A DNA stretch of 64,000 nucleotides from an uncultured Candidatus Rokubacteria bacterium. GTDB taxonomy: Bacteria; Methylomirabilota; Methylomirabilia; Rokubacteriales; DASRDR01. A model generated the notes under the pieces. The model saw only the letters and a program-made list of their open reading frames with translations. It made no database searches and was not told the DNA's origin. Below, one piece after another: positions 1 to 64,000 of the stretch. How positions within the stretch are numbered: the first letter of the stretch is position 1; each line of letters starts with the position of its first letter. A program made the translations under genes and the position numbers. The stretch lies in the NCBI GenBank assembly GCA_963708025.1, contig CAVPSB010000003.1:1-64000 (forward strand), in the 5' to 3' direction.

Positions 1-87
1 GGAGTCGCCCACCGCAGGCGTATGCCGCATACGCCGAGGATGGGCGACGACCGAGGACGACGCGATGCGAAGCTCATCGGTCCCGCG
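1..87. repeat. Palindromic repeat family C, copy 1 (truncated at window edge)
   Basis: Near-identical to the reverse complement of 55883-56006 and similar to 27984-28107; nested stems gtcgccca/tgggcgac and gcgtatg/catacgc. Confidence 0.85.
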
Positions 88-1941
88 CTACCCGAGGTCG
101 GCTTGGCGGCGTCGCGGTGCCCGCGAGATTCCGACGATCTTGCCGTTCCGGCGCGCCCGCCGGCTCTCGCCGTCGGCCGCGTGCGCCACCGGCCAGCCTC
201 CGGTGCCGGTCAGACGCTTGGACGCCTGCACGAGCGCTTCCGTCCCCGGGCGTGGGCTGGTGGCCGCCGGCTCCGCGCGACTGTCGTAGAAGCGGGCGAT
301 CTCGGCCAGCCGGGCCACCGGGATCTGGCCGAACGCCTGGGTGACCGTGGGGTCGAACTGGGTCCCCGCGAGCCGGAGGACCTCGGCGACGGCAGTGTCG
401 ATCGACATGGCGCTGCGGTAGGGCCGGTTCGAGGTCATGGCGTCGAAGGCGTCGGCGACCGCGATGACGCGGGCGGCCAGCGGGATCTTGTCGCCCTTCA
501 GCCCGTCGGGGTAGCCCTGGCCGTCGTAGCGCTCGTGGTGCGCCTTGATGACCTCGGCTTCCTGGGCGAGGAAGCGCAGCGGCCTGAGGATCCGCGCTCC
601 GTTCACCGGGTGCGCACGCATGAGGGCCGATCCCTCGTAGGTCAACGCCCCCGGCTGCCGGTACACCGAGTCGTTGATCACCAGCTTTCCGAGGTCGTGC
701 AGGACGCCGGCCCGTCGCGCCATCGCCACCTGGTTCGCCGAGAGACCCATGGCCTTGGCGATCTCGCCCGCGTAGAGCGACACCCGGGCCGAATGGCCCT
801 TGAGGTACAGGTCCTTGGCTTCCAGGGCGATGACGAACGACGAGATCGTATCGATGACGTTGCTCTCCAGGCTTTCGCCGAGCAGGACCTTCTGGAGCGC
901 GACCGCGATGGTCCGGGCATAGCCGGGCAGCAGCGCCTTCTCGTCGGGCTGGAAGGCGGTGCCGGCCTTCCGGCCCACGCACAGGAGGCCCATGGGCTTC
1001 TCGGTCCCCGGGATCACCGTGACGACCGCCGCGAAGCCTCGGGCGTTCCCGTTGAGGATCGCGGCCTCGATGTCGCCGGTCCGGTACAGCTCCTCGCCGG
1101 CGCCATTGACGGTGGTCAGCAGCTCGGCGGCGAGCGCCCGGTCGCCGAACTGGGTGGCGGTCGGGTTGCCATCCTGGTCGTGAAGCAGGGCCACGCCGGC
1201 GTCGCCGGTGAGACCGCGAACGGTCTGCTCCAGGGCCTGCTCCAGGAACGTCCCGGTGTCGAAGCCCTGGAGCGCGATGTCCCCGATCCGGAAGAGGGCC
1301 TCGAGGCCGAACGGCGCGCGACCGACCAGGTCCGGTTGGGCCTGCTGGGTCCCCGGCACCGGCTGGCGGCGGTCCTCCTGGAGGCGGCGGAGAAGCTGCT
1401 GCACCTGATCCAGCGCCTTGTCCAGCGAGAGAGCCTGGATGTCGGCGAGGGCGGGGTCAACCACGCGCCCCGGGGGCGAGGCCGCGGTCCGGGGGCGGGC
1501 CGGCTCCTCCGGTGGGCTCGCCGGCGCGCTTCGCCGCAGGCGATCGTCCTGGACCCGCTGGATGAGCCGCTGGACCTCGTCGACGGTGAACGGCTTCTTC
1601 AGGTAGTCGTAGGCCTGGTTCCGGAGGCCGACGACGAGCGGCTCGGCGGCGGCCGCCCCCGTGAGCACGACCGGCGCCCCCAGCTGCTTGGCCTTGACGG
1701 CGCGCAGCAGCTCGGCCGCTCCGAGTCCCGGTAGCTCGACGTCGGCGACGACGAGGTCGAATGGCTGGCCGGGGGTCGCGAGGAGCTGCAGGGTGTCCTC
1801 GGCGGTGGAGGCCGTGGCCGCCACGCAGCCGTTCGAGGTGAACGCGAAGGCCATGAAGCGGAGGACCAGGGAGTGAGGGTCGATCAGCAGGACGCGTAAT
1901 TCCTGGAGGCCTCGCGGCCCAACGCCCTGGTTGTCGGTCAT
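88..1941 (-). CDS. Response regulator receiver + HD-GYP c-di-GMP phosphodiesterase (central GAF-like region)
   Basis: N-terminal REC (VADVELP, KKPF); HSARV, HDLGK, HHERYDGQGYP, DAFDAMTSNRPYR motifs intact. Confidence 0.9.
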   Translation of the reverse strand: MTDNQGVGPRGLQELRVLLIDPHSLVLRFMAFAFTSNGCVAATASTAEDTLQLLATPGQPFDLVVADVELPGLGAAELLRAVKAKQLGAPVVLTGAAAAEPLVVGLRNQAYDYLKKPFTVDEVQRLIQRVQDDRLRRSAPASPPEEPARPRTAASPPGRVVDPALADIQALSLDKALDQVQQLLRRLQEDRRQPVPGTQQAQPDLVGRAPFGLEALFRIGDIALQGFDTGTFLEQALEQTVRGLTGDAGVALLHDQDGNPTATQFGDRALAAELLTTVNGAGEELYRTGDIEAAILNGNARGFAAVVTVIPGTEKPMGLLCVGRKAGTAFQPDEKALLPGYARTIAVALQKVLLGESLESNVIDTISSFVIALEAKDLYLKGHSARVSLYAGEIAKAMGLSANQVAMARRAGVLHDLGKLVINDSVYRQPGALTYEGSALMRAHPVNGARILRPLRFLAQEAEVIKAHHERYDGQGYPDGLKGDKIPLAARVIAVADAFDAMTSNRPYRSAMSIDTAVAEVLRLAGTQFDPTVTQAFGQIPVARLAEIARFYDSRAEPAATSPRPGTEALVQASKRLTGTGGWPVAHAADGESRRARRNGKIVGISRAPRRRQADLG

Positions 1942-2629
1942 GCGCCGAGATCCTTTCCTGCGGCTGGTTGTCCCACTCGAGACCGAGCCCGGTCGGACGA
2001 GGGCCGGTCACGAGATGCAACAGGAGGACCAGGCGGGAGGGGACGCGCCGGCCGGGCCCGGTTTTCCACCGCGACGCCGGTAACGAGCCGGCAGAGCCTC
2101 GACTTCGCGCCGGGTTTCGCGGGGTGGCGAATCGGGCGCCATTCGAGGGGCAGGCGGCCCGGCGACGGCCGGCGGTGCCCGGCTGTGTCAGGTGGGGGAG
2201 CCGGAATTGTCCAGTGGCCAGAAAGGAGCGGCTGCCGCGTAGCCGATCGGCGCTCCTTCGCCCCCAGCGGGGCGAGACCGCCCCGCCCGGGCGCCGCCGC
2301 CGGCTGGGCTCGCGTCGTTACCGTCGGATCCACGGTTCCGGAGCTCATGGGTCTTGGGCTTTCCACGAAAGGGGCGCACTCTCGATGATCACACGAGGAC
2401 CGCGCGCTTCACGCGTTGTTTCACCGCGTCGCCGCGACGACGGAATGCCAGCTGGCCAAAACCTCACCGCTCGCGAAGTGGACCTGGCTCGTTTTGTGCC
2501 TTTTCGACATTGGCAATAACCGAGATTTGGCAATTCGCGAAAAGCGCACTTCGAGTGCCGCTCTGACAGAAAGCCGTGATTCCCGTCACTTGGCCGATTC
2601 CCACATGGCACCGTGGCGCTTTTCCGCTC

Positions 2630-2645
2630 TGGCACGGAAGCTGCT
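2630..2645 (+). promoter_or_regulatory. Sigma54 (-24/-12) promoter of the che operon
   Basis: TGGCACG-GAAG-CTGCT versus consensus TGGCACG-N4-TTGCW, about 30 nt upstream of GAGGAGG SD and cheY ATG. Confidence 0.75.
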
Positions 2646-2677
2646 CAAGCAACGGCCCGCACAGAGGAGGAATGCAC

Positions 2678-3055
2678 ATGCGAATCCTGATCGTCAACGA
2701 CTCGGCCACCATGCGCCGGATCATCCGGAACAACCTCAAGGCGATGGGCTACGAGACGGTGGTCGAGGCTGACAACGGCCAGTCCGCCCTGGCGAAGATC
2801 GCCTCCGACGCGATCGAGTTCGTGATCGCCGACTGGTCCATGCCGGTGATGGACGGCCTCGAGCTGGTCAAGGCGATCCGTTCCAGCCCGAAGCACGCGA
2901 AGTTACCGGTGCTCATGATCACCGCGGCCGATCAGGAGGATCACATCGTCCAGGCCATCCAGGCCAACGTGAACGGGTACATCGTCAAGCCATTCGAGCC
3001 CGAGGTCCTGACGACGAAGATCCAGCAGATCCTCAACGGCGCGGCGAAGGCCTGA
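2678..3055 (+). CDS. cheY: CheY-like single-domain response regulator
   Basis: RILIVNDSATMRRI...IADWSMPVMDG...YIVKPF; GAGGAGG SD 7 nt upstream of the ATG. Confidence 0.9.
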   Translation: MRILIVNDSATMRRIIRNNLKAMGYETVVEADNGQSALAKIASDAIEFVIADWSMPVMDGLELVKAIRSSPKHAKLPVLMITAADQEDHIVQAIQANVNGYIVKPFEPEVLTTKIQQILNGAAKA

Positions 3056-3112
3056 GCCATGCGTGGTCGGTCTTGGGAAGAACGGCTGTCGAACCGAGAA
3101 AGGGCCAGTGCG

Positions 3113-3757
3113 ATGAAGCCGGACGAAAGAGTACCTGACATGAACAAGGAGCTCCTCTCTGCCGCCAAGGGCGAGCCTGGCCGGAACGCCGACTCGGTGA
3201 GCGCCACCGACCTGCTGGTCAATCTCGGGCAGTGCCAGCGGGCGATCCGGAGCCTACTCCATGCGGCCGTGGCCGGCCTCATTCCCATCTCCAAGCAGAC
3301 GCTGCCGTCGATGACGTTCACGCTGACCGGGCTGATTCACGCCACCGAGATGGCGGCCAACAAGGTGCTCGACGAGGCCGAAGGGCTCGGCAGCGATCGG
3401 GATCGGCTGGGGAAGGCGCTGGCTCGGCTGGAACCTTTCCTGAACGGTGGCGACCCGACGGCGAGGAAGGCGTGGGCGGAAGTGACGGAGTGCAGCCAGC
3501 AGATCGGCAAGCGGGTGATGTCCATCATGTCGGCCATGGCGTTCCAGGACCTCACGTCCCAGCACCTGGCCAGCGCGATCAAGTCCGTGGAGGAGGTCCG
3601 GGAGCGGCTGACCGAGGTGCTGGCGATGCTCGACCTGCCGACGGAGGAGCAGGAGCTGGCCCCCGGCCGCGCCAAGATGGGGGCCCCGGTCCCTCCGACC
3701 GACGGATCGCGCCAGGCGCTCGCCGACCAGCTCTGGGCCGAGATGAGAGAGCGATAG
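3113..3757 (+). CDS. cheZ: CheZ-like phosphatase (start uncertain: 3059, 3113 or 3140)
   Basis: TEMAANKVLD and FQDLTSQ (DxxxQ catalytic motif); C-terminal Q-x-L-A-D-x-L helix; follows cheY. Confidence 0.75.
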   Translation: MKPDERVPDMNKELLSAAKGEPGRNADSVSATDLLVNLGQCQRAIRSLLHAAVAGLIPISKQTLPSMTFTLTGLIHATEMAANKVLDEAEGLGSDRDRLGKALARLEPFLNGGDPTARKAWAEVTECSQQIGKRVMSIMSAMAFQDLTSQHLASAIKSVEEVRERLTEVLAMLDLPTEEQELAPGRAKMGAPVPPTDGSRQALADQLWAEMRER

Positions 3758-3776
3758 CGCTCGGGGCGGAGGGCGT

Positions 3777-4160
3777 ATGAGCGCCAGGATCCTGGTCGTG
3801 GAGGACTCGCAGAGCATCCGCCGGCTGATCCGGGCGGCGCTGGAGAGCGATGGCTACGAGGTGATGGAGCGGGGCGACGGCGAGTCGGGTCTGGCGGGGC
3901 TGCAGGAGGCGCCGCCCGACCTGGTGATCACCGACGTCTACATGCCGGGCATGGACGGGTTGAGCCTGGTCCGGTCCATCCGGGCGCTCCGCGCCTTCCG
4001 CTTCCTGCCGATCCTCATCATCACCACCGAGTCGGGTGACACCATGAAGCAGAGCGGCCGGGCGGCGGGAGCGACGGGCTGGATCGTGAAGCCGTTCAAC
4101 GACGAGCAGCTTCGCCAGGTCGTGGCTCGATTCCTCCGAACGAAAGGCAGCGCGGCGTGA
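3777..4160 (+). CDS. cheY: CheY-like response regulator
   Basis: ILVVEDS...ITDVYMPGMDG...TTES...GATGWIVKPF; overlaps the cheA start. Confidence 0.9.
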   Translation: MSARILVVEDSQSIRRLIRAALESDGYEVMERGDGESGLAGLQEAPPDLVITDVYMPGMDGLSLVRSIRALRAFRFLPILIITTESGDTMKQSGRAAGATGWIVKPFNDEQLRQVVARFLRTKGSAA

Positions 4161-6217
4161 ACCTCGACCCGACCCGGGAGCTGTTCTTCGAGGAGGCCGC
4201 CGAGCTCCTGCGCGACTTCGAGGACGGGCTGCTCCGGCTCGAGCAGACGGAAGGCGACCGCGAGGTCCTCAACCGGGTCTTCCGCAGCGCCCACACGCTC
4301 AAGGGCAACAGCGCGATGCTCGGCTTCACCGCCATCGCCCGGTTCACCCACGCCCTCGAGAACGTCCTCATGCGGCTCCGGGCGGGCGAGATCGCGGTCA
4401 CGCGGCCGGCCGCCGACACGCTCCTGGCCTCCGCCGACGTCCTCCGCGACCTCCTCCGCCAGGCCCGGGAGAACGAGAGCGGCGAGGTGCCCCGGTTCGA
4501 CGAGGTGCTGGAGGCGCTCCAGACATTCGCGCGGACGGGGGAAGCGGTCGGCCCACCCCGGGTGGAGGCGCCCGGTCGGGCGGAGCCCGCGGCCGAGGTC
4601 TGGTACGAGATCCAGCTCGCACCGCCTCGCGACCTGCTACGCCGGGGACTCGACCCGGTTCGAATCCTCGACGCGCTCGGTGAGCTGGGCACGCTGGATC
4701 GGGTGGAGCCCCACGTCCCCGGGCTGCCGCCGCTAGAGGACATGGATCCCGAGGACGCCTACCTCGGGTTCACCGGCTGGCTTCGGAGCCGCGAGCCCCG
4801 GGAGCGGATCGAGGCGTGCTTCGAGTTCGTCGCCGCCGCCGACGCCGTCCGGATCGCGACCCACTCGGGTCGGGGTCCCGAGCCAGGGGAGGCGGAGCGG
4901 CCTGCCCCGGCGCGGTCGGGGGAAGCGGGGGGCGGCGGGGCCCGGGCGGCGGAAGGCGATGGCACGGATGCCCTGCGGTTGAGCGCAACCATCCGGGTTC
5001 CCACCGAGAAGGTGGACCGCCTGATCAACCTGGTGGGCGAGCTGGTGATCACCCAGTCCATGGTGGCCCGCATCGTCACCGACTTCACGCCGGAGTCCCT
5101 GGGGGCGCTGCGAGACGCCGTCGGGCAGATGGACCGACACGCCCGTGATCTTCAGGAGCGGGTGATGGCGGTCCGAATGCTGCCCATCCGGACGGTGTTC
5201 AACCGCTTCCCGCGGGTGGTCCGGGACCTGGCCCAGGCGCGCGGCAAGCAGGTCCGCATCGAGGCGGCCGGCGAGGAGACGGAGCTGGACAAGAGCATCA
5301 TCGAGCTGATCAGCGATCCGCTGACCCACCTGGTGCGGAACGCGGTGGACCACGGAATCGAGCGGCCCGAGGTCCGGCGGCAGGCCGGCAAGGACGAGGT
5401 CGGTTGCATCAAGCTGCGGGCGTACCAGCTCGGTGGGAACATCTACATCGAGGTCGGGGACGACGGCGCCGGGCTGAACCGGGAGCGAATCCTGGCCAAG
5501 GCCATCGAGGGGCAGCTCGTCTCGCCCGACGAGCCGCTCGACGACGAGCAGGTCTTCGCCCTGATCTTCCTGCCCGGCTTCTCGACGGCCGAGCAGATCG
5601 ACGAGGTCTCCGGCCGCGGGGTCGGCATGGACGTCGTCAAGCGGAACCTGGAGGCTCTCGGCGGATCGGTCTCCATCCGGAGCGAGCCGGGGCACGGCAC
5701 CACGTTCCGGGTGAAGCTGCCGCTGACCCTGGCCATCCTCGACGGCCAATCCGTCCAGGTCGGCGGCGAGACCTACATCCTGCCGCTGGTGTCGATCGTC
5801 GAGTCGGTCCAGCCCAGGCGCGGCGACCTCAACGCCGTGTTCGGGTCCGGCGAGACCGTCACGGTGCGCGGGCAGGTCCTGCCCATGCTGCGACTCCACC
5901 GGCTCTTCGCCATCGCGCCGCGGTCCGAGGATCCAACCCGGGGGCTGGTGGTCATCGTCGAGCACGACGGCCGCAAGGTCGCGCTGCTCGTGGACGATCT
6001 GCTGGGCCAGCAGCAGGTGGTGATCAAGAGCCTGGAGACGAACTTCCAGAAGCTCCCCGGGCTGGCCGGCGCGACCATCCTCGGTGACGGGAGAGTCGCG
6101 CTCATCCTGGACGTGCCCGGGCTGGCGGCCCTGGGCCGGTCGGCCGCCCGTCAGCCGCGGCCGGCTCCGGCCGGGACGAGGGTGGAAGCGGAGGCCCTGG
6201 CCGGGTCGCCGGGATGA
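4157..6217 (+). CDS. cheA: Chemotaxis histidine kinase CheA
   Basis: Hpt FRSAHTLKG, NLVGELVI dimerisation region, HLVRNAVDHG, GFSTAE..SGRGVGMDVV, C-terminal CheW domain. Confidence 0.97.
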   Translation: MNLDPTRELFFEEAAELLRDFEDGLLRLEQTEGDREVLNRVFRSAHTLKGNSAMLGFTAIARFTHALENVLMRLRAGEIAVTRPAADTLLASADVLRDLLRQARENESGEVPRFDEVLEALQTFARTGEAVGPPRVEAPGRAEPAAEVWYEIQLAPPRDLLRRGLDPVRILDALGELGTLDRVEPHVPGLPPLEDMDPEDAYLGFTGWLRSREPRERIEACFEFVAAADAVRIATHSGRGPEPGEAERPAPARSGEAGGGGARAAEGDGTDALRLSATIRVPTEKVDRLINLVGELVITQSMVARIVTDFTPESLGALRDAVGQMDRHARDLQERVMAVRMLPIRTVFNRFPRVVRDLAQARGKQVRIEAAGEETELDKSIIELISDPLTHLVRNAVDHGIERPEVRRQAGKDEVGCIKLRAYQLGGNIYIEVGDDGAGLNRERILAKAIEGQLVSPDEPLDDEQVFALIFLPGFSTAEQIDEVSGRGVGMDVVKRNLEALGGSVSIRSEPGHGTTFRVKLPLTLAILDGQSVQVGGETYILPLVSIVESVQPRRGDLNAVFGSGETVTVRGQVLPMLRLHRLFAIAPRSEDPTRGLVVIVEHDGRKVALLVDDLLGQQQVVIKSLETNFQKLPGLAGATILGDGRVALILDVPGLAALGRSAARQPRPAPAGTRVEAEALAGSPG

Positions 6218-6277
6218 GCGGCGCCGGCCGATGCCGCCCTGGCCAGTCGTGACGGGATGCGGGGAAAGGAGATAGCC

Positions 6278-6790
6278 ATGCAACAGTTCGACGCGCTCGG
6301 TACACAGATCGGCTTCACCACCGACGGGAGCCAGTACCTCACGTTCTCCCTGGGGCAGGAGGAGTACGGGGTCGAGATCCTGAAGGTCCAGGAGATCAAG
6401 GGATACTCGGCGATCACCCCGATCCCCAACACGCCCGTCTACCTGAAGGGCGTGATGAACCTCCGGGGGAACATCATCCCGGTGGTTGACCTGCGATCGA
6501 AGCTGGCGATGGCCGAGGCGCCTTACAACCAGTTCACGGTGATCGTGGTCGTGACGGTCGGCGCCAAGACGATCGGGCTGGTCGTGGACGCGGTCTCCGA
6601 CGTGCTGAGCATCCCGAAGACCGACATCCAGGAGACCCCGGACTTCGGCGCCCAGGTGGACGCCGGGTTCATCAGCGGCATGGCCAAGGCGGGGGACCGC
6701 CTGGTGGTGCTGCTGGACATCGAGAAGGTCCTGGGGAGCGCCGTCGGCCACGCGGTGGCGGCGGTCGGCGCCGCCGGGGCGGCCGGCTAG
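6278..6790 (+). CDS. cheW: Chemotaxis coupling protein CheW
   Basis: [13 protein letters not shown]...[16 protein letters not shown]...[18 protein letters not shown]. Confidence 0.95.
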
Positions 6791-6822
6791 GGCCCGGCCA
6801 GAGGCAGAGGAGACGACCGTTC

Positions 6823-8486
6823 ATGTGGTTCTTGCACGCGCTCCGGGGTCTCGGGATCACCACGAAGCTGATCGTGCCGTTCATCGCGATCTTCGGGCTG
6901 GCCGTCGCCGGGCTCGGCATGATCTTCGTCGAGCGCCAGGGCGGCGCCCTGTCCGACGCCCTCGCCAAGAAGGCCGAGATCCTGGCCCGGAACCTCGCCA
7001 CCGCGCTCGGGGAGCCCTTCGCCGCCGGCGACGCCGGCCTCGCCCAGCAGCTCCTGGACGCCGCCAAGCGGTCGGACGAGGACACCGTCTACGCCATCGC
7101 CCTGAGGCCGGACGGGCGGGTGCTGGCCAGCACCGACGGGTCGCTGCGCAACCAGACGCTGGCCCGGACCGAGCTGGAGGCCGGCGCCCTGAGGGCGAGC
7201 GACTTCTTGCGGCAGGGGACGAGCGACCCGGACGTGTTCGAGGTCGCGATGCCCATCAGCCGTCAGGGGGCGCGCCTGGGCGTGCTGCGGATCGGGGTCT
7301 CCACGCATCAGCTGCAGACGCTGGCCCGGAAGGGCGCCTGGAGCGTGGCCGTGGTAGCGCTGATCGGGCTGGGGGTCGGCGGGGCGGTCTACTTCTACGT
7401 GGCCCGGCTGGTCGCCCGCCCACTGCGGGAGGTGGTCACGCGGCTCGATCAGCTGGCCGCCGGCGACGCGGACCTGACCCTCCGCCTGGAGGTCCGATCG
7501 CTCGACGAGGTCGGGCACCTCTGCCGGGCCCTGAACACGTTCCTGGACAACCTGCACCGGCTGGTCGGGCAGATCCGGGCGACCGCGTATCAGGTGGGGG
7601 GGCGTCCCGGCAGCTCTCCGAGGCCTCGACGCAGCTCTCCAGCCGCGCCCAGGAGCAGGCATCGGCGCTGGAGCAGACCGCGGCTTCCCTGGAGGAGATC
7701 ACGGGGACGATCAAGCAGACCGCGGACAATGCCCGGCAGGCCAGCCAGCTGGCGGTGGGATCTCGGGAAGCCGCCGAGACGGGCGGGCAGGTGGTCACGA
7801 CGGCGGTGACGGCCATGAGCGAGATCAATCGGGCGTCCAAGAAGATCGCCGACATCATCACGACGATCGACGAGATCGCCTTCCAGACGAACCTGCTCGC
7901 GCTGAACGCAGCGGTGGAGGCGGCCCGGGCCGGGGAGCAGGGGCGGGGGTTCGCCGTGGTGGCGGCCGAGGTACGGAGCCTGGCCCAGCGGAGCGCGCTG
8001 GCGGCCCGGGAGATCAAGACCCTCATCCAGGATTCGGTGCAGAAGGTCGGGGACGGGTCGTCCCTGGTGAACCGGTCGGGACAGAACCTCGAGGAGATCG
8101 TGGCCTCCGTGAAGCGGGTGACGGACATCATCGCGGAGATCGCGGCGGCCAGCGGGGAGCAGTCCCAGGGGATCGACCAGGTGAACCGGGCCGTGTCACA
8201 GATGGACCAGGTGGTGCAGTCGAACGCGGCCAACACCCTGGAGCTGTCGTCGACCGCCCGGACGCTGGCCGTCCAGGCGGGGGAGCTGCAGTCGCTGGTC
8301 GGGCGCTTCACCCTCGAGCACGGGCGCGGCTCGCCCCCGGCGGTGGCGCCGGCCTCGGTGCCGCCGGCCGGCCTCGCGACGCCGGCTGGGAACGGGCGGC
8401 GGGCGGCACTGGAGCCCGTCCTGGTGACCGGTGGCTCGGGGAACGGCCGGGGGCCGAGCAAGACGGACGGGTTCGAAGAGTTCTGA
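6823..8486 (+). CDS. Methyl-accepting chemotaxis protein (2 TM, periplasmic sensor, HAMP), split by a one-base deletion in the G7 run at 7596-7602
   Basis: The 6823 frame gives TM-sensor-TM-HAMP; the second frame gives [26 protein letters not shown] and C-terminal GFEEF; adding one G restores [10 protein letters not shown]. Confidence 0.9.
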
Positions 8487-8528
8487 CCGAGCGCGAGTTC
8501 AACTGCCAGGAGCCGAAGGGAGGAGCAC

Positions 8529-9104
8529 ATGCGACGCCGGGCCCGAGTCAGCCTCACGATTCTGGTCACGTTCCTGACGGCCGTCGCCGGCGCGGCGAGC
8601 TTCGAGATGACGGCGGCCGTCCAGGCCGAGCTCGACAAGCAGAAGACGGTCATCGCCTCGTGGGCGGCCAACCCCGTCATCGTCAACGCCGTCCTGGAGC
8701 AGAACCGAAAGGGTCCGATCGGCGGCATGGACAACGCCAAGTGGAAGGTGACGCGGCGAAGCGATCCGGTGGTGGCGGGCTTCCAGACGAGCCCGGCCGG
8801 GCAGCTCCTCAAGACCAAGCTCACCGAGAGCCAGGGGGCGGTCAGCGAAGCGTTCCTGAACGCGGCCCAGGGTGAGAAGGTCGCCTTCGTGGAAAAGACC
8901 ACGAGCTACATCCACCGGGGCGCCGCGAAGTTCGACGTGCCGTTCGGCACCGGGAAGGCGTGGCAAGGGCCGGCCGAGTTCGACGAGTCGTCCCAGACCT
9001 ATGCCATCCAGGTCTCGGTGCCGGTGCTGGCCGAGGGCAAGCCGATCGGGGCGCTGGTGGTCGGGGTGAACCTATCCTATCTGGAAAAGCTCGCCAAGAA
9101 ATGA
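8529..9104 (+). CDS. Secreted stand-alone PDC/Cache-like sensor-domain protein
   Basis: Signal peptide; C-terminal EFDESSQTYAIQVSVPV..GKPIGALVVGVN pattern typical of PDC domains; AGGAG SD. Confidence 0.7.
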   Translation: MRRRARVSLTILVTFLTAVAGAASFEMTAAVQAELDKQKTVIASWAANPVIVNAVLEQNRKGPIGGMDNAKWKVTRRSDPVVAGFQTSPAGQLLKTKLTESQGAVSEAFLNAAQGEKVAFVEKTTSYIHRGAAKFDVPFGTGKAWQGPAEFDESSQTYAIQVSVPVLAEGKPIGALVVGVNLSYLEKLAKK

Positions 9105-9136
9105 GTGGCGGGAGCTCCGGGGAACCTTCGTAGGGG

Positions 9137-10864
9137 GTGATGGCCGTGATCGGCAACCGGCTCTCGATCCGGGTCAGGCTGGCGACCATCTGCGCCGGCC
9201 TGGCGCTCCTCACCGGCGTGGTGGGCGCGCTGGGAGTGTGGGCGTTCTGGACCGTGAACGCCACCCTCCAGATCGCGATGACTCAGAGTCTCCCGGCCCT
9301 CAACGAGCTTCTGCTGGCCGATGGCGACATCCAGCAGGCCGTGATCGCCGAACGCAGCCTGATGTTCATGAAGGGTGACACGCCCGAGGCGAAGAGCCAG
9401 GTCAAGAGTCACGCCGAGCGGCTGAGCTCGCTCGGCCAGCGCTGGAAGAGCTACACGGAGCTGGCTCCCGACGACGAGGAGAGGAATCGCTGGGCCGCCT
9501 TCGAGGGGGCCCGGCTGGAGTGGGCCGAGGCCTCCCGGGAGGTGCTCAAGGTCCTCGCCCAGGACACTCCGGGGGCCCGGCGTGACGCGATCGACCTCTC
9601 GATGGGGGAGGGAGCGGTGAAGGTCGAGAAGACCCGCCGGATCCTGGCCGGGCTGATCGACCGGCGCCTCGATCTGGTGCGGAGCCAGGCGGCCGCCGAG
9701 GCGGCGCGGGTGACGCGCATGGGCTGGTGGATCCTCGGCGTCGTCATCGGCGCCTTCGTGGTCGCCGCCGGCGCCAGCCTCGCGATGGCGCGGTCGATCG
9801 CGCGACCCCTGGGCGAGACGGTGGACCTGGTCCGGGACATCGCCGAGGGAGCGGGAGACCTGACCAAGCGGCTGCACGTGTCCGGCCGAGACGAGATCGC
9901 CGAGCTCAGGCGGTGGTTCAACGTCTTCATGGAGCAGCTCAACGCGATCATCGGCCAGGTGAACGTGCTCGCCCTTCAGGTCGCCGGCGCGGCTCGGCAG
10001 CTTTCGGCCGCCAGCGGGCACCTCTCCAACGGCAGCCAGGAGCAGGCCTCGAGCCTCGAGGAGAGCGCGGCCAGCCTGGAGGAGATCACCGGGACCGTGA
10101 AGCAGAACGCGGACAACGCGCGGGAGGCGAACGAGCTGGCGCACGGCTCCCGCGAGACGGCCGAGAAGGGCCAGGAGGTCGTGTCGGCGGCGGTGCAGTC
10201 GATGACCGAGATCACTCGCGCGTCCGGTCAGATCACCGAGATCATCACGGTGATCGACGAGATCGCGTTCCAGACGAACCTGCTGGCCCTGAACGCCGCC
10301 GTCGAGGCGGCGCGGGCCGGTGAGCAGGGACGAGGCTTCGCGGTCGTCGCGGCGGAGGTGCGCAGCCTCGCCCAGCGGTCGGCGGTCGCCGCCAAGGAGA
10401 TCAAGGCGCTGATCCGGGACTCGGTGGCCAAGGTGGAGCAGGGCTCCGGCCTGGTGACCCGGTCGGGTCAGACGCTCGACGAGATCGTCGGCTCGGTCAG
10501 GCGGGTGACCGACATCATCCGGGAGATCGCGAACGCGAGCAAGGAGCAGTCGCAGGGGATCGACCAGGTCAACCGCGCGGTGAGCCAGATGGACCAGGTC
10601 GTGCAGACCACCGCGGCGCAGACGGAGGAGCTGTCGTCGACGGCGCGGGCGCTGGCAGCTCAGGCCGAGGAGCTGCGGGGAGTGGTGGGGCGGTTCCGGC
10701 TGGCGACGGAGCTGGTGGCATCGCCGCCATCGGCCCGAAGCCGGACGACCGGGCCCCGGCGGCCGATCCCGGCCGTCGAGCCCTCCCCGCGACCGGCCAG
10801 GGCCCTGGCCGGGGCGGCCGTCAGTGGCGGGGGCGCCGGTGACGGCGGCTTCGAGGAGTTCTGA
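9137..10864 (+). CDS. Methyl-accepting chemotaxis protein (four-helix-bundle sensor, HAMP)
   Basis: 2 TM segments, [32 protein letters not shown]-terminal GFEEF pentapeptide. Confidence 0.95.
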
Positions 10865-10940
10865 CCGGTGGCTGTGCGGAGCCCGCGGGTCTTCCTGGGC
10901 GACGAGCCGGGCCGCCGCGGCCGGTCGAGCTGAGCGCGGC

Positions 10941-11879
10941 ATGGATCGCCCCCGCCCCGCGTCCGCAGCCGGGACCGTCGGCATCGAGCTGCCGGTGGTG
11001 CCCGGACAGTTCGTGATCACCGAGCGGGAGTTCCAGCAGTTCCGCGCGCTCGTCCTGCAGCAGACGGGGATCGCGCTCGGGGACAGCAAGCGCCAGCTCG
11101 TGTGCTCCCGGCTGGGGAAGCGGCTGCGGCACTACGGCTACTCGACCTTCAGCCAGTACTACGAGCACCTGGCCGAGCGGGATCCCGAGGGCCAGGAGCT
11201 GCTCCGGATGATCAATGCGATCACGACCAACAAGACCGACTTCTTCCGGGAGGCCCACCACTTCGACTTCCTCCGGTCCGCCGTCCTGCCGGCGATGCTG
11301 ACCGAGGCCGGGACCGGCGGCGCCCGGCGCCTCCGGATCTGGAGCGCCGGCTGCTCGAGCGGAGAGGAGCCGTACAGCATCGCCCTCACGGTCCTCGAGG
11401 GGCTGCCCCGGCCCTGGGCGTGGGACGCCAAGATCCTCGCCTCGGACATCGACACCGAGATGCTGGCGAGGGGGCGCGAGGGCGTGTACACCGAGGACCG
11501 GATGAGCACCATCCCGGTCGAGCTACGGGAGCGCCACTTCCTGCGGGGCCGGGGGAGCCGGGAAGGACTGGTGTGCGTGCGCCCCGAGCTGAAGGACCTG
11601 GTGGCGTTTCGCCGGATCAACCTGCGAGATGAGAGCTGGCCGATCCGGACCGTTTTCGACTGCATCTTCTGCCGCAACGTCATCATCTACTTCGACCGGG
11701 CTCTGCAAGAAGGCCTCGTCAGCCGCTTCGTCGAGCTGCTCAAGCCGGGGGGCTACCTGTTCCTCGGACACTCGGAGTCGCTGCTCGGGATGCGCCTGGG
11801 CCTCAGGTACGTGGGCAACACCGTCTATCAGAAGGCGAGCGGCGACGCGCCTGCCGGACAGGGAGGGCATCGTGGTTGA
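10941..11879 (+). CDS. cheR: Chemotaxis methyltransferase CheR
   Basis: TTNKTDFFRE, IWSAGCSSGEEPYS, IFCRNVIIYF, GHSESL. Confidence 0.96.
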   Translation: MDRPRPASAAGTVGIELPVVPGQFVITEREFQQFRALVLQQTGIALGDSKRQLVCSRLGKRLRHYGYSTFSQYYEHLAERDPEGQELLRMINAITTNKTDFFREAHHFDFLRSAVLPAMLTEAGTGGARRLRIWSAGCSSGEEPYSIALTVLEGLPRPWAWDAKILASDIDTEMLARGREGVYTEDRMSTIPVELRERHFLRGRGSREGLVCVRPELKDLVAFRRINLRDESWPIRTVFDCIFCRNVIIYFDRALQEGLVSRFVELLKPGGYLFLGHSESLLGMRLGLRYVGNTVYQKASGDAPAGQGGHRG

Positions 11880-12447
11880 GCGGCCCGAGGTGACGATTCA
11901 CATCGGGCAGGTGTACGCGACGCGGGAGCCGACCATCATCAAGACCATCCTCGGCTCCTGCATCGCCGCCTGCCTGCTGGATCCGGTGGCTCGGGTGGGA
12001 GGGATGAACCACTTCATGCTGCCGGCTCCCGCCAACGGCTCCGGAACCGGGGACGGCTCCACCTTCGGGATTCACGCGATGGACCTCCTCATCGGTGCCG
12101 TGCAGAAGGCCGGCGGCGACCGGCGACGGATCCAGGCCAAGCTGTTCGGGGGGGGACACGTGCTCCGGATGGGGGCCACCGGCAACAGCGTGCCGGAGCG
12201 GAACATCCAGTTCATCGAGGAGTTCGTGAGGACCGAGGGGATCTCGGTGGCGAGTCGCGACCTGGGCGGGTACCTGCCCCGGCGGATTCACTTCTACACC
12301 GACACCGGCAAGGTGCTGGTGAAGCGTCTGGGCCAGCACATGCTGCGCCAGACCCAGACCGAGGAGAAGGAGCACATTCGCGCGACCGCCCAGGTCGCTC
12401 CCAGCTTCGGCGAGATCACCCTGTTCGGGGACTCATCGGGAGCGTGA
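11872..12447 (+). CDS. cheD: Chemoreceptor glutamine deamidase CheD
   Basis: TILGSCIAAC, GGMNHFMLP, AKLFGGG, DLGG; GTG start overlaps the cheR end. Confidence 0.93.
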   Translation: MVERPEVTIHIGQVYATREPTIIKTILGSCIAACLLDPVARVGGMNHFMLPAPANGSGTGDGSTFGIHAMDLLIGAVQKAGGDRRRIQAKLFGGGHVLRMGATGNSVPERNIQFIEEFVRTEGISVASRDLGGYLPRRIHFYTDTGKVLVKRLGQHMLRQTQTEEKEHIRATAQVAPSFGEITLFGDSSGA

Positions 12448-12454
12448 GGCCGGC

Positions 12455-13531
12455 ATGAAGCGGAAGATCCGGGTGCTGGTGGTGGACGATTCGGCGGTCA
12501 TGCGCCAGATGCTCACCGACCTGCTCTCGCGCGATCCGCAGATCGAGATCGTCGGCACCGCCCCCGACGCGTACATCGCGCGCAGCAAGATCGTCAAGCT
12601 CGAGCCCGACGTGCTGACCCTGGACGTCGAGATGCCGCGCATGGACGGGCTGACCTTCCTGGAAAAGCTGATGCGGGCGCGACCGATGCCGGTGGTGATG
12701 GTGTCGTCGCTGACCCAGCGGGGCGGGGAGACCACCCTCCGGGCGCTGGAGCTGGGGGCGGTCGATTTCGTGCCCAAGCCCTCGCCGGACGTGATCGCGC
12801 GGATGCCGGAGGTGATCCCCGAGATCCTGGAGAAGATCAAGGCGGCCGGCGAGGCCCGGCCCCGACTGGCGGCCCGGCCCGCCCCGGCCACGGTCCGGCC
12901 TCCCCGTCCGGTGATCCGGCGCCGGCCGATGGCCGACGGGGCGGCCCGCGTCATCGTGCTGGGAGCCTCCACCGGCGGCACCGAAGCGATCCGCGAGTTC
13001 CTCATGGAGATGCCACCGGACGGGCCGGGCATCGTGATCGTCCAGCACATGCCGGAGAAGTTCACGAAGATCTTCGCCGACCGCTGCGATGCGCTCGGAG
13101 CCATGCGGGTCAAGGAGGCCGAGGATGGGGATCGGGTGCTGCAGGGCCACGTGCTCATCGCGCCTGGCAACTACCACATGAGGCTCCACCGGAACGGGGT
13201 GGGTTACGCCGTCAGCGTGGACCAGAGCCCGCCGGTCAACCGGCATCGGCCCTCCGTGGACGTGCTGTTCCAGTCCGCCGCCGAGGCGGTGGGTGGCAAC
13301 GCCGTCGGTGTGATCCTCACCGGGATCGGCGCTGACGGCGCCCGGGGCCTGCTGGAGATGAAGCGGACCGGCGCCCGGACGATCGCCCAGGACGAGGCGA
13401 CGTGCGTGGTGTTCGGCATGCCGCGGGAAGCCATCGCGCTGGGGGCAGCCGATCACGTTCTGCCCATGTCGAAGATCTGTCGCATGTCCCTCGAGCTAGC
13501 CGACGCGTCGGGCTCGGGTCCGGTGAGCTGA
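12455..13531 (+). CDS. cheB: Chemotaxis response regulator methylesterase CheB
   Basis: REC (TLDVEMP) plus GASTGG, VQHMP, RPSVDVLF, LTGIGADGA, VVFGMP. Confidence 0.97.
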   Translation: MKRKIRVLVVDDSAVMRQMLTDLLSRDPQIEIVGTAPDAYIARSKIVKLEPDVLTLDVEMPRMDGLTFLEKLMRARPMPVVMVSSLTQRGGETTLRALELGAVDFVPKPSPDVIARMPEVIPEILEKIKAAGEARPRLAARPAPATVRPPRPVIRRRPMADGAARVIVLGASTGGTEAIREFLMEMPPDGPGIVIVQHMPEKFTKIFADRCDALGAMRVKEAEDGDRVLQGHVLIAPGNYHMRLHRNGVGYAVSVDQSPPVNRHRPSVDVLFQSAAEAVGGNAVGVILTGIGADGARGLLEMKRTGARTIAQDEATCVVFGMPREAIALGAADHVLPMSKICRMSLELADASGSGPVS

Positions 13532-13553
13532 GGCGGAGAAGGAGGACCCCTCG

Positions 13554-13844
13554 ATGCCCTGGGAAGTGGACCCCGGCCGGAGCCGCGTGACGGTGAGCGG
13601 GCAGCTCGACATCTTCGAGGCGGCGCCGCTGCACCAGGCGCTGATCGAGCTCGCCCACGCGGGCCGGCCCTGCCACGTTGACCTCGCCGGCTGCGAGGAC
13701 CTGGACAGCTCGGCGCTGCAGATCTTCCTGGCGTTCCGCCGGGCCTGCGAGGATCGGGGCGGCCGGGTCGCGTTCGCCGGCGCCCAGGGCCGGGTGGCCC
13801 GACTGCTGCAGTGGTTCGGGCTCGACGGCGAGGCCCGCCAGTAG
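13554..13844 (+). CDS. STAS-domain protein
   Basis: VTVSGQLDI...VDLAGCEDLDSSALQIF with the conserved D-S-S motif; AAGGAGG SD. Confidence 0.85.
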   Translation: MPWEVDPGRSRVTVSGQLDIFEAAPLHQALIELAHAGRPCHVDLAGCEDLDSSALQIFLAFRRACEDRGGRVAFAGAQGRVARLLQWFGLDGEARQ

Positions 13845-13859
13845 CCGATCAGTAGCCGA

Positions 13860-15212
13860 TCAGCCCCCCTCGAGCTTCTTCCGGAGGGTCTGGCGGGAGA
13901 TTCCCAGGTTCTTGGCGGCCAGGCTCTTGTTCCCCTTGGCCCGCTGCACCGCCTGGAGGATGTAGGCGCGCTCCATGTCGGCCAGGGTCCCCATCTCGGC
14001 CGACGCCGTGACGGGGAGCGCCGTCTCGTCGGTGACCGGCACCACGAACGGCGGCGGCAGGTGCTGGGGCTGGATCCAGTCCGACGCGCTCAGGATGACC
14101 AGCCGCTCGATCAGGTTCTTCAGCTCGCGCACGTTGCCCGGCCAGCCGTAGCCCATCAGGAGCTTCTCGGTCTCGGGGGCGAGCCCCCGGATACTCTTGT
14201 GGAACGTGGTGTTCAGCTCCGTCAGGAAGTGCCGGGCCAGGGGGAGGAGGTCCTCCTTGCGGGAGCGCAGGGGTGGGATGGTCACCGGGATGACGTTGAG
14301 GCGGTAGAACAGGTCTTCCCGGAACTTCCCGTCCTTGACCATGGCCTCCAGTGGTCGGTTGGTGGCCGCGACGATCCGCACGTTGACCTTGATGTCCCGG
14401 GTGCCGCCCACCCGGCGCACTACCCGCTCCTGGAGCGATCGCAGGAGCTTGGCCTGGCTCCCGGCCGACATCTCGCTCACCTCGTCGAGGAACAGGGTGC
14501 CCCGGTCCGCCAGCTCCATCAGTCCCTTCTTGGTGGCCTTGGCGTCGGTGAACGAGCCCTTCTCGTGGCCGAACAGCTCGCTCTCGAACAGGGTGTCCGT
14601 GATGGCGGCGCAGTTGACCTCCATGAAGGGGGAGTCCCGCCGCGGCCCTTCGTAGTGGAGGCCCTTCGCCACCAGCTCCTTCCCGGTGCCGCTCTCGCCC
14701 AGGATGAGGATCGTCTGGGCCTCGCTCTGGGCCAGCTGGCGGACGATCTGGCGGAGGTGGCGGGTGGCCTCCGAGTCGCCGACCAGCCGGTTGACCCCGT
14801 ACTGCCGGGCCTGGATCCCGTGAAGCCGGTTGATCTCCCGCCGGGCCTTGACCTCGTCGAGTGCGCGCGCGACCGCCAGGCGGAGCTTGTCCAGGGGCTC
14901 GAAGGGCTTTTCCAGGTAGTCGCTGGCCCCGTACTTCATGGCCTCCACGGCACTCGGAATCTGTCCGAAGGCCGTGATCATGACCACCGCGGCGTCCGGC
15001 CGACGCGCCTTGAGGGCCTTGAGGATGTCGATGCCGTCGGCGTCGGGGAGGCGCAGGTCGAGCAGGATGACGTCGGGGTCCACATCGTCGGCGAGCTGGA
15101 GCCCCTCGGCGCCGGTGCCGGCTCCGTGGACCTCAACCTGATCCTGACCCAGGACCCGGGTCAGGAGGGCGCGGACGTTCTTCTCGTCGTCGATGACCAG
15201 GACGCTATCCAT
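13860..15212 (-). CDS. NtrC/AtoC-family sigma54-dependent response regulator
   Basis: REC; Walker A GESGTGKE; ESELFGHEKGSFTDA; LFLDE; REDLFYRL; WPGNVREL; Fis-type HTH. Confidence 0.95.
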   Translation of the reverse strand: MDSVLVIDDEKNVRALLTRVLGQDQVEVHGAGTGAEGLQLADDVDPDVILLDLRLPDADGIDILKALKARRPDAAVVMITAFGQIPSAVEAMKYGASDYLEKPFEPLDKLRLAVARALDEVKARREINRLHGIQARQYGVNRLVGDSEATRHLRQIVRQLAQSEAQTILILGESGTGKELVAKGLHYEGPRRDSPFMEVNCAAITDTLFESELFGHEKGSFTDAKATKKGLMELADRGTLFLDEVSEMSAGSQAKLLRSLQERVVRRVGGTRDIKVNVRIVAATNRPLEAMVKDGKFREDLFYRLNVIPVTIPPLRSRKEDLLPLARHFLTELNTTFHKSIRGLAPETEKLLMGYGWPGNVRELKNLIERLVILSASDWIQPQHLPPPFVVPVTDETALPVTASAEMGTLADMERAYILQAVQRAKGNKSLAAKNLGISRQTLRKKLEGG

Positions 15213-15330
15213 CGGACCGAGCTAAAATACGCGCCTGGTCAATTTCTTGTCAATCTTTGCCTTCGGGGGGTCTCGAGGCTCGTGGGGGACCCGGCCTCCG
15301 AGGGGACACCCCGGGGTGAAAGGGGGAGCC

Positions 15331-16116
15331 ATGGGTGGCGGGACCGTGCTGGTGGAGCAGGCGGACGGCATCGCGACGGTGACGCTGAACCGACCCGACG
15401 CGCGGAACGCGCTCGACCTCGTGATGCGGGAAGAGCTGGAGGCGACCCTGGCCGGCCTGGAGGCCGAGCCGACGGTGCGAGTGCTGGTGCTGCGGGGGGC
15501 CGGCGAGCACTTCTGCGCCGGCGGCGACGTCAAGTTCATGCAGGCCAGCCGGATGTCGGCCAGCGAGGGCCAGCAGCGGGTCGAGGCGATGAACCGGGCG
15601 ATCCTGGCGCTGGCGCGCTTCCGCACGCCGACCATCGCCATGGTGGACGGGTACGCCGTCGGCGCGGGCTGCAACCTGGCCCTGGCCTGCGACCTGGTGG
15701 TCGCATCGGATCGCGCGCGGTTCGGCGAGGTCTTCGCCCGCATCGGGCTCATTCCGGACGGAGGCGGCATCTACCTGCTGCCGCGGCGGGTGGGCCTGGC
15801 CCGGGCGAAGGAGCTGGTCTTCACGGCGGAGATCATCGAAGCCGCCGACGCCGAGCGGATCGGCCTGGTCAATCGCGTCGTCCCGACCGGCGAGCTCACG
15901 GCCCAGACCCAGGCGCTCGCCCGGCGGATCGCCGCCGGACCGCCCCGGGCTCATGCGATGGCCAAGTCGCTGCTCAACCGGTCGTTCGCTCTCGACCTCG
16001 AGACCAGCCTGGCCTGGGAGGGGCTGGCCCAGGGCATGATGATCGAGTCGGAGGATCACCGCGAAGGGCTGACGGCCTTCTTCGAGAAGCGCTCGCCCAG
16101 GTTCACCGGCCGCTAG
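15331..16116 (+). CDS. Enoyl-CoA hydratase/isomerase
   Basis: LNRPDARNAL, FCAGGD, AVGAGCNLALACD, GLIPDGG, EGLTAFFEKR. Confidence 0.93.
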   Translation: MGGGTVLVEQADGIATVTLNRPDARNALDLVMREELEATLAGLEAEPTVRVLVLRGAGEHFCAGGDVKFMQASRMSASEGQQRVEAMNRAILALARFRTPTIAMVDGYAVGAGCNLALACDLVVASDRARFGEVFARIGLIPDGGGIYLLPRRVGLARAKELVFTAEIIEAADAERIGLVNRVVPTGELTAQTQALARRIAAGPPRAHAMAKSLLNRSFALDLETSLAWEGLAQGMMIESEDHREGLTAFFEKRSPRFTGR

Positions 16117-16270
16117 TGCCGTTCCAACCTGTTCCAGCCAATGCGTTCGAGGAATGCGGCAAGTCCGTGCTTCAAGAATCTTGCCCATTTTGCCTCATGT
16201 AGTTGGAACGGCACTAGGACCCTTGAGCGCGGTTGAGTGAAACCGCGCGCCGGACGGGCGATTCCTTTCC

Positions 16271-16300
16271 TTGACACTGCTCGGAAGCCAATAGTACGGT
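16271..16300 (+). promoter_or_regulatory. Putative sigma70 promoter for fabH
   Basis: TTGACA-18 nt-TACGGT. Confidence 0.5.
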
Positions 16301-16331
16301 AAGCGGGGCGGCGGCGCTCCGAGAGGCGAAC

Positions 16332-17426
16332 ATGAAGAAGTCGAAGATCATCGGGACCGGGATGGCGGTGCCCGACTGCGTGGTGGACAACCACCTGCTG
16401 GCGCGGTGCTTCGCGACGTCCGACGAGTGGATCACCCAGCGCACCGGCATCAAGGAGCGTCGGGTGTCGCCCAGCACCTACCGCTTCCTCTGCCGGCTGG
16501 CCGAGGCCCCCGACAAGGACGCCTGCCTGCGCGACGTCTACGAGCGCGGAATCGACGGCAAGCTCGACTCCGAGCTGACGCCGGCCGATCTCGGGTACGA
16601 GGCCTGCCAGATGGCGCTGAAGAACGCCGGCCTCCAGATCGACGACATCGACCTGATCGTCGACACGACGACGATCCCCGAGTACGCCTACCCGCACACG
16701 GGTTGCGTGCTGTCCTCCAAGTTCGGCCTCACGACCACGCCGGTCCTGAATCTCCAGCAGGGGTGCGCGGGATTCGTGTACGCGCTCGCCACCGCCGACG
16801 CCTTCATCCGGATGGGGATGTACGAGCGCGTGCTGGTGGTCGGGGCCGAGATGCTGTCCACGATGATGGAGTACTCGGATCGGGGCCGCGACATGGCCGT
16901 TCTCTTCGCGGACGGCGCCGGCGCGCTCGTGCTGCAGGCGGTGGACCCCCGCTCGCCCAGCGGGCTCATCTCCCACCATCTCCACACCGACGGCACGATC
17001 CTCGACAAGCTCTACGGGGAGATCTACGGCAACTCGACCTACCCGCTGGTCTCCAAGAAGAAGATCGACGACGGGCGGGCCCGCCCCCGGATGAACGGGC
17101 GGGCGGTGTTCGTCCAGGCCGTCCGGCGCTTCAAGGAGGTCATGCACGAGTGCCTGAGCGCCAACGCGCTCACCCCGGCCGACGTGGACCTCTACCTCTT
17201 CCACCAGGCGAATCTCAGAATCCTGGACGCCATCGCCGAGCACGCCAAGATCCCGGCCGCCAAGATGTTCACCAACGTGCACAAGTACGGGAACACCTCG
17301 GCGGCGTCGGTGCCCATCTGCATCCACGAGGCCTTCACCGAGGGGCGCATCAAGGAGGGCGACCTCGTCCTCACCGCGGCCTTCGGGACGGGATTCGCCT
17401 GGGGGGCGACGCTCCTCCGCTGGTAG
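16332..17426 (+). CDS. fabH: 3-oxoacyl-ACP synthase III
   Basis: TSDEWITQRTGIKERR, Cys-His-Asn triad (GCAGF, HQANLRI, GNTSAAS), FGTGFAWG. Confidence 0.9.
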   Translation: MKKSKIIGTGMAVPDCVVDNHLLARCFATSDEWITQRTGIKERRVSPSTYRFLCRLAEAPDKDACLRDVYERGIDGKLDSELTPADLGYEACQMALKNAGLQIDDIDLIVDTTTIPEYAYPHTGCVLSSKFGLTTTPVLNLQQGCAGFVYALATADAFIRMGMYERVLVVGAEMLSTMMEYSDRGRDMAVLFADGAGALVLQAVDPRSPSGLISHHLHTDGTILDKLYGEIYGNSTYPLVSKKKIDDGRARPRMNGRAVFVQAVRRFKEVMHECLSANALTPADVDLYLFHQANLRILDAIAEHAKIPAAKMFTNVHKYGNTSAASVPICIHEAFTEGRIKEGDLVLTAAFGTGFAWGATLLRW

Positions 17427-17437
17427 GCCAGAGGGCG

Positions 17438-17460
17438 CGGGGGGTCTCGGAAGACCCCCG
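17438..17460. repeat. Hairpin repeat family D, copy 1
   Basis: cggggggtct-cgga-agacccccg; near-identical to 33026-33053; part of a larger multibranch palindrome to about 17541. Confidence 0.7.
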
Positions 17461-17598
17461 GATTTCCCCCTCCGGTTGCGCCCGCCGGGCACCCACGCCT
17501 TGAGGCGGCGCGTAGCGCCTCCGCGTGGGTAGGCGCTCTGACGCTCTCCACGGCTCACGTCGCGCTGAAGGCGACGCAGCCTCTTCCGACGAACGTCC

Positions 17599-18279
17599 TT
17601 AGATCACCGGCGTCCCGGTCGGTGTGGCAGTCGGCGTCGGCGTCAGAGTGGGCGTGCCGGTCGGCGTCGGTGTCGGCGAGGGCGAGGGTGCCGGCGCCGC
17701 ACAGCCGGTCGGCTGGGCCTCCTGCGTTACCCCCGCGACGAAGGTCACCGTGAGCGCGCCCTGCGTCGAGAGGCGGTTCCCGCGCCCATCACGTCCCTGG
17801 AGGACGATGGTGGCCGTCGTCCCGAGGGGCAGGCCAGGCCGCGGGTTGAGCGGCGGCTCGCGCTTGACGTTGGCCGGCACGATCACGATCGTGGCGGTGG
17901 CGCTGCCCGGCGTCCCCGCCGGAACGCTGAACGACGTGTTGAGGGTGAAGGGTCCGGGTGGCGGACCGCCGTCGAAGCGGCTGAAGCTGACCGTGTAGGA
18001 CGTGATCGTCACGTTGTCGAGAACGGTGGGCGCGCTCACGGTGGGGTTCTTCAGGGTGTTCGTGACCGCGACGCAGACCGCCGTCGAGGCGCCGGGATCG
18101 TCCAGCGACGAGTTCGCCGAGCCTTGGCCGTTATTCCCCGTGATCTGGGCGACGCTCAGGAAGACGAAGGCGCTGCCGCTCTGCCCCGAGCCGCCGCCGC
18201 CGCAGGCGGCGAGCAGGAGGAGCGTGAGGGCTGGCCATGGCAGGCGCGCCGCCCCGGAGCGGATCCGATCAACGGTCAC
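17599..18279 (-). CDS. Hypothetical lipoprotein with Pro/Thr-rich tail, last gene of the T2SS operon
   Basis: Lipobox LLLLAA-C, beta-rich core, C-terminal (PT)n; start overlaps the gspD end. Confidence 0.75.
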   Translation of the reverse strand: MTVDRIRSGAARLPWPALTLLLLAACGGGGSGQSGSAFVFLSVAQITGNNGQGSANSSLDDPGASTAVCVAVTNTLKNPTVSAPTVLDNVTITSYTVSFSRFDGGPPPGPFTLNTSFSVPAGTPGSATATIVIVPANVKREPPLNPRPGLPLGTTATIVLQGRDGRGNRLSTQGALTVTFVAGVTQEAQPTGCAAPAPSPSPTPTPTGTPTLTPTPTATPTGTPVI

Positions 18280-20676
18280 CTGAGGCGCCTCCTTGAGCCG
18301 GGACGGGCGCGGGCCGGGCCCGCGGCGCCTGGTCTCCCGGCACGACTGGCTCGACCGGTTCGGGCTTCAGGACGCTGGGGTGCGTCCGCATGTTCCTCTG
18401 GAGCTCCGGACGCTGGGCCCGGATCTGCTCGTAGAGCTCGCGGGCCTCGGTCGGGTCCCCGATGACCCGGGGGGTGATCAGCAGCAACAGCTCGTTCCGC
18501 TCGAAGGTGTCGGTCGTCTTCCCGAACAGGAAGCCCACGACCGGGATCCTCGACAGGCCGGGGATTCCCGCCTGGGAGTTCGCCCGGCGGGTCCGGATCA
18601 GGCCGCCCAGGACCAGGGTCTGGTTGTCGTGGAGGACCACCGACGTCTCCGCCTCTCGCTTGTTGATGATCGGCGAGCCGCTGGGCGGCTGCTGGGGGCC
18701 GATGTCGTTGACGGTCTGCTTGAGGTCGAGCGCGACCACCCGCTTGTCGCTGATCCGCGGGGTGACCGTGAGGATGATCCCGGCGTCCCGGTACTCGACG
18801 TTGCTGCTCTGGATCGTGGTCGGGGGCGTCTGGGCCGTGCTCACCACCGTCCCCGGCTGGGCGCCCGTGAACTGGGTGACGATGGGAACCGACTGACTGA
18901 CGTTGATGATCGCCTTCTTGTTCTCGGAGGTCAGGATGTGCGGGCTCGACAGGACGTTCACCTTGCCGTAGTTGGCGTAGAGATTGAGGAGTCCCAGGAA
19001 CCGATCCGTCTCGAAGACGAAGAAGCTGAAGCCCTGGAAGGGCGGCACCAGCACCGGGAGACCGGGCAGCGTCGGCGTGCCGCCCGGTAGAGTGGGCCCC
19101 GGCCCACCGACGTCCACCCGGGAGACGGTGCCGACGTTGTAGGTCTGGCCGCCGACGTTGACGTTCCGCTGGTTGCGGAGCGTCCACTCCAGGCCGAGGT
19201 CGTTCTCGTCGGTGAGCTGGATCTCGGCGACCAGCACCTCGATGAGGACCTGCTTCGGCGTCCGGTCCAGCTTCCGGATCGTGTCCTCGATGAGCGGCCA
19301 GTTGCGGGGGAAGGTCGTGATGACCAGCGCGTTGTTCGGCTCGTCGGCGACCACCTTCACCTGTCCCTCGACCACCCCCGGCTCGCTCTCGCCGCCGGAC
19401 GCCGGGCCGGTGGGCCCGGACGGCGCGATGGCGGGCTGGATCACGAGGCCGGGCGGCGCCCCGGGGAACGCGGGCGGCAGCCCTCCCCGCTCGCGGGCGG
19501 CGGCGCCCGTCTCGGCCTCCCGACTCGGCCGCCCGAAGATCTCGGTCAGGGTGGCGGCCAGGTCCTTGGACTTCACGTTCTCGACGTAGTAGACGAAGAC
19601 CCGCTTGTTGGCCTGGGTGTCCACGTCGAGCTGGGTGAGGAGCTGGGTGACGATGTCGAGGTCGGCGCGCCGGGCGGAGACGATCAGGGCGTTCGTCCGC
19701 TTGTCGGCGAGGATCAGGGGAGGCCGCTCCGCGCCCTCGCCGGCGGCGGCGCCTGGGACAGCGGGGGCGGTCGGCGTGGCCGGGCGGGGCGCAATTGCCG
19801 CAGTCGGCGTGCGAGCCCGGCGTCCCGCGAAGAAGTCGCTCAGGATCTTGGCCAGCTCCACCGCGTCGGCGTACCGCACCTGGATGATGCGCAACTCGTC
19901 GGTCGTGACCTCGACGTCGAGGGCCCGGACGATCTGGAGCAGGCGGGCGATGTTCCCCACGGTGTCGGTGACGATCAGCAGGCTGCCGTGGACGACCACG
20001 TTCCCGCCCTGGACGAACGCCCGGATGGTGGCCGCGATGCGGTCGGCCGGGGCGTAGGTGAGCGGCACGATCTGGGTGATGACCTGGTCGTCGGACCGAC
20101 CCGGATCGGGCTGGGCGCCGATGATCGTCGGCACCGGCCGCTCGCGGGCGGTCGCCAGGGGGACGATCTTGTAGAGGTTGCCGGAGCGGACCGCGGTGAC
20201 GCCGTTGACCTCCAGGACCGCGAGCAGGATGTTGAAGACCTCGTCCTCGGGGATCCGGCCGGAGGTCTGCACGGTGACCTTCTTGCCCGCGACGCCAGGA
20301 CCGATGGTGTAGTTGAACCCGGCGATCTCGCTGGCGGCCTGGATCACGGCCTCGATGTCCGCGTTGTCGAAGTTCAGGACGATCTGGCGGCCGCGCCCGG
20401 GCGGGCCGGGCGGCCGGACGCCGGGAGGCGGGGCGGGCGCCGTGGTCGGGGGGCCGCCCGGACCAGCGACGGGGCGGCGCCGGTCCCCGGCGCCTGGGCG
20501 GCGACGTCCGGGGAGGCCGGCTGCCCCGCCGGCGCCGGCGTCGCGGGGGTCGGCGCCGTGACGGGCGGCCGGGGCCGGAGGGGAGGAGGAGTGACGACCC
20601 GCGCCTCGCGCCCCGCGCAGGCGGCGGCGAGCCCGGCGACGAGCAGGAGGCCGATCCGGCGGCGGGGACCCCTCAC
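18269..20676 (-). CDS. gspD: Type II secretion secretin GspD (lipoprotein signal; frameshift at about 20460)
   Basis: LNFDNADI, QVLIEVLVAE, VLSSPHILT, GIILTVTPRI, GIPGLSRIP; the true N-terminus (LAAA-C) is in ORF 20374..20676, whose GTG overlaps the gspC stop. Confidence 0.9.
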
Positions 20677-21521
20677 GACCCCGCGTCCCCGGACCGTGGG
20701 GGCTGGGCGGGCGTCGGCGGCTGCCCACCCGGGGTGCCCTGCGGGACTCGGAGCGGTGGCCGGCCGGGGATGAAGCCGGGAAGGCCCGGGCGCGTCGGAG
20801 GCAGCCTGGGCGGCGTGGAGCCGGGAACGCCGACCGTGGGCCCCTGGCCCGGGAACGTCGGGAGTACTCCCGGCGCGACTGGTGGCGCCCCTTCGACGTC
20901 GGTGGGGGCGCCCGGGACCTGGGGCCCGCCTGGCGGGAAGCCGGGAACCTGACCGGGGAACTGGCCGGGCCCGGCGGCCGGCGGCACGGCCGCCGGGGGC
21001 GCCGGCGGCCTCGGCTTGCTCGGATCGCGCAGGAGCACCTCGAACGTCTCGGCGCTCCGCCGCAGAAGAACGCGATCAGGGCCGATCTGCTCGACCCGGC
21101 TCTCCGCCACCGAGTCGCCCACCTTGTAGCCGAACACCTTCTTGCTCTGCGGGTCCCAGAGGTACGCGCGCGCGCCGCCTTCGGTGCCGATGACGACGCC
21201 GTAGAGGCGCGGCTTCTCGACGGGGCGGGGGGGGATCAGCGGGGCTGCCGCCGTCGTCGGCTTCGGGGGTTCCGGCACCACCTCGGCCCGCGTGGGGCTG
21301 AAGAGGTTGCGGTCGGCGATGACCCCGAACGCCGCCGGGGGCGTGGCCGGGGATCGCGGCGAACCGGCGGGCGCCTCGGGGGCGGCCACGACGGGTGCGG
21401 GGGCGGCCGGCGCGGCGGCGGCCGCCGGGGCGGCCGCCCAGATCTGGTAGAGGTGGACACCGAGCGCCCCCGCGGCCACCACCAGGACCACGTCGAGGAC
21501 GAGGAGCAAGCGCTTCAGCAT
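20673..21521 (-). CDS. gspC: GspC-like protein (TM + HR domain + Pro-rich tail)
   Basis: N-terminal TM, IADRNLFSPTR, PRLYGVVIG...YKVGDSV..RVEQIGPDRVLL; directly upstream of gspD. Confidence 0.75.
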   Translation of the reverse strand: MLKRLLLVLDVVLVVAAGALGVHLYQIWAAAPAAAAAPAAPAPVVAAPEAPAGSPRSPATPPAAFGVIADRNLFSPTRAEVVPEPPKPTTAAAPLIPPRPVEKPRLYGVVIGTEGGARAYLWDPQSKKVFGYKVGDSVAESRVEQIGPDRVLLRRSAETFEVLLRDPSKPRPPAPPAAVPPAAGPGQFPGQVPGFPPGGPQVPGAPTDVEGAPPVAPGVLPTFPGQGPTVGVPGSTPPRLPPTRPGLPGFIPGRPPLRVPQGTPGGQPPTPAQPPRSGDAGS

Positions 21522-21575
21522 GTTGACGATCGCTCGCGCTTCTGGGCCTGCCCGGACGGCGTCACCACCGCCCGG

Positions 21576-22184
21576 CTACGCTCCCGGCGCTCGCTTGGAG
21601 TCCCCTCGGCCACGCTGCTCGAGATCACCACCGCTGGTAGCAATGTAACCGGTTACCGCGAGAGTCGCCAAGAGTTCTCGCGGCGCCGCGACCGAGACAA
21701 CCCGGAGCTTGAAGTCCTGGATGCTAACCTGGACGGGGACGACCTCGAGGCGCTGGAGGAACTGGACCATGGACCGGATGGGGCCCGACAGGGTGACCTC
21801 CACCGGGACCTCGATGTAGGCGCCCCGCTCGACCACCGGCAGAATGCGCTCGCTCCGGACCTCCACCCCGGTGTCCTGGGCCGTGGTCTTCACCAGCTTC
21901 TGCAGCTCGGAGGCGGCCAGCGGCGGCTTGTCGCCAGGCAGGAGGCGACCCCGCCGCTGGGCGACCTCGCCCTGCAGCCCCTCCCGCTCCTGGGCGTACC
22001 GATCGCGCCGGGCCACCAGGCGCTGCTGTCTGGCCAGGAGCTCCTCCCGCCCGGTGATCAAGGTCTGGACCCGCTCGTGGCGGTCCTGCAGCGGCTCGAC
22101 CACGTACATGTAGCCGAGCACGCCGGCGGCGACGACGGCGCCGATCACCAGGAGGCGACGCTCCCGACCCTGAAGGGTAGCCAC
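21576..22184 (-). CDS. gspM: Type II secretion protein GspM
   Basis: LQGRERRLLVIG + TM + coiled coil + ferredoxin-like region (FLQRLE); between gspL and gspC. Confidence 0.8.
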   Translation of the reverse strand: MATLQGRERRLLVIGAVVAAGVLGYMYVVEPLQDRHERVQTLITGREELLARQQRLVARRDRYAQEREGLQGEVAQRRGRLLPGDKPPLAASELQKLVKTTAQDTGVEVRSERILPVVERGAYIEVPVEVTLSGPIRSMVQFLQRLEVVPVQVSIQDFKLRVVSVAAPRELLATLAVTGYIATSGGDLEQRGRGDSKRAPGA

Positions 22185-22186
22185 GC

Positions 22187-23629
22187 TCAGCGCCCTCTCG
22201 GCGCCCGGAGCGGGGGGGCCCCGGCGGCCGGCGGGGTCGACGCGAGAGGCGCCCCGCCCGGGCGGCCGCTCTCGGCCGGGGCCGGCGGCCGCTCCCAGCC
22301 GGCCTTGAGCCGGAACTGCTCCCGGTCGCGACCCTTCGTCACCGGCGAGGTGAACTCGACGCGATCGAAGGTCGGGGAGGCCTCCAGGATCGGGATGAGC
22401 TGGGCCGCCGCGTTGGCGAAGCCGGCCAGCTCGAGCCCCTTCTTGTCCAGCGACAGGTTCGTGAGCCAGACGTCCTGGGGGAGCAGCTCGGTGAGCTCGC
22501 GGAGCAGGGGGAGGGCCCGCACGTGTTGCGCCTCGAAGCTGCGAAGCGTCTCGACCTCGCGCCGGGCTCGCTCCGCCGCGCCGGCTACCTGCTCGACCTC
22601 GCGCACCTGGGGCGCGAGCCGGGCCAGCGCCGCGTTGAGGGCATCCAGACGGCGCTCGTCGCGGATCATCGTGACGGCGGGAATCGCCAGGGCCAGGAGC
22701 AGGGTGGCGGCGGCCAGACCCGCGGTCACCGCCACCCGCCACGGGAACGGGCGCGGCCGCAGGTCGTCGGGCATCAGGTTGGTGCGCATCTCTCCGTGAG
22801 CCGGACGGCGGACCGCCATGGCCAGGGCGGGTAGCAGGCGCGCGTCGTCCGGGATGCCCGAGACGCCGGCCGGGGCGGCGATCGAGGTATGGAGGGGCAG
22901 CTCGGCCCAGTCGGTCCCGGCGACGGCGGCGGCCCCCAGCGCCGTCACGTCGGTCACCGCCTCCCGGTCTTCGGGGCGCAGGGAGTCGAGACTCCGCCTC
23001 AGCTCCTCCGTGAGCGCGTGGCCCCGCTCCCTGCCGTTCGGAGGCAGCGGGAACACGCGGCTGAGCACCGGGCGGCCATTCCGGACGACGGCCAGCTCGG
23101 CCTCGGCCTCCTCCACCTGGATGACGACGGCACCCTCGCCGCCGCGGCCCCCCTCGCCGACGGCCAGGCGCGCGAGGTTGTGGATGGCGACGTCGACGAG
23201 CCGGGGCACGAGGCCGGCGTCGCGGAGGAGCTGGTTGACCCGCTCGACCATCCGTCGCTCGACGGCGATCAGCAGCACGCGGACCGGCCGGTCCGGCCTG
23301 GCGTCCAGCACGTGGAAATCGAACAGGGCGTCACCGGCCGGGAAGGGAAGGTGCCGCTCGAGCTCGAAGCCGACCATCCGGCGGAGGTCGGCGCCGGCGA
23401 CGGCCGGCAGCTCGATCGCCTTGACGACGGCGCGGCGGCGCGGGATGCCGACGTGGACCCGCCGCGTGCGGACGCCCAGCTCCCGGAGCTTGGCCCGGAG
23501 CGCCACGGCGATCTCGTCTCCCATGCCCAGGCTGAAGCTGGAGAGCACCCGGGCGCTCCGGAGCCGGCATCGCACCACGACGCCGTCGATCCGATCCTCG
23601 TGGAGCGCGAGGCCGATGACGTCACTCAT
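22187..23629 (-). CDS. gspL: GspL (PilM/PilN-like) assembly platform protein
   Basis: Actin-like N-domain (FELERHLPF), NLMP motif, TM, ELTELLPQDVWLTNL. Confidence 0.8.
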   Translation of the reverse strand: MSDVIGLALHEDRIDGVVVRCRLRSARVLSSFSLGMGDEIAVALRAKLRELGVRTRRVHVGIPRRRAVVKAIELPAVAGADLRRMVGFELERHLPFPAGDALFDFHVLDARPDRPVRVLLIAVERRMVERVNQLLRDAGLVPRLVDVAIHNLARLAVGEGGRGGEGAVVIQVEEAEAELAVVRNGRPVLSRVFPLPPNGRERGHALTEELRRSLDSLRPEDREAVTDVTALGAAAVAGTDWAELPLHTSIAAPAGVSGIPDDARLLPALAMAVRRPAHGEMRTNLMPDDLRPRPFPWRVAVTAGLAAATLLLALAIPAVTMIRDERRLDALNAALARLAPQVREVEQVAGAAERARREVETLRSFEAQHVRALPLLRELTELLPQDVWLTNLSLDKKGLELAGFANAAAQLIPILEASPTFDRVEFTSPVTKGRDREQFRLKAGWERPPAPAESGRPGGAPLASTPPAAGAPPLRAPRGR

Positions 23630-24581
23630 GGGGGGACGCCTCGTCCTGCATCCACTGCCAGGCCAGGAGCGTGACGCGGGGTGCGCTGCCCGCTCCTGCC
23701 TGGGTCGAGACGATGGCCCGGAGCGTCCGGCGGCCCTGGCCGATGATCTCGCCGGTCGCCTCGATGCGGAAGACCGACGACTGGAAGCCCAGGCCGACGC
23801 GCGGGAGGTCCGTCGGGATCGGATTGCCGGGGAGATAGGGCCGCCCCACCTTGAGCCGATCGATCTGAGCCGGCTGGAAGTTGAGGGCCCGCAGCACCAC
23901 GTCGCTGACCGTGTTGGCGTTCAGGCGCGTGCTCGACACGGTGAGGTACTCGACCAGTCCGGGGTTCTCCGGCGTCCCGTAGAAGATCCGAGGCGTGACG
24001 CCGCGGACCTGCCGCAGCTCCTCGACGCTGTCGAGCGGAGCGTTCTTCGACTTGTACGGGACGGGAAGGGCGAGGTAGTAGTCGCTTTCCGCGCCGTTCA
24101 GGCGGTGCTCCTCGTTCGGATCGCGCCAGTCCTGGACGGAGTCCAGGATCAGGTCGCGGTTCTCCTTCTCCACTCCCAGCTCCCGGAGCAGGCCCTCGAA
24201 CCGATCGAGGTTGGCGACGTTGATCCGGGCCCCCTCGTCGGTGATCCGGTAGGAGAACCGGCCGGGGCCGAGCGGGATGTCCTCCCGGCTCGGCGGCTTG
24301 ACCACCTCGACCGCCGAGCGCCGCAGGACGAGGAGTCCGGTCTGCTGGTCGAGGTGAACCGCGATCGGATTGACGGCCAGCTCGACCAGTGCACGCTGGT
24401 AACCGGCCTCGGCCAGATGTGCGGCCGCGACGTTGGCGCGGAAGTTGAGGGTCGTGGTGCCTTCCAGGCGCATGGCCGTCGCGAACTCGCCGACGATGGC
24501 CAGGAGGAGCGACAGTACCAGCAGCACGATCACCAGGGCGAGCCCGCGCTCGCCGGTGCCGGGAGCAGGTCGGGTTCCCAT
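23622..24581 (-). CDS. gspK: Minor pseudopilin GspK
   Basis: RG-LALVIVL prepilin site, DEGARINVAN, DWRD...GAESDYY, SVEELRQVRG. Confidence 0.9.
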   Translation of the reverse strand: MGTRPAPGTGERGLALVIVLLVLSLLLAIVGEFATAMRLEGTTTLNFRANVAAAHLAEAGYQRALVELAVNPIAVHLDQQTGLLVLRRSAVEVVKPPSREDIPLGPGRFSYRITDEGARINVANLDRFEGLLRELGVEKENRDLILDSVQDWRDPNEEHRLNGAESDYYLALPVPYKSKNAPLDSVEELRQVRGVTPRIFYGTPENPGLVEYLTVSSTRLNANTVSDVVLRALNFQPAQIDRLKVGRPYLPGNPIPTDLPRVGLGFQSSVFRIEATGEIIGQGRRTLRAIVSTQAGAGSAPRVTLLAWQWMQDEASPHE

Positions 24582-25213
24582 CAGGACGCACCCTTGGCGA
24601 GGGCGAGAGGGACGACGAAGGCGGCCGCCCGCTCGGTGCCGCGGCCGGGCTCCCGCACGGTCAGCTCGACGCGGACCGCGGTGGGGAGGGCGTTGTTGGC
24701 CTTGTCCCAGCGGGATTGCCACGCTCCCTGGTCGTCCCGGTACTCCAGGCGCAGGGCCGAGACGAACCGTGAGAGGACGACGTGCGGCTCGTCGCCGAAG
24801 GGCTCGTCGGCCGGGACCAGTCGCTCGGTGAGGCGCAGCTCCCCTTCGCTGGTGTAGCGGAGGGTGATCGCGTGGAACGGCGCCGCGGGGGCGTCGAGCA
24901 GGAGCGGCGCCGTCGTCGTCACCCAGCGCACCTCGTCGGCTTCGCCCTCGAAGAGCACCATGCGGCTCAGGCCGTCACCCAGTCGCCCCTTGTAGGGAAA
25001 GGCCGTGGCGAGGGCCTCGGTGAGCATCTCGACCATCGCGCGCACTTCCTGGTGCCCGGCGGCGCGGCGCTCCCCCGTCTCCCACGCCCGGACGCCGACC
25101 CGCAGGCTCGCCACCAGGACGACCACGATCACGGCGAGGATGGTGAAGGCGAGCAGGATCTCGAGGAGCGTCATGCCCCGGGCGTCGGCGAGGGGGTCGC
25201 GGCGGCGGCTCAT
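24581..25213 (-). CDS. gspJ: Minor pseudopilin GspJ
   Basis: G-MTLLEILL prepilin motif, W..RW....LPTAVRVEL. Confidence 0.88.
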   Translation of the reverse strand: MSRRRDPLADARGMTLLEILLAFTILAVIVVVLVASLRVGVRAWETGERRAAGHQEVRAMVEMLTEALATAFPYKGRLGDGLSRMVLFEGEADEVRWVTTTAPLLLDAPAAPFHAITLRYTSEGELRLTERLVPADEPFGDEPHVVLSRFVSALRLEYRDDQGAWQSRWDKANNALPTAVRVELTVREPGRGTERAAAFVVPLALAKGAS

Positions 25214-25608
25214 TTCTCGCCCCCCAGCGACCGCAGGGTCACCAGCTCGACGTGCCGGTTCCGGCCCCAGCGGACGTCCACGCTCACCCGCGCCAGCCGG
25301 ATGGGTCCCGGCGTCGCCGCGTCCACCTCCTGGGGGAGGAGCGTCGGATCCGCGGTCACGCGGCGGGTCCAGTGGTACTCGCCCTCGGTCCCCTCGGTCG
25401 TCCCCTCTTCGAGGGGTTCCAGGGTCAGCTCGGAGAGCTTCGCGCTCGCCAGCAGGGTGGCTCCCAGGTGATCGGCCGAGGCGCGGGCCAGGCGAAGGCC
25501 GCCGCCGAAGAGTTCGAGGACGGCGACCACTGCCACCGCCGTCACGACCAGGGCGACCACGGTCTCCATGAGCGTGAACCCGGACTGGCCGCGGCCCGCC
25601 CGTCTCAT
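25210..25608 (-). CDS. gspI: Minor pseudopilin GspI
   Basis: G-FTLMETVVAL motif; position in the operon. Confidence 0.85.
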   Translation of the reverse strand: MRRAGRGQSGFTLMETVVALVVTAVAVVAVLELFGGGLRLARASADHLGATLLASAKLSELTLEPLEEGTTEGTEGEYHWTRRVTADPTLLPQEVDAATPGPIRLARVSVDVRWGRNRHVELVTLRSLGGEK

Positions 25609-26084
25609 GATCGCGTCTTCCGGTCCTCGGGTCCCACCGTCACGCGGCCGGTCAGGGCGTCAACGTCGATGGCGAGCCGGCGGCCGCCACTCGCCTCCAC
25701 CAGCCAGCGGGTCCGGCGGGCCAGTCCACGAGAGGAGAAGCCCACGCTCTCACCGCCGGTCGCGACGGTCACCCGGAGGCCGGCGGGCATCGAAAGCTCG
25801 CGCACCGGGTGCTCGGCATCCCCGGCGATCAACGCGAGGATGTTGCGGCCGCGATCCAGGGTCACCCGGGTGGCGCGTCGCTGGGACACCGCCTTGAGCC
25901 GGGCTTCCCGGAGCAGGGCGGCGACCCGTCCGGTCTCGCTGCGGAGCCGGAGCGCCTCGGTGCCACGGCCGACCGAGGGGAGGACCAGCGCGGTTGCCAC
26001 CGCCAGGATCGCGAGGACGACCACGATCTCGATCAGCGTGAAGCCCGGGCTGCCCCGGCGACCACGCCCCGGCAGCCGGGTCAT
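25605..26084 (-). CDS. gspH: Minor pseudopilin GspH
   Basis: G-FTLIEIVVVL motif; position in the operon. Confidence 0.85.
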   Translation of the reverse strand: MTRLPGRGRRGSPGFTLIEIVVVLAILAVATALVLPSVGRGTEALRLRSETGRVAALLREARLKAVSQRRATRVTLDRGRNILALIAGDAEHPVRELSMPAGLRVTVATGGESVGFSSRGLARRTRWLVEASGGRRLAIDVDALTGRVTVGPEDRKTRS

Positions 26085-26085
26085 T

Positions 26086-26142
26086 GGGGTCCACCCCCAC
26101 CCCCGACCCCTCCCCACCCGCCGGGGGGAGGGGGGGCGCCCC
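26086..26142. repeat. REP-like C-rich/G-rich hairpin between gspG and gspH
   Basis: cccccacccccgacccctccccacccgccggggggaggggggg; resembles the family A core. Confidence 0.55.
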
Positions 26143-26196
26143 GCAGTCCCGACGCGGTACGAGGACGGCGGAACGAGAGGGTTGACACACGCTGCC

Positions 26197-26661
26197 TCAT
26201 CGCTGCTTCCCGTCGCCGCCCCAGCTCGTCACGTCGCCGGACTCGCCATCGCCGCCGGGGGCCTTGTCCGCGCCGTAGGTCCACAGATCGTACTCGCCGT
26301 GGTCACCGGGACTCTTGTACTGGTACGGCTCGCCCCAGGGATCACGCGGGACGTCCTTCTTCAGATAGGGGCCCTCCCAGCCGCCGACGTTGCCGGGGTT
26401 CACCTGGAGGGCCTGCAGCCCTTCCTGGCCGGAGGGGTAGCGGCCGGTGTCCAGCTTGAACTGGTCGAGGGCGGTTCCCAGAAGCTCGATCTGGACGCGG
26501 GCGGCCGCCTGCTTCGACTGACCGACCCGACCGAAAAAGCGGGGACCGACCAGTGCCGCCAGCAGGCCGAGGATGATGACGACGACGAGCAGCTCGATCA
26601 GCGTGAAGCCGCGCTGATCCCGGCGGGTCCGACGACGCCTCGTCACGAAAGTCGGTTTCAT
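26197..26661 (-). CDS. gspG: Major pseudopilin GspG
   Basis: G-FTLIELLVV, ALDQFKLDTGRYP, GPYLKKDVPRDPWG, YGADKAPGG. Confidence 0.96.
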   Translation of the reverse strand: MKPTFVTRRRRTRRDQRGFTLIELLVVVIILGLLAALVGPRFFGRVGQSKQAAARVQIELLGTALDQFKLDTGRYPSGQEGLQALQVNPGNVGGWEGPYLKKDVPRDPWGEPYQYKSPGDHGEYDLWTYGADKAPGGDGESGDVTSWGGDGKQR

Positions 26662-26674
26662 GTCACCCCGCGGG

Positions 26675-27898
26675 CTACAGGGGAAGGTCATTGATGCTCA
26701 GGATCGCCAGCAGTATCGACAGCACGATGCCGAGGACGAGCAACCCGAGGCCCAGGATGATCACCGGCTCGAGCAGCGCGATGAACCGGCGGACCGCGAC
26801 CCGGATTTCGGCCTCGTACGTGGCCGCCACGCGCTCCAGCATGTCTTCGATCCGGCCGGTCTCCTCCCCCACGCGGACCATGTGGATAGCCAGCGCCGGG
26901 AAGTCGCCGGTCTCGGCCATTGGACGGGCCAGACCATCCCCTCTCTTCGCGCCTTCCTGGACGGCGCCCAGGGCCTGGGCGATCACGCGGTTGCCGGCTA
27001 CCTCCCGGGCCACCCCGAGGGCCGCCAGCAGGGGAACGCCGGAGCGCAGCAAGGTGCCGAGAGTACGGGCGAATCGGCCGACCTCGATCTTGCGGAGGAG
27101 GTCACCGAGGGCCGGCAGTCCGAGCATCCAGCGATCGACGCCCAGGCGTCCGGCGTCGGAGCGGGTCACGATCTGCCAGGACAGGAGCGCCGCCAGAGCG
27201 GCCAGGGCCAGCACCCACCAGTAGCTCGTGAGGACGTGGCTGATCCCGAGCAGGATCCGGGTGGGCAGCGGCAGTGCCTGGCCGAGATCGCCGAAGATGA
27301 CGGCGAAGCGGGGCAGCACGAAGGTCATCAGGAAGATCACCGCGCCCACGCCCACCGAGATGAGCAGGGCCGGATAGATCGTGGCCGAGGTCAGGGCCTC
27401 CCGCAGCTCGCGGGTCTGCTCGAGGTGCTCGCCCAGCCGCCGCAGCGCGGCCTCGAGCACCCCGCCCTTCTCGCCCGCCCGGACCGTGTTGATGTAGAGG
27501 CGGGAGAACGGCCGGGGGTGGTGCCGGCTCAGGGCATCGGCCAGGGTGGAGCCGGTCCGGACGCTCTGGGCCACGTCCTGGACGATCTGCCGGAGCCGGG
27601 GGCTGACCGAGAGGTCGGCCAGGATCGTCAGGGCCCGGTCGAGCGGGATGCCGGCGTCGACGAGGGTGGAGAGCTGCTGGGTGAAGGTGAGGAGATCCCG
27701 GGCGGGGACCCGCTGGCTCCCGCCCAGTCCCAGGCTGAGCCCGGCCAGCCGGGGCCGGCCGTCGGCCGCCTCGACGCGGACCGGGAAGTACTCCTCACGA
27801 TGGAGGCGCTCGATGACCGCCTGCGGATCGTGCGCCTCCATGACGCCGTCGATGGTCCGGCCGGCGCGGTCGGCGGCACGGTAGCTGTAGACCGGCAT
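26675..27898 (-). CDS. gspF: Type II secretion inner-membrane protein GspF
   Basis: MPVYSYRA, FTQQLSTLVDAGIPL, AGEKGG, VGEETG, LEPVII. Confidence 0.95.
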   Translation of the reverse strand: MPVYSYRAADRAGRTIDGVMEAHDPQAVIERLHREEYFPVRVEAADGRPRLAGLSLGLGGSQRVPARDLLTFTQQLSTLVDAGIPLDRALTILADLSVSPRLRQIVQDVAQSVRTGSTLADALSRHHPRPFSRLYINTVRAGEKGGVLEAALRRLGEHLEQTRELREALTSATIYPALLISVGVGAVIFLMTFVLPRFAVIFGDLGQALPLPTRILLGISHVLTSYWWVLALAALAALLSWQIVTRSDAGRLGVDRWMLGLPALGDLLRKIEVGRFARTLGTLLRSGVPLLAALGVAREVAGNRVIAQALGAVQEGAKRGDGLARPMAETGDFPALAIHMVRVGEETGRIEDMLERVAATYEAEIRVAVRRFIALLEPVIILGLGLLVLGIVLSILLAILSINDLPL

Positions 27899-27983
27899 CA
27901 ACCGCCAGCCGGGCCGATTCCGCGGGCCTCGGCCGGCACGCTCACTCAGGCTCCCTCCGGTTCGCCAGACGTGTCCGTGCATT

Positions 27984-28107
27984 GCACCGGGCCGAGACCC
28001 GAGCAGCCCTAGGACGCAGGGAGGAGGCGGGCCGAGGCGTATGCCTCATACGTTGAGGCCCGCCGACGACCGAGGACGACGGGATGCGACGGGTCTCGGC
28101 CCGGTGC
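27984..28107. repeat. Palindromic repeat family C, copy 2
   Basis: Perfect 18-bp terminal inverted repeat gcaccgggccgagacccg/cgggtctcggcccggtgc; shares ctaggacgcaggga and gacgaccgaggacgac with the other copies. Confidence 0.85.
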
Positions 28108-28110
28108 CGC

Positions 28111-29826
28111 TCACTCCTCGGACTCCTCGTGGGTGACCCGCTGGACCTCGTCGATCGTGGTGACCCCCGCGCAGCACTTCGCCCAGCCGTCTTGTCGCAG
28201 CGTCTGCATCCCGGCGGCGATCGCTCGCTGACGGATCTCGTGGCCGGGGGACTTCCGCAGGGTCAGGGAGCGGAGCTCCTCGGTCATGGGAAGGAATTCG
28301 TAGATGCCGGTCCGCCCGCGGTAACCGGTGCCGCGGCAGTCGGCGCAGCCCTTGCCGCGGAAGAGGGTGACGCCGCGGGGCAGGGCCTCGATCCCCACCG
28401 TTCGCAGATCCTTGCCCTCCGGTTCGTACGCCAGACGGCAGGCGGCGCAGATGATCCGGACGAGGCGCTGGGCCAGGACGCCCTCGAGGACCGACGAGAC
28501 CAGGAACGGCTCGGCGCCCATGTCGAGGAGGCGGGTGAGGGCGCCCGGCGCGTCGTTCGTGTGGAGCGTGGAGAAGACGAGGTGGCCGGTCAGCGCCGCG
28601 TGAATGCTGATGTCGGCCGTCTCCAGGTCCCGGATCTCACCGACCATGATCACGTCCGGGTCCTGGCGGACGATGTGACGGAGCCCGGACGCGAAGGTCA
28701 GCCCGATCTTGGGCTTCACGTGGATCTGGTTGACGCCTCGGAGCTGGTATTCCACCGGGTCCTCGATCGTGATGATCTTCTTCCCGGGGGAGTTGATCTT
28801 GTCCAGCGCGGCGTAGAGGGTCGTCGTCTTGCCGGACCCCGTGGGCCCGGTGACGAGGAGCATGCCGTGCGGGAGCTGAATCAGGCGCTCGATGTAGCGC
28901 TGGGTCCGGGGGTCGAAGCCGAGCCGCTCGAAGGGCATGAGCACGGTGGCGCGGTCGAGGATCCGCATCACCACGCTCTCGCCGTGGATGGTCGGGATGG
29001 TCGACACGCGGATGTCGAGCTTCCGCCCCTGGAGGTTCATCCGGATCCGACCGTCCTGGGGGAGCCGCCGCTCCGCGATGTTCAGCTCGGCCATGATCTT
29101 GATGCGCGAAGTGACGGCGGCCTTCAGCCGCTTGGGCGGGGTCTCGGCGTCGAACAGCACCCCATCGATCCGGTAGCGGACCCGCAGGTTGTCCTCGAAG
29201 GGCTCGATGTGGATGTCCGAAGCATCCGAGGTGACGGCGTTCTCGATGAGCAGGTTGACCAGGCGGACGACGGGAGCGTCGAAGGCCATGTCGCGCAGCG
29301 AGTTGACGTCCTCGCCGCTGGCCTCCTCGCCGGCCCAGTCGTCGTCACGGATCGTCTCGATGACTTTCTGGACCGCCGTGGTCCCGCTGCCGAAGTAGCG
29401 CTCGATCGCCTCCAGGATGGCGGGCTCGGTGGCGACGGCCAGGCGGACCTCCAGCCCGAGCACCGTGCGCAGCTCGTCAGGGGGCACCGGATCCAGGGGG
29501 TCCGCGCAGGCGATCAGGAGGGTCCCGTTCTCGACCGAGAGCGGGCAGAAGCGGTACTGCCGCATGTAGTGCGGGGAGAGGTTCTTGATGAACGGCGGGC
29601 TCGAGGGGAACTCCTCCCGGCTCACGTAGCCGACCGACAGGCGCCGGGCCAGGGCCTGGGCGATCTCCTCGGGCGTGCAGTACCCCAGGCGAACGATGGC
29701 GTCGGCCAGCCGCTCGCCGGTAGCCCGGTGGCGCTCTTCCGCTCGTGCCAGGTCCGGCTCGGACAGAATGCCGGCGGCCGTCAGCCATTGGCCGAAGGGG
29801 GTGTCCGGGGTCACTGCCATGTTCAA
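28111..29826 (-). CDS. gspE: Type II secretion ATPase GspE
   Basis: ASDIHIEP, RLPQDGR, GPTGSGKTTT, EDPVEY, DPDVIMVGEIRD, HLVFSTLHTN, tetracysteine motif. Confidence 0.96.
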   Translation of the reverse strand: MNMAVTPDTPFGQWLTAAGILSEPDLARAEERHRATGERLADAIVRLGYCTPEEIAQALARRLSVGYVSREEFPSSPPFIKNLSPHYMRQYRFCPLSVENGTLLIACADPLDPVPPDELRTVLGLEVRLAVATEPAILEAIERYFGSGTTAVQKVIETIRDDDWAGEEASGEDVNSLRDMAFDAPVVRLVNLLIENAVTSDASDIHIEPFEDNLRVRYRIDGVLFDAETPPKRLKAAVTSRIKIMAELNIAERRLPQDGRIRMNLQGRKLDIRVSTIPTIHGESVVMRILDRATVLMPFERLGFDPRTQRYIERLIQLPHGMLLVTGPTGSGKTTTLYAALDKINSPGKKIITIEDPVEYQLRGVNQIHVKPKIGLTFASGLRHIVRQDPDVIMVGEIRDLETADISIHAALTGHLVFSTLHTNDAPGALTRLLDMGAEPFLVSSVLEGVLAQRLVRIICAACRLAYEPEGKDLRTVGIEALPRGVTLFRGKGCADCRGTGYRGRTGIYEFLPMTEELRSLTLRKSPGHEIRQRAIAAGMQTLRQDGWAKCCAGVTTIDEVQRVTHEESEE

Positions 29827-29904
29827 TACGTGACGCTGCGGGGGGCAGCCTCAGGCGCCCATACGTTACCGGAGTCTGGTGGGCGGCCGCAAGTAAAGTT
29901 TCCC

Positions 29905-29942
29905 TTGACAGGGGTCTGCGCGCTTTTGCAAGGTATTTGCAA
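29905..29942 (+). promoter_or_regulatory. -35 hexamer plus palindromic Fur/Zur-type operator
   Basis: TTGACA at 29905; TTGCAA-N5-TTGCAA at 29926-29942, ending 2 nt before the regulator ATG. Confidence 0.65.
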
Positions 29943-29944
29943 TC

Positions 29945-30400
29945 ATGTCAACCGGGCTTCTGGGCGAGGTGGACCGGCTCCGGGGGTTGCTGGCCACGGC
30001 CGGACACGCCTGGACCCGCCCCCGGGCGGCCGTCCTCCACGTGCTGGTCGCCGCGCCCACCCCGGTGAAGGTGGAGGAGATCCACGGCCGTCTCGGCCAG
30101 TGGCCGGGCGGTCGCGGCATCAACCTGTCCTCGGTGTATCGTACGGTGAACCTTCTCCACAGCCTCGGCATGGTGTGGCGCGTCCAGCTCGGCGATGGAC
30201 CCCAGCGGTACGAGCTGGCCGAGGACTTCCGTGGCCATCACCATCACTTCGTCTGCGAGGCGTGCGGACGCATCGAGGACGTCCGGCGCTGCCCACTCGA
30301 GGGCGCCGACCTCGGCGCCGGCGTCCGACGGCACCACCTGGAGCTGTTCGGCCTGTGCGGCGACTGCGCGGGCGGGGCGGAGGACCATGTCCGGGTTTGA
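29945..30400 (+). CDS. Fur-family (likely Zur) transcriptional repressor
   Basis: TRPRAAVL, SSVYRTV, HHHHFVCEACG, C-terminal CGDC; coupled to a ZIP transporter. Confidence 0.88.
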   Translation: MSTGLLGEVDRLRGLLATAGHAWTRPRAAVLHVLVAAPTPVKVEEIHGRLGQWPGGRGINLSSVYRTVNLLHSLGMVWRVQLGDGPQRYELAEDFRGHHHHFVCEACGRIEDVRRCPLEGADLGAGVRRHHLELFGLCGDCAGGAEDHVRV

Positions 30401-31133
30401 GCTGGCAATCGTGCTGGGCGCCGTGGCCGGGCTGGCCGACTTCCTCGGCGGCGCCCTCGTCACCGCGCGCCGCCAGTGGAACCGGACGTTCCTCCAGTAC
30501 TTCCTGGCCCTCGGCGCCGGGTTCATGCTCGCCGTCGCCTTCCTGCGCATGGTCCCCGAGAGCCTGGAGAAGGTCTCGCATCCCTATCTCTACGTCCTCA
30601 TCGGATACTTCGCGGTGCACCTCACCGAGCACACGCTCACGCCGCACTTCCACTTCGGCGAGGAGGTCCACGCCGAGGCCCTGGTCCACCCGGCGGTCGG
30701 GTACCTCGGGCTGGCTGGCCTCGCGATCCATACGTTCTTCGACGGGGTCGCCATCGCCTCGGGCTTCCTCATCAGCCGGCCCCTCGGGGTCGTGCTCTTC
30801 CTCGCCGTCCTGCTCCACAAGCTGCCGGAGGGGTTCGCGGTCGGCTCGCTCATGCTGGCCTCCGGCGGCTCCCGCCGCACGGCGCTGGTGGCGGCGGGGT
30901 TGCTCGGGCTGGCGACCGTCGCCGGCGTGCTTCTCATGCGGGCGTTCACTGGAGTGGTCGGCGAGGCGCTGGCGGTCTCCGCCGGGGTCACGATCTACGT
31001 GGCCGCCTCCGACCTGATCCCCGAAGTCAACAAGGAGCGGAGCTGGGGGGTGGCGCTGGCCGTGTTCGGGGGCCTCGTGCTGTTCTGGGCCGCCGAATCG
31101 GCGCTGGAGATGGCCGGTCTGCACACCCACTGA
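30387..31133 (+). CDS. ZIP-family metal transporter
   Basis: GAGFML, His-rich loop HFHFGEEVH, HTFFDG, HKLPEG, SDLIPE. Confidence 0.92.
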   Translation: MSGFELAIVLGAVAGLADFLGGALVTARRQWNRTFLQYFLALGAGFMLAVAFLRMVPESLEKVSHPYLYVLIGYFAVHLTEHTLTPHFHFGEEVHAEALVHPAVGYLGLAGLAIHTFFDGVAIASGFLISRPLGVVLFLAVLLHKLPEGFAVGSLMLASGGSRRTALVAAGLLGLATVAGVLLMRAFTGVVGEALAVSAGVTIYVAASDLIPEVNKERSWGVALAVFGGLVLFWAAESALEMAGLHTH

Positions 31134-31229
31134 GAATCGTCGAAGCCCACCTCGTACCCTGGCGGGAGGACTTTCGCGACTGACCGCCCGCGCGTGGAGG
31201 CCGGCGAGGCCCGATCCGCCCGGGGACTT

Positions 31230-31238
31230 TGCTACACT
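31230..31238 (+). promoter_or_regulatory. Putative extended -10 promoter for aroQ
   Basis: TGcTACACT. Confidence 0.45.
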
Positions 31239-31302
31239 CTGCAGACGTCGTGAGTGGTAGAGCGTCCGGAGGTGCGTGGCTGATCGGAGGGAAGGAGGCA
31301 CG

Positions 31303-31746
31303 ATGCCGGCCATCCTGGTGCTCCACGGCCCGAACCTGAACCTGCTCGGTCAGCGCGAGCCCGGGGTGTACGGCCAGGTCACGCTGGCTGAGGTCGATGC
31401 GGCGATCGTCCAGCACGGGGCGGCTCGTGGCGCCAAGGTCGAGTGCCGCCAGTCCAACCACGAAGGCGTGCTGGTCGAGGCGATCCAGCAGGCCGCCGGG
31501 CAGGGCTTCGCCGGGGTCGTCCTGAACCCCGGCGCCTTCACTCACTACTCCTACGCCCTTCGCGACGCGATCGCCGGCGTCTCCATCCCGGTGGTCGAGG
31601 TGCACCTGTCCAACCTTTACGCCCGTGAGCCTTTCCGTCACCGGTCGGTGACGGCCGCCGTCTGCCGCGGTCAGATCTCGGGATTCGGTCCCCAGAGCTA
31701 CCTCCTTGGCCTGGACGCCCTGTTGGCTGGCCTCGCCCGGGGCTGA
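31303..31746 (+). CDS. aroQ: Type II 3-dehydroquinate dehydratase
   Basis: [45 protein letters not shown]. Confidence 0.97.
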
Positions 31747-31862
31747 ATGGCCGCGCCCCGGCGGTGGTCTGAGGAGAAAAGGGCGCGGGTCGGCGCGATG
31801 GTCGTGGTCCGTCCGCGCCCGGGGGCCGCGCGGCGAAGGTGGGACGAGGGCCGGCGCGGTCC

Positions 31863-33020
31863 GTGAGCGAAGAAGACCGCGAGGTCGTCCGCCGGGTCCA
31901 GGCGGGTGAGACCGAAGCCTTCGAGGTGCTCGTCGAGAAGTACAAGCGGAAGACGTTCCGGCTCGCCTACGGGGTGCTGCGGGACCAGGAGGAGGCGTTG
32001 GACGTGTCCCAGGAGGCCTTCGTGAAGGCGTTCCGGTCGCTGCCGAAGTTCAAGGGGGAGTCCGCCTTCTACACCTGGCTCTTTCGCATCACGATGAACG
32101 TCGCTCTCGACCGGAAGCGCCAACGCACCTCCCGCGCCAGGTCGCTCGGCACCGAGGACGTGCCACCGGAGGAGTGGGAGCGCACCGCGGTGGCTACCGA
32201 CATCAGCCCGGACGACGAGGCGGCCTCGGCCGAGCGGCGGGCGCGGATCGGGCACGCCCTCGAATCCTTGCCAGAGCACCACCGGTCCATTATCATCTTG
32301 AGTGACATCGAAGGGCTTTCCTACCGGGAGATCGCGGAGGTGCTCGCCATCCCCATGGGGACGGTGATGTCACGACTGCACAACGCACGGAAGCGGCTCC
32401 GCGAGGCTCTGGGTCCCGCCTTTCTCGGCCTTCTGCTCGGCGTCCTCCTGATCGCGGGCCTCGGCTGGCCGACGCAGGCGCAGGTGCCGCTGCCGCCGCC
32501 CCCGCCCGGGCCGGCTCCCGCGGGACCGGTTTGCGTGTACGCGCTCGTGCTCCTGGCCTCGAACCCGCCGCCGCCGGGCAGCGTGCTCACCCCGACGCCG
32601 CCGCTGCGGCCCCCGGGATCCCAGGGCGCGCCGCCCGGCCCGGCCGCGCCGCCGGCCCCCGACGACTGGGGCGAGTCTCCGGTGCTCGGCGGCGGGTGCG
32701 GGCGGGCGGTCCGCCTCCAGCCGTGGATGCCGCGGCTGCGGGAGGTGTTCGGCTACTCGAGCTACGAGCCGATAAGCGCCTTCGAGACCACCATGCCGCT
32801 CGGCACGCTCCAGCGCTTCGCCCTGCCCGGAGGCCGCGAGCTCCAGATCCAGCCCTTGGCCATCCGGGTCCCGGTGGTCCGCATCGCCGTGAGGATCCTC
32901 CGGGGCCCCATGATCGAGATCGCCACCGTGATGGACGTGCCCCCGCGACGGCCCGCGCTGATCGGCGGGCCGCCCCACGGGACCGGGGTGCTGATCATCG
33001 CGATCCGAGCCCGGCCCTAA
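31863..33020 (+). CDS. ECF sigma factor fused in frame to TM/signal segment + Pro-rich linker + C-terminal domain
   Basis: Region 2 (DVSQEAF, FYTWLFRI), region 4 (GLSYREIAEVL, GTVMSRLH), then AFLGLLLGVLLIAGLGW-PTQAQ with no stop. Confidence 0.85.
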   Translation: MSEEDREVVRRVQAGETEAFEVLVEKYKRKTFRLAYGVLRDQEEALDVSQEAFVKAFRSLPKFKGESAFYTWLFRITMNVALDRKRQRTSRARSLGTEDVPPEEWERTAVATDISPDDEAASAERRARIGHALESLPEHHRSIIILSDIEGLSYREIAEVLAIPMGTVMSRLHNARKRLREALGPAFLGLLLGVLLIAGLGWPTQAQVPLPPPPPGPAPAGPVCVYALVLLASNPPPPGSVLTPTPPLRPPGSQGAPPGPAAPPAPDDWGESPVLGGGCGRAVRLQPWMPRLREVFGYSSYEPISAFETTMPLGTLQRFALPGGRELQIQPLAIRVPVVRIAVRILRGPMIEIATVMDVPPRRPALIGGPPHGTGVLIIAIRARP

Positions 33021-33025
33021 GAACA

Positions 33026-33053
33026 TCGGGGGGGTCTCGGAAGACCCCCCCGA
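33026..33053. repeat. Hairpin repeat family D, copy 2
   Basis: tcgggggggtct-cgga-agacccccccga, 5 nt after the stop codon. Confidence 0.7.
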
Positions 33054-33178
33054 GGCCCCCCCTCGGAGGCCGCGGCTGAGCCGCGGCTCGGAGCGGAACT
33101 CCCTGGCGGCGAGGCCATTGGTCAGCGCGTTGCGAGAATCCAGAGGATCCGGACCGGAACGTCGACAAGAGGAGAGAT

Positions 33179-34093
33179 ATGGCGGAGCGAGCCGTGCCCG
33201 ATCGGCAGGAGGTCCTGTCGTACCTGCGCGAGCGACGGAACTGGGGGCGGTGGGGCGCCGATGACGAGGTCGGCGCGGTCAACCTGATCAGCGCGCGGAA
33301 GCGGGCGGCGGCGGCCGGCCTCGTCCGCAGCGGCCGCGCCGTGTCGCTGAGCCGGGATCTCCCCAAGACGCCCGGTCCCGGCAATCCCACCCCCGCCCAG
33401 CACTTCATGAAGACCATGCCGCGGGGCACGGGCGGCTTCGCCGCCGATTTCTACGGCACCTACTATCACGGCTGGTCCTTCACCCACCTCGACGCCCTCT
33501 GCCACACCTGGGACGAGCAAGGGATGTGGAACGGCCGGGATCCGGCGCGGGAGATCACCTTCGACGGGGCGACGTTCGGCGGGGTCGAGCACTGGCGGCA
33601 CGGGATCATCACGCGGGGTGTGCTGCTCGACGTCCCCCGCCACCGTGGCGAGCCGTACGTCCGGCAGGAGCGGCCGGTCCACGGCTGGGAGCTCACGGAG
33701 ATCGCGAAGGCCCAGGGCCTCGTGATCGAGCCGGGGGACGCCGTGGCCGTCCACAGCGGGCGCGAGGCCTGGCAGGCGGCGCATCCCGATCGCGCCTACG
33801 GCCCCGAGCCACGCCCAGGCCTCCACGTCTCGTGCCTGCCCTTCCTGCGCGACCACGACGTGGCGGTCCTCGTCTGGGACATGATGGACCTGGTGCCGAA
33901 CGGCTACGACCTCCCGTGGGCGGTGCACGGGGCGATCTTCGCCTACGGGGTGGCGCTCCTCGACAACGCGCTGCTGGAGCCGCTGGCCCGCGCCTGCGCC
34001 GAGGAGCGCCGCTGGGAGTTCATGCTGGTCATCGCTCCGCTTCCCGTCGTCGGGGGAACGGGCTCGCCCGCGAATCCGCTCGCGCTCTTCTGA
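33179..34093 (+). CDS. Cyclase-family (kynurenine formamidase-like) metal-dependent hydrolase
   Basis: NWGRWGADDEVG, H...THLDALCH, RGVLLD, GGTGSPANP. Confidence 0.88.
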   Translation: MAERAVPDRQEVLSYLRERRNWGRWGADDEVGAVNLISARKRAAAAGLVRSGRAVSLSRDLPKTPGPGNPTPAQHFMKTMPRGTGGFAADFYGTYYHGWSFTHLDALCHTWDEQGMWNGRDPAREITFDGATFGGVEHWRHGIITRGVLLDVPRHRGEPYVRQERPVHGWELTEIAKAQGLVIEPGDAVAVHSGREAWQAAHPDRAYGPEPRPGLHVSCLPFLRDHDVAVLVWDMMDLVPNGYDLPWAVHGAIFAYGVALLDNALLEPLARACAEERRWEFMLVIAPLPVVGGTGSPANPLALF

Positions 34094-34143
34094 GCGCCTC
34101 CAGGGGGCCGCGCGTCTTTTCGGCGTCGGGCGCGTCTGCTACC

Positions 34144-35676
34144 ATGGCCGCCGTGAGCGAAGAGCACCTCCTTCGCGAGATCGCCCGCATCCAGCAGGGG
34201 AACCCGCGGTACCGGGAGAAGCTCCGCGAGGAGGGGAAGCTCTTTGTCCGCGATCGCCTGAAGCTCCTGCTCGACCCGGGGACCGATTTCCAGGAGGACT
34301 GGATCCTGGCGCGTTCCCAGGAGCCGGAGACGCCGGCCGATGGCGTGGTGACCGGCATCGGGACCGTGCGGGGCCGGCCCGTCTGCATCATGGCCAACGA
34401 CTACACGGTCAAGGCCGGCTCCTGGGGCGAGAAGACCGTGCAGAAGATCGTGCGGATCCAGGAGAAGGCGGCCCGGCTCCAGATCCCCCTCCTCTACCTG
34501 GTGGACGCCGCCGGCGGTCGCATCTCCGAGCAGGTCCGGATCTTTCCCGGGCGGTACCACGCCGGTCGGATCTTCTACAACGAGGTCCAGCTCTCGGGCG
34601 TGGTGCCGCAGCTTTGCCTCCTGTTCGGCCCGTCGCCGGCGGGCTCGGCGTATCTGCCGGCGCTCACCGACGTGGTGATCATGGTGGACGGCAAGGCGTC
34701 GATGTACGTCGGCTCGCCGCGCATGGTCGAGATGGCCATCGGCGAGAAGATCGACCAGGAGACCCTGGGTGGGGCCCGCATGCACTGCGAGGTCTCGGGC
34801 TGCGGGGACGTCCTGGTCGGCTCCGACGAGGAGGCGATCGAGACGGCCAAGCGCTATCTCGCGTACATGCCGCAAAGCCACCGCGGGCGGGTTCCTCCGA
34901 TCGAGGCGATCGAGCCCCGGCCCGGCCGGCCGATCGACGAGATCGTCCCGCACGACCAGCGCAAGTACTTCGACATGTACGAGCTGATCGATCGGGTGAT
35001 CGACGCCGGCTCGTGGCTGGAGCTCAAGTCGCTCTTCGCTCGCGAGATCATCACCGGCTTCGCCCGGCTCGGCGGCCGCGCGGTCGGCATCGTCGCCAAC
35101 CAGCCGAAGGTCAAGGGCGGAGTCCTCTTCGTCGACTCGTCGGACAAGGCCGCGCGCTTCATCTGGCTCTGCAGCGCTTACAACGTGCCGCTCGTCTACC
35201 TGGCCGATGTCTCGGGATTCATGGTCGGGAGCAAGGTCGAGCGGGCCGGGATCATCCGCCACGGCGCCAAGATGATCTTCGCCACCGCCCAGGCCACGGT
35301 GCCGAAGATCTCGGTCATCGTGCGGAAGTGCTACGGGGCCGGCCTCTACGCGATGTGCGGGCAGGCCTTCGAGCCGGACGCCGTGCTGGCGTTGCCCCAG
35401 GGTCAGATCGCGATCATGGGCCCCGAGCCGGCGGTGAATGCCGTGTACTACAACCGGATCATGGAGCTGGAGGGCGAGGCGCGGGCCGAGTTCGTGCGCC
35501 AGAAGCGCGAGGAATACCAGCGGGACATCGACGTCTACCGGCTGGCCTCCGAGATGCTGGTGGACGACGTGGTGCCGGCGTCCCAGCTCCGGGCCGAGCT
35601 GATCAAGCGGCTCGCGTATGCCGAGACGAAGGAACATCGGTTCCCGCCCCGCCGGAACGGGATCTCCCCCGTCTGA
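34144..35676 (+). CDS. Acyl-CoA carboxylase carboxyltransferase (beta) subunit (possible true start GTG 34153)
   Basis: DGVVTG, NDYTVKAGSWG, DAAGGRI, LGGARMHC, ANQP, GFMVG, RKCYGAG. Confidence 0.93.
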   Translation: MAAVSEEHLLREIARIQQGNPRYREKLREEGKLFVRDRLKLLLDPGTDFQEDWILARSQEPETPADGVVTGIGTVRGRPVCIMANDYTVKAGSWGEKTVQKIVRIQEKAARLQIPLLYLVDAAGGRISEQVRIFPGRYHAGRIFYNEVQLSGVVPQLCLLFGPSPAGSAYLPALTDVVIMVDGKASMYVGSPRMVEMAIGEKIDQETLGGARMHCEVSGCGDVLVGSDEEAIETAKRYLAYMPQSHRGRVPPIEAIEPRPGRPIDEIVPHDQRKYFDMYELIDRVIDAGSWLELKSLFAREIITGFARLGGRAVGIVANQPKVKGGVLFVDSSDKAARFIWLCSAYNVPLVYLADVSGFMVGSKVERAGIIRHGAKMIFATAQATVPKISVIVRKCYGAGLYAMCGQAFEPDAVLALPQGQIAIMGPEPAVNAVYYNRIMELEGEARAEFVRQKREEYQRDIDVYRLASEMLVDDVVPASQLRAELIKRLAYAETKEHRFPPRRNGISPV

Positions 35677-35701
35677 GTCGGTCGGACGCGTAGGCTCGAC
35701 C

Positions 35702-36445
35702 ATGCGCGAGCTGCTGGTGGCCTGTCGCTACCTGACGGTGCTGCCGCTGCCCTCGAGCCAGACGGCGGGCGATCTCGGGCAGGCCGCCGGGTGGTTCCCG
35801 CTCGTCGGCGCGATCCTGGGTGGCATCCTCGCGGTCTGGGACGTCGCCCTCGGCCGCCTGATGCCGCCGCTCCTGGGCGCGGTGACCGTGATCGGTCTCT
35901 GGGCTCTGCTGACCGGAGGGCTTCACCTCGACGGGCTCGCCGACGCCGCGGACGGCCTGGGCGGCGGCTTCAGCCGCGACGAGGCCCTGGCCATCATGCG
36001 GGACGCCCGGATCGGAGCCTACGGCGTGACCGCGATCGTGCTGGTGCTGGGCCTCAAGTGGGCCGCGCTGTCGGGTCTCCCGCCGAACCTGAGCTGGCGC
36101 GCGGTCGGAATGGCGGCGGTCCTCGGCCGCCTGGGGCCCCTCCTGCTCGCCCGGCTCTGCCCGCCGGCGCGCGGCGACGGCGCCGGCCACGCGTTCGCCT
36201 CGAGGGTCGGGAACCGCGGCGTGGCGGGGGGCAGCCTGGTCGCGCTGGTAGTCGCGCTGGGACTGCTCGGCCCATGGGGGGCAGTGCCGCTGGCGGTGAC
36301 CGTGACCGCAGCGGTGGGCTCCGCAGCGTACCTCTCCCGGCGACTCGGCGGGCTCACCGGCGACTGCCTGGGCGCCCTCGTCGAGGTGACCGAGGCGCTC
36401 TGCCTGGTCGCGGGGGCCGTGCTGGCCCACCGGGGACTCCTCTGA
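35702..36445 (+). CDS. cobS: Adenosylcobinamide-GDP ribazoletransferase
   Basis: LTGGLHLDGLADAADG, MRDARIGAYG, GGLTGDCLGA. Confidence 0.95.
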   Translation: MRELLVACRYLTVLPLPSSQTAGDLGQAAGWFPLVGAILGGILAVWDVALGRLMPPLLGAVTVIGLWALLTGGLHLDGLADAADGLGGGFSRDEALAIMRDARIGAYGVTAIVLVLGLKWAALSGLPPNLSWRAVGMAAVLGRLGPLLLARLCPPARGDGAGHAFASRVGNRGVAGGSLVALVVALGLLGPWGAVPLAVTVTAAVGSAAYLSRRLGGLTGDCLGALVEVTEALCLVAGAVLAHRGLL

Positions 36446-36450
36446 TCCGA

Positions 36451-36540
36451 TCGGGACCTCCCACCTACCCCCCAACCCCCCTCCCCCACCGTTGGACGGC
36501 CTTCGGCCTGTGGCTGGGGGGAGGGGGGAGCCGGAGGATC
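36451..36540 (-). repeat. Repeat family A copy (inverted), overlapping the cobC start
   Basis: Reverse complement reads tcctccggctccccc...ggccgaaggcc...gtgggggagggggg...gggaggtcccga, as at 42936, 45041 and 61050. Confidence 0.85.
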
Positions 36541-37211
36541 GCATTCCTCCACCCATCGGCTCTCGAGTCTCGACCTGGCTCTACCTGATCCGTCACGGTG
36601 AGATCGAGCACGCCGCCGAGGGCCGGTTCTTCGGCCACACCGATGTGAGCCTCTCGGCGACCGGCCTCGCCCAGGTCGAGGCCCTCGGCCGCCAGCTCGC
36701 GCTCGAGCCGATCGACGCGGTCTACACCAGCGACCTCACTCGCGCCCGGCAATCCGCGGGCCCGCTGGCCGGCGCCCGCGGCCTGATGCCGGTCGTCGTC
36801 CCGGCACTCCGGGAGATGGCGATGGGCCGGTGGGAAGGCCTTACCTTTCGCGAGATCCGGGAGCAGGAGCCGGACGCGCTCGCCCAGTGGCTCGCCAACC
36901 TCACGACGTTTCCGTTTCCGGGTGGCGAGAACCTCGAGGGCCTCCGGACCCGCGTGATGCCGGCGCTCGGCGAGATCCTGGCCCGCCACGCCGGGGGCCG
37001 TGTCGCCGTGGTTGCGCATGGCGGCCCGAACCGCGTCATCCTGGCGGAAGCGCTCGGCCTGCCGCTGGGCCACCTGCTCCGGCTGGCGCAGGACTACGCG
37101 TGCTGGAGCGTCGTCGAGTATCGGACCGACGTCGCGGTCCTCCACACGCTGAACCAGCGCGTGGCCGGTATCGCCGCCGCGGCGCCGGTCGAGCGCACCG
37201 CTGCGCCCTGA
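36492..37211 (+). CDS. cobC: Alpha-ribazole-5'-phosphate phosphatase (histidine phosphatase); start uncertain, lies inside repeat
   Basis: LIRHGE, YTSDLTRA, LREMAMGRWEG, VAHGG; follows cobS. Confidence 0.85.
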   Translation: MDGLRPVAGGRGEPEDRIPPPIGSRVSTWLYLIRHGEIEHAAEGRFFGHTDVSLSATGLAQVEALGRQLALEPIDAVYTSDLTRARQSAGPLAGARGLMPVVVPALREMAMGRWEGLTFREIREQEPDALAQWLANLTTFPFPGGENLEGLRTRVMPALGEILARHAGGRVAVVAHGGPNRVILAEALGLPLGHLLRLAQDYACWSVVEYRTDVAVLHTLNQRVAGIAAAAPVERTAAP

Positions 37212-37313
37212 GCGGAACGCCACGGCCGCGCGGCCGGCGCCAGGGGGCTGCGAGAAGCCGGTGGGCGGTCGGACTGGGAGCCGCCGGTATTTCTCTACGG
37301 GCCCTGAGCCGCG

Positions 37314-37448
37314 CTACAGGAGTCGCGCCAGCACTTCGGCGGGAACCCGAGCGCGCAGCGCGGGGTCTGCTTCGAGCAGCCGGGCGATGTCGGCGAGGTC
37401 TTGCTGAGGCTTGCTGGGACGCTGGGTCGCGTCCATCACGGCCCACAG
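37314..37448 (-). pseudogene. C-terminal remnant resembling a nucleotidyltransferase (AbiEii-like) protein
   Basis: Translates LWAVMDATQRPSKPQQDLADIARLLEADPALRARVPAEVLARLL*; resembles from memory the R-x-SK-xx-KD-x-ADI-x-RL tail; the upstream frame is unrelated. Confidence 0.5.
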
Positions 37449-37554
37449 CCGTCGCCCGCATGAGTTGGAGCCCTTCGCGTGCGACGATCACAACAGGCAG
37501 GGGAGTCGGCGATCCTGGATTTCGCCATTCGCGCAACGTAAAATGACGGGGCTC

Positions 37555-37953
37555 ATGGCTGATCGAGAAGGCGCCCCGACCGAGGAATCTGTCCGGCTGG
37601 ACCGCTGGCTGTGGGCGGCGCGCTTCTACAAGACGCGGAGCCTGGCCCACGCCGCTTGCGAGGGCGGCAAGGTTGACGTCAACGGCCAGGCGGCGAAGCC
37701 CTCCCGGTCGATCCGGACCGGGGACCGGCTGCGCGTGACCCTTGGCGAGTGGCGGCGCGAGCTGGTCGTCCGGGCCCTCGGCGAGCGGCGCGGGCCCGCG
37801 CCCGAGGCCCGGACCCTCTACGAGGATCTCTCGCCCCCGCCGCCTCCCCGGGCGCGGCGCCCGCCCCCGGCGGTGCTGCGGACCACCGGGCTCGGCCGAC
37901 CGACGAAGCGCGAGCGCCGGCTGCTCGACCGCGTGCGCGGGGGAGGGGAGTAG
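37555..37953 (+). CDS. hslR: RNA-binding S4 protein / ribosome-associated heat shock protein Hsp15
   Basis: VRLDRWLWAARFYKTRSLA, GRPTKRERR. Confidence 0.93.
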   Translation: MADREGAPTEESVRLDRWLWAARFYKTRSLAHAACEGGKVDVNGQAAKPSRSIRTGDRLRVTLGEWRRELVVRALGERRGPAPEARTLYEDLSPPPPPRARRPPPAVLRTTGLGRPTKRERRLLDRVRGGGE

Positions 37954-37956
37954 CTC

Positions 37957-38490
37957 GTGCGCACCGCGACGCTCGTCATCGGGCTCACGTCGGGGCTGGT
38001 CCTTCTCGTCGTCGGCTTTCTCCTGCTGGGACGTCCGGTCCCGGCGGTCCCGGCGAGCGACGGTGCCGACGTCTCCGGCCTGCCGGTGCTGAACGCGGTC
38101 CTCAACGGCACCAGCGCGGTCCTGCTGACCGCCGGCTTCGTCTTCATCCGGCGGCGGAACGTCGCCGCCCACCGGGCGTGCATGCTGGCCGCCTTCGGGG
38201 TGTCGGCCCTCTTCCTGATCTCGTACGTCGTCTACCACGCCCAGTCGGGCTCGGTACCGTTCCAGGGCCGGGGCCTCGTCCGGCCGATCTACTTCACGCT
38301 GCTCCTCTCCCACATCGTACTGGCGGCGACCGTCGTGCCGCTCGCGCTGACCACGATCCATCGGGCGTGGACCGAGCGCTTCGATCGCCACCGGCGCATC
38401 GCGCGTTTCGCGCTTCCCATCTGGCTCTACGTCTCGATCACCGGGGTCGTGATCTACTGGATGCTGTACCATCTCGTGCCGGCTCGCTGA
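37957..38490 (+). CDS. DUF420-family membrane protein
   Basis: LPVLNAVLNG, HRACM, FLISYVVYH, HRRIAR..PIWLYVSITGV. Confidence 0.88.
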   Translation: MRTATLVIGLTSGLVLLVVGFLLLGRPVPAVPASDGADVSGLPVLNAVLNGTSAVLLTAGFVFIRRRNVAAHRACMLAAFGVSALFLISYVVYHAQSGSVPFQGRGLVRPIYFTLLLSHIVLAATVVPLALTTIHRAWTERFDRHRRIARFALPIWLYVSITGVVIYWMLYHLVPAR

Positions 38491-38573
38491 GAGGCGCTGA
38501 GGCTGTGAAGCGATCGCCGAGGACGTGTGAGCTACCGGAGCTCCGGAGGGGGGGACCGGGCCGCCGGAGGGAC

Positions 38574-38608
38574 GCGGCGTCCCGAGGGCCGCAGGCCCGA
38601 GGCGCCGC
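38574..38608. repeat. Repeat family B copy upstream of ileS
   Basis: gcggcgtcccga-gggcc-gca-ggccc-gaggcgccgc, inside a larger G7/C7 stem (38543-38642). Confidence 0.8.
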
Positions 38609-38655
38609 GGCGATAGAGATGGAGCGCGCAGCTCCCCCCCGGCCCGACTGAGAGC

Positions 38656-41600
38656 ATGGCCTTCACCGACGTCAACCCGAAGCAGTCGTTCCCGGCGCTG
38701 GAGCAGGAGATCGCCCGGTGGTGGCGCGAGCGGGAGATCGTCCGCCGGGCGCTCGAGAGCGGGGACCGGGCCCGGCCGTTCGTGTTCTTCGAGGGACCGC
38801 CGACCGCCAACGGCCGGCCCGGTGTCCACCACGTCGAAGCCCGCGCGGTCAAGGACATCGTGATCCGCTATCACCGGATGCGGGGGGAGCACGTCATCGG
38901 CGCCCGCGGCGGCTGGGACACCCACGGGCTGCCGGTCGAGATCGAGGTCGAGCGGGAGCTGGGCTTCCGGGGCAAGCCGGACATCGAGAAGTACGGGATC
39001 GCCGAGTTCAACCGCGCGTGCAAGGAGAGCGTCCTCCGGTACATCCACGACTGGGAGCGGATGACGGAGCGCATCGCGTTCTGGATCGACATGGAGCGCC
39101 CGTACTCGACCTTCGACAACGACTACATCGAGTCGCTCTGGTGGATCCTGAAGAGCCTGTGGGACCGGGAGCTGCTCTTCCGTGACTACAAGGTCACCAT
39201 GCACTGTCCGCGCTGCGGCACCACGCTCTCCGACCACGAGGTGGCGCTCGGCTACGAGGACGACGTCGACGACCCGTCGGTCTGGGTGCGCTTCCGCCAC
39301 CGCCCGAGCGGCCACCCGCTGGACGATCGGCTCACCGGGTCGAGCTTCCTGGCCTGGACCACGACCCCCTGGACCCTGCCGGCCAACGCAGGGCTGGCCG
39401 TCAAGCCGGGCCACCCCTACGTCCTGGTCGAGTACACGGCGGGCGCGGCGCCCGAGCGGCTCGTCCTGGCCGAGGCGCTGGTGGCGGCGGTGCTGGGGGA
39501 GGGGACCTTCCGGGTCCTGGACACTTTCGAGGCCGACGCCCTCCGCGAGGTCCGGTACGAGCGCCTCTTCGAGGGCGGCCCGGAAGACGAGGAGACCGGC
39601 GAGGGCGACCGCGTCGTCGCGGACGACTTCGTCTCGCTGGAGGACGGGACCGGCATCGTCCACATCGCTCCCGCCTACGGCGACCTCGAGATCGGGAAGA
39701 AGCACGGCCTGCCCACCCGGTTCTCGGTGGACCTGGCCGGGATGACGCTCCCGCGCTTCGACGCTCTCGGCTTCGCCGGCCGGTTCTTCAAGGAGGCCGA
39801 CCCGCTGATCACGCGCCACCTCCGCGAGCGCGGTCTCCTCTTCCGGGAGGGCCGGGTGCGTCACGCCTACCCGTTCTGCTGGCGCTGCCGGACCCCGCTC
39901 CTCTTCTACGCCAAGCCCTCCTGGTACATCCGCACGACCGCTCGGAAGGATCGGCTGCTCGCGAACAACGAGCAGATCCACTGGGTGCCCGACCACATCC
40001 GCCGCGGCCGCTTCGGCAACTGGCTCGAGAACAACATCGACTGGGCGCTCTCCCGCGAGCGCTACTGGGGCACGCCGCTGCCGATCTGGGTCTGCGACGG
40101 CTGCGGGCGGGTGGAGGTGCATCGGGTCGGTGGCCGAGCTGGCCGAGCGGGCCGGTCGCGACCTGACGGGGCTGGACCTCCACCGGCCGTACGTCGACGC
40201 GATCACCTGGCGCTGCCCGAAGGCTGCCCGGGCGGGACCAAGCGGCGCGTCCCCGACGTCGCCGACTGCTGGTTCGACTCGGGCTCGATGCCGGTCGCCC
40301 AGTGGCACTACCCCTTCGAGAACCGAGGACGTGTTCGCGATCGCCGGCCAGGCCGACTACATCTCCGAGGCGATCGACCAGACCCGCGGCTGGTTCTACA
40401 CGCTCCACGCCGTCGCGACCCTGCTCTTCGACCGGCCGGCGTTCCAGAACGCGATCTGCCTCGGCCACATCCTCGACATCAACGGCGAGAAGATGTCGAA
40501 GTCCCGGGGCAACGTCGTCGATCCGTGGGAGCTCCTGGACGAGCTACGGCGCCGACGCCACCCGCTGGTACATGTACGCGTCGGCGCCGCCCTACAACCC
40601 GCGCCGCTTCGCGCCCCAGCAGGTCGGCGAGGTCCTGCGCCAGTTCGTCCTGACCCTCTGGAACACGTACGCTTTCTTCGTGACCTACGCCAAGCTGGAC
40701 GGCTGGCGGCCGCCGGCTGGCGCCGATCCACTGGCCGGCGTCGAGCTGCCCCCGATCGACCGCTGGGCGCTGGCACGCCTGAACGCCCTCGTGCGCGACG
40801 TCACCGCGATGTTCGAGGATTACGACATCCACGGGCCGGCCCGGGCGATCGAGGCCTTCGTCGAGGAGCTGTCGAACTGGTACGTCCGGCGCAACCGGCG
40901 GCGCTTCTGGAAGGCGGAGGACGACGCCGACAAGCACGCCGCCTACCTGACCCTCTACACCTGCCTGACGACGCTGGCGCGGCTTCTCGCGCCGTTCATG
41001 CCGTTCGTGAGCGAGGCGCTCTACCGGAACCTGGCGGCGGGCCAGGACCCGGCCGCTCCGGAGAGCGTGCACCTGGCCCCCTGGCCGGCGGTGCGCGAGA
41101 ACCTGATCGACGACCGCCTACTGGCTGACACGGCGCTCGTGCTCGAGACGGTCAGCCTGGGTCGGGCGGCCCGCGAGAGCGCCCGGCTGAAGGTACGGCA
41201 GCCGCTGCGCGAGATGCTGGTGCGGACGCGCGCTCCGGCCGAGGCCGAGGCGCTCCGGCGCTTCGAGGCGGAGCTGCGGGACGAGCTGAACGTGAAGGGT
41301 GTGCACTACCTCGACAGCGCCGCCGACTTCGTGGAGTACCGCTTCAAGCCGAACTTCCGCGTCGTCGGGCGGAAGTACGGCAAGCTGGTTCCCGCGCTGA
41401 CCGCCGCCCTGGCCGGGCTGGCGGGTGACGCGGCCCGGGACGCCGCCCGAGCGGTCGAGGCCGGTAAGCCGGTGCGGGTCGCGGTGAACGGCCAAGTCCT
41501 GGAGCTGGCGCCGGGCGAGCTGCTCGTCGAGGTCTCGTCGCCCACCGGCTACGCGGTCGCCGAGGAGCGAGGCGTGCTCGTCGCCCTCGACACGACGCTC

Positions 41601-41876
41601 AGCCCCGAGCTCCGGACAGAGGGGCTCGCCCGCGAGCTGGTGCGGCACATCCAGGACGCGCGCAAGAACGCGGGCTTCCAGATCGCCGATCGCATCGCGG
41701 TCTACCTCTCCGGCGGGGCCGATCCGGTCGCGGCGGCGGTCCGCGAGTGGGGCGACTATATCCGCACGGAGACGCTGGCCGACGAGGTGGCGCTGGCCGA
41801 ACCCCCGCCGGGTGCCCACACCGAGACCTTCGAGCACGACGGCGCGGCGATCGTCCTCGGAGTCTCGCGCCGCTAG
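38656..41876 (+). CDS. ileS: Isoleucine-tRNA ligase, type 2 (4 apparent frameshifts at 40120-40545)
   Basis: [65 protein letters not shown], spread over three frames. Confidence 0.95.
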
Positions 41877-41922
41877 CTGACTCGTTGAAGCCTCAAAGTC
41901 ATGGTGGATGAGTCACGTTCTC

Positions 41923-42074
41923 GGGGCCGAGCCGAGGACGACCATAGGTCGGACCGACGCCCCCAGGCCGAAGGCCGTCCGCCCCAGGCCGAAGGCCGTC
42001 CAATCGACGTCGGCCGAGCGCGTCCCGGCCGAGATGAACGTTGCGACGCTCATCGGCTCGGCTCGGCCCTGCCC
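41923..42074. repeat. Chimeric palindromic element (family C-like ends with two tandem GGCCGAAGGCC modules)
   Basis: 3' end tgcgacgctcatcgg...ccctgccc matches family C; tandem gccccaggccgaaggccgtcc x2 at 41959-42001. Confidence 0.7.
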
Positions 42075-42076
42075 GC

Positions 42077-42105
42077 TTGACGGCACGGGGACCCGCTGGT
42101 AGCGT
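42077..42105 (+). promoter_or_regulatory. Sigma70 promoter upstream of the riboswitch
   Basis: TTGACG-17 nt-TAGCGT with an extended TG. Confidence 0.6.
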
Positions 42106-42121
42106 AGCGCCAGTCGTCAAC

Positions 42122-42298
42122 GGGGTCCCGGGTGAGCCCCTCGCGGGGCCAAGAGGGAAGGCGGTGCGAGACCGCCGCGACCCCGTCACTGTGATCGGGG
42201 ACGAAAGCCGCGAAGCGGCCACTGGCGCCGGGTACCGGCGCTGGGAAGGCGGCGGCGAGTAGGACGATCCGAGAGCCAGGAAACCTGCCCGGGACCCG
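42122..42298 (+). ncRNA. Cobalamin riboswitch upstream of cobU
   Basis: P1 gggtcccggg/cccgggaccc; AAGAGGGAA-GGCGGTG, CCCCGTCACTGTG, GCCACTG, TGGGAAGG, GAGCCAGGAAACCTGCC. Confidence 0.95.
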
Positions 42299-42379
42299 AG
42301 TACTCCTGACCGGTCTTCGAGGGGAGGCCCGGGTGCCCGCAGCTCTCTCGCCGAGTCCTCACCTTCAGCCCACCGCCAG

Positions 42380-42916
42380 GTGAGCCGGGCCCGGACCCTG
42401 CTCGTCCTGGGCGGCGTCCGCGCCGGGAAGAGCGCGTACGCAGTCGAGCGGGCCGCCGAGCTGGGCGAGCGCGTCGCCTTCGTCGCCACGGCCGAGCCGC
42501 TCGACGACGAGATGGCGGCGCGCATCGCGCGGCACCGCGCGGCCCGCCCCCCCGGCTGGACGACGATCGAGGCGCCCGTCGCGCTGGCCGACGCCGTCGC
42601 CAGGCTCGAGGGGAAGGCCGACGTCGTCCTCGTCGACTGCCTGAACCTCTGGGTCGCCAACCTCCTCGGCCAGGCCCCGGAACTCGCCGACGAACCTCTC
42701 CGGGCCGAAACCAGCCGCCTGGTCGAGCTCGCGCTCCGCCGGTTCGCCAGCCTGGTCTTCGTCTCCAACGAGGTCGGCTGGGGCGTTCATCCGGAGACCC
42801 CCATCGGGCGGCGCTTCCGCGACGCCCTCGGCCTCGTCAACCAGGCGGTGGCGCGCGCCGCCGACGAGGTCGTGCTGCTGGTGGCCGGCTGCCCCCTATG
42901 GCTGAAGGTGCCCTGA
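42380..42916 (+). CDS. cobU: Adenosylcobinamide kinase / guanylyltransferase
   Basis: GGVRAGKS, ATA..DDEMAARIARHR, VDCL, SNEVGWG, RFRDALG. Confidence 0.95.
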   Translation: MSRARTLLVLGGVRAGKSAYAVERAAELGERVAFVATAEPLDDEMAARIARHRAARPPGWTTIEAPVALADAVARLEGKADVVLVDCLNLWVANLLGQAPELADEPLRAETSRLVELALRRFASLVFVSNEVGWGVHPETPIGRRFRDALGLVNQAVARAADEVVLLVAGCPLWLKVP

Positions 42917-42922
42917 GAATGT

Positions 42923-44083
42923 GTGAAGGCATGGGTCCTCCGGCTCCCCCGTCCCCCCGCCAAGGCCGAAGGCCGTCTGGGTGGGGGAGGGGGGTTGGGG
43001 GGGTGGGCGGGCGGTCCCGAACTGAGCGCGCTCCTGGGCCGGATCGTCGCGCCGGACCCGCGCCCGGCGCTGGCCGCCCAGTGCCGTCTGGACCGGCTCA
43101 CCAAGCCGGCCGGCAGCCTCGGGCGGCTGGAGGAGCTGGCCGTGCGGGCGGCGCTCATCACGGGCTCGGTCACGCCGCGGCTCACGGCCCCGGTGATCTT
43201 CACGCTGGCCGCCGACCACGGTGTCGTCGCCGAGGGCGTGAGCGCGTATCCCCAGGCGGTCACGGCTCAGATGCTCGAGAACTTCCTGGATGGCGGCGCT
43301 GGCGTGAACGTCCTCGCCCGCCAGGTCGGCGCCCGTGTCGTCGTCGCCGATCTCGGGGTGGCCCTGGATCTGGCGCCGCGTCCCCGGCTCGTCGTCCGCA
43401 AGCTTGGACGTGGCACCGCGAACCTGGCCCGTGGCCCGGCGATGGCGCGGGAGCACGCGGCGGCCGCGATCGAGATCGGCGCGAGCCTCGTCGAAGAGGC
43501 GGCGCCCGACTGCGTCGGCACCGGTGAGATGGGGATCGGCAACACCACGGCCGCCAGCGCGCTGACGGCGGCGCTGACCGGCGCCGACCCGGATGCGGTG
43601 ACCGGGCGCGGGACTGGCGTCGACGACGCCGGCCGGGCGCGGAAGGTCGTCGCGATCCGGACGGCCCTGGCGGTGAACCGCCCAGACCCTCGCGACCCGC
43701 TGGGGGTGCTGGCCGCGCTCGGCGGCTTCGAGATCGCCGGCCTGGTGGGGGTCATCCTGGCCGGGGCCGCCCGGCGCGTTCCGGTCGTCCTCGACGGCTT
43801 CATCGCGACCGCCGCCGCCCTTGTCGCCGTCCGGCTTCAGCCCGACGCACGCGAGTACCTGCTGGCCGCCCACCGGAGCGCCGAGCCCGGCCATCGGGTG
43901 CTCCTGGAAACGCTCGGCCTCGCCCCGTACCTGGACCTCGGCATGCGCCTGGGGGAGGGGACGGGGGCTGCCCTTGGCATCGGCCTCCTGCGGGCGGCCC
44001 TCGCCTGCTACGCCGAGATGGCCACGTTCAAGGAGGCCGGGGTGTCGGAGCGCCTGCCATCCCGGACGTCGGCTCAGGCATGA
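42923..44083 (+). CDS. cobT: Nicotinate-nucleotide-dimethylbenzimidazole phosphoribosyltransferase (N-terminus derived from repeat A)
   Basis: LTKPAGSLGRLE, ADHGV, GEMGIGNTT, GGFEI, LDLGMRLGEGTGA. Confidence 0.95.
   Translation: MKAWVLRLPRPPAKAEGRLGGGGGLGGWAGGPELSALLGRIVAPDPRPALAAQCRLDRLTKPAGSLGRLEELAVRAALITGSVTPRLTAPVIFTLAADHGVVAEGVSAYPQAVTAQMLENFLDGGAGVNVLARQVGARVVVADLGVALDLAPRPRLVVRKLGRGTANLARGPAMAREHAAAAIEIGASLVEEAAPDCVGTGEMGIGNTTAASALTAALTGADPDAVTGRGTGVDDAGRARKVVAIRTALAVNRPDPRDPLGVLAALGGFEIAGLVGVILAGAARRVPVVLDGFIATAAALVAVRLQPDAREYLLAAHRSAEPGHRVLLETLGLAPYLDLGMRLGEGTGAALGIGLLRAALACYAEMATFKEAGVSERLPSRTSAQA
42936..43020 (+). repeat. Repeat family A copy in frame with the cobT 5' end
   Basis: tcctccggctccccc...ggccgaaggcc...gggggaggggggttggggggg...ggtcccga. 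Confidence 0.85.
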
Positions 44084-44965
44084 TCCGGCGACTGCTTACG
44101 ACGTTCTTCTTCAGTCTCGTCCTCAGCACGGGCACGGTGGCCTGGCCGGGGGAGACCCGCGACATGATCGGGCGCCGGGTCACGGTCCCGGAGGGTCCGC
44201 GCCGCGTGGTGTCCCTGGCGCCGAGCCTCACCGAGATCGCGTTCGCCCTGGGAGCCGCGGAGCAGATCGCCGGGGTGACCGACTTCTGTGACTTCCCCCC
44301 GGAGGCCCGCCAGAAACCCCGGATCGGCGGCATCTACACTCCGAACTTCGAGGCGATTCTCACGCCTCAGGCCGGACCTGATCCTGGCCACGACGGAAGG
44401 CAACCGCGAGGAGCACATCCGGGAGCTGGGAAGCCTCGGCCTCCCGGTGTACGTGGTCCACCCGGTGGACTTCGCCTCGGTCCTCGACTCGATTGCCCGT
44501 GTCGGTCGGCTGCTGGGCCGCGACGCCGAGGCGCGACAGCTCGTGGGCCGGATGCAGCGCGAGGCGGACGGGATCGCCCGGGCGCTGGAAGGATCCCGCC
44601 GCCCGCGGGTCCTCTACGTCCTGTGGGGAAACCCGCTGATCGTGCCCGGCCGGGACACGCTCATCACGGACATGATCCGGCGGGCCGGCGGCGACAGCGT
44701 GACCGGCGGGGAGCCGCTCGCGTATCCCCGGTTCTCGGTCGAGGAGGCCCTGGCCCGCCAGCCCGAGCGGGTCGTGCTGGCCCAGCACGGCCTGGCCTCG
44801 GTGGACGACCGCATCCGCGAGTGGCGGCACCTGACGCTCCTCCCGGCCGTCCGCGAGGGCCGCGTTCACGGGATCGACGGCGACCTGATGCACCGGCCGG
44901 GGCCGCGGATCATCGACGGCCTGCGGCGCCTCGCGCGGCTGCTCCACCCCGACGTGTCCTGGTGA
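44080..44965 (+). CDS. btuF: Cobalamin ABC transporter substrate-binding protein BtuF (frameshift at about 44364)
   Basis: RVVSLAPSLTE, GVTDFCDFP, PNFEAIL / LRPDLIL, PAVREGRV, RPGPR. Confidence 0.88.
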
Positions 44966-45040
44966 TCACATGACGAAGCAGCGGTGCTTCCGGATAGCGG
45001 CGCGGCTGCTCCGAGTTGAGGGCGCGCGAAGGGACGGCAA

Positions 45041-45149
45041 TCCTCCGGCTCCCCCCTCCCCCCGCCAAAGGCCGAAGGCCGTCCATCAGGTGGGGGAGGG
45101 GGGCCAAAGGCCGAAGGCCGTCGAAGGATCGGGTAGGCGGGAGGTACCA
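45041..45149 (+). repeat. Repeat family A copy with two GGCCGAAGGCC modules; supplies the btuC SD
   Basis: tcctccggctccccc...; GGAGGT 6 nt before ATG 45152. Confidence 0.85.
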
Positions 45150-45151
45150 AC

Positions 45152-46168
45152 ATGATCACGCGGCGCCGCGTCCTCGGCGCATCCGCGGCGGTCGCGGCCG
45201 GACTGGTCGCGGTCTCGGCGGTCGCGCTCACCATCGGCGCGGCCCGGCTGCCGCTGGCCGAGGTGGCGGGGGCCCTCCTTGGCCGGGAGGTGCCCGGGCT
45301 GGCGGCGACCGTCGTCCTGGGCCTCCGCCTCCCACGCGTGCTGCTGGCCGCCCTGGCCGGGGGCGGGCTCGCGGTGGCCGGCGTGGCCTTCCAGGCCCTG
45401 ACCCGGAACCCGCTGGCCGACCCGGCCGTCCTCGGCGTGGCCAGCGGCGCGGCGCTCGGCGCCGTGCTCGCCCAGATCGCCGGGCTCGAAGGATCGCTCC
45501 TGGCCGCGCTGGGGCTGGCGGCGGCCTCATTCGTGGGCGCCCTGGTCGCCGCCACCGCGGTGTACCTGATCGCCTCGGTCGGGGGCCGACTCCCCGTCCA
45601 GACGCTGCTCCTGGCCGGCGTCATCGTCGGCCTCTTCTTCTCAGCCGCGATCACGTTGATCATCTCGCTCGTCGACTTCGCGCGGCTGGGCGGCATCCTC
45701 CACTGGCTGATGGGCAGCCTGGGCGCTCTCGGCTACCGGCCCGTCGCCGTCATGGCGCTCGGCTGCCTGATCGGCGGGGCGCTCCTCTACAGCCAGGCGC
45801 GCGCGCTCAACCTCCTCGCGCTGGGGGAGGAGTCCGCGCTCCAGCTCGGGGTGGAGGCGGAGCGCGTGAAGCGGGTGAGCTTCATCGCGGCCTCGCTGCT
45901 GACCGGCGTCGTCGTCGCCCACACGGGCCCGATCGGGTTCGTCGGCCTCATCGTGCCGCACGCGGTGCGGATGGTGCTGGGCTCCGACAACCGCGCGCTG
46001 ATCCCGGCCGCCGCCGGCGCCGGGGCGGCCTTCCTGGTCCTGGCCGATACCCTGGCCCGCGTCGCGCTGCGACCGGCCGAGCTGCCGGTGGGTGTCATCA
46101 CGGCGTTCTGCGGCGCGCCGTTCTTCATCTATCTGCTGCGGACGCGCTTCCGCCGGGGCCTGGGATGA
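45152..46168 (+). CDS. btuC: Cobalamin/iron-chelate ABC permease BtuC
   Basis: RLPR, NPLADP..LGVASGA, LGEESA..LG, GPIGFVGLIVPH, ELPVG. Confidence 0.92.
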   Translation: MITRRRVLGASAAVAAGLVAVSAVALTIGAARLPLAEVAGALLGREVPGLAATVVLGLRLPRVLLAALAGGGLAVAGVAFQALTRNPLADPAVLGVASGAALGAVLAQIAGLEGSLLAALGLAAASFVGALVAATAVYLIASVGGRLPVQTLLLAGVIVGLFFSAAITLIISLVDFARLGGILHWLMGSLGALGYRPVAVMALGCLIGGALLYSQARALNLLALGEESALQLGVEAERVKRVSFIAASLLTGVVVAHTGPIGFVGLIVPHAVRMVLGSDNRALIPAAAGAGAAFLVLADTLARVALRPAELPVGVITAFCGAPFFIYLLRTRFRRGLG

Positions 46169-46956
46169 CGCCGCTCCTGAGCGCGGAGGCGGTGGCGTTC
46201 GGCTACGGCGGGGTCTTCCGGCTGGAGGGCGTCAGCTTCGAGCTGGGGGCGGGGGAGATCCTCGGCGTGATCGGGCCGAATGCCTCCGGGAAGACGACCT
46301 TGATCCGACTCCTGTCCAAGGTCCTGGCGCCCCAGGCCGGGGAGATCCGGCTCGCCGGCACGCCGGTCGCGCGCATCGGTCGGCGGCAGCTGGCGCGCCA
46401 GGTCGCGGTCGTCCCGCAGGAGCTGGCGGTGGCCTTCCCACTGACGGTCGAGGAGCTCACCCTCATGGGGCGCTACCCGCACGCCCAGGGGCGGTTCTTC
46501 GAGGCTCCCGCCGACCTCGCCCGTGCCCGCGAGGCGATGGCGCTGGCCGGCGTGCTGGAGCTCGCGGAGCAGCCGCTCGACACCCTCTCCGGGGGGGAGC
46601 GCCAGCGGGCGGCGCTGGCCCGGGCGCTGGCCCAGGAGCCGCGGCTCCTCCTGCTGGACGAGCCGACCAGCCACCTCGACCTCCGCCACCAGCGGGAGAT
46701 CGTCGGCCTGCTCCGCCGGCTGAACCGCGACCGGGGCACCGCGATCGTGCTGGTGAGCCACGACCTGAACCTGGCGGGGGAGGTGGCCGACCGGCTGATG
46801 CTCCTCTCGTGCGGGCGCGTCGCCCGCCTCGGCCCGCCGGCCGAGGTGCTGGAGGAGGCGGCCCTCGAGGCGGCCTACGGCTGCCCGGTGCGGGTGGAGA
46901 AGAACCCGGTGTCAGGGCGTCCCGTGGTCACCGTGCGCTGGCCGGACCAGGAGTGA
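46165..46956 (+). CDS. btuD: Cobalamin/iron-chelate ABC ATPase BtuD
   Basis: GPNASGKTT, LSGGERQR, LLLDEPT, SHDLN; ATGA overlap with btuC. Confidence 0.92.
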   Translation: MTPLLSAEAVAFGYGGVFRLEGVSFELGAGEILGVIGPNASGKTTLIRLLSKVLAPQAGEIRLAGTPVARIGRRQLARQVAVVPQELAVAFPLTVEELTLMGRYPHAQGRFFEAPADLARAREAMALAGVLELAEQPLDTLSGGERQRAALARALAQEPRLLLLDEPTSHLDLRHQREIVGLLRRLNRDRGTAIVLVSHDLNLAGEVADRLMLLSCGRVARLGPPAEVLEEAALEAAYGCPVRVEKNPVSGRPVVTVRWPDQE

Positions 46957-47003
46957 TGCTCGATCGAATGGCCCAGTTGACGAGAGCGCGTGAAGGAGCG
47001 GGC

Positions 47004-47070
47004 GGCTCCGGCCCCCCCCCTCAGCCAAAGGCCGAAGCCGTCGAAGGATCGGGTGGGCGGGAGGTCCCAA
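47004..47070 (+). repeat. Repeat family A short copy
   Basis: gccaaaggccgaag-ccgtcgaaggatcgggtgggcgggaggtcc, nearly identical to 45103-45149. Confidence 0.8.
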
Positions 47071-47113
47071 ACCAATCGAAGGGGGTGAGAGCCAGGCGGT
47101 GTGAGTGGATGAC

Positions 47114-47364
47114 GTCCCCGATGCCGGGAAGCCGGTGAGGCGTGGCCCTTCGAGCGGCGCGCCGAGTCCGGCACTGTCCCGCAACTGTGAGGCGGCGCCG
47201 AAGGCCGGAGGCCGGAGGCGCCGCGACCAGATGCAGAGGAGCGGCGTCCCGAAGGCCGAAGGCCGGAGGCGCCGCGACCAGATGAACCATGCCACTGGGG
47301 TCAAGGAGGCCCTGGGAAGGCGCGGCGTCGCGATGAGCCACGAGTCAGGAGACCGATCGGGGAT
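47114..47364 (+). ncRNA. Atypical cobalamin riboswitch upstream of btuB, with repeat insertions
   Basis: P1 tccccgat/atcgggga; GGGAA-GCCGGTG...AGTCCGGCACTGTCCCGCAACTGTGA; GCCACTG; TGGGAAGG; GAGTCAGGAGACC. Confidence 0.88.
47192..47284 (+). repeat. Two tandem family B modules inside the riboswitch
   Basis: gcggcg..ccgaaggcc-g(g/a)a-ggccggaggcgccgcgaccagatg x2. Confidence 0.85.
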
Positions 47365-47405
47365 CCGAGGCGAGCCGGCACTCTTTCGACGGAGAGGAGT
47401 GGGCG

Positions 47406-49302
47406 ATGGGCTGGCGAGGATGCGTGAGGACGCTGATCGGGCTGGGACTGATCGTGGGCGCGAGTGAGGTGGCCGCGCAGCAGGCGGACGTGCCGCCGTC
47501 GCCGGAGCGGGCGGAGCCGATCGTGAAGACCGCGACCCGCGTGGACGAGCCGCTGGAGCAGATCGGGGCGTCGGTGACGGTGATCGACGAGGAGACCTTC
47601 CGTGCCCAGGAGTACCGGACGGTGGAGGAGGCCCTGCGCACCGTGCCGGGCGTGGAGATCCAGCGCTCGGGGAGCCTCGGCAAGCTCTCGACGGTGCGGA
47701 TCCGCGGCGCCAACCCCACCCAGGTGCAGGTGCTCATCGACGGGGTGCGGGTCAAGAGCGTGACGAGCGGCGACTTCGACTTCGCCGACCTGACCCTCGA
47801 CGACGTCGAGCGGATCGAGGTGGTGCGGGGCCCGCAGTCCACGCTCTACGGCGCCGACGCCATCGGCGGCGTCATCAACATCATCACCAAGCGGGGCCGG
47901 GGCCCACTGTCGGCCTACCTCGACTTCGAGACCGGCAACTACGAGACGTTCCGGGAGCGGGGCGGTGTCTCGGGGGCGGCCGGGCCGTGGGACTACTCGC
48001 TCGGCGTATCACGTCTGCGACTTCGCCGGCCAGTTCGACAACGACGAGCAGAACCTGACGTCGGTGAACGGCCGGGTGGGCTACGCCTTGCCCAATCGCG
48101 GCGAGCTGGCGCTGATCGGGCGCTACTCCGACGGTCACCGCGGTATCCCGTTCGTCACGATCTTCCCGGACTTCTCGCCGCGCCGGGAGCAGGACGACCG
48201 CTTCCTGCTGGCGAGCCTGCAGTGGAGCCAGCCGTGGACGGCCTGGTACGACCACGTGCTGCGGCTGGCCTACGTCCGGAGCGATCTGACCTTCCGCGAT
48301 CCCGACAGCGCGTTCACGACGCGCTCCGACATCTCGACCGAGCGCAGCGATGTGGACTGGCTTCACCACTTCTACCTGGGCGCCATCAACACGCTGACCG
48401 CCGGCTTCGAGTACCGGAACGAGAAGGGCGTCAACAAGGGCACCTTCTCGGAGAGCACCGACACGGTTGGCCTGTTCGCCCAGGACGAGCTCCGCCTGTT
48501 CCAGAGCCTCTTCCTGACCGGTGGCGTCCGCTACGACCACAACAGCGCCTTCGGCGACGCGACGACCGGCCGCGCTGCCGTCTCGTACGTGATCCGCGCC
48601 ACCGACTCCCGGCTCAAGGCGAGCTGGGCGGAGGGCTTCCGGGCGCCCACGTTCAACGAGCTGTTCTTCCCGGCGTTCCCCGGGCCGTGTCCCGCGTTCG
48701 GCAACCCGAACCTGAAGCCCGAGCGCGAGCGAGAGCTACGATGCCGGGGTCGAGCAGTACCTCTGGCGGCGGCGAATCCGTCTGGCCGCCACCGGACTTC
48801 CGGAACGATTTCGACGACCTCATCCAGTCGACGATCATCGATCCGGTGAACTTCTGCTTCCAGGCCCGAACGTCGGCCGCGCGCGGAGCCAGGGCGTGGA
48901 GGTGGAGGCGAGCGTAACGCCGATCGACGACCCTGACCCTGACCGCTCGCCTACACTTACACCCACACGGAGAACCTCGAGACCGGGGAGCCGCTGCCCC
49001 GCTTCGCGCCGGACCGCTGGGCGTTCACCGGCACCTGGGAGCCGCTCCCCGGGCTCAGCGTGGGCGGCGAGATCCTCATCGTGTCGAGCCAGTTCCAGGG
49101 CACCGGCGTGCCCCGGAACCCCGGCTACACGGTGGTGAACGCGGCGCCGCCAGCTACCGGCTGCCATGGCGCTGGGGGTGGCTCTCCGACGTGAGCCTTC
49201 CACCTGAAGGTCACCAACCTCTTCAACGAGGACTACAGCGAGGTCCTCGGCTTCCCGGCCCTCGGAACCCACGTGGTGGCCGGCGTCCGGGCGGGATTCT
49301 GA
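47406..49302 (+). CDS. btuB: TonB-dependent cobalamin receptor BtuB (multiple frameshifts 48015-49150)
   Basis: Plug (VPGV, IRGAN, LIDG, RIEVVRGPQSTLYGADAIGGVINII), FRAPTFNEL, NPNLKPE, NLFNEDY, C-terminal Phe (VRAGF*); preceded by a B12 riboswitch. Confidence 0.88.
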
Positions 49303-50048
49303 TGGAGCCGGAGCCGGTCGAGCTCACGTTCCTGGGCTCGGGCGACGCCTTCGGCAGCGGGGGGCGGTTCCAGGCGTGCGTCCACGTGCGAGCCGGCCCG
49401 ACCCGGTTCCTGGTTCGACTGCGGGGCCTCGTCGCTGGTGGCGATGAAGCGGCTCGGCGTTCACCTCGGCGGTGGAGGTCGTCCTCCTCTCGCACCTCCA
49501 CGGCGATCACTTCGGCGGCCTGCCCTTCCTGGTGCTCGACGGGCAGTTCCGCCGCCGGGCCCGGCCCCTCCACGTCGCCGGACCTCCGGGCGTGGAGACT
49601 CGGGTCCGCGAGGCGATGGAGGTCCTGTTCCCGGGCTCCTCGCGGGTGACGCGGGCCTTCGCCGCTGGAGTTCCTCGAGCTGCCCGAGCGATGGGAGACG
49701 CGGGTCCAGTCTCTGGCGGTGACCGCCTACCCCGTGGTCCACGCCAGCGGGGCGCCAGCCTTCGCGCTCCGGGTCGCCGCCGGCGGCAAGGTGATCGGCT
49801 ACTCCGGCGACACCGAATGGACGGAATCGCTGGTGGAGGTGGCGCGGGGGGCCGACGTGTTCGTCTGCGAGGCGTACTTCTTCGAGAAGCGCGTGAAGTA
49901 CCACCTCGACTGGCGGACGGTGATGGAGCATCGCCATCGACTGGACTGCCGCCGCCTGATCCTGACGCACATGAGCGAGGACATGCTCCGGCGGCTCCCC
50001 CTCGACGGCGTCGAGTGCGCCGAGGATGGTCTGACGGTGACGCTGTGA
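49302..50048 (+). CDS. MBL-fold metallo-hydrolase, tRNase Z-like (3 apparent frameshifts)
   Basis: FLGSGDAFGSGGR, DCG, SHLHGDH, YSGDT, LILTH across frames; TGATG coupling to btuB. Confidence 0.85.
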
Positions 50049-50149
50049 CAGGCTGGGTTCGGATCGGATCGCCCGGGAGCCGAAGTGTCGGAGGGTACGA
50101 TCGAGCGACGGGGAGGCGGGGACCGCGCGCGGCTCGCGCCGAGAGTGCA

Positions 50150-50265
50150 GGGGCCGGCCCCCATCCCCCCGGTGGCCACCGGAGGGGCGGGGCTCTCGGC
50201 CGGCCTTCGGCCGGCCGAGTCCCGGCGATTCGATCGGGAGGGGTCGGGGGTGGGGGAGGTCACGA
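50150..50265. repeat. Palindromic element with GGCC-TTC-GGCC hairpin and family A-like 3' end supplying the cbiZ SD
   Basis: Perfect ctcggccggcc-ttc-ggccggccgag at 50195-50219; ggggtgggggaggtcacga-ATG. Confidence 0.65.
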
Positions 50266-50952
50266 ATGATCCCCGGCGTGGCGATCGAGATCGGTCCGGC
50301 GGCGGTCTGGGTACGGAGCGCGCCGCCGCTCCGCGTGGTCGCCTCCGCCGTCGTGGGCGGTGACCTGACGGCGACCCGCCACATCGTGAACATGCACGTC
50401 CGCCCGGGCTCCCGGTGCGACCGGCCGGCCGACGACCTCCGCGCCTTCGCGCGAGGCCTTCGGATCGAGGAGCCCTTCGTCGGGCTGATGACCGCGGCCT
50501 GGACTCACCAGGCGGCGCCGGTGAGCGAGGTGGACGGCGGAATCGCGGTCACCGCCGTGGTCACCGTCGGGCTGGGCCATCCGATCACCGCCGGCGTGAG
50601 CCTGCCGGCGCCGTGGCGCCCGGGGACGATCAACACGATCGTGCTCCTCGACGCGCGCGTGCCGGTGGCGGCCGCCGTCAACGCGGTCATCACCGCGACG
50701 GAGGCCAAGGTCGGGGCGCTCGCCGCCGCCGGCATCCGGACGGCCGAGGGCGCCCCCGCCACCGGGACGGTCACCGATGCCGTCGTGGTCGCCTGGAGCG
50801 ATCGGGGGCCGGCGCTCGACTACCTGGGGCCGGCCGCTCCGGGTGGCTGGCTGGTCGCGCGAGCGGTGAGGCGCGCGGTGGCCGAGGGGATCGAGCGCTC
50901 GCTGGTCCCACCGGCGGAGGGAACGGGGCAGCCTCGGGTGGGGCGCCCGTGA
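50266..50952 (+). CDS. cbiZ: Adenosylcobinamide amidohydrolase
   Basis: SAVVGG, VGLMTAA, VTVGL, GTINTI, TATEAK, ATGTVTDAV. Confidence 0.85.
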   Translation: MIPGVAIEIGPAAVWVRSAPPLRVVASAVVGGDLTATRHIVNMHVRPGSRCDRPADDLRAFARGLRIEEPFVGLMTAAWTHQAAPVSEVDGGIAVTAVVTVGLGHPITAGVSLPAPWRPGTINTIVLLDARVPVAAAVNAVITATEAKVGALAAAGIRTAEGAPATGTVTDAVVVAWSDRGPALDYLGPAAPGGWLVARAVRRAVAEGIERSLVPPAEGTGQPRVGRP

Positions 50953-51872
50953 GAGGACGGTCGGCGCCGCTCCTGCTCGCCGTCGGCCTCGACCTGCTGG
51001 CCGGTGAGCCGCCGGGTCGCTGGCACCCGGTCGCGTGGGTCGGCCGGGCGCTCGACGGGATCGAGCGGCGGGCGACCGTGCGGACGGTCGGGATGGGCGC
51101 CGCCGGCGTCCTCGCGGTCGCCGCCGGCGCCGCGGCCGCGGCCACGCTGGTGGCGGCGCTGGCCCGCCGGCTCGGCCGCGCCGGCGCCGTCCTGGAAGCG
51201 CTGGCGCTCAAGCCGACCTTCGCGGTCCGTCGCCTCGCGACGGCGGCGGGCGAGGTGGGGGCGGCGCTGGATCGGGGAGGACTCGACGACGCCCGGCGGC
51301 TCTGCGGACGGCATCTCGTGAGCCGGCCGACCGCGATGCTCGACGAGCCGGGAGTGACCTCGGCGGCGGTGGAGTCGGTGGCGGAGAACCTGACCGATAG
51401 CGTGGCCGGCCCGCTTCTCGCGTACGCGCTCGGCGGCCTGGCGGGCGCGTGGGCCTACCGGGCGGTCAACACCGCGGATTCCATGTGGGGCTACCGCGAT
51501 GCCCGCTACGAGCGCTTCGGCAAGGCGGCTGCGCGCCTGGACGATGCCGCCAACCTCGTGCCCGCGCGCGTGGCCGCGGTGGCGCTCGCCGCCGGCGCGG
51601 CGATGGCCGGGGAGGACGGCGTCGGGGCGGCGCGACTCGCCTGGCGGGACCACGCGCGGACAGCGAGCCCGAACGCGGGCTGGCCGATGGCGGCGATGGC
51701 CGGCGCGCTGGGGGTGGGCCTCGCGAAGCCCGGCGCATACCGGCTCGGTGACGGGCCGCTGCCCCGCGACCGGGCGGCCATCGTCCGCGCGGTCCGAGTC
51801 TTCGGAGCCGCCTCGGCCCTGGTCGTCGGCGCCGCCCTGGCCCTGACGCTGGTGTGGGGGCGACGCGGATGA
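50949..51872 (+). CDS. cbiB: Adenosylcobinamide-phosphate synthase
   Basis: DLLAGEP..WHPV, VSR, ESVAENLTD, YRAVNTADSMWGY, DDAAN..PAR, SPNAGWP. Confidence 0.94.
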   Translation: MRGRSAPLLLAVGLDLLAGEPPGRWHPVAWVGRALDGIERRATVRTVGMGAAGVLAVAAGAAAAATLVAALARRLGRAGAVLEALALKPTFAVRRLATAAGEVGAALDRGGLDDARRLCGRHLVSRPTAMLDEPGVTSAAVESVAENLTDSVAGPLLAYALGGLAGAWAYRAVNTADSMWGYRDARYERFGKAAARLDDAANLVPARVAAVALAAGAAMAGEDGVGAARLAWRDHARTASPNAGWPMAAMAGALGVGLAKPGAYRLGDGPLPRDRAAIVRAVRVFGAASALVVGAALALTLVWGRRG

Positions 51873-51954
51873 GAGCGTGTCAGCTGGCGGAGCATCTGCG
51901 CGCCCACGTCGACCTGACCGCGCTCCTGCGCCTCGTCCCCGCCACCGGAAGGGC

Positions 51955-51989
51955 GCGACGTCCCGAGGGCCGGAGGCCCGAGGCGTCGC
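51955..51989. repeat. Repeat family B copy upstream of tonB
   Basis: gcgacgtcccga-gggcc-gga-ggccc-gaggcgtcgc; compensatory A-T pair relative to the 38574 copy. Confidence 0.8.
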
Positions 51990-51999
51990 GGCGAGACGG

Positions 52000-53238
52000 A
52001 TGACCGACGCCCGGGCCATCGTCGCCGCCCTCGTGCTCTCGCTCGGCCTCCACGGCGGCGTGGCCCTCGCCCTTCGCGGACTGGGCTTCCACCCCGGAAT
52101 CTCCGAGTCGCTGCCGCCGCTCTACGTCCACCTCGTGGAGCTGGTGGTCGCCACGCCAGCCGTGCCGGCGCCGCGCGTGCGCGAGCTGCCCCCGCCTCTT
52201 CCCGTTCGCCCGCGCCGACCGGAGCTGCCCTCGGTGGTGGCGTCGGTCCCCACGCCGGCGACCGCGCCCGCCCGTGAGACCGGGGGCCCGGCGGCCCCGC
52301 CGGCCGCCGCCGCGGAGGCGCCGCGCGCGGTCGCCGAGCCGGCTGCGCCCCCGGCGCCGGCCGCGCCCCCGGCACCGCCGGCGCCTCCCGTCCCGTTGTC
52401 GGTGCCGGTCGCGCCGGCTCCGGTCGCCGCGCCTCTGGTCCCACCGATGGCTCCGCCGCCGGCGGCGCCGCTCGCCGCGCCCCCGGCTCCACCCGCCGCG
52501 CCGGCCCTATCGGTCCCGCTCGTCGCCACGGCGCCGCCGCCAGCGTCGCCTCCGGGGCCGGCAGCCGTCCCGATCCTGCCGGCGCCGGCCGTCGCGCCGC
52601 CGGTGGCGGCGGGGTCTGATCCACGGCCGGAGACCGCGTCGGCGGGCCGGTCGCCCTCCGCGCGCGCTTCCGCGTTCGCGTCGCCGTCTCCGGGAGTGGG
52701 GGTGGAACCTGGCCGCGAGGTCTCAGTTGGGGCGGTGTTACCCGGCGGCGCGCCGGGGATGGCGTCGGTCGCTCCGTCGGTGCGCCCCGGCGGAGCGGGT
52801 GGGGCGGTGGCGAGCCACGGCCGAGGCACCGCGCCGGCTCCCGGCGGCGCGCCGGAGGCCGGGGGGAGCAGCGGGGGGGCAGATAGGGTGGTCGACGCCG
52901 CGGGGCCGGTGGCGGCGTTGACGGGGGGGCGCTCCGGCGCGATTCCGCCGGAGTACGACGCCTACGTTCGCGCTCTGCGCCGGCGGATCGAGGAGCGGCT
53001 CGCGTACCCGGCGCTCGCGGTGCGGCGTGGTGTGCAGGGAACCGTCGAGCTCGAGCTGCAGCTCGACCCCGCCGGGCGGCTGACGGCGGTCCTCGAGGTC
53101 GGGCGCGATGGCGGCCTCTTGCGCGAGGCGGCGATCCGGGCGGTCCAGGACGCCACCCCGTTTCCGTTTCCGCCGGGACTGGCGGCGCGCGCGCTCACGA
53201 TCCGGCTCCCGATCGTATTCGAGCTTCGCCAGCGCTGA
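52000..53238 (+). CDS. tonB: TonB-family energy transducer with a long Pro/Ala linker
   Basis: TM with SxxxH (SLGLH), Pro-rich linker, YPALAVRRGVQGTV...A..AV...PFP. Confidence 0.85.
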   Translation: MTDARAIVAALVLSLGLHGGVALALRGLGFHPGISESLPPLYVHLVELVVATPAVPAPRVRELPPPLPVRPRRPELPSVVASVPTPATAPARETGGPAAPPAAAAEAPRAVAEPAAPPAPAAPPAPPAPPVPLSVPVAPAPVAAPLVPPMAPPPAAPLAAPPAPPAAPALSVPLVATAPPPASPPGPAAVPILPAPAVAPPVAAGSDPRPETASAGRSPSARASAFASPSPGVGVEPGREVSVGAVLPGGAPGMASVAPSVRPGGAGGAVASHGRGTAPAPGGAPEAGGSSGGADRVVDAAGPVAALTGGRSGAIPPEYDAYVRALRRRIEERLAYPALAVRRGVQGTVELELQLDPAGRLTAVLEVGRDGGLLREAAIRAVQDATPFPFPPGLAARALTIRLPIVFELRQR

Positions 53239-53287
53239 TCCGGTTTTTCCTGCCCGGCGACTCTTCCGCTGGGCTATAGTGATCGAA

Positions 53288-55012
53288 ATGCGTGAGCCCG
53301 CGCCCAGCGGCGTTCCCGACACGCCCGACGACGTGACGCTCGGGCTCTCCGAGGCGGTCCGCGAGGCGCTGGAGCGCGCCGGGCTGCCATCGGTGGACCG
53401 GACGCAGATCGTCTGGGACGTGCCCCGGGACCCGAGCCACGGCGACTACGCGACGAACGTCGCGATGCTCCTCGCCAAGACGGCGCGACGCCCGCCGCGC
53501 CAGGTCGCGGAGGCGATCCTCGCGCATCTCCCTCCGATCGAGGCGGTGGAGCGGGCGGAGGTCGCGGGTCCCGGATTCCTCAACGTCTTCCTCTCGCCCA
53601 AGTTCTGCCACGCCGCGCTCGCGCGGATCCTCGCCGCCGGAGCGCGCTACGGAATCGGCGCCGAGGGCGCCGGGCAGCGCGCCCAGGTCGAGTTCGTGAG
53701 CGCGAACCCGACCGGGCCCCTGACGCTCGGTCACGGGCGCCAGGCGGTGCTCGGCGACTGCGTGGCGCGTCTCTTCCAGGCGGCCGGGTACGACGTCACC
53801 CGCGAGTACTACTTCAACAACGCCGGGCGCCAGATGCGGGTGCTCGGTGACTCGGTGCGGGCGCGTTACCTCGAGCTGCTCGGTCGCCCGTCGGCGTTTC
53901 CCGAGGACGGCTACCAGGGCGACTACATCCGCGAGATCGCCCAGGGGCTCCGCGACCGTCAGGGGGACCGGCTCGCCGGCGACGGGTCCGAGACGGTGTT
54001 CCGTCAGGCCGCGGAGGAGTCGATCTTCCTCGACATCCGGCGGACCCTGGACCGGCTCGGCATCCACTTCGATGTCTACTCCAACGAGGCCTTGCTCTAC
54101 AGCGAGGGGAAGGTCGACGCGACGCTGGCCGCCCTCCGGGAGCGGGACCTCGTGTACGAGAAGGACGGCGCCGTGTGGCTGGCCTTCTCGCGCATCGGCC
54201 GGCCCCAGGATCGGGTCCTGGTGAAGTCGAGCGGGGAGCCGACCTACCGGCTGCCGGACATCGCGTATCACCGGGAGAAGCTTCGCCGCGACTTCGACCT
54301 GATACTGAACGTGCAGGGGGCGGATCACATCGAGGAGGCCAAGGACGTGGTGGCGGCCATCGCGGCCCTCGGCCTGCCGGCCGAGCGGATCCGCTACCTC
54401 ATCCACCAGTTCGTGACGATCACCCGCGGGGGCGTCGAGGTGAAGATGTCCACGCGTCGGGCGACCTACGTCACGGTCGACGACCTGCTCGACCAGGTCG
54501 GCAATGCGGACATCTTCCGCTACTTCATGGTGACGCGCAGCCCCGAGAGCCACCTCAACTTCGACCTGGACGCCGCCACCGAGACCGACTGGCAGAAGAA
54601 CCCGGTCTTCTACATCCAGTACGCCCACGCCCGGGTGGCGAGCATCGAGAAGCACGCGCGCGAGCGGGGGGTGCCGCTCTTGGCATCGAACGCGGAATGG
54701 GCCGAGGTGGACCTGAGCCCTCTGACGGCCCGCGAGGAGCTGGCGTTGATCAAGGCGCTCCTCCGCTACCCGGCGCTGGTGGCCGGCGCCGCCCGCGCCT
54801 TCGAGCCCCACCGGGTCGCCGTGTATCTCTACGACCTCGCGGCGGAGTTCCACGGCTACCATCACCTCGGCGCCCAGACGCCGGCCTACCGCGTCGTGCG
54901 ACCGGACGACGTCCCCGCGAGCCACGCCCGGCTGGCCCTGGTCCGCGCGGTCGGCCAGGTGGTCCGGAATGGGCTAGGCCTGCTGGGGATCTCCGCGCCG
55001 GAGGCCATGTGA
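53288..55012 (+). CDS. argS: Arginine-tRNA ligase
   Basis: HGDYATN, AGPGFLN, EFVSANPTGPLTLGH, EYYFN, KMSTR, NPVFYIQYAHAR, LLGISAPEAM. Confidence 0.96.
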   Translation: MREPAPSGVPDTPDDVTLGLSEAVREALERAGLPSVDRTQIVWDVPRDPSHGDYATNVAMLLAKTARRPPRQVAEAILAHLPPIEAVERAEVAGPGFLNVFLSPKFCHAALARILAAGARYGIGAEGAGQRAQVEFVSANPTGPLTLGHGRQAVLGDCVARLFQAAGYDVTREYYFNNAGRQMRVLGDSVRARYLELLGRPSAFPEDGYQGDYIREIAQGLRDRQGDRLAGDGSETVFRQAAEESIFLDIRRTLDRLGIHFDVYSNEALLYSEGKVDATLAALRERDLVYEKDGAVWLAFSRIGRPQDRVLVKSSGEPTYRLPDIAYHREKLRRDFDLILNVQGADHIEEAKDVVAAIAALGLPAERIRYLIHQFVTITRGGVEVKMSTRRATYVTVDDLLDQVGNADIFRYFMVTRSPESHLNFDLDAATETDWQKNPVFYIQYAHARVASIEKHARERGVPLLASNAEWAEVDLSPLTAREELALIKALLRYPALVAGAARAFEPHRVAVYLYDLAAEFHGYHHLGAQTPAYRVVRPDDVPASHARLALVRAVGQVVRNGLGLLGISAPEAM

Positions 55013-55028
55013 CCGCGCGCGACCACTC

Positions 55029-55883
55029 ATGCTGAGCGCCCGCCGGCCGGTCCCGCCGCGCCACGAGTACCGGTTCGGAACCCAGGAGCTGGTGACGTGT
55101 GTCGCGGCGTTCCTGCTGATCTGGGCCCTCACGTTCGTCTTCGGCTTGCTGGTGGGTCGGGAGCTGTCCGGATCCACCCGGGGACGCGCCGGAGGGAGCG
55201 AGCCGAAGTCGGCCCTGGCCGCCACGGCGCCCGACGCCGAGCGGCTGCCGCCGGGAACGCCGGCCCGGAAGCCGGAGCGGGGTGGGTCCCCGGAGCGGAG
55301 CGGGTCGCCGGAGCGGAGCGGGTCGGAGGACCAGTTGACGTTCTACAAGACCCTCACGGCACCGACGCTCGATCTGCCCGCGACCGCGGCGCATCCCCCG
55401 AAGATCGAGGAGCGGATGGTGCCCCACGAGGCGCCGCCCGCGGTCGCCGCTGCCGTGGAGCCCCGCCCCAGCGCCCCGCCCGCTCCCGCGCCGGTGGTCA
55501 AGAGCCCCGCGCCCAGCGCGCGGAAGCCGGTCCGCGAGCCAGCCGTCGCCCCGACCCCGGAGCGGCGGGCGGCACCGCCACCCCCGGCCCCCGCGGCCCC
55601 CCCGGTCCCCGCGGCCCCGGCCGCCGACCCTGCGGCCGCCAGGCCCTGGACCGTCCAGGTCAGCTCCTTCCGCAGCCGGGCCCTGGCCGACGAGCTGCGG
55701 GGCCAGCTCGCGGCCAAGGGGTTCGACGCCTACATGGTCTCGGTCACCACCGAAGAGGGCCGGGTGCGCCACCGGGTCCGGGTCGGCGGGTTCACCACCC
55801 GCGCCGAGGCCGAGCGCGTGGCCGGTGAGCTGCGGGGGGAGCGCAACTTGAACCCATTCGTCACCACTCGTTCCCGGAGCTAG
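55029..55883 (+). CDS. SPOR-domain (FtsN-like) membrane protein
   Basis: N-terminal TM, LTFYKTL, Pro-rich linker, WTVQVSSF..HRVRVGGF; classic argS-SPOR pairing. Confidence 0.88.
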   Translation: MLSARRPVPPRHEYRFGTQELVTCVAAFLLIWALTFVFGLLVGRELSGSTRGRAGGSEPKSALAATAPDAERLPPGTPARKPERGGSPERSGSPERSGSEDQLTFYKTLTAPTLDLPATAAHPPKIEERMVPHEAPPAVAAAVEPRPSAPPAPAPVVKSPAPSARKPVREPAVAPTPERRAAPPPPAPAAPPVPAAPAADPAAARPWTVQVSSFRSRALADELRGQLAAKGFDAYMVSVTTEEGRVRHRVRVGGFTTRAEAERVAGELRGERNLNPFVTTRSRS

Positions 55884-56006
55884 GGCAGGGCCGATGAGCG
55901 TCGCATCGCGTCGTCCTCGGTCGTCGCCGATCCTCGGCGTACTCGGAGTACGCCTGCGGTCGGCGACTCCCTGCGTCCTAGCGCTGCTCGCTCCTCGGCC
56001 CTGCCC
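55883..56006. repeat. Palindromic repeat family C, copy 3
   Basis: Terminal IR gggcagggccga/tcggccctgccc; apical ggcgtact/agtacgcc. Confidence 0.88.
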
Positions 56007-56055
56007 ACGAGACTCATCTGCCGTCACGGTTGGCGCCTAAAGGAGCCGAGGGTTC

Positions 56056-56631
56056 GTGCAGCAGAAAAGCGTGACTCGGGCTTCCCACGAGCCCCCCGGC
56101 GTCAGGCGGGTCCTGATCACCGCGGACGAGCTGGCGTCCCGGGTCGGCGAGCTGGGTCGGCAGATCAGCGCCGACTACACCGACCGGGAGCCGGTCCTGG
56201 TCGGCGTCCTGACCGGCGCCGTGGTGTTCCTGGCCGACCTGATGCGCGCGATCGAGGTGCCGCTCCAGTGCGAGCTGATGGGCGTCTCCTCGTACGGCAG
56301 CTCCTCCCAGTCGTCCGGGATCGTGAAGATCACCGCCGACCTGCCCGTCTCCATCGAGGGCCGCCACGTCCTCATCGTCGAGGACATCATCGACACCGGC
56401 CGGACGATCAACTATTTGAAGCGCAACCTGGAGACCCGCCATCCGCGGACCCTGCGCATCTGCACGCTCCTCGACAAGATCGAGCGCCGCGAGGTGCCGG
56501 TCGACCTCGACTACGTGGGCTTCACCATCCCGAACGAGTTCGTCGTCGGCTACGGCCTCGACCACGCCGGGCTCCACCGGAACCTCCCCTACCTCGCGGC
56601 GCTGGATCTCGCGCGCCGCGACGAGGGGTGA
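56056..56631 (+). CDS. hpt: Hypoxanthine phosphoribosyltransferase
   Basis: VGVLTGA..FLADL, SSYG, LIVEDIIDTGRT, LLDK, FVVGYGLD. Confidence 0.96.
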   Translation: MQQKSVTRASHEPPGVRRVLITADELASRVGELGRQISADYTDREPVLVGVLTGAVVFLADLMRAIEVPLQCELMGVSSYGSSSQSSGIVKITADLPVSIEGRHVLIVEDIIDTGRTINYLKRNLETRHPRTLRICTLLDKIERREVPVDLDYVGFTIPNEFVVGYGLDHAGLHRNLPYLAALDLARRDEG

Positions 56632-56763
56632 GGGAAACCGGGCCGGGTCCCGTCCGAACGTCGTCCCGGTCCGGAAGCCCGCCCGGGCCCGTCGCCGGGT
56701 GCCGGACCGGAGGTGTCTCGCCCGTGCCGGGGGCGGGCCGTCGCCGGGGCCGTTCGAACCGTG

Positions 56764-56772
56764 TGCTATAAT
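56764..56772 (+). promoter_or_regulatory. Extended -10 promoter for the ftsH operon
   Basis: Perfect TGcTATAAT in an otherwise very GC-rich context. Confidence 0.7.
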
Positions 56773-56861
56773 GTCGATGCGTTTTGTATGTGCGCGAGCG
56801 ATTTGAGGAAGAGAGTCCCGAGCAGGTCGACGTGGGGCGGAAGGAGGGCCGCGGCTCCCCG

Positions 56862-58682
<1,821 letters not shown>

Positions 58683-58752
58683 GTCGGGTCCTGGCGGGGC
58701 GGCCGTCCCTCCGCCGGGTCGTCGTTGACCGCTCGCACGCAGCGGGACGCGA

Positions 58753-59619
58753 ATGAGAGTGCACCCCGGCATCCTGCGAGTCCGTGGCCACGTCTTCGGC
58801 TGGGAGGGCTCCCGGCCGCGGACGGTGCTGATGGGCGTCGTCAACGTGACCCCCGACTCGTTCGCCGACGGGGGCCGCTTCCTCGACCCCGACGCCGCCG
58901 ACCGCCACGCCCGCGCCCTCGCCGAGGAGGGCGCCGACATCCTCGACATCGGCGCCGAGTCCACCCGGCCCGGCTCCCGCCCGGTCTCGGCCGACGAGGA
59001 GCTGGTCCGCCTGCTGCCGGTGCTGGAGCGGCTCCTCAAGGACCCGCCGTGTCCGATCTCCGTGGACACCGTCAAGCCCGAGGTGGCCGAGGCCGCGCTC
59101 GCCCTCGGGGTCCACATGGTGAACGACGTGACCGGGCTGGCGGCCGGGCCCGATCTGGCGCGGGTGTGCGCCCGCTACGGGGCGGCGCTCTGTCTGGTGC
59201 ACATGCAGGGGACACCGGCGACCATGCAGGAGGCGCCTCACTACGACGACCTGCTCGGCGAGGTTCGCGCGCGGCTGGCCAGCGCGGTGGCGGCAGCCGA
59301 GGCGGCCGGGGTGGCGCCGGACGCGATCTGCGTCGATCCCGGGATCGGCTTCGGCAAGACGCTCGCGCACAACCTGACGCTCCTGAAGCGGCTCGACGCG
59401 CTGGCCCCGCTCGGCAAGCCCATCCTGGTCGGGCCATCCCGCAAGCGGTTCATCGGCGCGCTGCTGGGCGCCGAGCCCGCCGATCGATTCGAGGGCACGC
59501 TGGCCGCCTGCGTGATGGCGGTCCAGGCCGGCGTCCACCTCCTCCGCGTCCACGACGTCGCTGCCGTGCGGCGGGCCGTGCGGGTGGCCGAGGCGATCCG
59601 GGATGCCGATGAGGCCTGA
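58753..59619 (+). CDS. folP: Dihydropteroate synthase
   Basis: MGVVNVTPDSFADGG, IGAESTRPG, DPGIGFGK, SRKRF, RVHDV. Confidence 0.97.
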   Translation: MRVHPGILRVRGHVFGWEGSRPRTVLMGVVNVTPDSFADGGRFLDPDAADRHARALAEEGADILDIGAESTRPGSRPVSADEELVRLLPVLERLLKDPPCPISVDTVKPEVAEAALALGVHMVNDVTGLAAGPDLARVCARYGAALCLVHMQGTPATMQEAPHYDDLLGEVRARLASAVAAAEAAGVAPDAICVDPGIGFGKTLAHNLTLLKRLDALAPLGKPILVGPSRKRFIGALLGAEPADRFEGTLAACVMAVQAGVHLLRVHDVAAVRRAVRVAEAIRDADEA

Positions 59620-59640
59620 GCCCACCATCGCATCCTGCCG

Positions 59641-60507
59641 GTGGCGGCCGGAGACCTCGGCGTGACGGCCAGCGTGTGGGACGTCCTGCGCGTGTTCCGG
59701 CTCCGCGATGCGCTCGACATCGCCATCGTCGCCTACGTCCTCTACCGCGCGCTCCTGATGTTCCGGGGCACGCTCGCCGTCCAGATGCTGTCGGGGATCG
59801 CCCTCCTGATGGTCGCCCGCTTCGCGTCGCGGGAGGCGGGCCTCCACAGCATCGGCTTCATCCTGGACAACTTCTGGAGCTTCTGGGTCCTGGCCCTCAT
59901 CGTGCTCTTCCAGCCGGAGCTGCGCCGCACGCTGGCCCAGGTGGGCCGCAGCCGGCTGTTCGAGCGTCTTTTCGGCGAGGCGGGACCGGAGCGGCGCCAC
60001 GTGGTCGAGGAGGTGGTGCAGGCGGCCGAGTCGCTGGCCGCCAAGCGGATCGGCGCGCTCGTCGTCCTGGAGCGGCAGAGCGGCCTCCGACACTACGCCG
60101 AGCTGGGCATGCGCGTAGATGCGACGGTCTCGGCCGAGCTGCTTGGCAGCATCTTCCTGCCGGCCTCGCCCCTCCACGACGGCGCCGTCTTCATCCAGCA
60201 CGGCCGCATCAGCGTCGCCGGCTGTTTCCTGCCGCTGTCCCGGAACCTGCGCCTGTCCCGGACGCTGGGCACCCGTCACCGGGCGGCCCTGGGGCTCGCC
60301 GAGGAGACCGACGCGGTCGTCGTCGTCGTCTCCGAGGAGACGGGCGGCCTCTCGATCGCCGTCGATGGTGGAATGCAGTCGGGGCTCGACTCCGTCGAGC
60401 TGCATCGCCGGCTGGCCGAGCTGATGGGAACCGGCGAGCCGCCCACGGCTTCCCGGAGCGCGCTGCTGGAGGGAGTGCGCCGGCTCACCGTGCGCGGCAA
60501 GGCGTGA
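59641..60507 (+). CDS. cdaA: Diadenylate cyclase CdaA (start may be 59662 or 59674)
   Basis: 3 TM, FQPELRR, LHDGA, GTRHRAA, VSEETG. Confidence 0.95.
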   Translation: MAAGDLGVTASVWDVLRVFRLRDALDIAIVAYVLYRALLMFRGTLAVQMLSGIALLMVARFASREAGLHSIGFILDNFWSFWVLALIVLFQPELRRTLAQVGRSRLFERLFGEAGPERRHVVEEVVQAAESLAAKRIGALVVLERQSGLRHYAELGMRVDATVSAELLGSIFLPASPLHDGAVFIQHGRISVAGCFLPLSRNLRLSRTLGTRHRAALGLAEETDAVVVVVSEETGGLSIAVDGGMQSGLDSVELHRRLAELMGTGEPPTASRSALLEGVRRLTVRGKA

Positions 60508-60905
60508 TGTCGCTGGCGGCGCGCCTCGCCGAGCACTGGCAGCTCAAGCTTCTCTCCCTCGTCTTCGCGATCGCCCTGTGGATCTTCCTGGTGGTGGAGG
60601 ACAAGGGTGAGGCCGTCTACACCGTGCCACTGGACGTGAGGAACGTGCCGCCGGGCACGGAGGTGACCGCGCTCGGGGCGGAGGCCGTCGCGGTGCGGGT
60701 GCAGGGCCTGCGCCACGTCCTGAGCCGCCTCGACGAGCGGGAGCTCCGCGCCGCCGTGGACCTCCGCGGGGCGGGCCCCGGGGACGTGCTCCTGCGGATC
60801 CGGCCGGAGGACATCACGGTGCCTCGCGGTGTGGAGGTGGTGCGGATCACCCCCGCCCAGGTCCGCGCCACGCTGGATCCGGTGGCGTCCCCTCCCCGCC
60901 CCTGA
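60507..60905 (+). CDS. cdaR: CdaR/YbbR-family protein, single YbbR domain
   Basis: WQLKLLSLVFAIALW TM plus one YbbR-like domain; TGATG coupling. Confidence 0.85.
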   Translation: MSLAARLAEHWQLKLLSLVFAIALWIFLVVEDKGEAVYTVPLDVRNVPPGTEVTALGAEAVAVRVQGLRHVLSRLDERELRAAVDLRGAGPGDVLLRIRPEDITVPRGVEVVRITPAQVRATLDPVASPPRP

Positions 60906-61025
60906 GGGGCCCGGCCCGGTTTAATGGCCGGCAACTGGCGGTTCTTGAGATACGGTGACCCGGTGAGGGTCCGCCCAATGAGCATGCGACAAGGAATGCG
61001 GCTTCAGCCCTCCCACCTCCCTCCA

Positions 61026-61117
61026 GCCGAAGGCCGAAGACCCTGCAGGCCTCCGGCTCCCCCCTCCCCCCCGGTGGGTGGGGGAGGGGGGTTGGGGGGG
61101 TGGGCGGGAGGTCCCGA
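61026..61117 (+). repeat. Repeat family A copy upstream of glmM
   Basis: gccgaaggccgaag...cctccggctccccc...gggggaggggggttgggggggtgggcgggaggtcccga. Confidence 0.85.
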
Positions 61118-61124
61118 ATAAAGC

Positions 61125-62513
61125 ATGGGCCGGCTGTTCGGCACCGACGGGATCCGGGGGATTGCGAATGCCGAGCCCCTGACCCCGGAGTTCGCCTACC
61201 GGCTCGGCCGGGTCGCCGCCGCGTATTTCGCGGAGCGGTCGGCGGCCCCTCCAGCCGGGGGGCGCCGGCGGCGAGGCGCCCGTCCGGCGATCCTGATCGG
61301 CCGCGACACCCGGCTGTCGGGCCCGCTGCTGGAGCAGGCGCTGGTCGCCGGCATCCTGTCCACCGGCGTCGACGCGCTGGTGGCCGGCGTCCTGCCGACC
61401 CCGGCCGTCGCGATCCTCACCGCCGCGCTGGGCGCCTGCGCGGGCGTCGTCCTGTCGGCCTCGCACAACCCCTTCGCCGACAACGGCATCAAGCTCTTCT
61501 CGGCCGAGGGCGGGAAGCTCCCCGACGCCTGGGAGGACGAGATCGAGGCACGGCTGGCACGCCCCGACGCGGCCCCCCGACCCACGGGGGCGGGGATCGG
61601 GCGGGTTCGGCCGGTCGCGGGTGCCGAGGGCCGGTACCTGGCGGCCCTCCGGGCCTCGGTGCCGGGGCTCGATCTACGCGGCCAGCGCCTCGTGCTCGAC
61701 TGTGCCCACGGCGCCACCTACCGGGTGGCGCCCCGGCTGTTCAAGGCCCTCGGCGCCGAGGTCGTGACCCTCGGCGTCCGGCCGACCGGCACCAACATCA
61801 ACGCCGGTGCCGGCGCGCTCCACCCCGAGGGTCTCCAGGCGCGGGTCCGCGCGCTGGACGGCGCCGTGGGCCTGGCCTTCGACGGGGACGGGGACCGGAT
61901 CATGACGGTGGACGAGCAGGGCGCGGTGCGGGACGGGGACCATCTGCTCGCGGTCTTCGCCGGGGACCTGACGCGGCGCGACGCCCTGCGGGGCCGGGCG
62001 GTCGTCACGACCGTCATGGCGAACCTGGGCCTGGAGCGGGCGCTGGCCGCCTCGGGCGTCACGACGGTCCGAACGGGGGTCGGGGACCGCTACGTGCTGG
62101 AGGAGATGCTGCGCCGGGGCGCGAACCTGGGAGGCGAGCAGTCGGGCCACATCATCTTTCTCGATCACGCGCCAACGGGCGATGGCCTCCTCTCGGCGCT
62201 CCAGCTTTTGCGCATCCTGCGTGAGACCGGACGGCCGCTGGCCGAGCTGGCCGCCGGCGTGACCAAGTTCCCGCAAGTGCTCGTGAACGTGTCCGTCCGG
62301 GCGAAGCCGCCGCTGGCGAGCCTGCCGGCGGTGAGCGACGCCGTGGACCGGTGGGAGAAGAAGCTCGAGGGCCGCGCCCGGGTCCTGGTCCGGTACTCCG
62401 GGACGGAGGCGCTGGCCCGCATCATGGTGGAGGGGGACGATCAGATGACCATCGAGACGGTGGCCCAGGAGATCGCAGCGGTGATCCGCGCCGAGATCGG
62501 GAGCGGCTCGTGA
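61125..62513 (+). CDS. glmM: Phosphoglucosamine mutase
   Basis: LFGTDGIRG, SASHNP, FDGDGDR, VGDRYV, GGEQSGH, RYSGTE. Confidence 0.97.
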   Translation: MGRLFGTDGIRGIANAEPLTPEFAYRLGRVAAAYFAERSAAPPAGGRRRRGARPAILIGRDTRLSGPLLEQALVAGILSTGVDALVAGVLPTPAVAILTAALGACAGVVLSASHNPFADNGIKLFSAEGGKLPDAWEDEIEARLARPDAAPRPTGAGIGRVRPVAGAEGRYLAALRASVPGLDLRGQRLVLDCAHGATYRVAPRLFKALGAEVVTLGVRPTGTNINAGAGALHPEGLQARVRALDGAVGLAFDGDGDRIMTVDEQGAVRDGDHLLAVFAGDLTRRDALRGRAVVTTVMANLGLERALAASGVTTVRTGVGDRYVLEEMLRRGANLGGEQSGHIIFLDHAPTGDGLLSALQLLRILRETGRPLAELAAGVTKFPQVLVNVSVRAKPPLASLPAVSDAVDRWEKKLEGRARVLVRYSGTEALARIMVEGDDQMTIETVAQEIAAVIRAEIGSGS

Positions 62514-63184
62514 GGGCGGGGCGGCGCGGGGGATGGCTCCTGGTCTGCGCGGTGGGCTGCCTCGTGGCGCTCGGGGCTTGTGGGGGCGGCGGGGGCAACA
62601 ACAGGAACCCCGCGACGCCGACCGGCGACGAGATGCAATTCCTGCTCCAGCACAACGCGCGCTTCAACGACGGCCGCACCGTCCGGTGGCCGAACCTGCC
62701 GATCCGCGTCTTCACCAACGGCATCGCGCAGCAGAACGAGGTCCTGGAATGGACCCGGGCCACGGGCGGCCGGGTCACGTTCACGTTCGTCGGCAGCGCG
62801 GCCGGCGCCGACATCACGTTCCGCTTCGACACGGGCCTGGGCAACGACGTCTGCGGCACGACCACCGTGACGTTCCTGGGCACCGGGGAGATCACCTCGG
62901 CCGACGTCCGGTTGGTGCAGGGGATCTTCCGCGGGCCGCAGTGCCAGCGCACGATCGTCCACGAGACCGCCCACGCCATCGGCTTCCTCGACCACACCGC
63001 CGACGGCGGGCTCATGGACCCCGACGGGGGCAACGGTGTCATCACGGAGCCCGTGAGCACCATGCTTCGGAACCTCTACTCCATAGCCCCCGGCACCTTC
63101 ATCGGTAGCGGCCAGACGGCTCGGGAGGTCCGGCGGGGCGGTGGGAGATCCAGTGTGACGATCGTCGACACGGTCCGGCGGTGA
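62510..63184 (+). CDS. Lipoprotein zinc metalloprotease (metzincin/matrixin-like)
   Basis: Lipobox ALGA-C, HETAHAIGFLDH, Met-turn GLMDP; GTGA overlap with the glmM stop. Confidence 0.8.
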   Translation: MRAGRRGGWLLVCAVGCLVALGACGGGGGNNRNPATPTGDEMQFLLQHNARFNDGRTVRWPNLPIRVFTNGIAQQNEVLEWTRATGGRVTFTFVGSAAGADITFRFDTGLGNDVCGTTTVTFLGTGEITSADVRLVQGIFRGPQCQRTIVHETAHAIGFLDHTADGGLMDPDGGNGVITEPVSTMLRNLYSIAPGTFIGSGQTAREVRRGGGRSSVTIVDTVRR

Positions 63185-63232
63185 CACCCTCGGGGTCGAA
63201 CACGCCGGATCCGTCGAGGCTGGAGGAGTGAA

Positions 63233-63625
63233 GTGATGACACGCCGGGTTGCCCTGTTGGTCGGTCTGCTGCTGGGGCTCGCCGGGACCCCGGAGGCCGG
63301 GACGATGCGGATGGTGGTGGCGGATCTGCCTTACGCGCGGGTGTGGGACGCGGCCGTGCGCGCCGTCCGGGACTACCCCACCGGGCGGACTGCCGATGGA
63401 CTGATCGAGACGGGCTGGCTAGAGCGGAGCCCGCGCGAGGGCGAGGGCACCTTCTCGTCCGTCATGGAGCGGGTCACGGTGCGGGTCGAGCCGTACGCGG
63501 AGCGGATCACGCGCGTGACGGTGGAGGTCGAGGCCAGGGGCTGGCGGGACGGGCAGTGGGTGCCGATTCCCGACACCGAGGCTAGGGAGCGGACCATCCT
63601 CGATCGGGTCCGGGAGGCAGGCTGA
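63233..63625 (+). CDS. Hypothetical exported protein (possibly BamC-like helix-grip fold)
   Basis: Signal peptide, PYARVWDAAV...GLIETGW pattern; GGAGG SD. Confidence 0.6.
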   Translation: MMTRRVALLVGLLLGLAGTPEAGTMRMVVADLPYARVWDAAVRAVRDYPTGRTADGLIETGWLERSPREGEGTFSSVMERVTVRVEPYAERITRVTVEVEARGWRDGQWVPIPDTEARERTILDRVREAG

Positions 63626-63650
63626 CGACCGACGGCGGCGGGCGACGGTC

Positions 63651-64000
63651 ATGATCGTCGGGATCGGCGTCGACGTCGTCCACATCCCACGCATCCGCGG
63701 CGCCATCGAGCGCTGGCAGGAGCGCTTCCTCGGGCGGGTCTTCACGCCCGACGAGCTGGCCTACGCGAAGCGCCGTCGCGATCCCGCCGAGCACCTGGCC
63801 GCGCGGTTCGCCGCCAAGGAGGCGACCCTCAAGGCGCTCGGCACCGGCCTCAGCATGGGGGCCCGCTGGCGCGAGGTCGAGGTCCGGCGCGCGCGGGGGG
63901 AGCCGCCCCGCATGGCCCTGTCCGGGCGGACCGCGGCGCTGGGTGCTGCCCGCGGCGTCCGGATGCTCCACGTCTCGCTCACCCACGACGGCGACTACGC
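63651..64000 (+). CDS. acpS: Holo-ACP synthase (partial, runs off window)
   Basis: MIVGIGVDVV..RI...RFLGRVFT..E...LAARFAAKEA.LKALGTG...VSLTHD. Confidence 0.95.
   Translation, partial: MIVGIGVDVVHIPRIRGAIERWQERFLGRVFTPDELAYAKRRRDPAEHLAARFAAKEATLKALGTGLSMGARWREVEVRRARGEPPRMALSGRTAALGAARGVRMLHVSLTHDGDY

Follow-up and report, generated by a model that had tools for sequence, protein, structure and literature searches.

The intergenic spaces of the 64-kb window (the whole stretch of DNA analysed here) contain a series of short, recurrent palindromic elements, which raises the question of what kind of DNA they represent and what moves them. The original prediction saw in them a lineage-specific REP/MITE-like system, acted on as single-stranded hairpins by a RAYT transposase of the HUH type. 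Its picture of a modular, high-copy, non-coding, MITE-like set in need of an outside mobiliser is supported by our results. Rather than forming a REP/RAYT system, however, the repeats are small, non-coding hitch-hiker transposons, a commonplace type of mobile DNA. We consider it likely that families A, B and D, and probably also C, are non-autonomous miniature transposons derived from insertion sequences of the IS1182 family, which carry a DDE transposase.

Repeat families in the window and across the genome

The four recurring intergenic families were recovered at all sites previously listed, and all four are distributed genome-wide in the 8.17-Mb, 71% GC assembly. Searches of the whole assembly with nhmmer (E<=1e-3) gave 458 matches for family A, 319 for C, 207 for D and 78 for B, with 326, 157, 112 and 27 of these, respectively, covering at least 80% of the model; the contigs with copies numbered 24–35 of 49, depending on the family. 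Together with an additional family, a 103-bp MITE, they sum to more than 1000 copies and occupy 106,932 of the 8,166,589 bases. Only 4–10% of element bases fall inside gene calls, compared with 79% for the whole genome, the calls being our own and crude, with some genes missed. Many near-identical A copies (96–99% identity across 65–70 nt) are located at unrelated loci, and C copies are 97–98% identical across about 125 nt. The elements matched no Rfam family, and these sequences are not, to our knowledge, part of any curated family. The term lineage-specific applies only loosely, since A was present in 7 and D in 10 of the 30 related genomes searched, and C in 23 of them, across five families of the order.

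The individual sites are compiled in Table 1. Among them, 47192 and 47241 were rejected as full B elements and are B-core-like hairpins inside a split cobalamin riboswitch, while 17438 is the first hairpin of D only. Of the two presumed relatives of A, the one at 26086 is a degenerate copy of that family and the one at 50150 a hybrid of A and B. The D fragment at 37205–37300 and the 103-bp MITE at 16114–16216 had been missed in the earlier reading. Genome-wide, the ends of this MITE form 27 pairs 72–97 nt apart and one pair 283 nt apart, and no full-length parent was found in the assembly.

Table 1. Repeat elements in the 64-kb window, with the evidence for each and its surroundings (module, the GGCC-GAA-GGCC hairpin; fold, DNA fold compared with 200 shuffles).
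Feature	Position	Strand	Basis	Context
Family C copy, cut by contig start	1..86	-	nhmmer model positions 8-93, E 7.8e-22	89% complementary to 55881-55970
Classical 103-bp MITE	16114..16216	.	Repeat ends at 16114 and 16202	Perfect 15-nt terminal inverted repeats, CTAG at both tips
Family D fragment, first hairpin only	17438..17460	+	14-mer count 121; no nhmmer match at E<=1e-3	
Degenerate A-like copy	26087..26140	-	Inverted matches to 61059-61103 and 50236-50272; 14-mer count 178	Directly 5' of minus-strand gene 25605-26084
Family C copy	27984..28102	-	nhmmer positions 11-129, E 3.5e-16	
Family D copy	33018..33140	+	nhmmer positions 4-125, E 7e-27	Begins at TAA stop of upstream gene 31863-33020; fold z -2.75, 0/200 as good
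Family A copy	36447..36553	-	nhmmer positions 10-96, E 2.9e-13	Module in apical loop; antisense to flanking genes; 42 in own genome among the matches listed (40 of 699 first-look candidates scored)
Family D 3' fragment with IS1182-type repeat end	37205..37300	+	nhmmer D positions 75-125	Bounding direct repeat contains TGA stop of histidine-phosphatase gene 36510-37211 (Pfam)
Family B copy	38531..38652	+	nhmmer positions 2-124, E 1.8e-26	Ends 3 nt 5' of ATG of class-I tRNA synthetase gene (Pfam)
C-related 'chimera'	41895..42063	-	Weak nhmmer C match, E 3.4e-07	Two tandem modules (41966, 41987); 308 blastn-short matches, 3 at >=70% of its length
Family A copy plus one target-duplication copy	42913..43021	+	Metagenome joint 42912->43022	On TGA stop of cobU (42380-42916), within first codons of cobT (Pfam CobU and DBI_PRT)
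Family A copy, two modules	45017..45154	+	nhmmer positions 2-96	GGAGG 7 nt before ATG (45152) of FecCD permease gene (Pfam)
A-variant	46982..47072	+	Left-end motif at 46984	A left end, hairpin-module body, A right end
Two tandem B-core-like hairpins, 51-nt spacing	47184..47263	+	Direct repeat	Between riboswitch halves: Rfam RF00174 positions 51-79 at 47131-47183 and 81-162 at 47264-47348 (26.1 bits, below gathering score 31.5)
A/B hybrid	50150..50272	+	Inverted match with 26087..26140 region; ORF 50266-50952	Right end gives GGAGG 7 nt before ATG at 50266, which overlaps TGA of duplication
Family B core only	51941..52002	+	nhmmer B positions 32-93, E 2.8e-09	
Family C copy	55882..56024	+	nhmmer positions 5-153, E 3.4e-43	Begins at TAG stop of gene 55029-55883; fold z -6.83, 0/200 as good
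5'-truncated family A copy	61048..61122	+	nhmmer positions 24-97, E 9.2e-17	Ends 2 nt before ATG (61125) of phosphoglucosamine-mutase-type gene (Pfam PGM_PMM I-IV)

Element ends, target duplication and the link to IS1182

Families A, B and D each possess one canonical IS1182-type terminal inverted repeat, starting GAGCGTGTGAA, which forms the left end in A and B and, inverted, the right end in D; a long GC-rich hairpin adjoins it, and the foot of this hairpin constitutes the other element end. GTGAA..AAT occurs at an identical offset in the left-end consensus of A, in that of B and in the inverted right end of D. The other A end (..CCCGAAC) is not an inverted copy of the canonical one, which speaks against descent from IS1182; it may be a truncated repeat, a reading suggested by one IS copy (L077).

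These three families target the mini-palindrome C-TNA-G and duplicate the 3-nt TNA, mostly as TGA, while CTAG flanks C and the 103-bp MITE. Among the 273 A copies with both ends, 146 show NTGAG on the left and 87 CTGAN on the right. In nine A copies, GTGAG or ATGAG on the left is paired with CTGAG on the right; hence the duplication comprises TGA alone, and the C is part of the element. A CTCAG left end occurs in nine A copies, all of them tallied, and seven of these have a variant right end that is 4 nt longer; among those listed, two such copies have the same GATCTCA stretch on both sides. Furthermore, tandem copies share a single TGA, and internal-deletion derivatives of about 55 nt retain only the two ends.

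When metagenome contigs were scanned for the 21-nt left end, 29 loci were obtained, most of which hold a different MITE of ~90 nt with the repeat at both ends and CTGAG flanks, sometimes in tandem. At one locus (L056), a distance of 37 nt separates the same 21-nt end from a downstream 435-aa ORF matching the IS1182-family model NF033551 of NCBIfam at 346.6 bits (cut-off 270), as well as DUF772, DDE_Tnp_1 and DDE_Tnp_1_6 of Pfam; it counts against this locus that it was found by searching a very large collection for the end itself. Independent support came from L073, L074, L077, L078 and L079, whose ends differ at 2–4 of 16 positions. Of the 120 other genomes searched within the order, 19 contained homologues. 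In L073, a complete IS of ~1580 bp is bounded by this repeat at either end and flanked by TGA on each side; L079 is a shorter copy whose two ends likewise have the repeat and TGA. The right end of L078 abuts TGA and the left end of L077 TCA. Full IS1182-family copies with this repeat and the same TGA duplication occur in other genomes of this order as well as on a metagenome contig. By contrast, no cognate IS was obtained for C, whose end was in none of the 89 fetched loci.

The prediction that the window itself holds no mobiliser was borne out for PF01797, PF01609, PF13586, PF13359 and NF033551, none of which matched there. In the whole assembly, no IS1182 transposase was found (the P0001 search returned nothing, and NF033551 only a 29.8-bit fragment), which counts against the IS1182 derivation, and we therefore infer the mobiliser from other genomes; the transposase would act in trans, from outside this assembly. 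IS1272 and other members of the IS1182 family target palindromic or stem-loop DNA (PMC5678879). The transposase family and a palindromic target are both shared with the elements described here. Extracts from the same source discuss ends and target as stem-loops, which fits the hairpin bodies and the modules in hairpin loops seen here. IS1272, however, is autonomous and is reported in these extracts to replace its target stem-loop with no duplication (PMC5678879), whereas the present elements are non-autonomous and leave a 3-nt duplication.

Contact with stop codons, gene orientation and expression signals

In 166 of 282 A copies (128 of them at the TGA), 105/159 C and 86/105 D copies, the 5' end contains the stop codon of an upstream ORF of at least 100 codons. 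An opposite-strand stop at the 3' end was found for 56/400 A, 6/95 C and 0/118 D copies, and 17 of 25 copies of the 103-bp MITE abut one. CTGAG sites number 4397 within called genes, 669 at free called stop codons and 362 at elements. We attribute the contact with stop codons to target sequence plus selection. In a gene-dense genome of 71% GC, the C-TNA-G sites at which an insertion is tolerated would mainly be stop codons, and a TGA duplication would regenerate the stop, so that elements would accumulate exactly between the stop codon of one gene and the gene that follows.

Orientation is strongly biased. With respect to both neighbouring genes, A copies were same/same in 171 and opposite/opposite in 21 cases, and C copies in 68 and 16; D follows its upstream gene in 107 cases versus 18, and B its downstream gene in 27 versus 4. 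The resulting ratios of 8:1 (A) and 4:1 (C) would need post-insertion selection, a strand-specific mechanism being the alternative source. Harmless or useful orientations may have been kept by selection after insertion; the one kept in A would place a hairpin, a G-run tract and GGAGG ahead of the next start codon.

Such features could also mean that the primary nature of the elements is that of functional RNA or DNA signals, i.e., portable intercistronic cassettes of stop, stabilising or terminating hairpin, G-quadruplex and Shine-Dalgarno sequence, with mobility secondary or past. In addition to the co-orientation in all four families, GGAGG occurs 4–13 nt before an ORF start (at least 80 codons) in 106/392 A copies, and a sense-strand G-quadruplex motif in 221/282 full A copies, the families, on 1.3% of the bases of the genome, accounting for 461 of its 2259 such motifs. 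The B-core stem shows compensatory pairs at one position (26 G-C, 16 C-G) and at another (39 A-T, 7 G-C, 1 C-G), and in other genera the A core is retained directly 5' of start codons. Nevertheless, plain purifying selection against harmful orientations can produce the bias, an A copy folds no better than shuffled DNA (z 0.15, 108/200 shuffles as good), Rfam holds no match, and copies are polymorphic between close strains (see below), so that at least those copies are dispensable. A signalling role is compatible with a transposon origin and would merely add a layer to it; as the primary nature of the elements, we regard it as unlikely.

Mycobacterial interspersed repetitive units (MIRU) and Correia/NEMIS elements are likewise small, gene-oriented repeats between operon genes that touch the stop and start codons of adjacent genes or supply expression signals. 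The likeness to the present elements is one of effect only, sequences, targets and mobilisers being unrelated. PMC3733652 refers to NEMIS as a MITE.

Polymorphism between strains

The predicted presence/absence polymorphism was observed in contigs of four soil metagenomes, in which the A copy at 42913–43021 and the D fragment at 37205–37300 are precisely absent. At the joint 42912->43022, 109 nt are missing, with an ambiguity of 5 nt; this joint was present in four runs from four studies, on one contig per run with 51–156 nt on the shorter side. The joint 37204->37301, which contigs of all four runs contain, lacks 96 nt and is ambiguous by 9 nt. Both clean gaps coincide exactly with element ends and lie on a TGA stop, although in these Logan contigs an insertion in this assembly and a precise deletion in other strains give the same joints. 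At a third site (46954->47077), 122 nt are replaced by 16 other letters in all four runs, beginning at the TGA stop of gene 46165–46956. The elements are mobile and non-autonomous.

A reading in which the copies no longer move, strain differences being deletions between short direct repeats and similarity the product of gene conversion, could draw on the absence of the cognate transposase from the assembly, on the direct repeats of 5 and 9 nt that bound the two clean gaps, and on the replacement at the third site. We hold it to be very unlikely, given the exact match of both gaps to element ends, the high identity among A copies at unrelated loci and among C copies, and the single TGA common to tandem copies.

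The GGCC-GNA-GGCC module and the REP hypothesis

The families do exchange parts. Genome-wide, 544 copies of the hairpin module A-GGCC-GNA-GGCC-GTC are present, with 174 occurrences in A, 142 in C, 32 in D and 196 elsewhere, the GNA lying on the gene-sense strand in A and on the antisense strand in C and D. The proposed triloop constraint holds throughout the genome: GNA forms 544 of the 565 loops in module context (501 GAA, 30 GGA, 11 GCA, 2 GTA), where single variants of GAA affect the first base in 3 and the third in 8 cases, and the loops of 48 B cores are 27 GCA, 18 GTA, 1 GGA and 2 others. The module is probably fixed within subfamilies of A, C and D and not a REP unit in its own right.

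DNA mini-hairpins of the d(GCGAAGC) type combine a C-G-closed G-N-A triloop with a short G+C stem. Here too, G and A are retained in the loop and the base between them is free to vary; the d(GCGAAGC)-type hairpin, however, is a property of oligonucleotides, and our data do not indicate the strand or molecule in which the hairpin matters.

Y1 transposons make no target duplication. It is hardly credible, accordingly, that a domesticated HUH tyrosine transposase (RAYT), with its gene at another place in the genome, recognises and copies the elements as single-stranded REP- or REPIN-like hairpins: the elements show TNA duplications and empty sites, the IS1182 inverted repeat forms one end of A, B and D, PF01797 gave no match in this 99.67%-complete assembly (the control was positive in 6 of 14 named genomes), and, rather than a Y1/RAYT gene in a REPtron-like layout, all 17 genes between inverted copies of one family are housekeeping genes. 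What the elements do have in common with REPs and REPINs is that they are short, GC-rich extragenic palindromes, mostly 3' of genes, with hundreds of copies, clusters and mosaics and long persistence in a lineage, as for C across the order (PMC3733652, PMC3116915, PMC2817692). The retained C-G-closed triloops, the lack of mutual inverted repeats at the element ends and the orientation bias, which would fit a strand-specific mechanism, point the same way, and extracts from PMC3733652 also describe CGTC-type REPs that lack a dedicated transposase. The elements nonetheless lack a GTAG or CGTC head, and their stem is 4 bp long versus 5–13 or 8–9 bp in the REP families described in those extracts. 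Unusual among the features of these elements are the single canonical repeat end per element, the strong gene co-orientation, the nested modules and the G-quadruplex motifs.

Copy number and distribution of the repeat families

The assembly under study (GCA_963708025.1) comprises 8,166,589 bases in 49 contigs at 71% G+C and is, by markers, 99.67% complete and 8.18% contaminated. Repeats were found as described at every site listed in the original prediction, and the 14-mer maxima (111 to 516) coincided exactly with those sites. A profile search of the whole assembly showed that families A, C, D and B are genome-wide, with 458, 319, 207 and 78 matches, respectively, of which 326, 157, 112 and 27 were near full-length. 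Together with one further family, a 103-bp MITE, they span 106,932 bases (1.3% of the assembly), and by crude gene calls only 4–10% of element bases overlapped genes versus 79% of all bases. The elements are non-coding, measure from about 96 nt in A up to about 190 nt in C and D, and occur in 78–458 copies per family, which is the small size and high copy number of MITEs.

Some of the original assignments required adjustment. The site at 17438 attributed to family D harbored the first hairpin of D, with the remainder of the element absent. The sites at 47192 and 47241 attributed to family B are B-core-like hairpins rather than full B elements and lie between the halves of a cobalamin riboswitch. 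A D fragment and a classical MITE, the window copy of the 103-bp family, had been overlooked (see table). In an Rfam scan of the window at gathering thresholds, no element was matched, and a cobalamin riboswitch was the sole match; relaxing the scan to E<=1 added just a partial cobalamin match at 47264-47348, again with no element matched. This second riboswitch, located upstream of a TonB-dependent receptor gene, is split by approximately 80 nt of tandem hairpins. With 26.1 bits it falls short of the gathering score (31.5) and would be missed by ordinary annotation.

Positions of the features discussed (window coordinates unless a contig is named)
Feature	Position	Remark
Chemoreceptor-like gene	6823-8486	
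Chemoreceptor-like gene	9137-10864	
103-bp MITE, window copy	16114-16216	perfect 15-nt inverted repeats, CTAG on both tips
D fragment	37205-37300	bounded by ..CCCTGAG
Joint in empty-site strains, D fragment	37204->37301	96 nt skipped, 9 letters ambiguous
Class-I tRNA synthetase, two overlapping frames	38656-41876	
tRNA synthetase catalytic domain	38656-40653	Pfam positions 2-333 of 414
tRNA synthetase anticodon-binding domain and DUF5915	40302-41876	
Cobalamin riboswitch	42113-42306	
Joint in empty-site strains, A copy	42912->43022	109 nt skipped, 5 letters ambiguous
Segment replaced in empty-site strains	46955-47076	16 other letters in its place
Second cobalamin riboswitch	47131-47348	Rfam model 51-79 at 47131-47183, 81-162 at 47264-47348
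TonB-dependent receptor gene	47406-	
Tandem duplication outside the window	C25:162261-162558	C25 is another contig of the assembly

With regard to distribution, the exact A core was present in only two other public genomes, both MAGs. Among 30 related genomes searched, A-like cores were found in seven, all in the same family, where they retained the site directly upstream of start codons; D was found in 10, and C in 23, representing five families of the order, at 77–88% identity. No description of A–D was found in literature searches on Rokubacteria repeats or on IS1182 MITEs and target site duplication.

Anatomy of the elements

The anatomy of each family was read from its full-length consensus sequence, and all families fold into long hairpins. 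A starts with a 16-nt head beginning GAGCGTGTGAA, continues into a long hairpin with one arm leading from CGGGTCCTCC through a C-run and the other returning through G-runs to GGAGGTCCCG, and ends in AAC. B combines the head of A and a similar tail (..GGCCCGAC) with a different hairpin between them. D (about 185 nt) has GANCTTCGGGGGGG as its start, and its terminal ..ATTGGTTCACGGGCGC is the inverted A/B head. A, B and D carry a canonical terminal inverted repeat at one end only. In C, a palindromic core about 125 nt long is followed by a 3' extension. In the 103-bp MITE, which has an inverted repeat at each end, 27 such pairs were counted in the assembly, plus one pair 283 nt apart; its parent insertion sequence was not found in the assembly.

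A mini-hairpin module (A-GGCC-GNA-GGCC-GTC) occupies the apical loop in A and an internal loop in C, where it stands in place of TAG. Its orientation was constant within each host, with GNA on the sense strand in 174/174 copies within A and on the opposite strand in 142/142 copies in C and 32/32 in D. It follows that the module became fixed in subfamilies that then multiplied, and that it does not hop independently at present.

No A copy carrying a gene was found. Where its halves are apart (31 5' halves and 13 3' halves in the assembly), they are separated just by a hairpin insert of 52–107 nt, with no cargo gene between them. Allowing up to three mismatches, the A left end occurred 155 times in the assembly, 149 of them in A and six as variants or short derivatives, and none led into a gene.

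Mobility and target duplication

Contigs from four soil-metagenome runs, each from a different study, were compared with 36200-56150; among 24 listed runs, no carrier was an RNA run. The presence/absence polymorphism that a mobile system should display was observed in all four runs, which contained the joints corresponding to an empty A site and an empty D site; the segment at the third site was replaced in all four as well. The 109-nt gap corresponds precisely to the A copy together with one CTGAG, the 96-nt gap is the D fragment, and all three polymorphic sites begin on a TGA stop codon.

Of 273 A copies with both ends, the left flank was NTGAG in 146 (N being C in 106, G in 28, A in 7 and T in 5) and the right flank was CTGAN in 87 (N being G in 56, A in 12, C in 10 and T in 9). 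In nine copies, a left GTGAG or ATGAG was paired with a right CTGAG, which indicates that the duplicated part is TGA and that the right-hand C is the element's own. Nine CTCAG-left copies were also tallied, in seven of which the right end was a variant extended by 4 nt, and among those listed two had an identical GATCTCA stretch on both sides. Tandem copies had one TGA in common. As for C, CTAG formed the left flank in 13 of the 23 copies with both ends readable, with CTAG or a near variant mostly on the right. TNA is present on both flanks of the elements and in a single copy in empty sites, as expected of MITEs that duplicate their target.

Relationship to IS1182-family insertion sequences

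Searching metagenome contigs for the 21-nt head of A yielded 29 loci. Most of them represent a different MITE of about 90 nt (among L044-L072), found in organisms of 64–68% G+C, which has the A head on the left, an inverted copy on the right (..TTCACAGGCTC) and CTGAG flanks, and which is sometimes in tandem; no copy of this two-ended MITE was present in the assembly under study. This IS1182 end is accordingly common to organisms well beyond the lineage of the window.

One of these loci, L056, harbors a 21-nt head identical to that of A, 37 nt before an ORF of 435 amino acids (P0001). The ORF scored 346.6 bits on NCBIfam NF033551 (cut-off 270) and also matched Pfam DUF772, DDE_Tnp_1 and DDE_Tnp_1_6; by these matches, it is an IS1182-family transposase. 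Homologues were detected in 19/120 other genomes of the order (3/20 in family f1 and 16/97 in family f2), one of the 19 being the unpublished genome G083. In particular, L073 is a complete insertion sequence of about 1580 bp with GAGCCTGTGAA.. on the left, its inverse on the right, TGA on both sides and an ORF scoring 376.4 bits on the same model (cut-off 270). A shorter copy, L079, has the same ends, likewise with TGA on both sides; TGA abuts the right end in L078 and TCA the left end in L077, and the left end is present in L074, which belongs to a genome from the same family as the one under study. A cognate autonomous insertion sequence with matching ends and duplication is therefore present, in other genomes only. 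In the search for a cognate insertion sequence of C and of the 103-bp MITE, the end motifs of these two families were found in 0/89 fetched loci.

In the assembly itself, neither a homologue of the L056 transposase nor any match to PF13586 or PF13359 was detected, and NF033551 returned a 29.8-bit fragment only. Multi-copy insertion sequences are often missing from MAGs, so the absence of an IS1182 transposase here is weak evidence. Five other DDE_Tnp_1 loci in the assembly, IS4- or IS701-like and two of them at contig ends, were discarded as mobilizer, given that their ends are unrelated and no element lies within 2.5 kb.

The flank duplications, together with the one common end, point to a DDE insertion sequence, and the elements are probably IS1182-type MITEs hugging stop codons. 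IS1272 and other IS1182 members are described in PMC5678879 as targeting palindromic or stem-loop DNA; the C-TNA-G and CTAG targets of the families studied here are minimal palindromes. What is unusual is the TNA target instead of CTAG in three families and the single canonical end, along with the number of copies, their nested arrangement and a sense strand rich in G.

REP elements and other readings

The original prediction had taken the repeats for a REP/MITE-like system mobilized in trans, and here the REP/RAYT mechanism fails. No match to the RAYT domain PF01797 was obtained at E<=0.01 in the 99.67% complete, 49-contig assembly, while the control was positive in 6/14 named genomes. Neither was a REPtron-like gene found: the 17 genes with inverted same-family copies within 200 nt all appear to encode ordinary metabolic or regulatory (housekeeping) proteins, as read from their sequences rather than from a Pfam scan. 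REPs are described in PMC3733652 as palindromes of 20–40 bp that have a stem of 5–13 bp and whose head, GTAG or CGTC, is conserved. In the module, by contrast, the GGCC stem measures 4 bp and the loop 3 nt, with CCAMA on the 5' side and GTC on the 3' side. Insertion of REPs or REPINs by RAYTs leaves no target duplication, whereas A, B and D bear TNA on both flanks. What stands of the proposal is that the system is mobile, modular and mobilized in trans, and we infer that an IS1182-type mobilizer acts on the elements of this genome. GC-rich palindromes with stable triloops, tempting as the misreading corrected here may be, do not automatically imply REP/RAYT. Integron attC sites were dropped since copies lie amid housekeeping genes across the whole genome.

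Insertion at stop codons and orientation

Stop contact, meaning that the first bases of the element contain the stop of an upstream ORF with 100 codons or more, was observed in 166/282 copies of A (128 of these at the TGA of CTGAG), in 105/159 of C (79 at the TAG of CTAG) and in 86/105 of D (TGA 42, TAG 36, TAA 8). The corresponding values for the controls, taken at the other end and on the other strand, were 56/400, 6/95 and 0/118. In the 103-bp MITE, a stop codon of the opposite strand was abutted in 17/25 copies. CTGAG sites on both strands numbered 4397 in called genes, 669 at free stop codons and 362 at elements; among the 6981 called genes, 4648 end in TGA, and the stop context found most often is CTGAG, with 831 genes. 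Based on these counts, the target sequence plus removal of in-gene insertions suffices to explain the siting. The upstream gene keeps its stop because the target is duplicated.

Between co-directional genes, sense copies outnumbered opposite ones 171 to 21 in A and 68 to 16 in C; D was co-oriented with the upstream gene (107 to 18) and B with the downstream gene (27 to 4). By their IS-type end, A/B and D point opposite ways relative to genes, which would favor selection acting per family over a single mechanistic strand rule.

In 106/392 A copies, an ORF of at least 80 codons starts 4–13 nt after the GGAGG of the element; in 200/392, no such start was found within 40 nt. The start ATG at 50266 is formed by the last A of an element and the TG of the duplicated TGA. 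At the cobU/cobT junction, which we read ourselves from sequence, ORFs and metagenome joints with both genes named by Pfam, cobT of the empty-site strains in the four runs would begin at ATG 42898 and overlap the cobU stop by 19 nt. In the genome under study, an A copy splits this junction (42898-43025). As the insertion parts ATG 42898 from the gene and the cobT frame runs open through the element from GTG 42923, the predicted cobT start must have moved.

Structural constraints and possible transposition from a single end

In module context, GNA was conserved in 544/565 loops, and variants of the GAA loop affected the middle base 43 times versus three for the first and eight for the third. 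Among B cores, GNA was present in 46/48 loops, and two stem positions stayed paired (G-C/C-G, 26 and 16; A-T/G-C, 39 and 7). All these figures count copies rather than events and are inflated by subfamily amplification. GNA lies on the sense strand in A and on the antisense strand in C and D, a difference that would fit a role at the DNA level better than one in mRNA.

Compared with shuffled sequences, folding stood out in just two families, C (z -6.83) and D (z -2.75). The A copy folded no better than shuffles on either strand (z 0.15 and 0.20), and the B core was not outstanding (z -0.60). For the 23-nt module, z was -2.06 and 7/200 shuffles were as good, with an energy model that may omit the G-N-A bonus. 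A canonical G-quadruplex motif was present in 221/282 full A copies, and the families contain 461 of the 2259 such motifs in the assembly. In the annotation of uncultured high-GC soil bacteria, the families account for over 1000 hairpins between genes, one in five predicted G-quadruplex motifs, shifted starts such as that of cobT and a riboswitch scoring under the Rfam threshold.

To our knowledge, the mechanism of the IS1182 family is poorly known. A combined, rather improbable reading of these data is that transposition depends on structure: one canonical end would suffice, and in place of the other the transposase would use the foot of a hairpin that is both long and very stable. The G/C-run stems and the C-G closed G-N-A mini-hairpins would then be selected for driving DNA hairpin or cruciform formation. 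Furthermore, at least a hundred operons would have recruited sense copies as ready-made intercistronic cassettes comprising a stop codon, a hairpin, a G-quadruplex and a Shine-Dalgarno sequence, which would replace overlapping stop/start junctions such as that of cobU/cobT. A test case for structure-dependent IS1182 transposition is offered by the single-end architecture and by the persistence of C throughout the order.

Additional observations

A tandem duplication of about 138 bp, located outside the window, comprises an A copy plus the first codons of the downstream gene. Within the window, a class-I tRNA synthetase is encoded in two overlapping frames, the cause being a frameshift, an error in assembly or a genuine split. 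Finally, two neighboring chemoreceptor-like genes have a 300-nt stretch in common at 76% identity and are ordinary paralogues, unrelated to the repeats.

Follow-up and report, generated by a model that had tools for sequence, protein, structure and literature searches.

Can a cobalamin riboswitch take up copies of a dispersed repeat inside its aptamer and still work? The question is raised by positions 47114-47364 of a 64,000-nt stretch of DNA (the window) from an uncultured Candidatus Rokubacteria bacterium, whose source assembly comprises 8.17 Mb in 49 contigs at 71% G+C. This segment sits between btuD, which ends at 46956, and the gene for a TonB-dependent receptor, which starts at 47406, and it is surrounded by a cluster of genes for corrinoid salvage and uptake. 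A first riboswitch is followed by cobU, cobT, btuF, btuC and btuD; then comes the riboswitch considered here, followed by the receptor gene, cbiZ, cbiB and tonB. All parts of the riboswitch described below, and the receptor gene, lie on the forward (+) strand. An initial reading of the letters alone (the sequence-only reading) described this RNA as a cobalamin riboswitch invaded by repeat modules, and pointed to a missing P2, an interrupted L4 and two inserted hairpins of a repeat family termed family B.

A scan of the whole window at the Rfam gathering score for RF00174 (31.5 bits, an operational cut-off and not a structural feature) returns no match at 47114-47364. Its only match is the riboswitch preceding cobU (42113-42306), which is canonical as had been claimed, being full-length, with P2 present and a score of 94.8 bits. 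A permissive scan of 46950-47450 yields two collinear Cobalamin pieces that jointly cover model positions 45-169. The first spans 47125-47214 (24.9 bits, E = 2e-4, from model position 45) and the second 47264-47348 (26.1 bits, E = 9.4e-5, model positions 81-162); the latter is also found in a genome-wide search. The two local pieces are separated by a 99-nt segment, and it is only because of the insert that the score of the region falls below threshold. Mapping against the Rfam model, the first check that the sequence-only reading had called for, thus locates both this split and a 25-nt insertion in L4. The genome holds a third riboswitch, on contig C34 (106 bits). It was considered as a pointer to a backup receptor, and dropped, as nothing resembling btuB is seen at that locus. 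A nearby reverse-strand ORF of 325 aa, which extends past the edge of the C34 locus, matches FAD-dependent oxidoreductase families, and an unassigned 169-aa ORF lies between it and the riboswitch.

The receptor protein was searched against 40 related genomes and 20 of the loci returned were scanned with Rfam. RF00174 is found above threshold just upstream of btuB in 19 of them, at 51.9-91.8 bits; in the twentieth (L024) the upstream side is cut off by a contig end. A scan of metagenomes with a 28-base core stretch added nine loci, seven of them orthologous leaders, from which L037 and L038 were left out as near-duplicates of L036 and L034; L039 and L040, from the same scan, represent a different, short-P6 type of riboswitch. 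The relatives matched by the 28-base core are Candidatus Rokubacteria or Methylomirabilota MAGs, with one Actinomycetota. The resulting 24 orthologues (19 + 5) are kin and not independent, some being near-identical (L018 and L042). An RNAalifold consensus of these 24 did not recover the known riboswitch fold, and helices were instead defined from the Rfam alignment and complementarity.

Outside the insert, the window riboswitch aligns as near-identical to these leaders. With the orthologous leaders (L005-L023, L034-L042 and L063-L069) it has in common the gene context, a layout without P2, the position of a hairpin in L4 and a near-identical core and expression platform. P1, GGGAA, the GGUG..CC of L4, the CCCGC of L5 and the B12 box AGUCAGGAGACC all align to the Rfam model, and the core motifs are identical or near-identical to those of the 24 orthologues. 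Downstream lies a B12-related gene, the btuB-type receptor (47406-49302), recognized by its Plug and beta-barrel domains and by tblastn with the relatives' proteins, the frame of which is broken at least five times in the assembly. On sequence grounds, the RNA of 47114-47364 is orthologous to the cobalamin riboswitch found ahead of the btuB-type receptor gene across this Rokubacteria/Methylomirabilota family, with a Cbl-I-like core and a long P6 extension. It is a known riboswitch with a lineage-typical variant architecture, and not a new kind of switch.

The aptamer opens with the 5' strand of P1, GUCCCCGAU (47114-47122), and closes with its 3' strand, AUCGGGGAU (47356-47364), the two pairing with predicted probabilities of 0.9-1.0. 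J1/3 consists of GC only (47123-47124), and CGGGAA (47125-47130, model positions 45-50 in the Rfam alignment) supplies the 5' strand of P3 together with J3/4. In the same alignment P4 (GCCGG/CCGGC) and the L4 T-loop, UGA...GAGU, occupy 47131-47172, where they are split by a hairpin at 47139-47163, and P5 with L5, ACUGUCCCGCAA, the kissing-loop partner, follows at 47173-47184 and is identical in most relatives. The 5' strand of P6 (47185-47191, by alignment with relatives) is made up of CUG, complementary to CAG at 47346-47348, and UGAG. Beyond the tandem units lies a linker, AACCAU (47285-47290), at which 2 of the 6 positions differ in near-identical environmental contigs, and then the distal hairpin of the P6 extension, GCC-A-CUGGGG ... 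CCCUGG-GAA-GGC (47291-47321, model positions 108-139), which is conserved in relatives along with its GAA. The 3' strand of the P6 extension, GCGGC GUCGC GAUGAG CCA CGAGU (47322-47345), leads into the core of the B12 box, CAGGAGACCG (47346-47355), which contributes the 3' strand of P6, J6/3 and the 3' strand of P3 and is invariant in the 31 relatives' leaders listed. The claim that all core B12-box motifs are present is borne out for P1, for the P3-P6 junction motifs and for the B12 box; the strand UGGGGAGCG is absent from its usual place.

Only GC separates P1 from the CGGGAA motif, and P2 is indeed absent. It is likewise absent from 24 of the 24 orthologous btuB leaders, where J1/3 is 2-3 nt long. 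In the available text of PMC7367189, the definition of class I (AdoCbl) riboswitches includes a P2 arm (L2A-P2-L2B) between P1 and P3; the window riboswitch, with 2 nt at this point, and its 24 relatives are built without one. The same text assigns the P2 arm of Cbl-I no major role in ligand recognition.

The extra stem-loop of about 25 nt that had been noticed in L4 is also real. The Rfam alignment places it at 47139-47163, between GGUGA and GAGUCCGG, and it folds by itself at -11.8 kcal/mol. A hairpin occupies this position in 22 of the 24 relatives (L020 and L022 have none), with stems that differ in sequence and stay complementary, for example GGCGUCC/GGACGCU, GACGUCG/CGACGUC and GGCGCGC/GCGCGCC. 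A second copy of the insert was sought across the genome and none was found. Since P2 loss and the L4 hairpin are common in the orthologues, and the L4 insert is single-copy, both are ordinary traits of the subclass and not invasions. The idea that the L4 stem-loop is a repeat fails on the ground that the sequence-only reading had itself named, as it is an ordinary helix conserved in homologues and unrelated to family B, and the phrase ‘invaded by repeat modules’ holds for the tandem units only.

These two units, by contrast, are repeat-derived and lineage-specific, and they lie where they had been described, at 47192-47284 between ACTGTGA and GCCACTG, or more exactly between ACUGUGAG, ending at 47191, and GCCACUG, starting at 47291. 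Unit 1 (47192-47233) has arms GCGGCGCC and GGCGCCGC and the loop GAAGGCCGGAGGCCGGA, followed by GACCAGAUG, and is without the CAGAAGGGA found at the 5' end of the element. Unit 2 (47234-47284; nhmmer E = 1.9e-4) is a complete element, running from CAGAGGAGCGGCGUCCC through the loop to GGCGCCGCGACCAGAUG. A repeat search (family D5) finds 47198-47233 and 47249-47284 to be 97% identical over 36 nt with a start-to-start spacing of 51; aligned globally, 47183-47233 and 47234-47284 show most of their differences at the 5' end. Tandem Repeats Finder does not list the pair. Further family-B copies lie in the window at 38560-38621 and 51941-52002, grouped with the units at 38582-38617 and 51963-51998.

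Across the genome, blastn-short with three query units gives 161 matches and nhmmer 102 family-B copies, the two strands being represented 50/43 in the first round. A 23-nt core pattern allowing up to one mismatch has 23 matches in this genome against 0 for the reversed control, and is found in none of 40 related genomes (a tally that includes the unpublished genome G038); family-B units occur in none of the 24 orthologous btuB leaders. Unit 2 is 86-89% identical over 46-47 nt to six copies of one composite (C31, C19, C22, C14, C10 and C32), which share its ends, AGGGAGCG... and ...GCGACCAGATG. At its core the family has a hairpin in which the loop, TCCCGAGGGCCGYAGGCCCGAGG, is conserved and the 7-nt arms vary compensatorily by subfamily (CGCGGCG/CGCCGCG, CGCGACG/CGTCGCG, CGGGACG/CGTCCCG). 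Many copies form part of larger composite repeats that end in runs of G and of C. Judged from these alignments, family B is a genome-specific dispersed hairpin repeat, and 47192-47233 and 47234-47284 are the only repeat-derived parts of the riboswitch.

Family B resembles REP/REPIN elements, MITEs and the mycobacterial MIRUs (for the last, as far as the available text of PMC3184786 describes them) in being a short GC-rich hairpin present in about 100 copies, with occasional tandem arrays, subfamilies distinguished by compensatory arm changes and some copies that end in the start codon of a gene. Unlike REP/REPIN, it is not accompanied by a RAYT-type Y1 transposase gene: PF01797 was not found in this genome, which is 99.67% complete, and a REP/RAYT identity was rejected. 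A MIRU-like stop/start junction was likewise rejected as a general description. An ORF start with coding-type GC3 lies at the end of 12 of the 102 copies, among them the tonB copy at 51945-52001, and in no case does a copy come directly after a stop codon; most copies, unlike MIRUs, are composite modules, and those of the riboswitch lie in a leader and not between cistrons.

The comparison with the relatives' btuB leaders, which had also been proposed as a check, shows that P2 loss and the L4 hairpin are lineage-wide whereas the family-B units are not, and it further identifies what the units have replaced. The segment between ACUGURAG and GYCACUGG is 20-22 nt long in 9 of 22 relatives and 38-44 nt long, with an extra native hairpin, in the remaining 13; in the window it measures 99 nt. 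UGGGGAGCG opens this segment in all 22 relatives listed, and also in L020 and L022 as aligned, its UGG pairing with the CCA of the conserved 3' strand and its GCG... with ...CGC. In the window, the segment opens directly with the unit 1 arm GCGGCGCC, and UGGGGAGCG is not at that place. The 3' strand of the P6 extension (47322-47345) is intact, but with its native partner displaced it cannot form the UGG:CCA helix. The relatives' optional hairpin was itself considered as a dispersed repeat and rejected, since each of the four related genomes searched has 0-3 pattern matches and the reversed control gives 0-4; where present, this hairpin is native and single-copy. From the alignment, one lineage-specific insertion of two units, at a naturally variable junction, displaced a conserved strand.

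What this insertion did to the switch is the central issue. The reading that we favour is of a working switch that tolerates a passenger. The most serious objection is that the switch is dead or decaying: the 5' strand that docks on the L4 T-loop would have been lost from the P6 extension through the insertion, leaving an aptamer that neither folds nor binds, with btuB and btuF in the course of being lost. The displacement of UGGGGAGCG, invariant in 24 relatives, speaks for such decay, as does the sub-threshold Rfam score.

Fold predictions, which carry limited weight as thermodynamic estimates for an RNA with tertiary structure, add to this case. The unconstrained minimum-energy fold of the window RNA (-137.5 kcal/mol) keeps 11 of 25 core pairs, and the partner that it gives to the orphaned P6-extension 3' strand is the L4 hairpin. 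Constraining the core alone gives -125.5 kcal/mol, so that forcing the 25 core pairs costs 12.0 kcal/mol. In 23 of the 24 relatives (L006, which did not fit the pattern used, was left out) the cost has a median of 4.1 and a range of 0.8-7.1 kcal/mol, and the 12 kcal/mol of the window lies outside that range, as a dead switch would predict. The relatives' own unconstrained folds keep 9-22 of the 25 core pairs and are a weak guide. When a substitute partner for the orphaned strand is forced, the 3' flank of unit 2, CGCGAC (47273-47278), paired with GUCGCG (47327-47332), gives -122.2 kcal/mol, +3.3 over the core-constrained optimum; the 5' arm of unit 1 gives -115.5 kcal/mol and that of unit 2 -108.2 kcal/mol. 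In the best substitute fold, UGG:CCA gives way to a shifted 3-bp helix, GGC:GCC, and unit 1 pairs with unit 2 to form a single long stem domain. The long P6 extension of the window retains its distal GCCACUG hairpin, its GAA and its whole 3' strand; its proximal 5' strand, UGGGGAGCG, is displaced, and the substitute helix CGCGAC:GUCGCG is possible.

Another apparent sign of decay lies in the coding regions. Relatives' receptors are single-frame proteins of 613-771 aa, whereas the window gene, compared with them, switches frame near 48016, 48727 and 48797 and again between 48800 and 49200, the first frame encoding the Plug domain and a different one the beta-barrel. btuF is split near 44362, and positions 1-55 and 56-233 of the Peripla_BP_2 profile fall in different frames. 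At least five breaks in btuB and one in btuF would fit genes that are being lost. However, they look like assembly errors. Those inspected are single extra bases in a non-homopolymer context, and contigs 96-99% identical to the window are without them. Near-identical contigs show 1 gap against 2 substitutions over 47932-48086, and 3 gaps against 1-2 substitutions over 49033-49342; one contig of run X7 over 48728-49400 shows 13 gaps against 21 substitutions. By a strict count, frame switches number 53 in 1.9 Mb of this genome (11.2 per 400 kb) and 2 in 400 kb of a related genome of the same G+C used as control (G010), a 5.6-fold difference in frequency. Most likely, then, the breaks in btuB and btuF are assembly insertion errors and not gene decay. 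Moreover, the btuB locus is the only match to the receptor query in the 8.2-Mb genome, which also counts against a dead or decaying switch.

Environmental sequences bear on the same point. Logan contigs of four metagenome runs were compared with 47000-49400. Contigs from X2 (one), X3 (three or four) and X7 (two) have their start about 31 nt into unit 2 and reach the GCCACUG hairpin; compared with the window, they are changed at linker positions 47285 and 47288, and those of X2 and X3 also at loop position 47307. An X2 contig crosses the boundary between unit 1 and unit 2 with one extra C, at a depth of 10.9 compared with 9.2-13.4 for neighbouring single-copy contigs. Among the contigs listed, there is no long near-identical one over 47114-47253, the span that holds unit 1 and the left junction, and such missing cover weighs neither for nor against these parts. 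Further downstream, an X2 contig over 47332-47676 has 12 substitutions and no gap, an X7 contig over 47291-47677 has 15 substitutions and one gap, and the coding part differs by about 4-5% between environmental contigs and the window. Across 47285-47405, the differences listed include no substitution at a conserved position and one minority inserted base at 47325. That the 3' half of the aptamer and the platform of these junction-carrying variants show, among those differences, no change at conserved positions counts against a dead switch. As the repeat/aptamer junction is present in near-identical environmental contigs and the 3' half of the aptamer is, as far as the differences listed go, unchanged there at conserved positions, the insert is likely tolerated, which lends indirect support to the sequence-only reading on this point.

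The expression platform adds one last point to the case for decay. Downstream of the aptamer, the 31 relatives' leaders listed have a hairpin, CACYCYUU-CGCGG-AARAGGAGUG, in which the Shine-Dalgarno sequence immediately ahead of the AUG is sequestered. The hairpin loop reads CGCGG, or CGUGG in four leaders; it is complementary to the CCGC of L5, and the change of C to U preserves pairing. The window counterpart, by alignment with these leaders, is CACUCU...AGGAGUG (47379-47408), with the Shine-Dalgarno sequence GGAGAGGAG at 47392-47399, the loop UUCGACGGAGA and the AUG at 47406. The loop, CGACGG, has an extra A that occurs in none of the 31 relatives and leaves 3 contiguous bases complementary to L5. 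As the X2 contig covers the loop without a gap, this A is probably genuine, and an altered L13 loop is what a decaying switch might show. Taken together, decay is an unlikely account of this locus, if one to be taken seriously.

An equally doubtful alternative, suggested by the modelled pairing of the unit 2 flank CGCGAC (47273-47278) with GUCGCG (47327-47332), is that a selfish repeat has been co-opted as structural RNA. If this were so, a working riboswitch would be using repeat-derived sequence in the scaffold of its ligand pocket. An insert-free X7 contig (depth 5.6), which joins 47191 to 47308 by 40 other letters, is of interest here. These letters start with the relatives' UGGGGAGCG, then have GCGGCG joined directly to ACCAGAUGAA with no hairpin, and both flanks of the variant match the ends of the family-B composite. 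The variant is more likely a copy from which the palindromic centre has been deleted than a pre-insertion state with a chance similarity. Under co-option this repeat-free variant, with GGAGCGGCG joined directly to ACCAGAUGAA, would be a collapsed form of the same event.

A gain of function is improbable. It would have the units either retune corrinoid selectivity through the peripheral domain, as the sequence-only reading had also contemplated for AdoCbl versus Me/OH-Cbl, or add a translatable uORF inside the aptamer. Each unit does contain GGAGG-N12-AUG, and the AUGs at 47231 and 47282 are in frame with one another, in a frame open over 47105-47467 and an ORF ending at 47467. The 12 copies of family B that end at a coding-type ORF start, including that of tonB, point the same way; the other 90 of the 102 have no following start. 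A spacing of 12 nt from GGAGG to AUG is long, which counts against translation of such a uORF, the Shine-Dalgarno-like GGAGG lies partly inside the 3' arm of the hairpin, and no relative needs such a module. Precedents come from the available text of two papers: small changes in peripheral elements can shift selectivity (PMC7367189), and a uORF within the P9-P10 extension of the Mycobacterium tuberculosis metE B12 riboswitch is translated (PMC11260477). Like the window RNA, the metE switch has, ahead of its B12 box, a P6 extension that is enlarged and branches several times and in which a start codon and a uORF are found. However, its branches are native and translation of its uORF is demonstrated, whereas in the window the branches are repeats and translation is only conceivable. 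Finally, mis-assembly of the tandem duplication or of the whole insert is very improbable: many single-base insertions surround the locus in a genome with an elevated frameshift signal and an estimated contamination of 8.18%, and among the contigs listed none bridges the left junction and unit 1, but the independent runs X2, X3 and X7 join the 3' part of unit 2 to the aptamer, the X2 contig crosses the unit boundary at a depth like that of single-copy flanks, and the units differ from each other at several positions, unlike a collapsed or duplicated read error.

We return to the tolerated passenger, the probable state of this locus: a working switch in which the insertion is probably mildly destabilizing and not an adaptation. 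By analogy with the relatives, ligand binding would be retained and the mechanism would be translational. The relatives' leaders match the layout of a translational kissing-loop B12 switch given in the available text of PMC7367189 and PMC11260477. In the proposed mechanism the platform hairpin would sequester the Shine-Dalgarno sequence, and corrinoid binding would stabilize the L5-L13 kissing complex, keeping the start site closed. The two tandem 51-nt units occupy the P6-extension junction, where many relatives have their optional native hairpin, and can project from it, folded into a stem domain of their own. UGGGGAGCG, the native 5' strand, is lost together with the 3-bp UGG:CCA helix, and pairing of the unit 2 3' flank CGCGAC with the conserved GUCGCG would still allow a native-like extension helix. 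In Cbl-I, adenosines of the long P6 extension buttress the adenosyl pocket, according to the available text of PMC7367189. The GAA of GGGAAGGC, intact at 47316-47318, may by analogy provide these adenosines. A scan of 46800-47500 for promoters and terminators found neither, and the promoter consensus used may not fit this phylum. Among public sequencing runs, none holds half or more of the sampled words (best share 0.38), and there is no RNA run among the holders listed.

Set beside class I cobalamin riboswitches of RF00174 (T. tengcongensis 4GMA and S. thermophilum 4GXY, as described in the available part of PMC7367189), the window RNA shows the same motifs of the P3-P6 four-way junction (GGGAA, GGUG...CC of L4, CCCGC of L5 and AGUCAGGAGACC). 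It also shares closure by P1, the distal part of the long P6 extension (GCCACUG...GGGAAGGC) and a position ahead of a gene for B12 uptake. It differs in the absence of a P2 arm, where J1/3, as in class II, is 2 nt, in a hairpin set into the L4 T-loop, in two dispersed-repeat units within the P6 extension, in the displacement of the 5' strand that the lineage conserves and in a sub-threshold Rfam score. From its orthologues it differs in the family-B units, which none of them has, and in the loss of UGGGGAGCG after ACUGURAG, which all of them keep. No description of dispersed repeats inside riboswitch aptamers was found in the literature searched. The locus illustrates how covariance-model scans miss real riboswitches, as the insert alone drops the score below the Rfam threshold. 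If the RNA binds corrinoids, it would offer a natural insertion-tolerance map for riboswitch engineering; if it does not, it would show a regulatory RNA put out of action by a repeat. The case also brings out where the periphery of a class-I-like B12 riboswitch varies in nature: throughout a bacterial family the P2 arm is dispensed with and a helix within the L4 T-loop is tolerated, and one lineage carries about 90 nt of repeat DNA at the P6-extension junction.

Two genes of the cobalamin cluster, btuF (window positions 44080-44973) and btuB (47406-49302), are frameshifted in the present assembly. The frame breaks are due to single extra bases outside homopolymers, and these indels are absent from near-identical metagenome contigs. 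Because frameshift-like events are, genome-wide, about 5.6 times as frequent as in one related MAG, it is probable that the assembly carries insertion errors, and caution is due for other 'broken gene' findings from the same genome.

The genome also encodes a third cobalamin riboswitch, which is canonical (106 bits) and lies at locus L001 (contig C34:123319-123513). The reverse strand of this locus carries an unassigned 169-aa ORF and a 325-aa ORF, the latter extending off the locus and matching FAD-dependent oxidoreductase families. B12 riboswitches do not usually have such a target. In two JGI metagenome contigs, L039 and L040, the 28-base L4-P5-P6 core is identical to that of the btuB leader. 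Their P6 hairpin, however, is very short and the surrounding sequence is richer in AT; they belong to unrelated organisms and represent another type of cobalamin riboswitch, which is class-II-like.

The dispersed family B hairpin, of which two tandem units lie inside the btuB riboswitch, has a core with a conserved loop and 7-nt arms that are subfamily-specific and mutually compensating. Larger composite repeats of at least three kinds contain this core; example copies of the family lie at C14:537611, C14:537758, C32:302265 and C32:303082, and a genome-wide search found no Y1 transposase. The cobU riboswitch is preceded, at a distance of about 110 nt, by a perfect tandem of two 21-nt units, CCCCAGGCCGAAGGCCGTCCG (41961-42001). 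The motif GGCCGAAGGCC is found again in family B loops and in other repeats.

A second dispersed repeat, with a C-run followed by CAAAGGCCGAAGCC, is found between btuD and the btuB riboswitch (47024-47068), and a further copy (45103-45150) terminates right at the btuC start. It has more than 200 matches genome-wide by blastn-short, and the region 47000-47080 shows very high depth in metagenome runs.

Between cbiB and tonB, another family B copy (51945-52001) ends in an ATG which opens a long frame with a GC3 of 0.91. This ATG is probably the true tonB start, and the start region of tonB appears to have been supplied by a family B repeat.

Follow-up and report, generated by a model that had tools for sequence, protein, structure and literature searches.

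Family C, a Hairpin Repeat Family Docked on Stop Codons in an Uncultured Rokubacteria-like Soil Bacterium

Family C is a family of inserted hairpin elements with a unit of about 120 nt and about 235 loci in the source genome, and the 5' ends of these elements are docked, in the sense orientation, on the stop codons of the genes upstream. The placement rule is nearly absolute and is much stricter than for ordinary bacterial repeats. Bacterial palindromic repeats (REP, BIME, ERIC and MITEs) are usually called "extragenic" in a loose sense; here the repeats lie within a few bases of the stop codon and follow the strand of the gene. The rule applies throughout an entire class of uncultured soil bacteria; the element sequence is better conserved than the neighboring genes. 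This poses the question of whether a DNA element finds stop codons, whose frame is read only by the ribosome, or whether selective filtering is very sharp. The explanation preferred here, to which we give about an even chance, is that family C consists of small, modular, non-autonomous REP/MITE-like elements which dock sense-wise on stop codons and are co-transcribed as a 3' or intercistronic hairpin. A literature search for the family in Rokubacteria/Methylomirabilota found no description of it.

Copies in the window and placement across the genome

The source genome, from a Methylomirabilota/Rokubacteria-like uncultured soil bacterium, is 99.7% complete. The window, which is the entire 64,000-nt stretch of DNA analyzed, contains three copies (c1, c2 and c3) and a fourth, variant member of the family (Table 1). 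A preliminary description of the window had placed the three copies 0-3 nt from stop codons, all sense to the upstream gene, and inspection of the sequence confirmed this. The c3 hairpin consists of an outer stem, two internal-loop regions, an inner stem and an apical stem. Its 5' end is the G of the SPOR-gene TAG, which lies one codon earlier in element-free relatives, and its tail extends to the GTG start (56056) of a phosphoribosyltransferase gene. The stretch between c2 and gspF contains a short second hairpin similar to the outer stem of the element and, 1 nt past the c2 hairpin, an ATG in the gspF frame; in five relatives the gspE TAG overlaps the gspF GTG. The tail of the variant member carries a 9-codon mini-ORF, and this member is preceded by AAG with no adjoining stop codon.

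Table 1. Family C features in the window and the gene ends they adjoin; names of the genes flanking c1, c2 and c3 were assigned from Pfam.
Feature	Position	Strand	Remarks
Copy c1, subfamily 1	1..87	-	5' arm and apex only; the contig start cuts off the rest
TAG stop of response-regulator/HD-GYP-type gene	88..90	-	c1 adjoins directly
85-nt stretch between c2 and the conserved gspF ATG (27898-27896)	27899..27983	-	missing in relatives
Copy c2, subfamily 2 hairpin	27984..28107	-	between gspE and gspF; 97% identity to copies in other genera
TGA stop of T2SSE/GspE gene	28111..28113	-	followed by G (TGAG); 3 nt before the c2 hairpin
Fourth, variant family member	41875..42073	-	5' terminal module with nested small hairpins and 3' tail; central core missing
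TAG stop of SPOR-domain gene (gene 55029-55883)	55881..55883	+	the AG of this stop forms the element's conserved 5' edge motif
Copy c3, subfamily 1	55884..56006 (start 55883/4)	+	long imperfect hairpin; best nhmmer hit, 122 bits
c3 3' tail, diverged copy of the subfamily-1 tail	56007..56055	+	AAGGAG Shine-Dalgarno-like motif

A search of the source genome with nhmmer gave 343 hits, which were merged to 235 loci, 153 of them full length. Genes were called with a home-made codon-usage caller (5881 genes, 75% coverage), and because of this the "start" sides and some of the arrangement classes are rough in the counts that follow. At 169 loci the element had a stop on its 5' side and a start on its 3' side, and at 19 these were exchanged; two stops flanked 35 loci, two starts flanked 10, and 2 lay at contig ends. 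Between co-directional genes the sense orientation was therefore found at 169 of 188 loci (binomial p = 3e-31); together with 35 convergent and 10 divergent sites, this is a REP-type placement.

The stop codon lay -3 to +12 nt from the 5' end of the element at 102 of the 235 loci. At a further 59 it lay 41-95 nt away; nearly all of these are copies whose left arm holds an additional, nested hairpin, and in such copies (about 55 loci) the true 5' module again adjoins the stop. The ORF was terminated by a TGA within the element at 8 loci. In total, about 165 of the 235 loci were docked, with the 5' end 0-12 nt behind the stop of a long ORF, compared with 3.65 +/- 1.9 of 235 (maximum 11) in 200 trials of random placement in non-coding DNA. 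The exceptions are the 19 reversed copies and about 45 non-stop copies. In 16 relatives, 30 of 40 copies had the stop of an ORF of at least 128 codons 0-5 nt before the 5' end. The preliminary description had named random orientation and distance genome-wide as the outcome that would refute its rule; on both counts the rule passed this test.

The 5' edge of the element bears a conserved AG that overlaps with the stop, either as TAG or as TGA followed by G. This (T)AG stands 9 nt ahead of a CCGAT anchor, and the preceding base is not fixed. Genome-wide, 187 anchors had a long-ORF stop 1-13 nt upstream (mode 9 nt), of which 131 were TAG, 51 TGA and 5 TAA (TAG background 30%, p = 4e-29), and 31 of the 51 TGA stops were TGAG (background 39%, p = 0.002). 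By an eye count, AG was also present at the fixed anchor distance, as NAG, in about 10 of about 30 non-stop copies.

At the other end, subfamily 1 has a 3' tail of about 50 nt that includes a motif resembling a Shine-Dalgarno sequence, AAGGA/GAGGA, and closes with a stop triplet, usually -4 to +9 nt from the start of the next gene; the next in-frame start was at this distance from the tail stop in 34 of 56 cases. A mini-ORF was found in 53 of 145 subfamily-1 tails, with 8 codons in 40 of these, a frame which is kept although the peptides vary, and its stop was TAG in 38 of the 53. Thus, in many copies TAG...TAG brackets the hairpin and tail. No conserved tail of this kind was found in subfamily 2. 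A sigma-70 promoter in the tail, considered for a TTGACT-like hexamer, was rejected: the c3 scan gave no promoter-like site and no -10 box was seen by eye in the consensus tail.

Insertion at orthologous sites and maintenance of the hairpin

Family C elements are inserted DNA, present or absent at orthologous sites between strains and genera. Both flanks were found in genomes of genus g5 for 11 of the 15 source-genome loci checked, and all 11 sites were empty there. At empty sites the upstream ORF terminates at the identical codon or one codon away, and the element-free junctions range from overlapping TAGTG or TGATG to a spacer of about 31 nt (9 of 10 forward sites). For example, 55883 is joined to 56057 in a contig of an RNA library (about 97% alike), so that the c3 hairpin and its tail are absent together. 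The joint carries 6 other letters and there are about 3% mismatches, and the contig is thus read as an element-free strain and not as RNA processing. In another case, the flanks of a filled site (C33) and an empty site (C4) were 93-94.5% identical; in this pair the former stop stands past the tail and the TAG on the left is a new one. The closely related alleles without the element number two. The same slot in other genomes or alleles holds different repeat families or an IS110-like element, and the element was also docked on TGA stops where relatives show TGA followed by C.

Matches were found in 24 of 31 relatives and in 44 of 201 genomes sampled from the phylum. Near-identical copies within the source genome were 96-99% identical. 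Copies in other genera were up to 97% identical to c2, whereas flanking genes were only about 72-79% identical to those of another genus, which bears out the sequence constraint proposed in the preliminary description. A Candidatus Methylomirabilota MAG had 6 loci with an exact 18-nt core pattern. This pattern was rejected as a marker of the family; it is too unspecific in high-GC genomes, and among the 80 loci listed most were single hits in unrelated taxa. Metatranscriptome contigs from three studies contain pieces of the element, some fused to upstream sequence ending in TAG; being assembled contigs with possible DNA carry-over, these RNA runs cannot reveal transcription, ends, strand or level.

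The hairpin is maintained by compensatory changes. For c3 the predicted folding energies are -82 (+ strand) and -88 kcal/mol (- strand), with z scores of -5.5 and -8.5, respectively, and none of 200 shuffled c3 sequences was as stable on either strand. Covariation of the stems had been claimed beforehand and was upheld by changes on both sides in 24 of 43 pairs, matched by 0 of 500 shuffles. Selection on the structure, also proposed, is supported by 255 compensatory cells, compared with 81.8 in shuffles and 44-57 in slid controls, and, at a single locus compared across six orthologous copies, by 4 compensatory pairs. In addition, the conserved C/U-rich character of the unpaired positions on the mRNA strand was verified, with 1416 of 1790 unpaired cells (79%) being pyrimidines. 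A wobble test for strand preference gave 192 G-U/U-G cells and 143 A-C/C-A cells, which is no clear preference; selection could thus act on single-stranded DNA of either strand. The Rfam check suggested in the preliminary description, carried out with permissive E-values on 55600-56300, returned a best score of 16.2 bits (E 2.1), below the threshold of 37; this is at chance level and matches no known RNA family.

Candidate explanations for the docking

The reading as non-autonomous, co-transcribed elements is preferred in this manuscript, and its steps are as follows. The element would be part of the upstream gene's transcript and would work there as a hairpin in the RNA that closes the cistron; like REPs, it may shield the transcript's 3' end, or it may be a site of processing or punctuation between cistrons. 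The tail may restore translation start signals, or the coupling that would otherwise be lost by insertion into tight operons; if it does restore translational coupling, family C is a naturally occurring, portable module for the space between cistrons. Only sense copies would be kept because an antisense copy would expose purine-rich, Shine-Dalgarno-like loops and misplace the tail. A 3' stabilizer, however, needs no 0-5 nt spacing from the stop, so function alone leaves the precision unexplained. Other counterpoints to an RNA role are that the mini-ORF occurs in a minority of tails, noted above, and that subfamily 2 has no conserved tail.

A possible but rather doubtful alternative is that the elements are purely selfish DNA. 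A putative single-strand DNA transposase or recombinase would insert the folded hairpin in one orientation at (T)AG or at T-purine-purine, by the enzyme logic of IS200/IS605, IS91 or integron attC, with the hairpin and loops as its recognition structure rather than an RNA signal; purifying selection would then clear copies in genes and promoters, so that the copies at stop codons remain. Several results suit this proposal. First, TAG is enriched at the 5' edge, and AG is kept at the fixed anchor distance in some of the non-stop copies. Secondly, the tail also tends to end in TAG, and TAG...TAG resembles a target duplication. Third, the covariation without strand preference suits folded single-stranded DNA. 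Lastly, the near-identical copies within the genome and in other genera suit recent activity or transfer, and the slot elsewhere holds other repeats or the IS110-like element.

However, the proposed enzyme and a parent element were sought with the following results. The Y1 transposase/RAYT domain (PF01797) gave 0 matches in the source genome and in five element-rich relatives (G001, G002, G003, G005 and G006), in a search in which control genomes gave matches; the 11 genomes out of 31 with matches were mostly poor in elements. Pairing of the 5' and 3' terminal motifs at most 6 kb apart found no autonomous copy, and the 5' ends that were unpaired or had only a distant partner, 19 in number with at most 1 mismatch to the motif, were truncated fragments; with 3 mismatches to the 5' motif most hits were due to chance. 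No parent IS of the element was found among the large repeats of the source genome (105 merged regions, at least 400 bp, at least 90% identity), and only 5 of the 105 regions were near elements, these being near-duplicate regions and not IS copies. A 1.55-kb repeat with a DUF222-HNH protein and a 1.1-kb repeat (8 matching segments, no Pfam match) were rejected as parent elements, neither having a link to the elements.

The supply of targets also argues against this proposal. The source genome has 1775 stop-codon TAGs; of the other TAGs, 34776 fall within genes and 14029 outside the called ones. With so few TAGs at stop codons, a TAG target combined with purifying selection needs an extra filter of roughly 5- to 10-fold and was rejected as the sole cause. 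In addition, a TAG target does not fit the docking at those TGA stops for which the TGA of relatives precedes a C, and the right TAG of the tail persists unchanged beside a left TGA stop, so simple TAG target duplication fails.

A further alternative, which we regard as improbable, is a translation device, in which the stop lies at one foot of the hairpin and a start or mini-ORF lies past the other, so that terminating ribosomes would cross the base and re-initiate. Such a device would be a mobile bacterial analogue of ribosome shunting or termination-reinitiation which keeps operon genes coupled, with the CaMV shunt and T4 gene 60 as parallels. It is consistent with the coupled ancestral junctions (TAGTG, TGATG or short spacers at 9 of 10 forward sites), with the stop-to-hairpin distance kept at 0-5 nt, with the c2 ATG in frame with gspF, with the position of the tail stop near the next start, and with the 8-codon frame kept despite varied peptides. 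However, 35 copies lie between convergent genes, where there is no downstream gene to couple, and no Shine-Dalgarno motif is evident for the mini-ORF itself, which 92 of 145 tails lack. There is likewise only a slim chance that the docking itself is caused by translation and not by a DNA target, the elements being a mobile "stop-hairpin-restart" cassette whose tail mini-ORF passes ribosomes downstream. The 5' (T)AG would then take over termination of the upstream gene and the hairpin would bring that stop near the next start, so that overlapping stop/start junctions in operons could be invaded without loss of coupling. If true, family C would be a bacterial transposable element built around ribosome termination and re-initiation.

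It is very unlikely that family C is a U-tract-less (I-shaped) terminator or Rho-related signal spread as a repeat, like the terminator-like SPRITE repeats: the sense orientation, the terminator-type location, the very stable GC-rich hairpin and the C-rich unpaired bases on the RNA would agree with it, but co-directional genes flank 169 of 235 copies, often in operons such as gspE-gspF with its overlapping ancestral junction, where termination would silence the downstream gene, a scan of 55700-56200 for intrinsic terminators found 0 terminator-like sites and no T-run, with C-rich sequence after the hairpin, and the tail bears translation signals for the next gene.

Comparison with known repeats and consequences for annotation

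The closest comparison is with GTAG-tagged REP elements and BIMEs. According to Di Nocera et al. (2013, PMC3733652), these are GC-rich palindromes present in hundreds of copies between co-directional or convergent genes, mostly downstream of ORFs and plausibly transcribed, whose GTAG termini often supply a TAG stop. Family C shares the palindromy, the copy number, the siting downstream of ORFs and the terminal (T)AG used as a stop. However, a REP unit is 20-40 nt with a 5' GTAG, whereas the family C unit, with TAG at 131 of 187 anchors, is longer by a factor of three to five, contains asymmetric internal loops that are conserved as well as optional nested hairpins, has a 3' tail in one subfamily and is about 90% sense. 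It is also conserved, with identities up to 97%, throughout a bacterial class, and no RAYT was found in the genomes rich in it.

REPINs are inverted REP doublets mobilized by RAYT, with a hairpin of about 100 nt, a high copy number and compensatory change. Family C likewise has a long two-arm hairpin, many copies and compensatory changes, but its arms are not themselves REP hairpins and the RAYT is missing; to our knowledge, REPINs have not been reported as locked on stop codons. The ERIC/IRU sequences of enterobacteria are imperfect palindromes of about 125 nt, are intergenic and transcribed, and have size variants that arise by internal insertions at fixed points; they occur in both orientations and are not known to be tied to the stop codon. 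Family C is similar in length, palindromy and internally inserted variants, and no sequence relation was seen (no Rfam match).

The MIRUs of mycobacteria are intercistronic operon repeats in one orientation, with small ORFs overlapping the stop and start codons of their neighbors. The subfamily-1 tail with its mini-ORF resembles these small ORFs, but family C elements are hairpins and MIRUs, which are tandem direct repeats, are not. Integron attC sites, such as the Vibrio cholerae repeats of about 124 nt, are imperfect palindromes of about 120 nt with a conserved structure, directly behind an ORF and in one orientation. Family C shares this size, palindromy, siting at the ORF end and single orientation. 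However, its copies lie scattered over most contigs, following syntenic housekeeping genes, and not in tandem cassette arrays, and no integron core sites (RYYYAAC ... GTTRRRY) were seen at the ends of c2 and c3.

The elements also have consequences for annotation. They change where genes end, supply downstream genes with N-terminal extensions or small ORFs, and break assemblies, as at c1, which lies at a contig end.

Placement of family C at stop codons

Family C, a hairpin-forming DNA repeat of about 120 nt, docks on stop codons in a near-absolute, base-precise and strand-locked manner across a bacterial class. It does so without a RAYT, the Y1 transposase (PF01797) that mobilises REP/REPIN repeats; no PF01797 match was found in the source genome or in five element-rich relatives. 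The source genome bin (8.17 Mb, 49 contigs, high GC; completeness 99.7%, contamination 8.2%) was searched in two nhmmer rounds, and the 343 hits were merged into 235 loci, 153 of them full length. Strand calls were clear, at about 100 bits or more versus 25-38 bits on the opposite strand. Genes were called by a codon-usage log-odds score (5881 genes, 75% of the genome), for which stop positions are safe and start positions rough. A stop on the element's 5' side and a start on its 3' side were found at 169 loci and the reverse at 19, while 35 loci had stops on both sides, 10 had starts on both sides and two lay at contig ends. The preliminary description had proposed a stop-proximal placement in one orientation, and random orientation and distance clearly fail as an account of these data: 169 of 188 loci are in the sense orientation (p = 3e-31), and a stop lies at -3 to +12 nt from the element's 5' end at 102 loci versus 3.65 +/- 1.9 of 235 expected for random placement in non-coding DNA. 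At a further 59 loci the stop is 41-95 nt away; almost all of these, as read from the locus listing, carry an extra hairpin nested within the left arm, and in copies of this kind the true 5' module is again 0-6 nt behind the stop. At eight loci the upstream ORF enters the element and terminates at a TGA within CCGATGAGC. An independent count used the 5'-terminal anchor motif (CCGAT) across the whole source genome; 187 of 305 anchors, some of which are chance matches, lie 1-13 nt, most often 9 nt, behind the stop of an ORF of at least 80 codons.

The copies c1, c2 and c3 named in the preliminary description were confirmed in the window, positions 1-64000 of contig C3, with neighboring genes identified by Pfam, and a fourth, variant member was found. 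The variant has two tandem small hairpins of the GGCC-TTCG-GGCC type and a 3' tail with a 9-codon mini-ORF; it is located between divergent genes and preceded by AAG and not TAG. In the stretch behind c2, an ATG 1 nt past the hairpin is in frame with gspF and possibly gives its product a 29-residue N-terminal extension. The same stretch holds a second short hairpin resembling a solo outer stem of family C, with a GAGTGAGCG-like flank before it, as c2 has.

Family C members and an associated stretch in the window
Feature	Position	Strand	Context
c1	1-87	-	Incomplete at contig start; directly behind TAG of response-regulator/HD-domain gene
85-nt stretch	27899-27983	-	From c2 to conserved gspF start; absent from relatives
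c2	27984-28107	-	3 nt behind TGA of T2SSE/GspE gene; upstream of T2SSF/GspF gene
Variant member	~41875-42073	-	Central core absent
c3	55884-56006	+	5' end at TAG stop of SPOR-domain gene

The stops adjoining family C are TAG in 131 cases, TGA in 51 and TAA in five, while the genome background is 1775, 3791 and 315, respectively (TAG excess, p 4e-29). The distance from stop to anchor is most often 9 nt for TAG and 10-11 nt for TGA, and TGA is followed by G at 31 of 51 element-adjacent stops versus 39% in the background (p 0.002). These distances place an AG at a fixed position overlapping the stop; the 5' edge of family C includes (T)AG. About 30 true copies have no stop at the edge, and roughly 10 of them, counted by eye, show AAG, CAG or GAG there. 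Family C is in this respect like the GTAG-tagged REPs, whose termini often supply the TAG stop according to the excerpt of PMC3733652. A TAG-specific target combined with purifying selection is insufficient as the sole cause, because TAGs elsewhere outside called genes (14029) and within genes (34776) far exceed the 1775 at called stops. The TAG share of called stops is 30% (1775/5881), which seems high for such a GC-rich genome. Since at least 131 of these TAGs lie at family C edges, stop-codon usage may be skewed by family C itself.

Empty and filled sites

Fifteen loci were compared with near-complete genomes of another genus with few copies (g5). All 11 loci with both flanks found were empty in g5, and the other four had no two-sided match; by these alignments, family C is evidently inserted DNA. 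The end of the upstream ORF at the 10 forward sites coincides with that in element-free genomes, except that at c3 it comes one codon later. For C23:26814, where the g5 C-termini have diverged, the comparison rests on an empty site in the element-rich relative G003. Ancestral spacers were very short: the gspE TAG overlaps the gspF GTG in element-free genomes, another site has a TGATG overlap of stop and start, and the rest measure 4-31 nt with one exception at 80-117 nt. Empty genomes have TAG as the stop at about six sites and TGA at the remainder. Three cases, two from the g5 comparisons plus the contig pair C33/C4, have TGA in the empty allele and TAG beside the element in the source genome. 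For c3, an RNA-library contig (about 97% alike) has 55883 joined to 56057, with six other letters, and lacks hairpin and tail together.

Contigs C33 (filled) and C4 (empty) belong to the same bin and have flanks 93-94.5% identical. The empty allele has TGA and a 38-nt spacer; in the filled one, TAG is followed by the element and its tail, which ends in TAG, and then by 3 nt and a TGA. This order suggests that the unit was inserted just before the old stop, bringing its own. The other sites fit insertion just behind the stop. Duplicated stretches at 93-99% identity (C33/C4, C40/C13 and C30/C12) fit the contamination estimate and suggest that the bin is a mix of two related strains.

The slot after the stop is an insertion hotspot, as its varied occupants indicate. 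In five element-rich genera it holds family C variants, other hairpin repeats or nothing. In the source genome, C13:384217-385520 and C40:10300-10495 are two nearly identical alleles of the same locus. A family C element stands 2 nt behind a TAG stop in one of them; in the other, an IS110-like insertion of 1.3 kb, with another palindromic repeat (GGGAGAGGG type) on its flanks, sits 5 nt behind the same TAG. Other GC-rich hairpin families, of the G7-TCTTCCGAGA-C7 and TCGGAGGGGG...CCCCCTCCGA types, occur near gene ends, for example downstream of C17:35134 and C13:23568 and at L161 of the relative G005. In relatives these sometimes fill the slot held by family C in the source genome.

Hairpin structure and 3' tail

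The c3 copy folds into a long imperfect hairpin at -82 kcal/mol on the plus strand (z -5.5) and -88 kcal/mol on the minus strand (z -8.5). Family C has two main subfamilies; in many copies the two internal loops hold optional small hairpins whose apex is of the GGCC-TTCG-GGCC type, and some copies have a larger additional hairpin in the left arm. In an alignment of 47 copies (seven from the source genome and 40 from 16 other genomes), standard pairs fill 91% of pair cells versus 77% in shuffles. The covarying stems reported earlier hold in this alignment: both partners change in 24 of 43 pairs, and cells with such changes number 255 versus 81.8 +/- 7.8 in shuffles, none of 500 reaching 255, and 44-57 with slid partners. 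Six orthologous copies behind one gene in six g5 genomes contain four compensatory pairs. Pyrimidines make up 79% of the unpaired columns when read on the mRNA strand, which also agrees with the preliminary description. Wobble counts of G-U and A-C (192 vs 143 of 4633 cells, 101 distinct copies) favor neither strand. Thus, the covariation proves a hairpin and is silent on whether RNA or single-stranded DNA is the relevant form.

Subfamily 1 extends about 50 nt past the hairpin in a tail with an AAGGA/GAGGA motif that ends mostly in TAG. An ATG-initiated mini-ORF is kept in 53 of 145 such tails, with eight codons in 40 of the 53, varied peptides, and stops that are TAG in 38, TGA in 10 and TAA in five. 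The downstream gene has its first in-frame start at -4 to +9 nt relative to the stop triplet of the tail in 34 of the 56 loci that could be evaluated. Where genes converge, the CTAG of the tail is often the stop of the opposite gene.

Distribution, possible role and search for a mobiliser

Family C matches occur in 24 of 31 relatives. In an even sampling of the phylum they occur in 44 of 201 genomes (43 of 200 without the unpublished genome G067) and in six of 12 families, all of one class. An exact-pattern scan gave multiple matches in only one MAG, a Candidatus Methylomirabilota. Identity to c2 reaches 97% in copies from other genera, while gspE and gspF beside it share 72-79% identity with g5. 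Among 40 copies from the top of the relatives' match list, drawn from 16 genomes, 30 have their 5' end 0-5 nt behind the stop of an ORF of at least 128 codons (TAG 20, TGA 9, TAA 1).

The majority of copies are in sense orientation within strings of co-directional genes or where such strings end, and no T-run was found behind the hairpin. For these reasons these copies are almost certainly transcribed together with the upstream gene, as far as sequence can tell. The best-supported reading is that of a REP-like 3' or intercistronic RNA hairpin. A transcribed copy would form an imperfect hairpin of about 55 bp at the end of the upstream cistron, the tail would repair the start signals of the downstream gene, and spread would proceed by a mechanism preferring stop codons. 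The main rival is that family C is purely selfish DNA and the hairpin is the recognition structure of a putative enzyme. A bolder proposal has the stop, the hairpin and the restart codon working jointly on the ribosome.

The kind of element is already known from REP/BIME/ERIC/MITE-like palindromic repeats, as are TAG-providing REP termini. The size, modular build, tail and base-precise, strand-locked stop docking without a RAYT go beyond the REP descriptions in the excerpt of PMC3733652, and no published description of family C was found in the literature.

PF01797 matches were present in 11 of 31 genomes, mostly element-poor. In the source genome no paired family C ends enclosing a gene were found, and the larger repeats had no link to family C. 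One of 1.1 kb (C49:195597-196699) has eight matching segments and no Pfam match. A separate repeat of 1.55 kb, with four copies (C13:513892-515448 and three others), encodes a DUF222 and HNH endonuclease protein and resembles the REP13E12-type repeats of mycobacteria.
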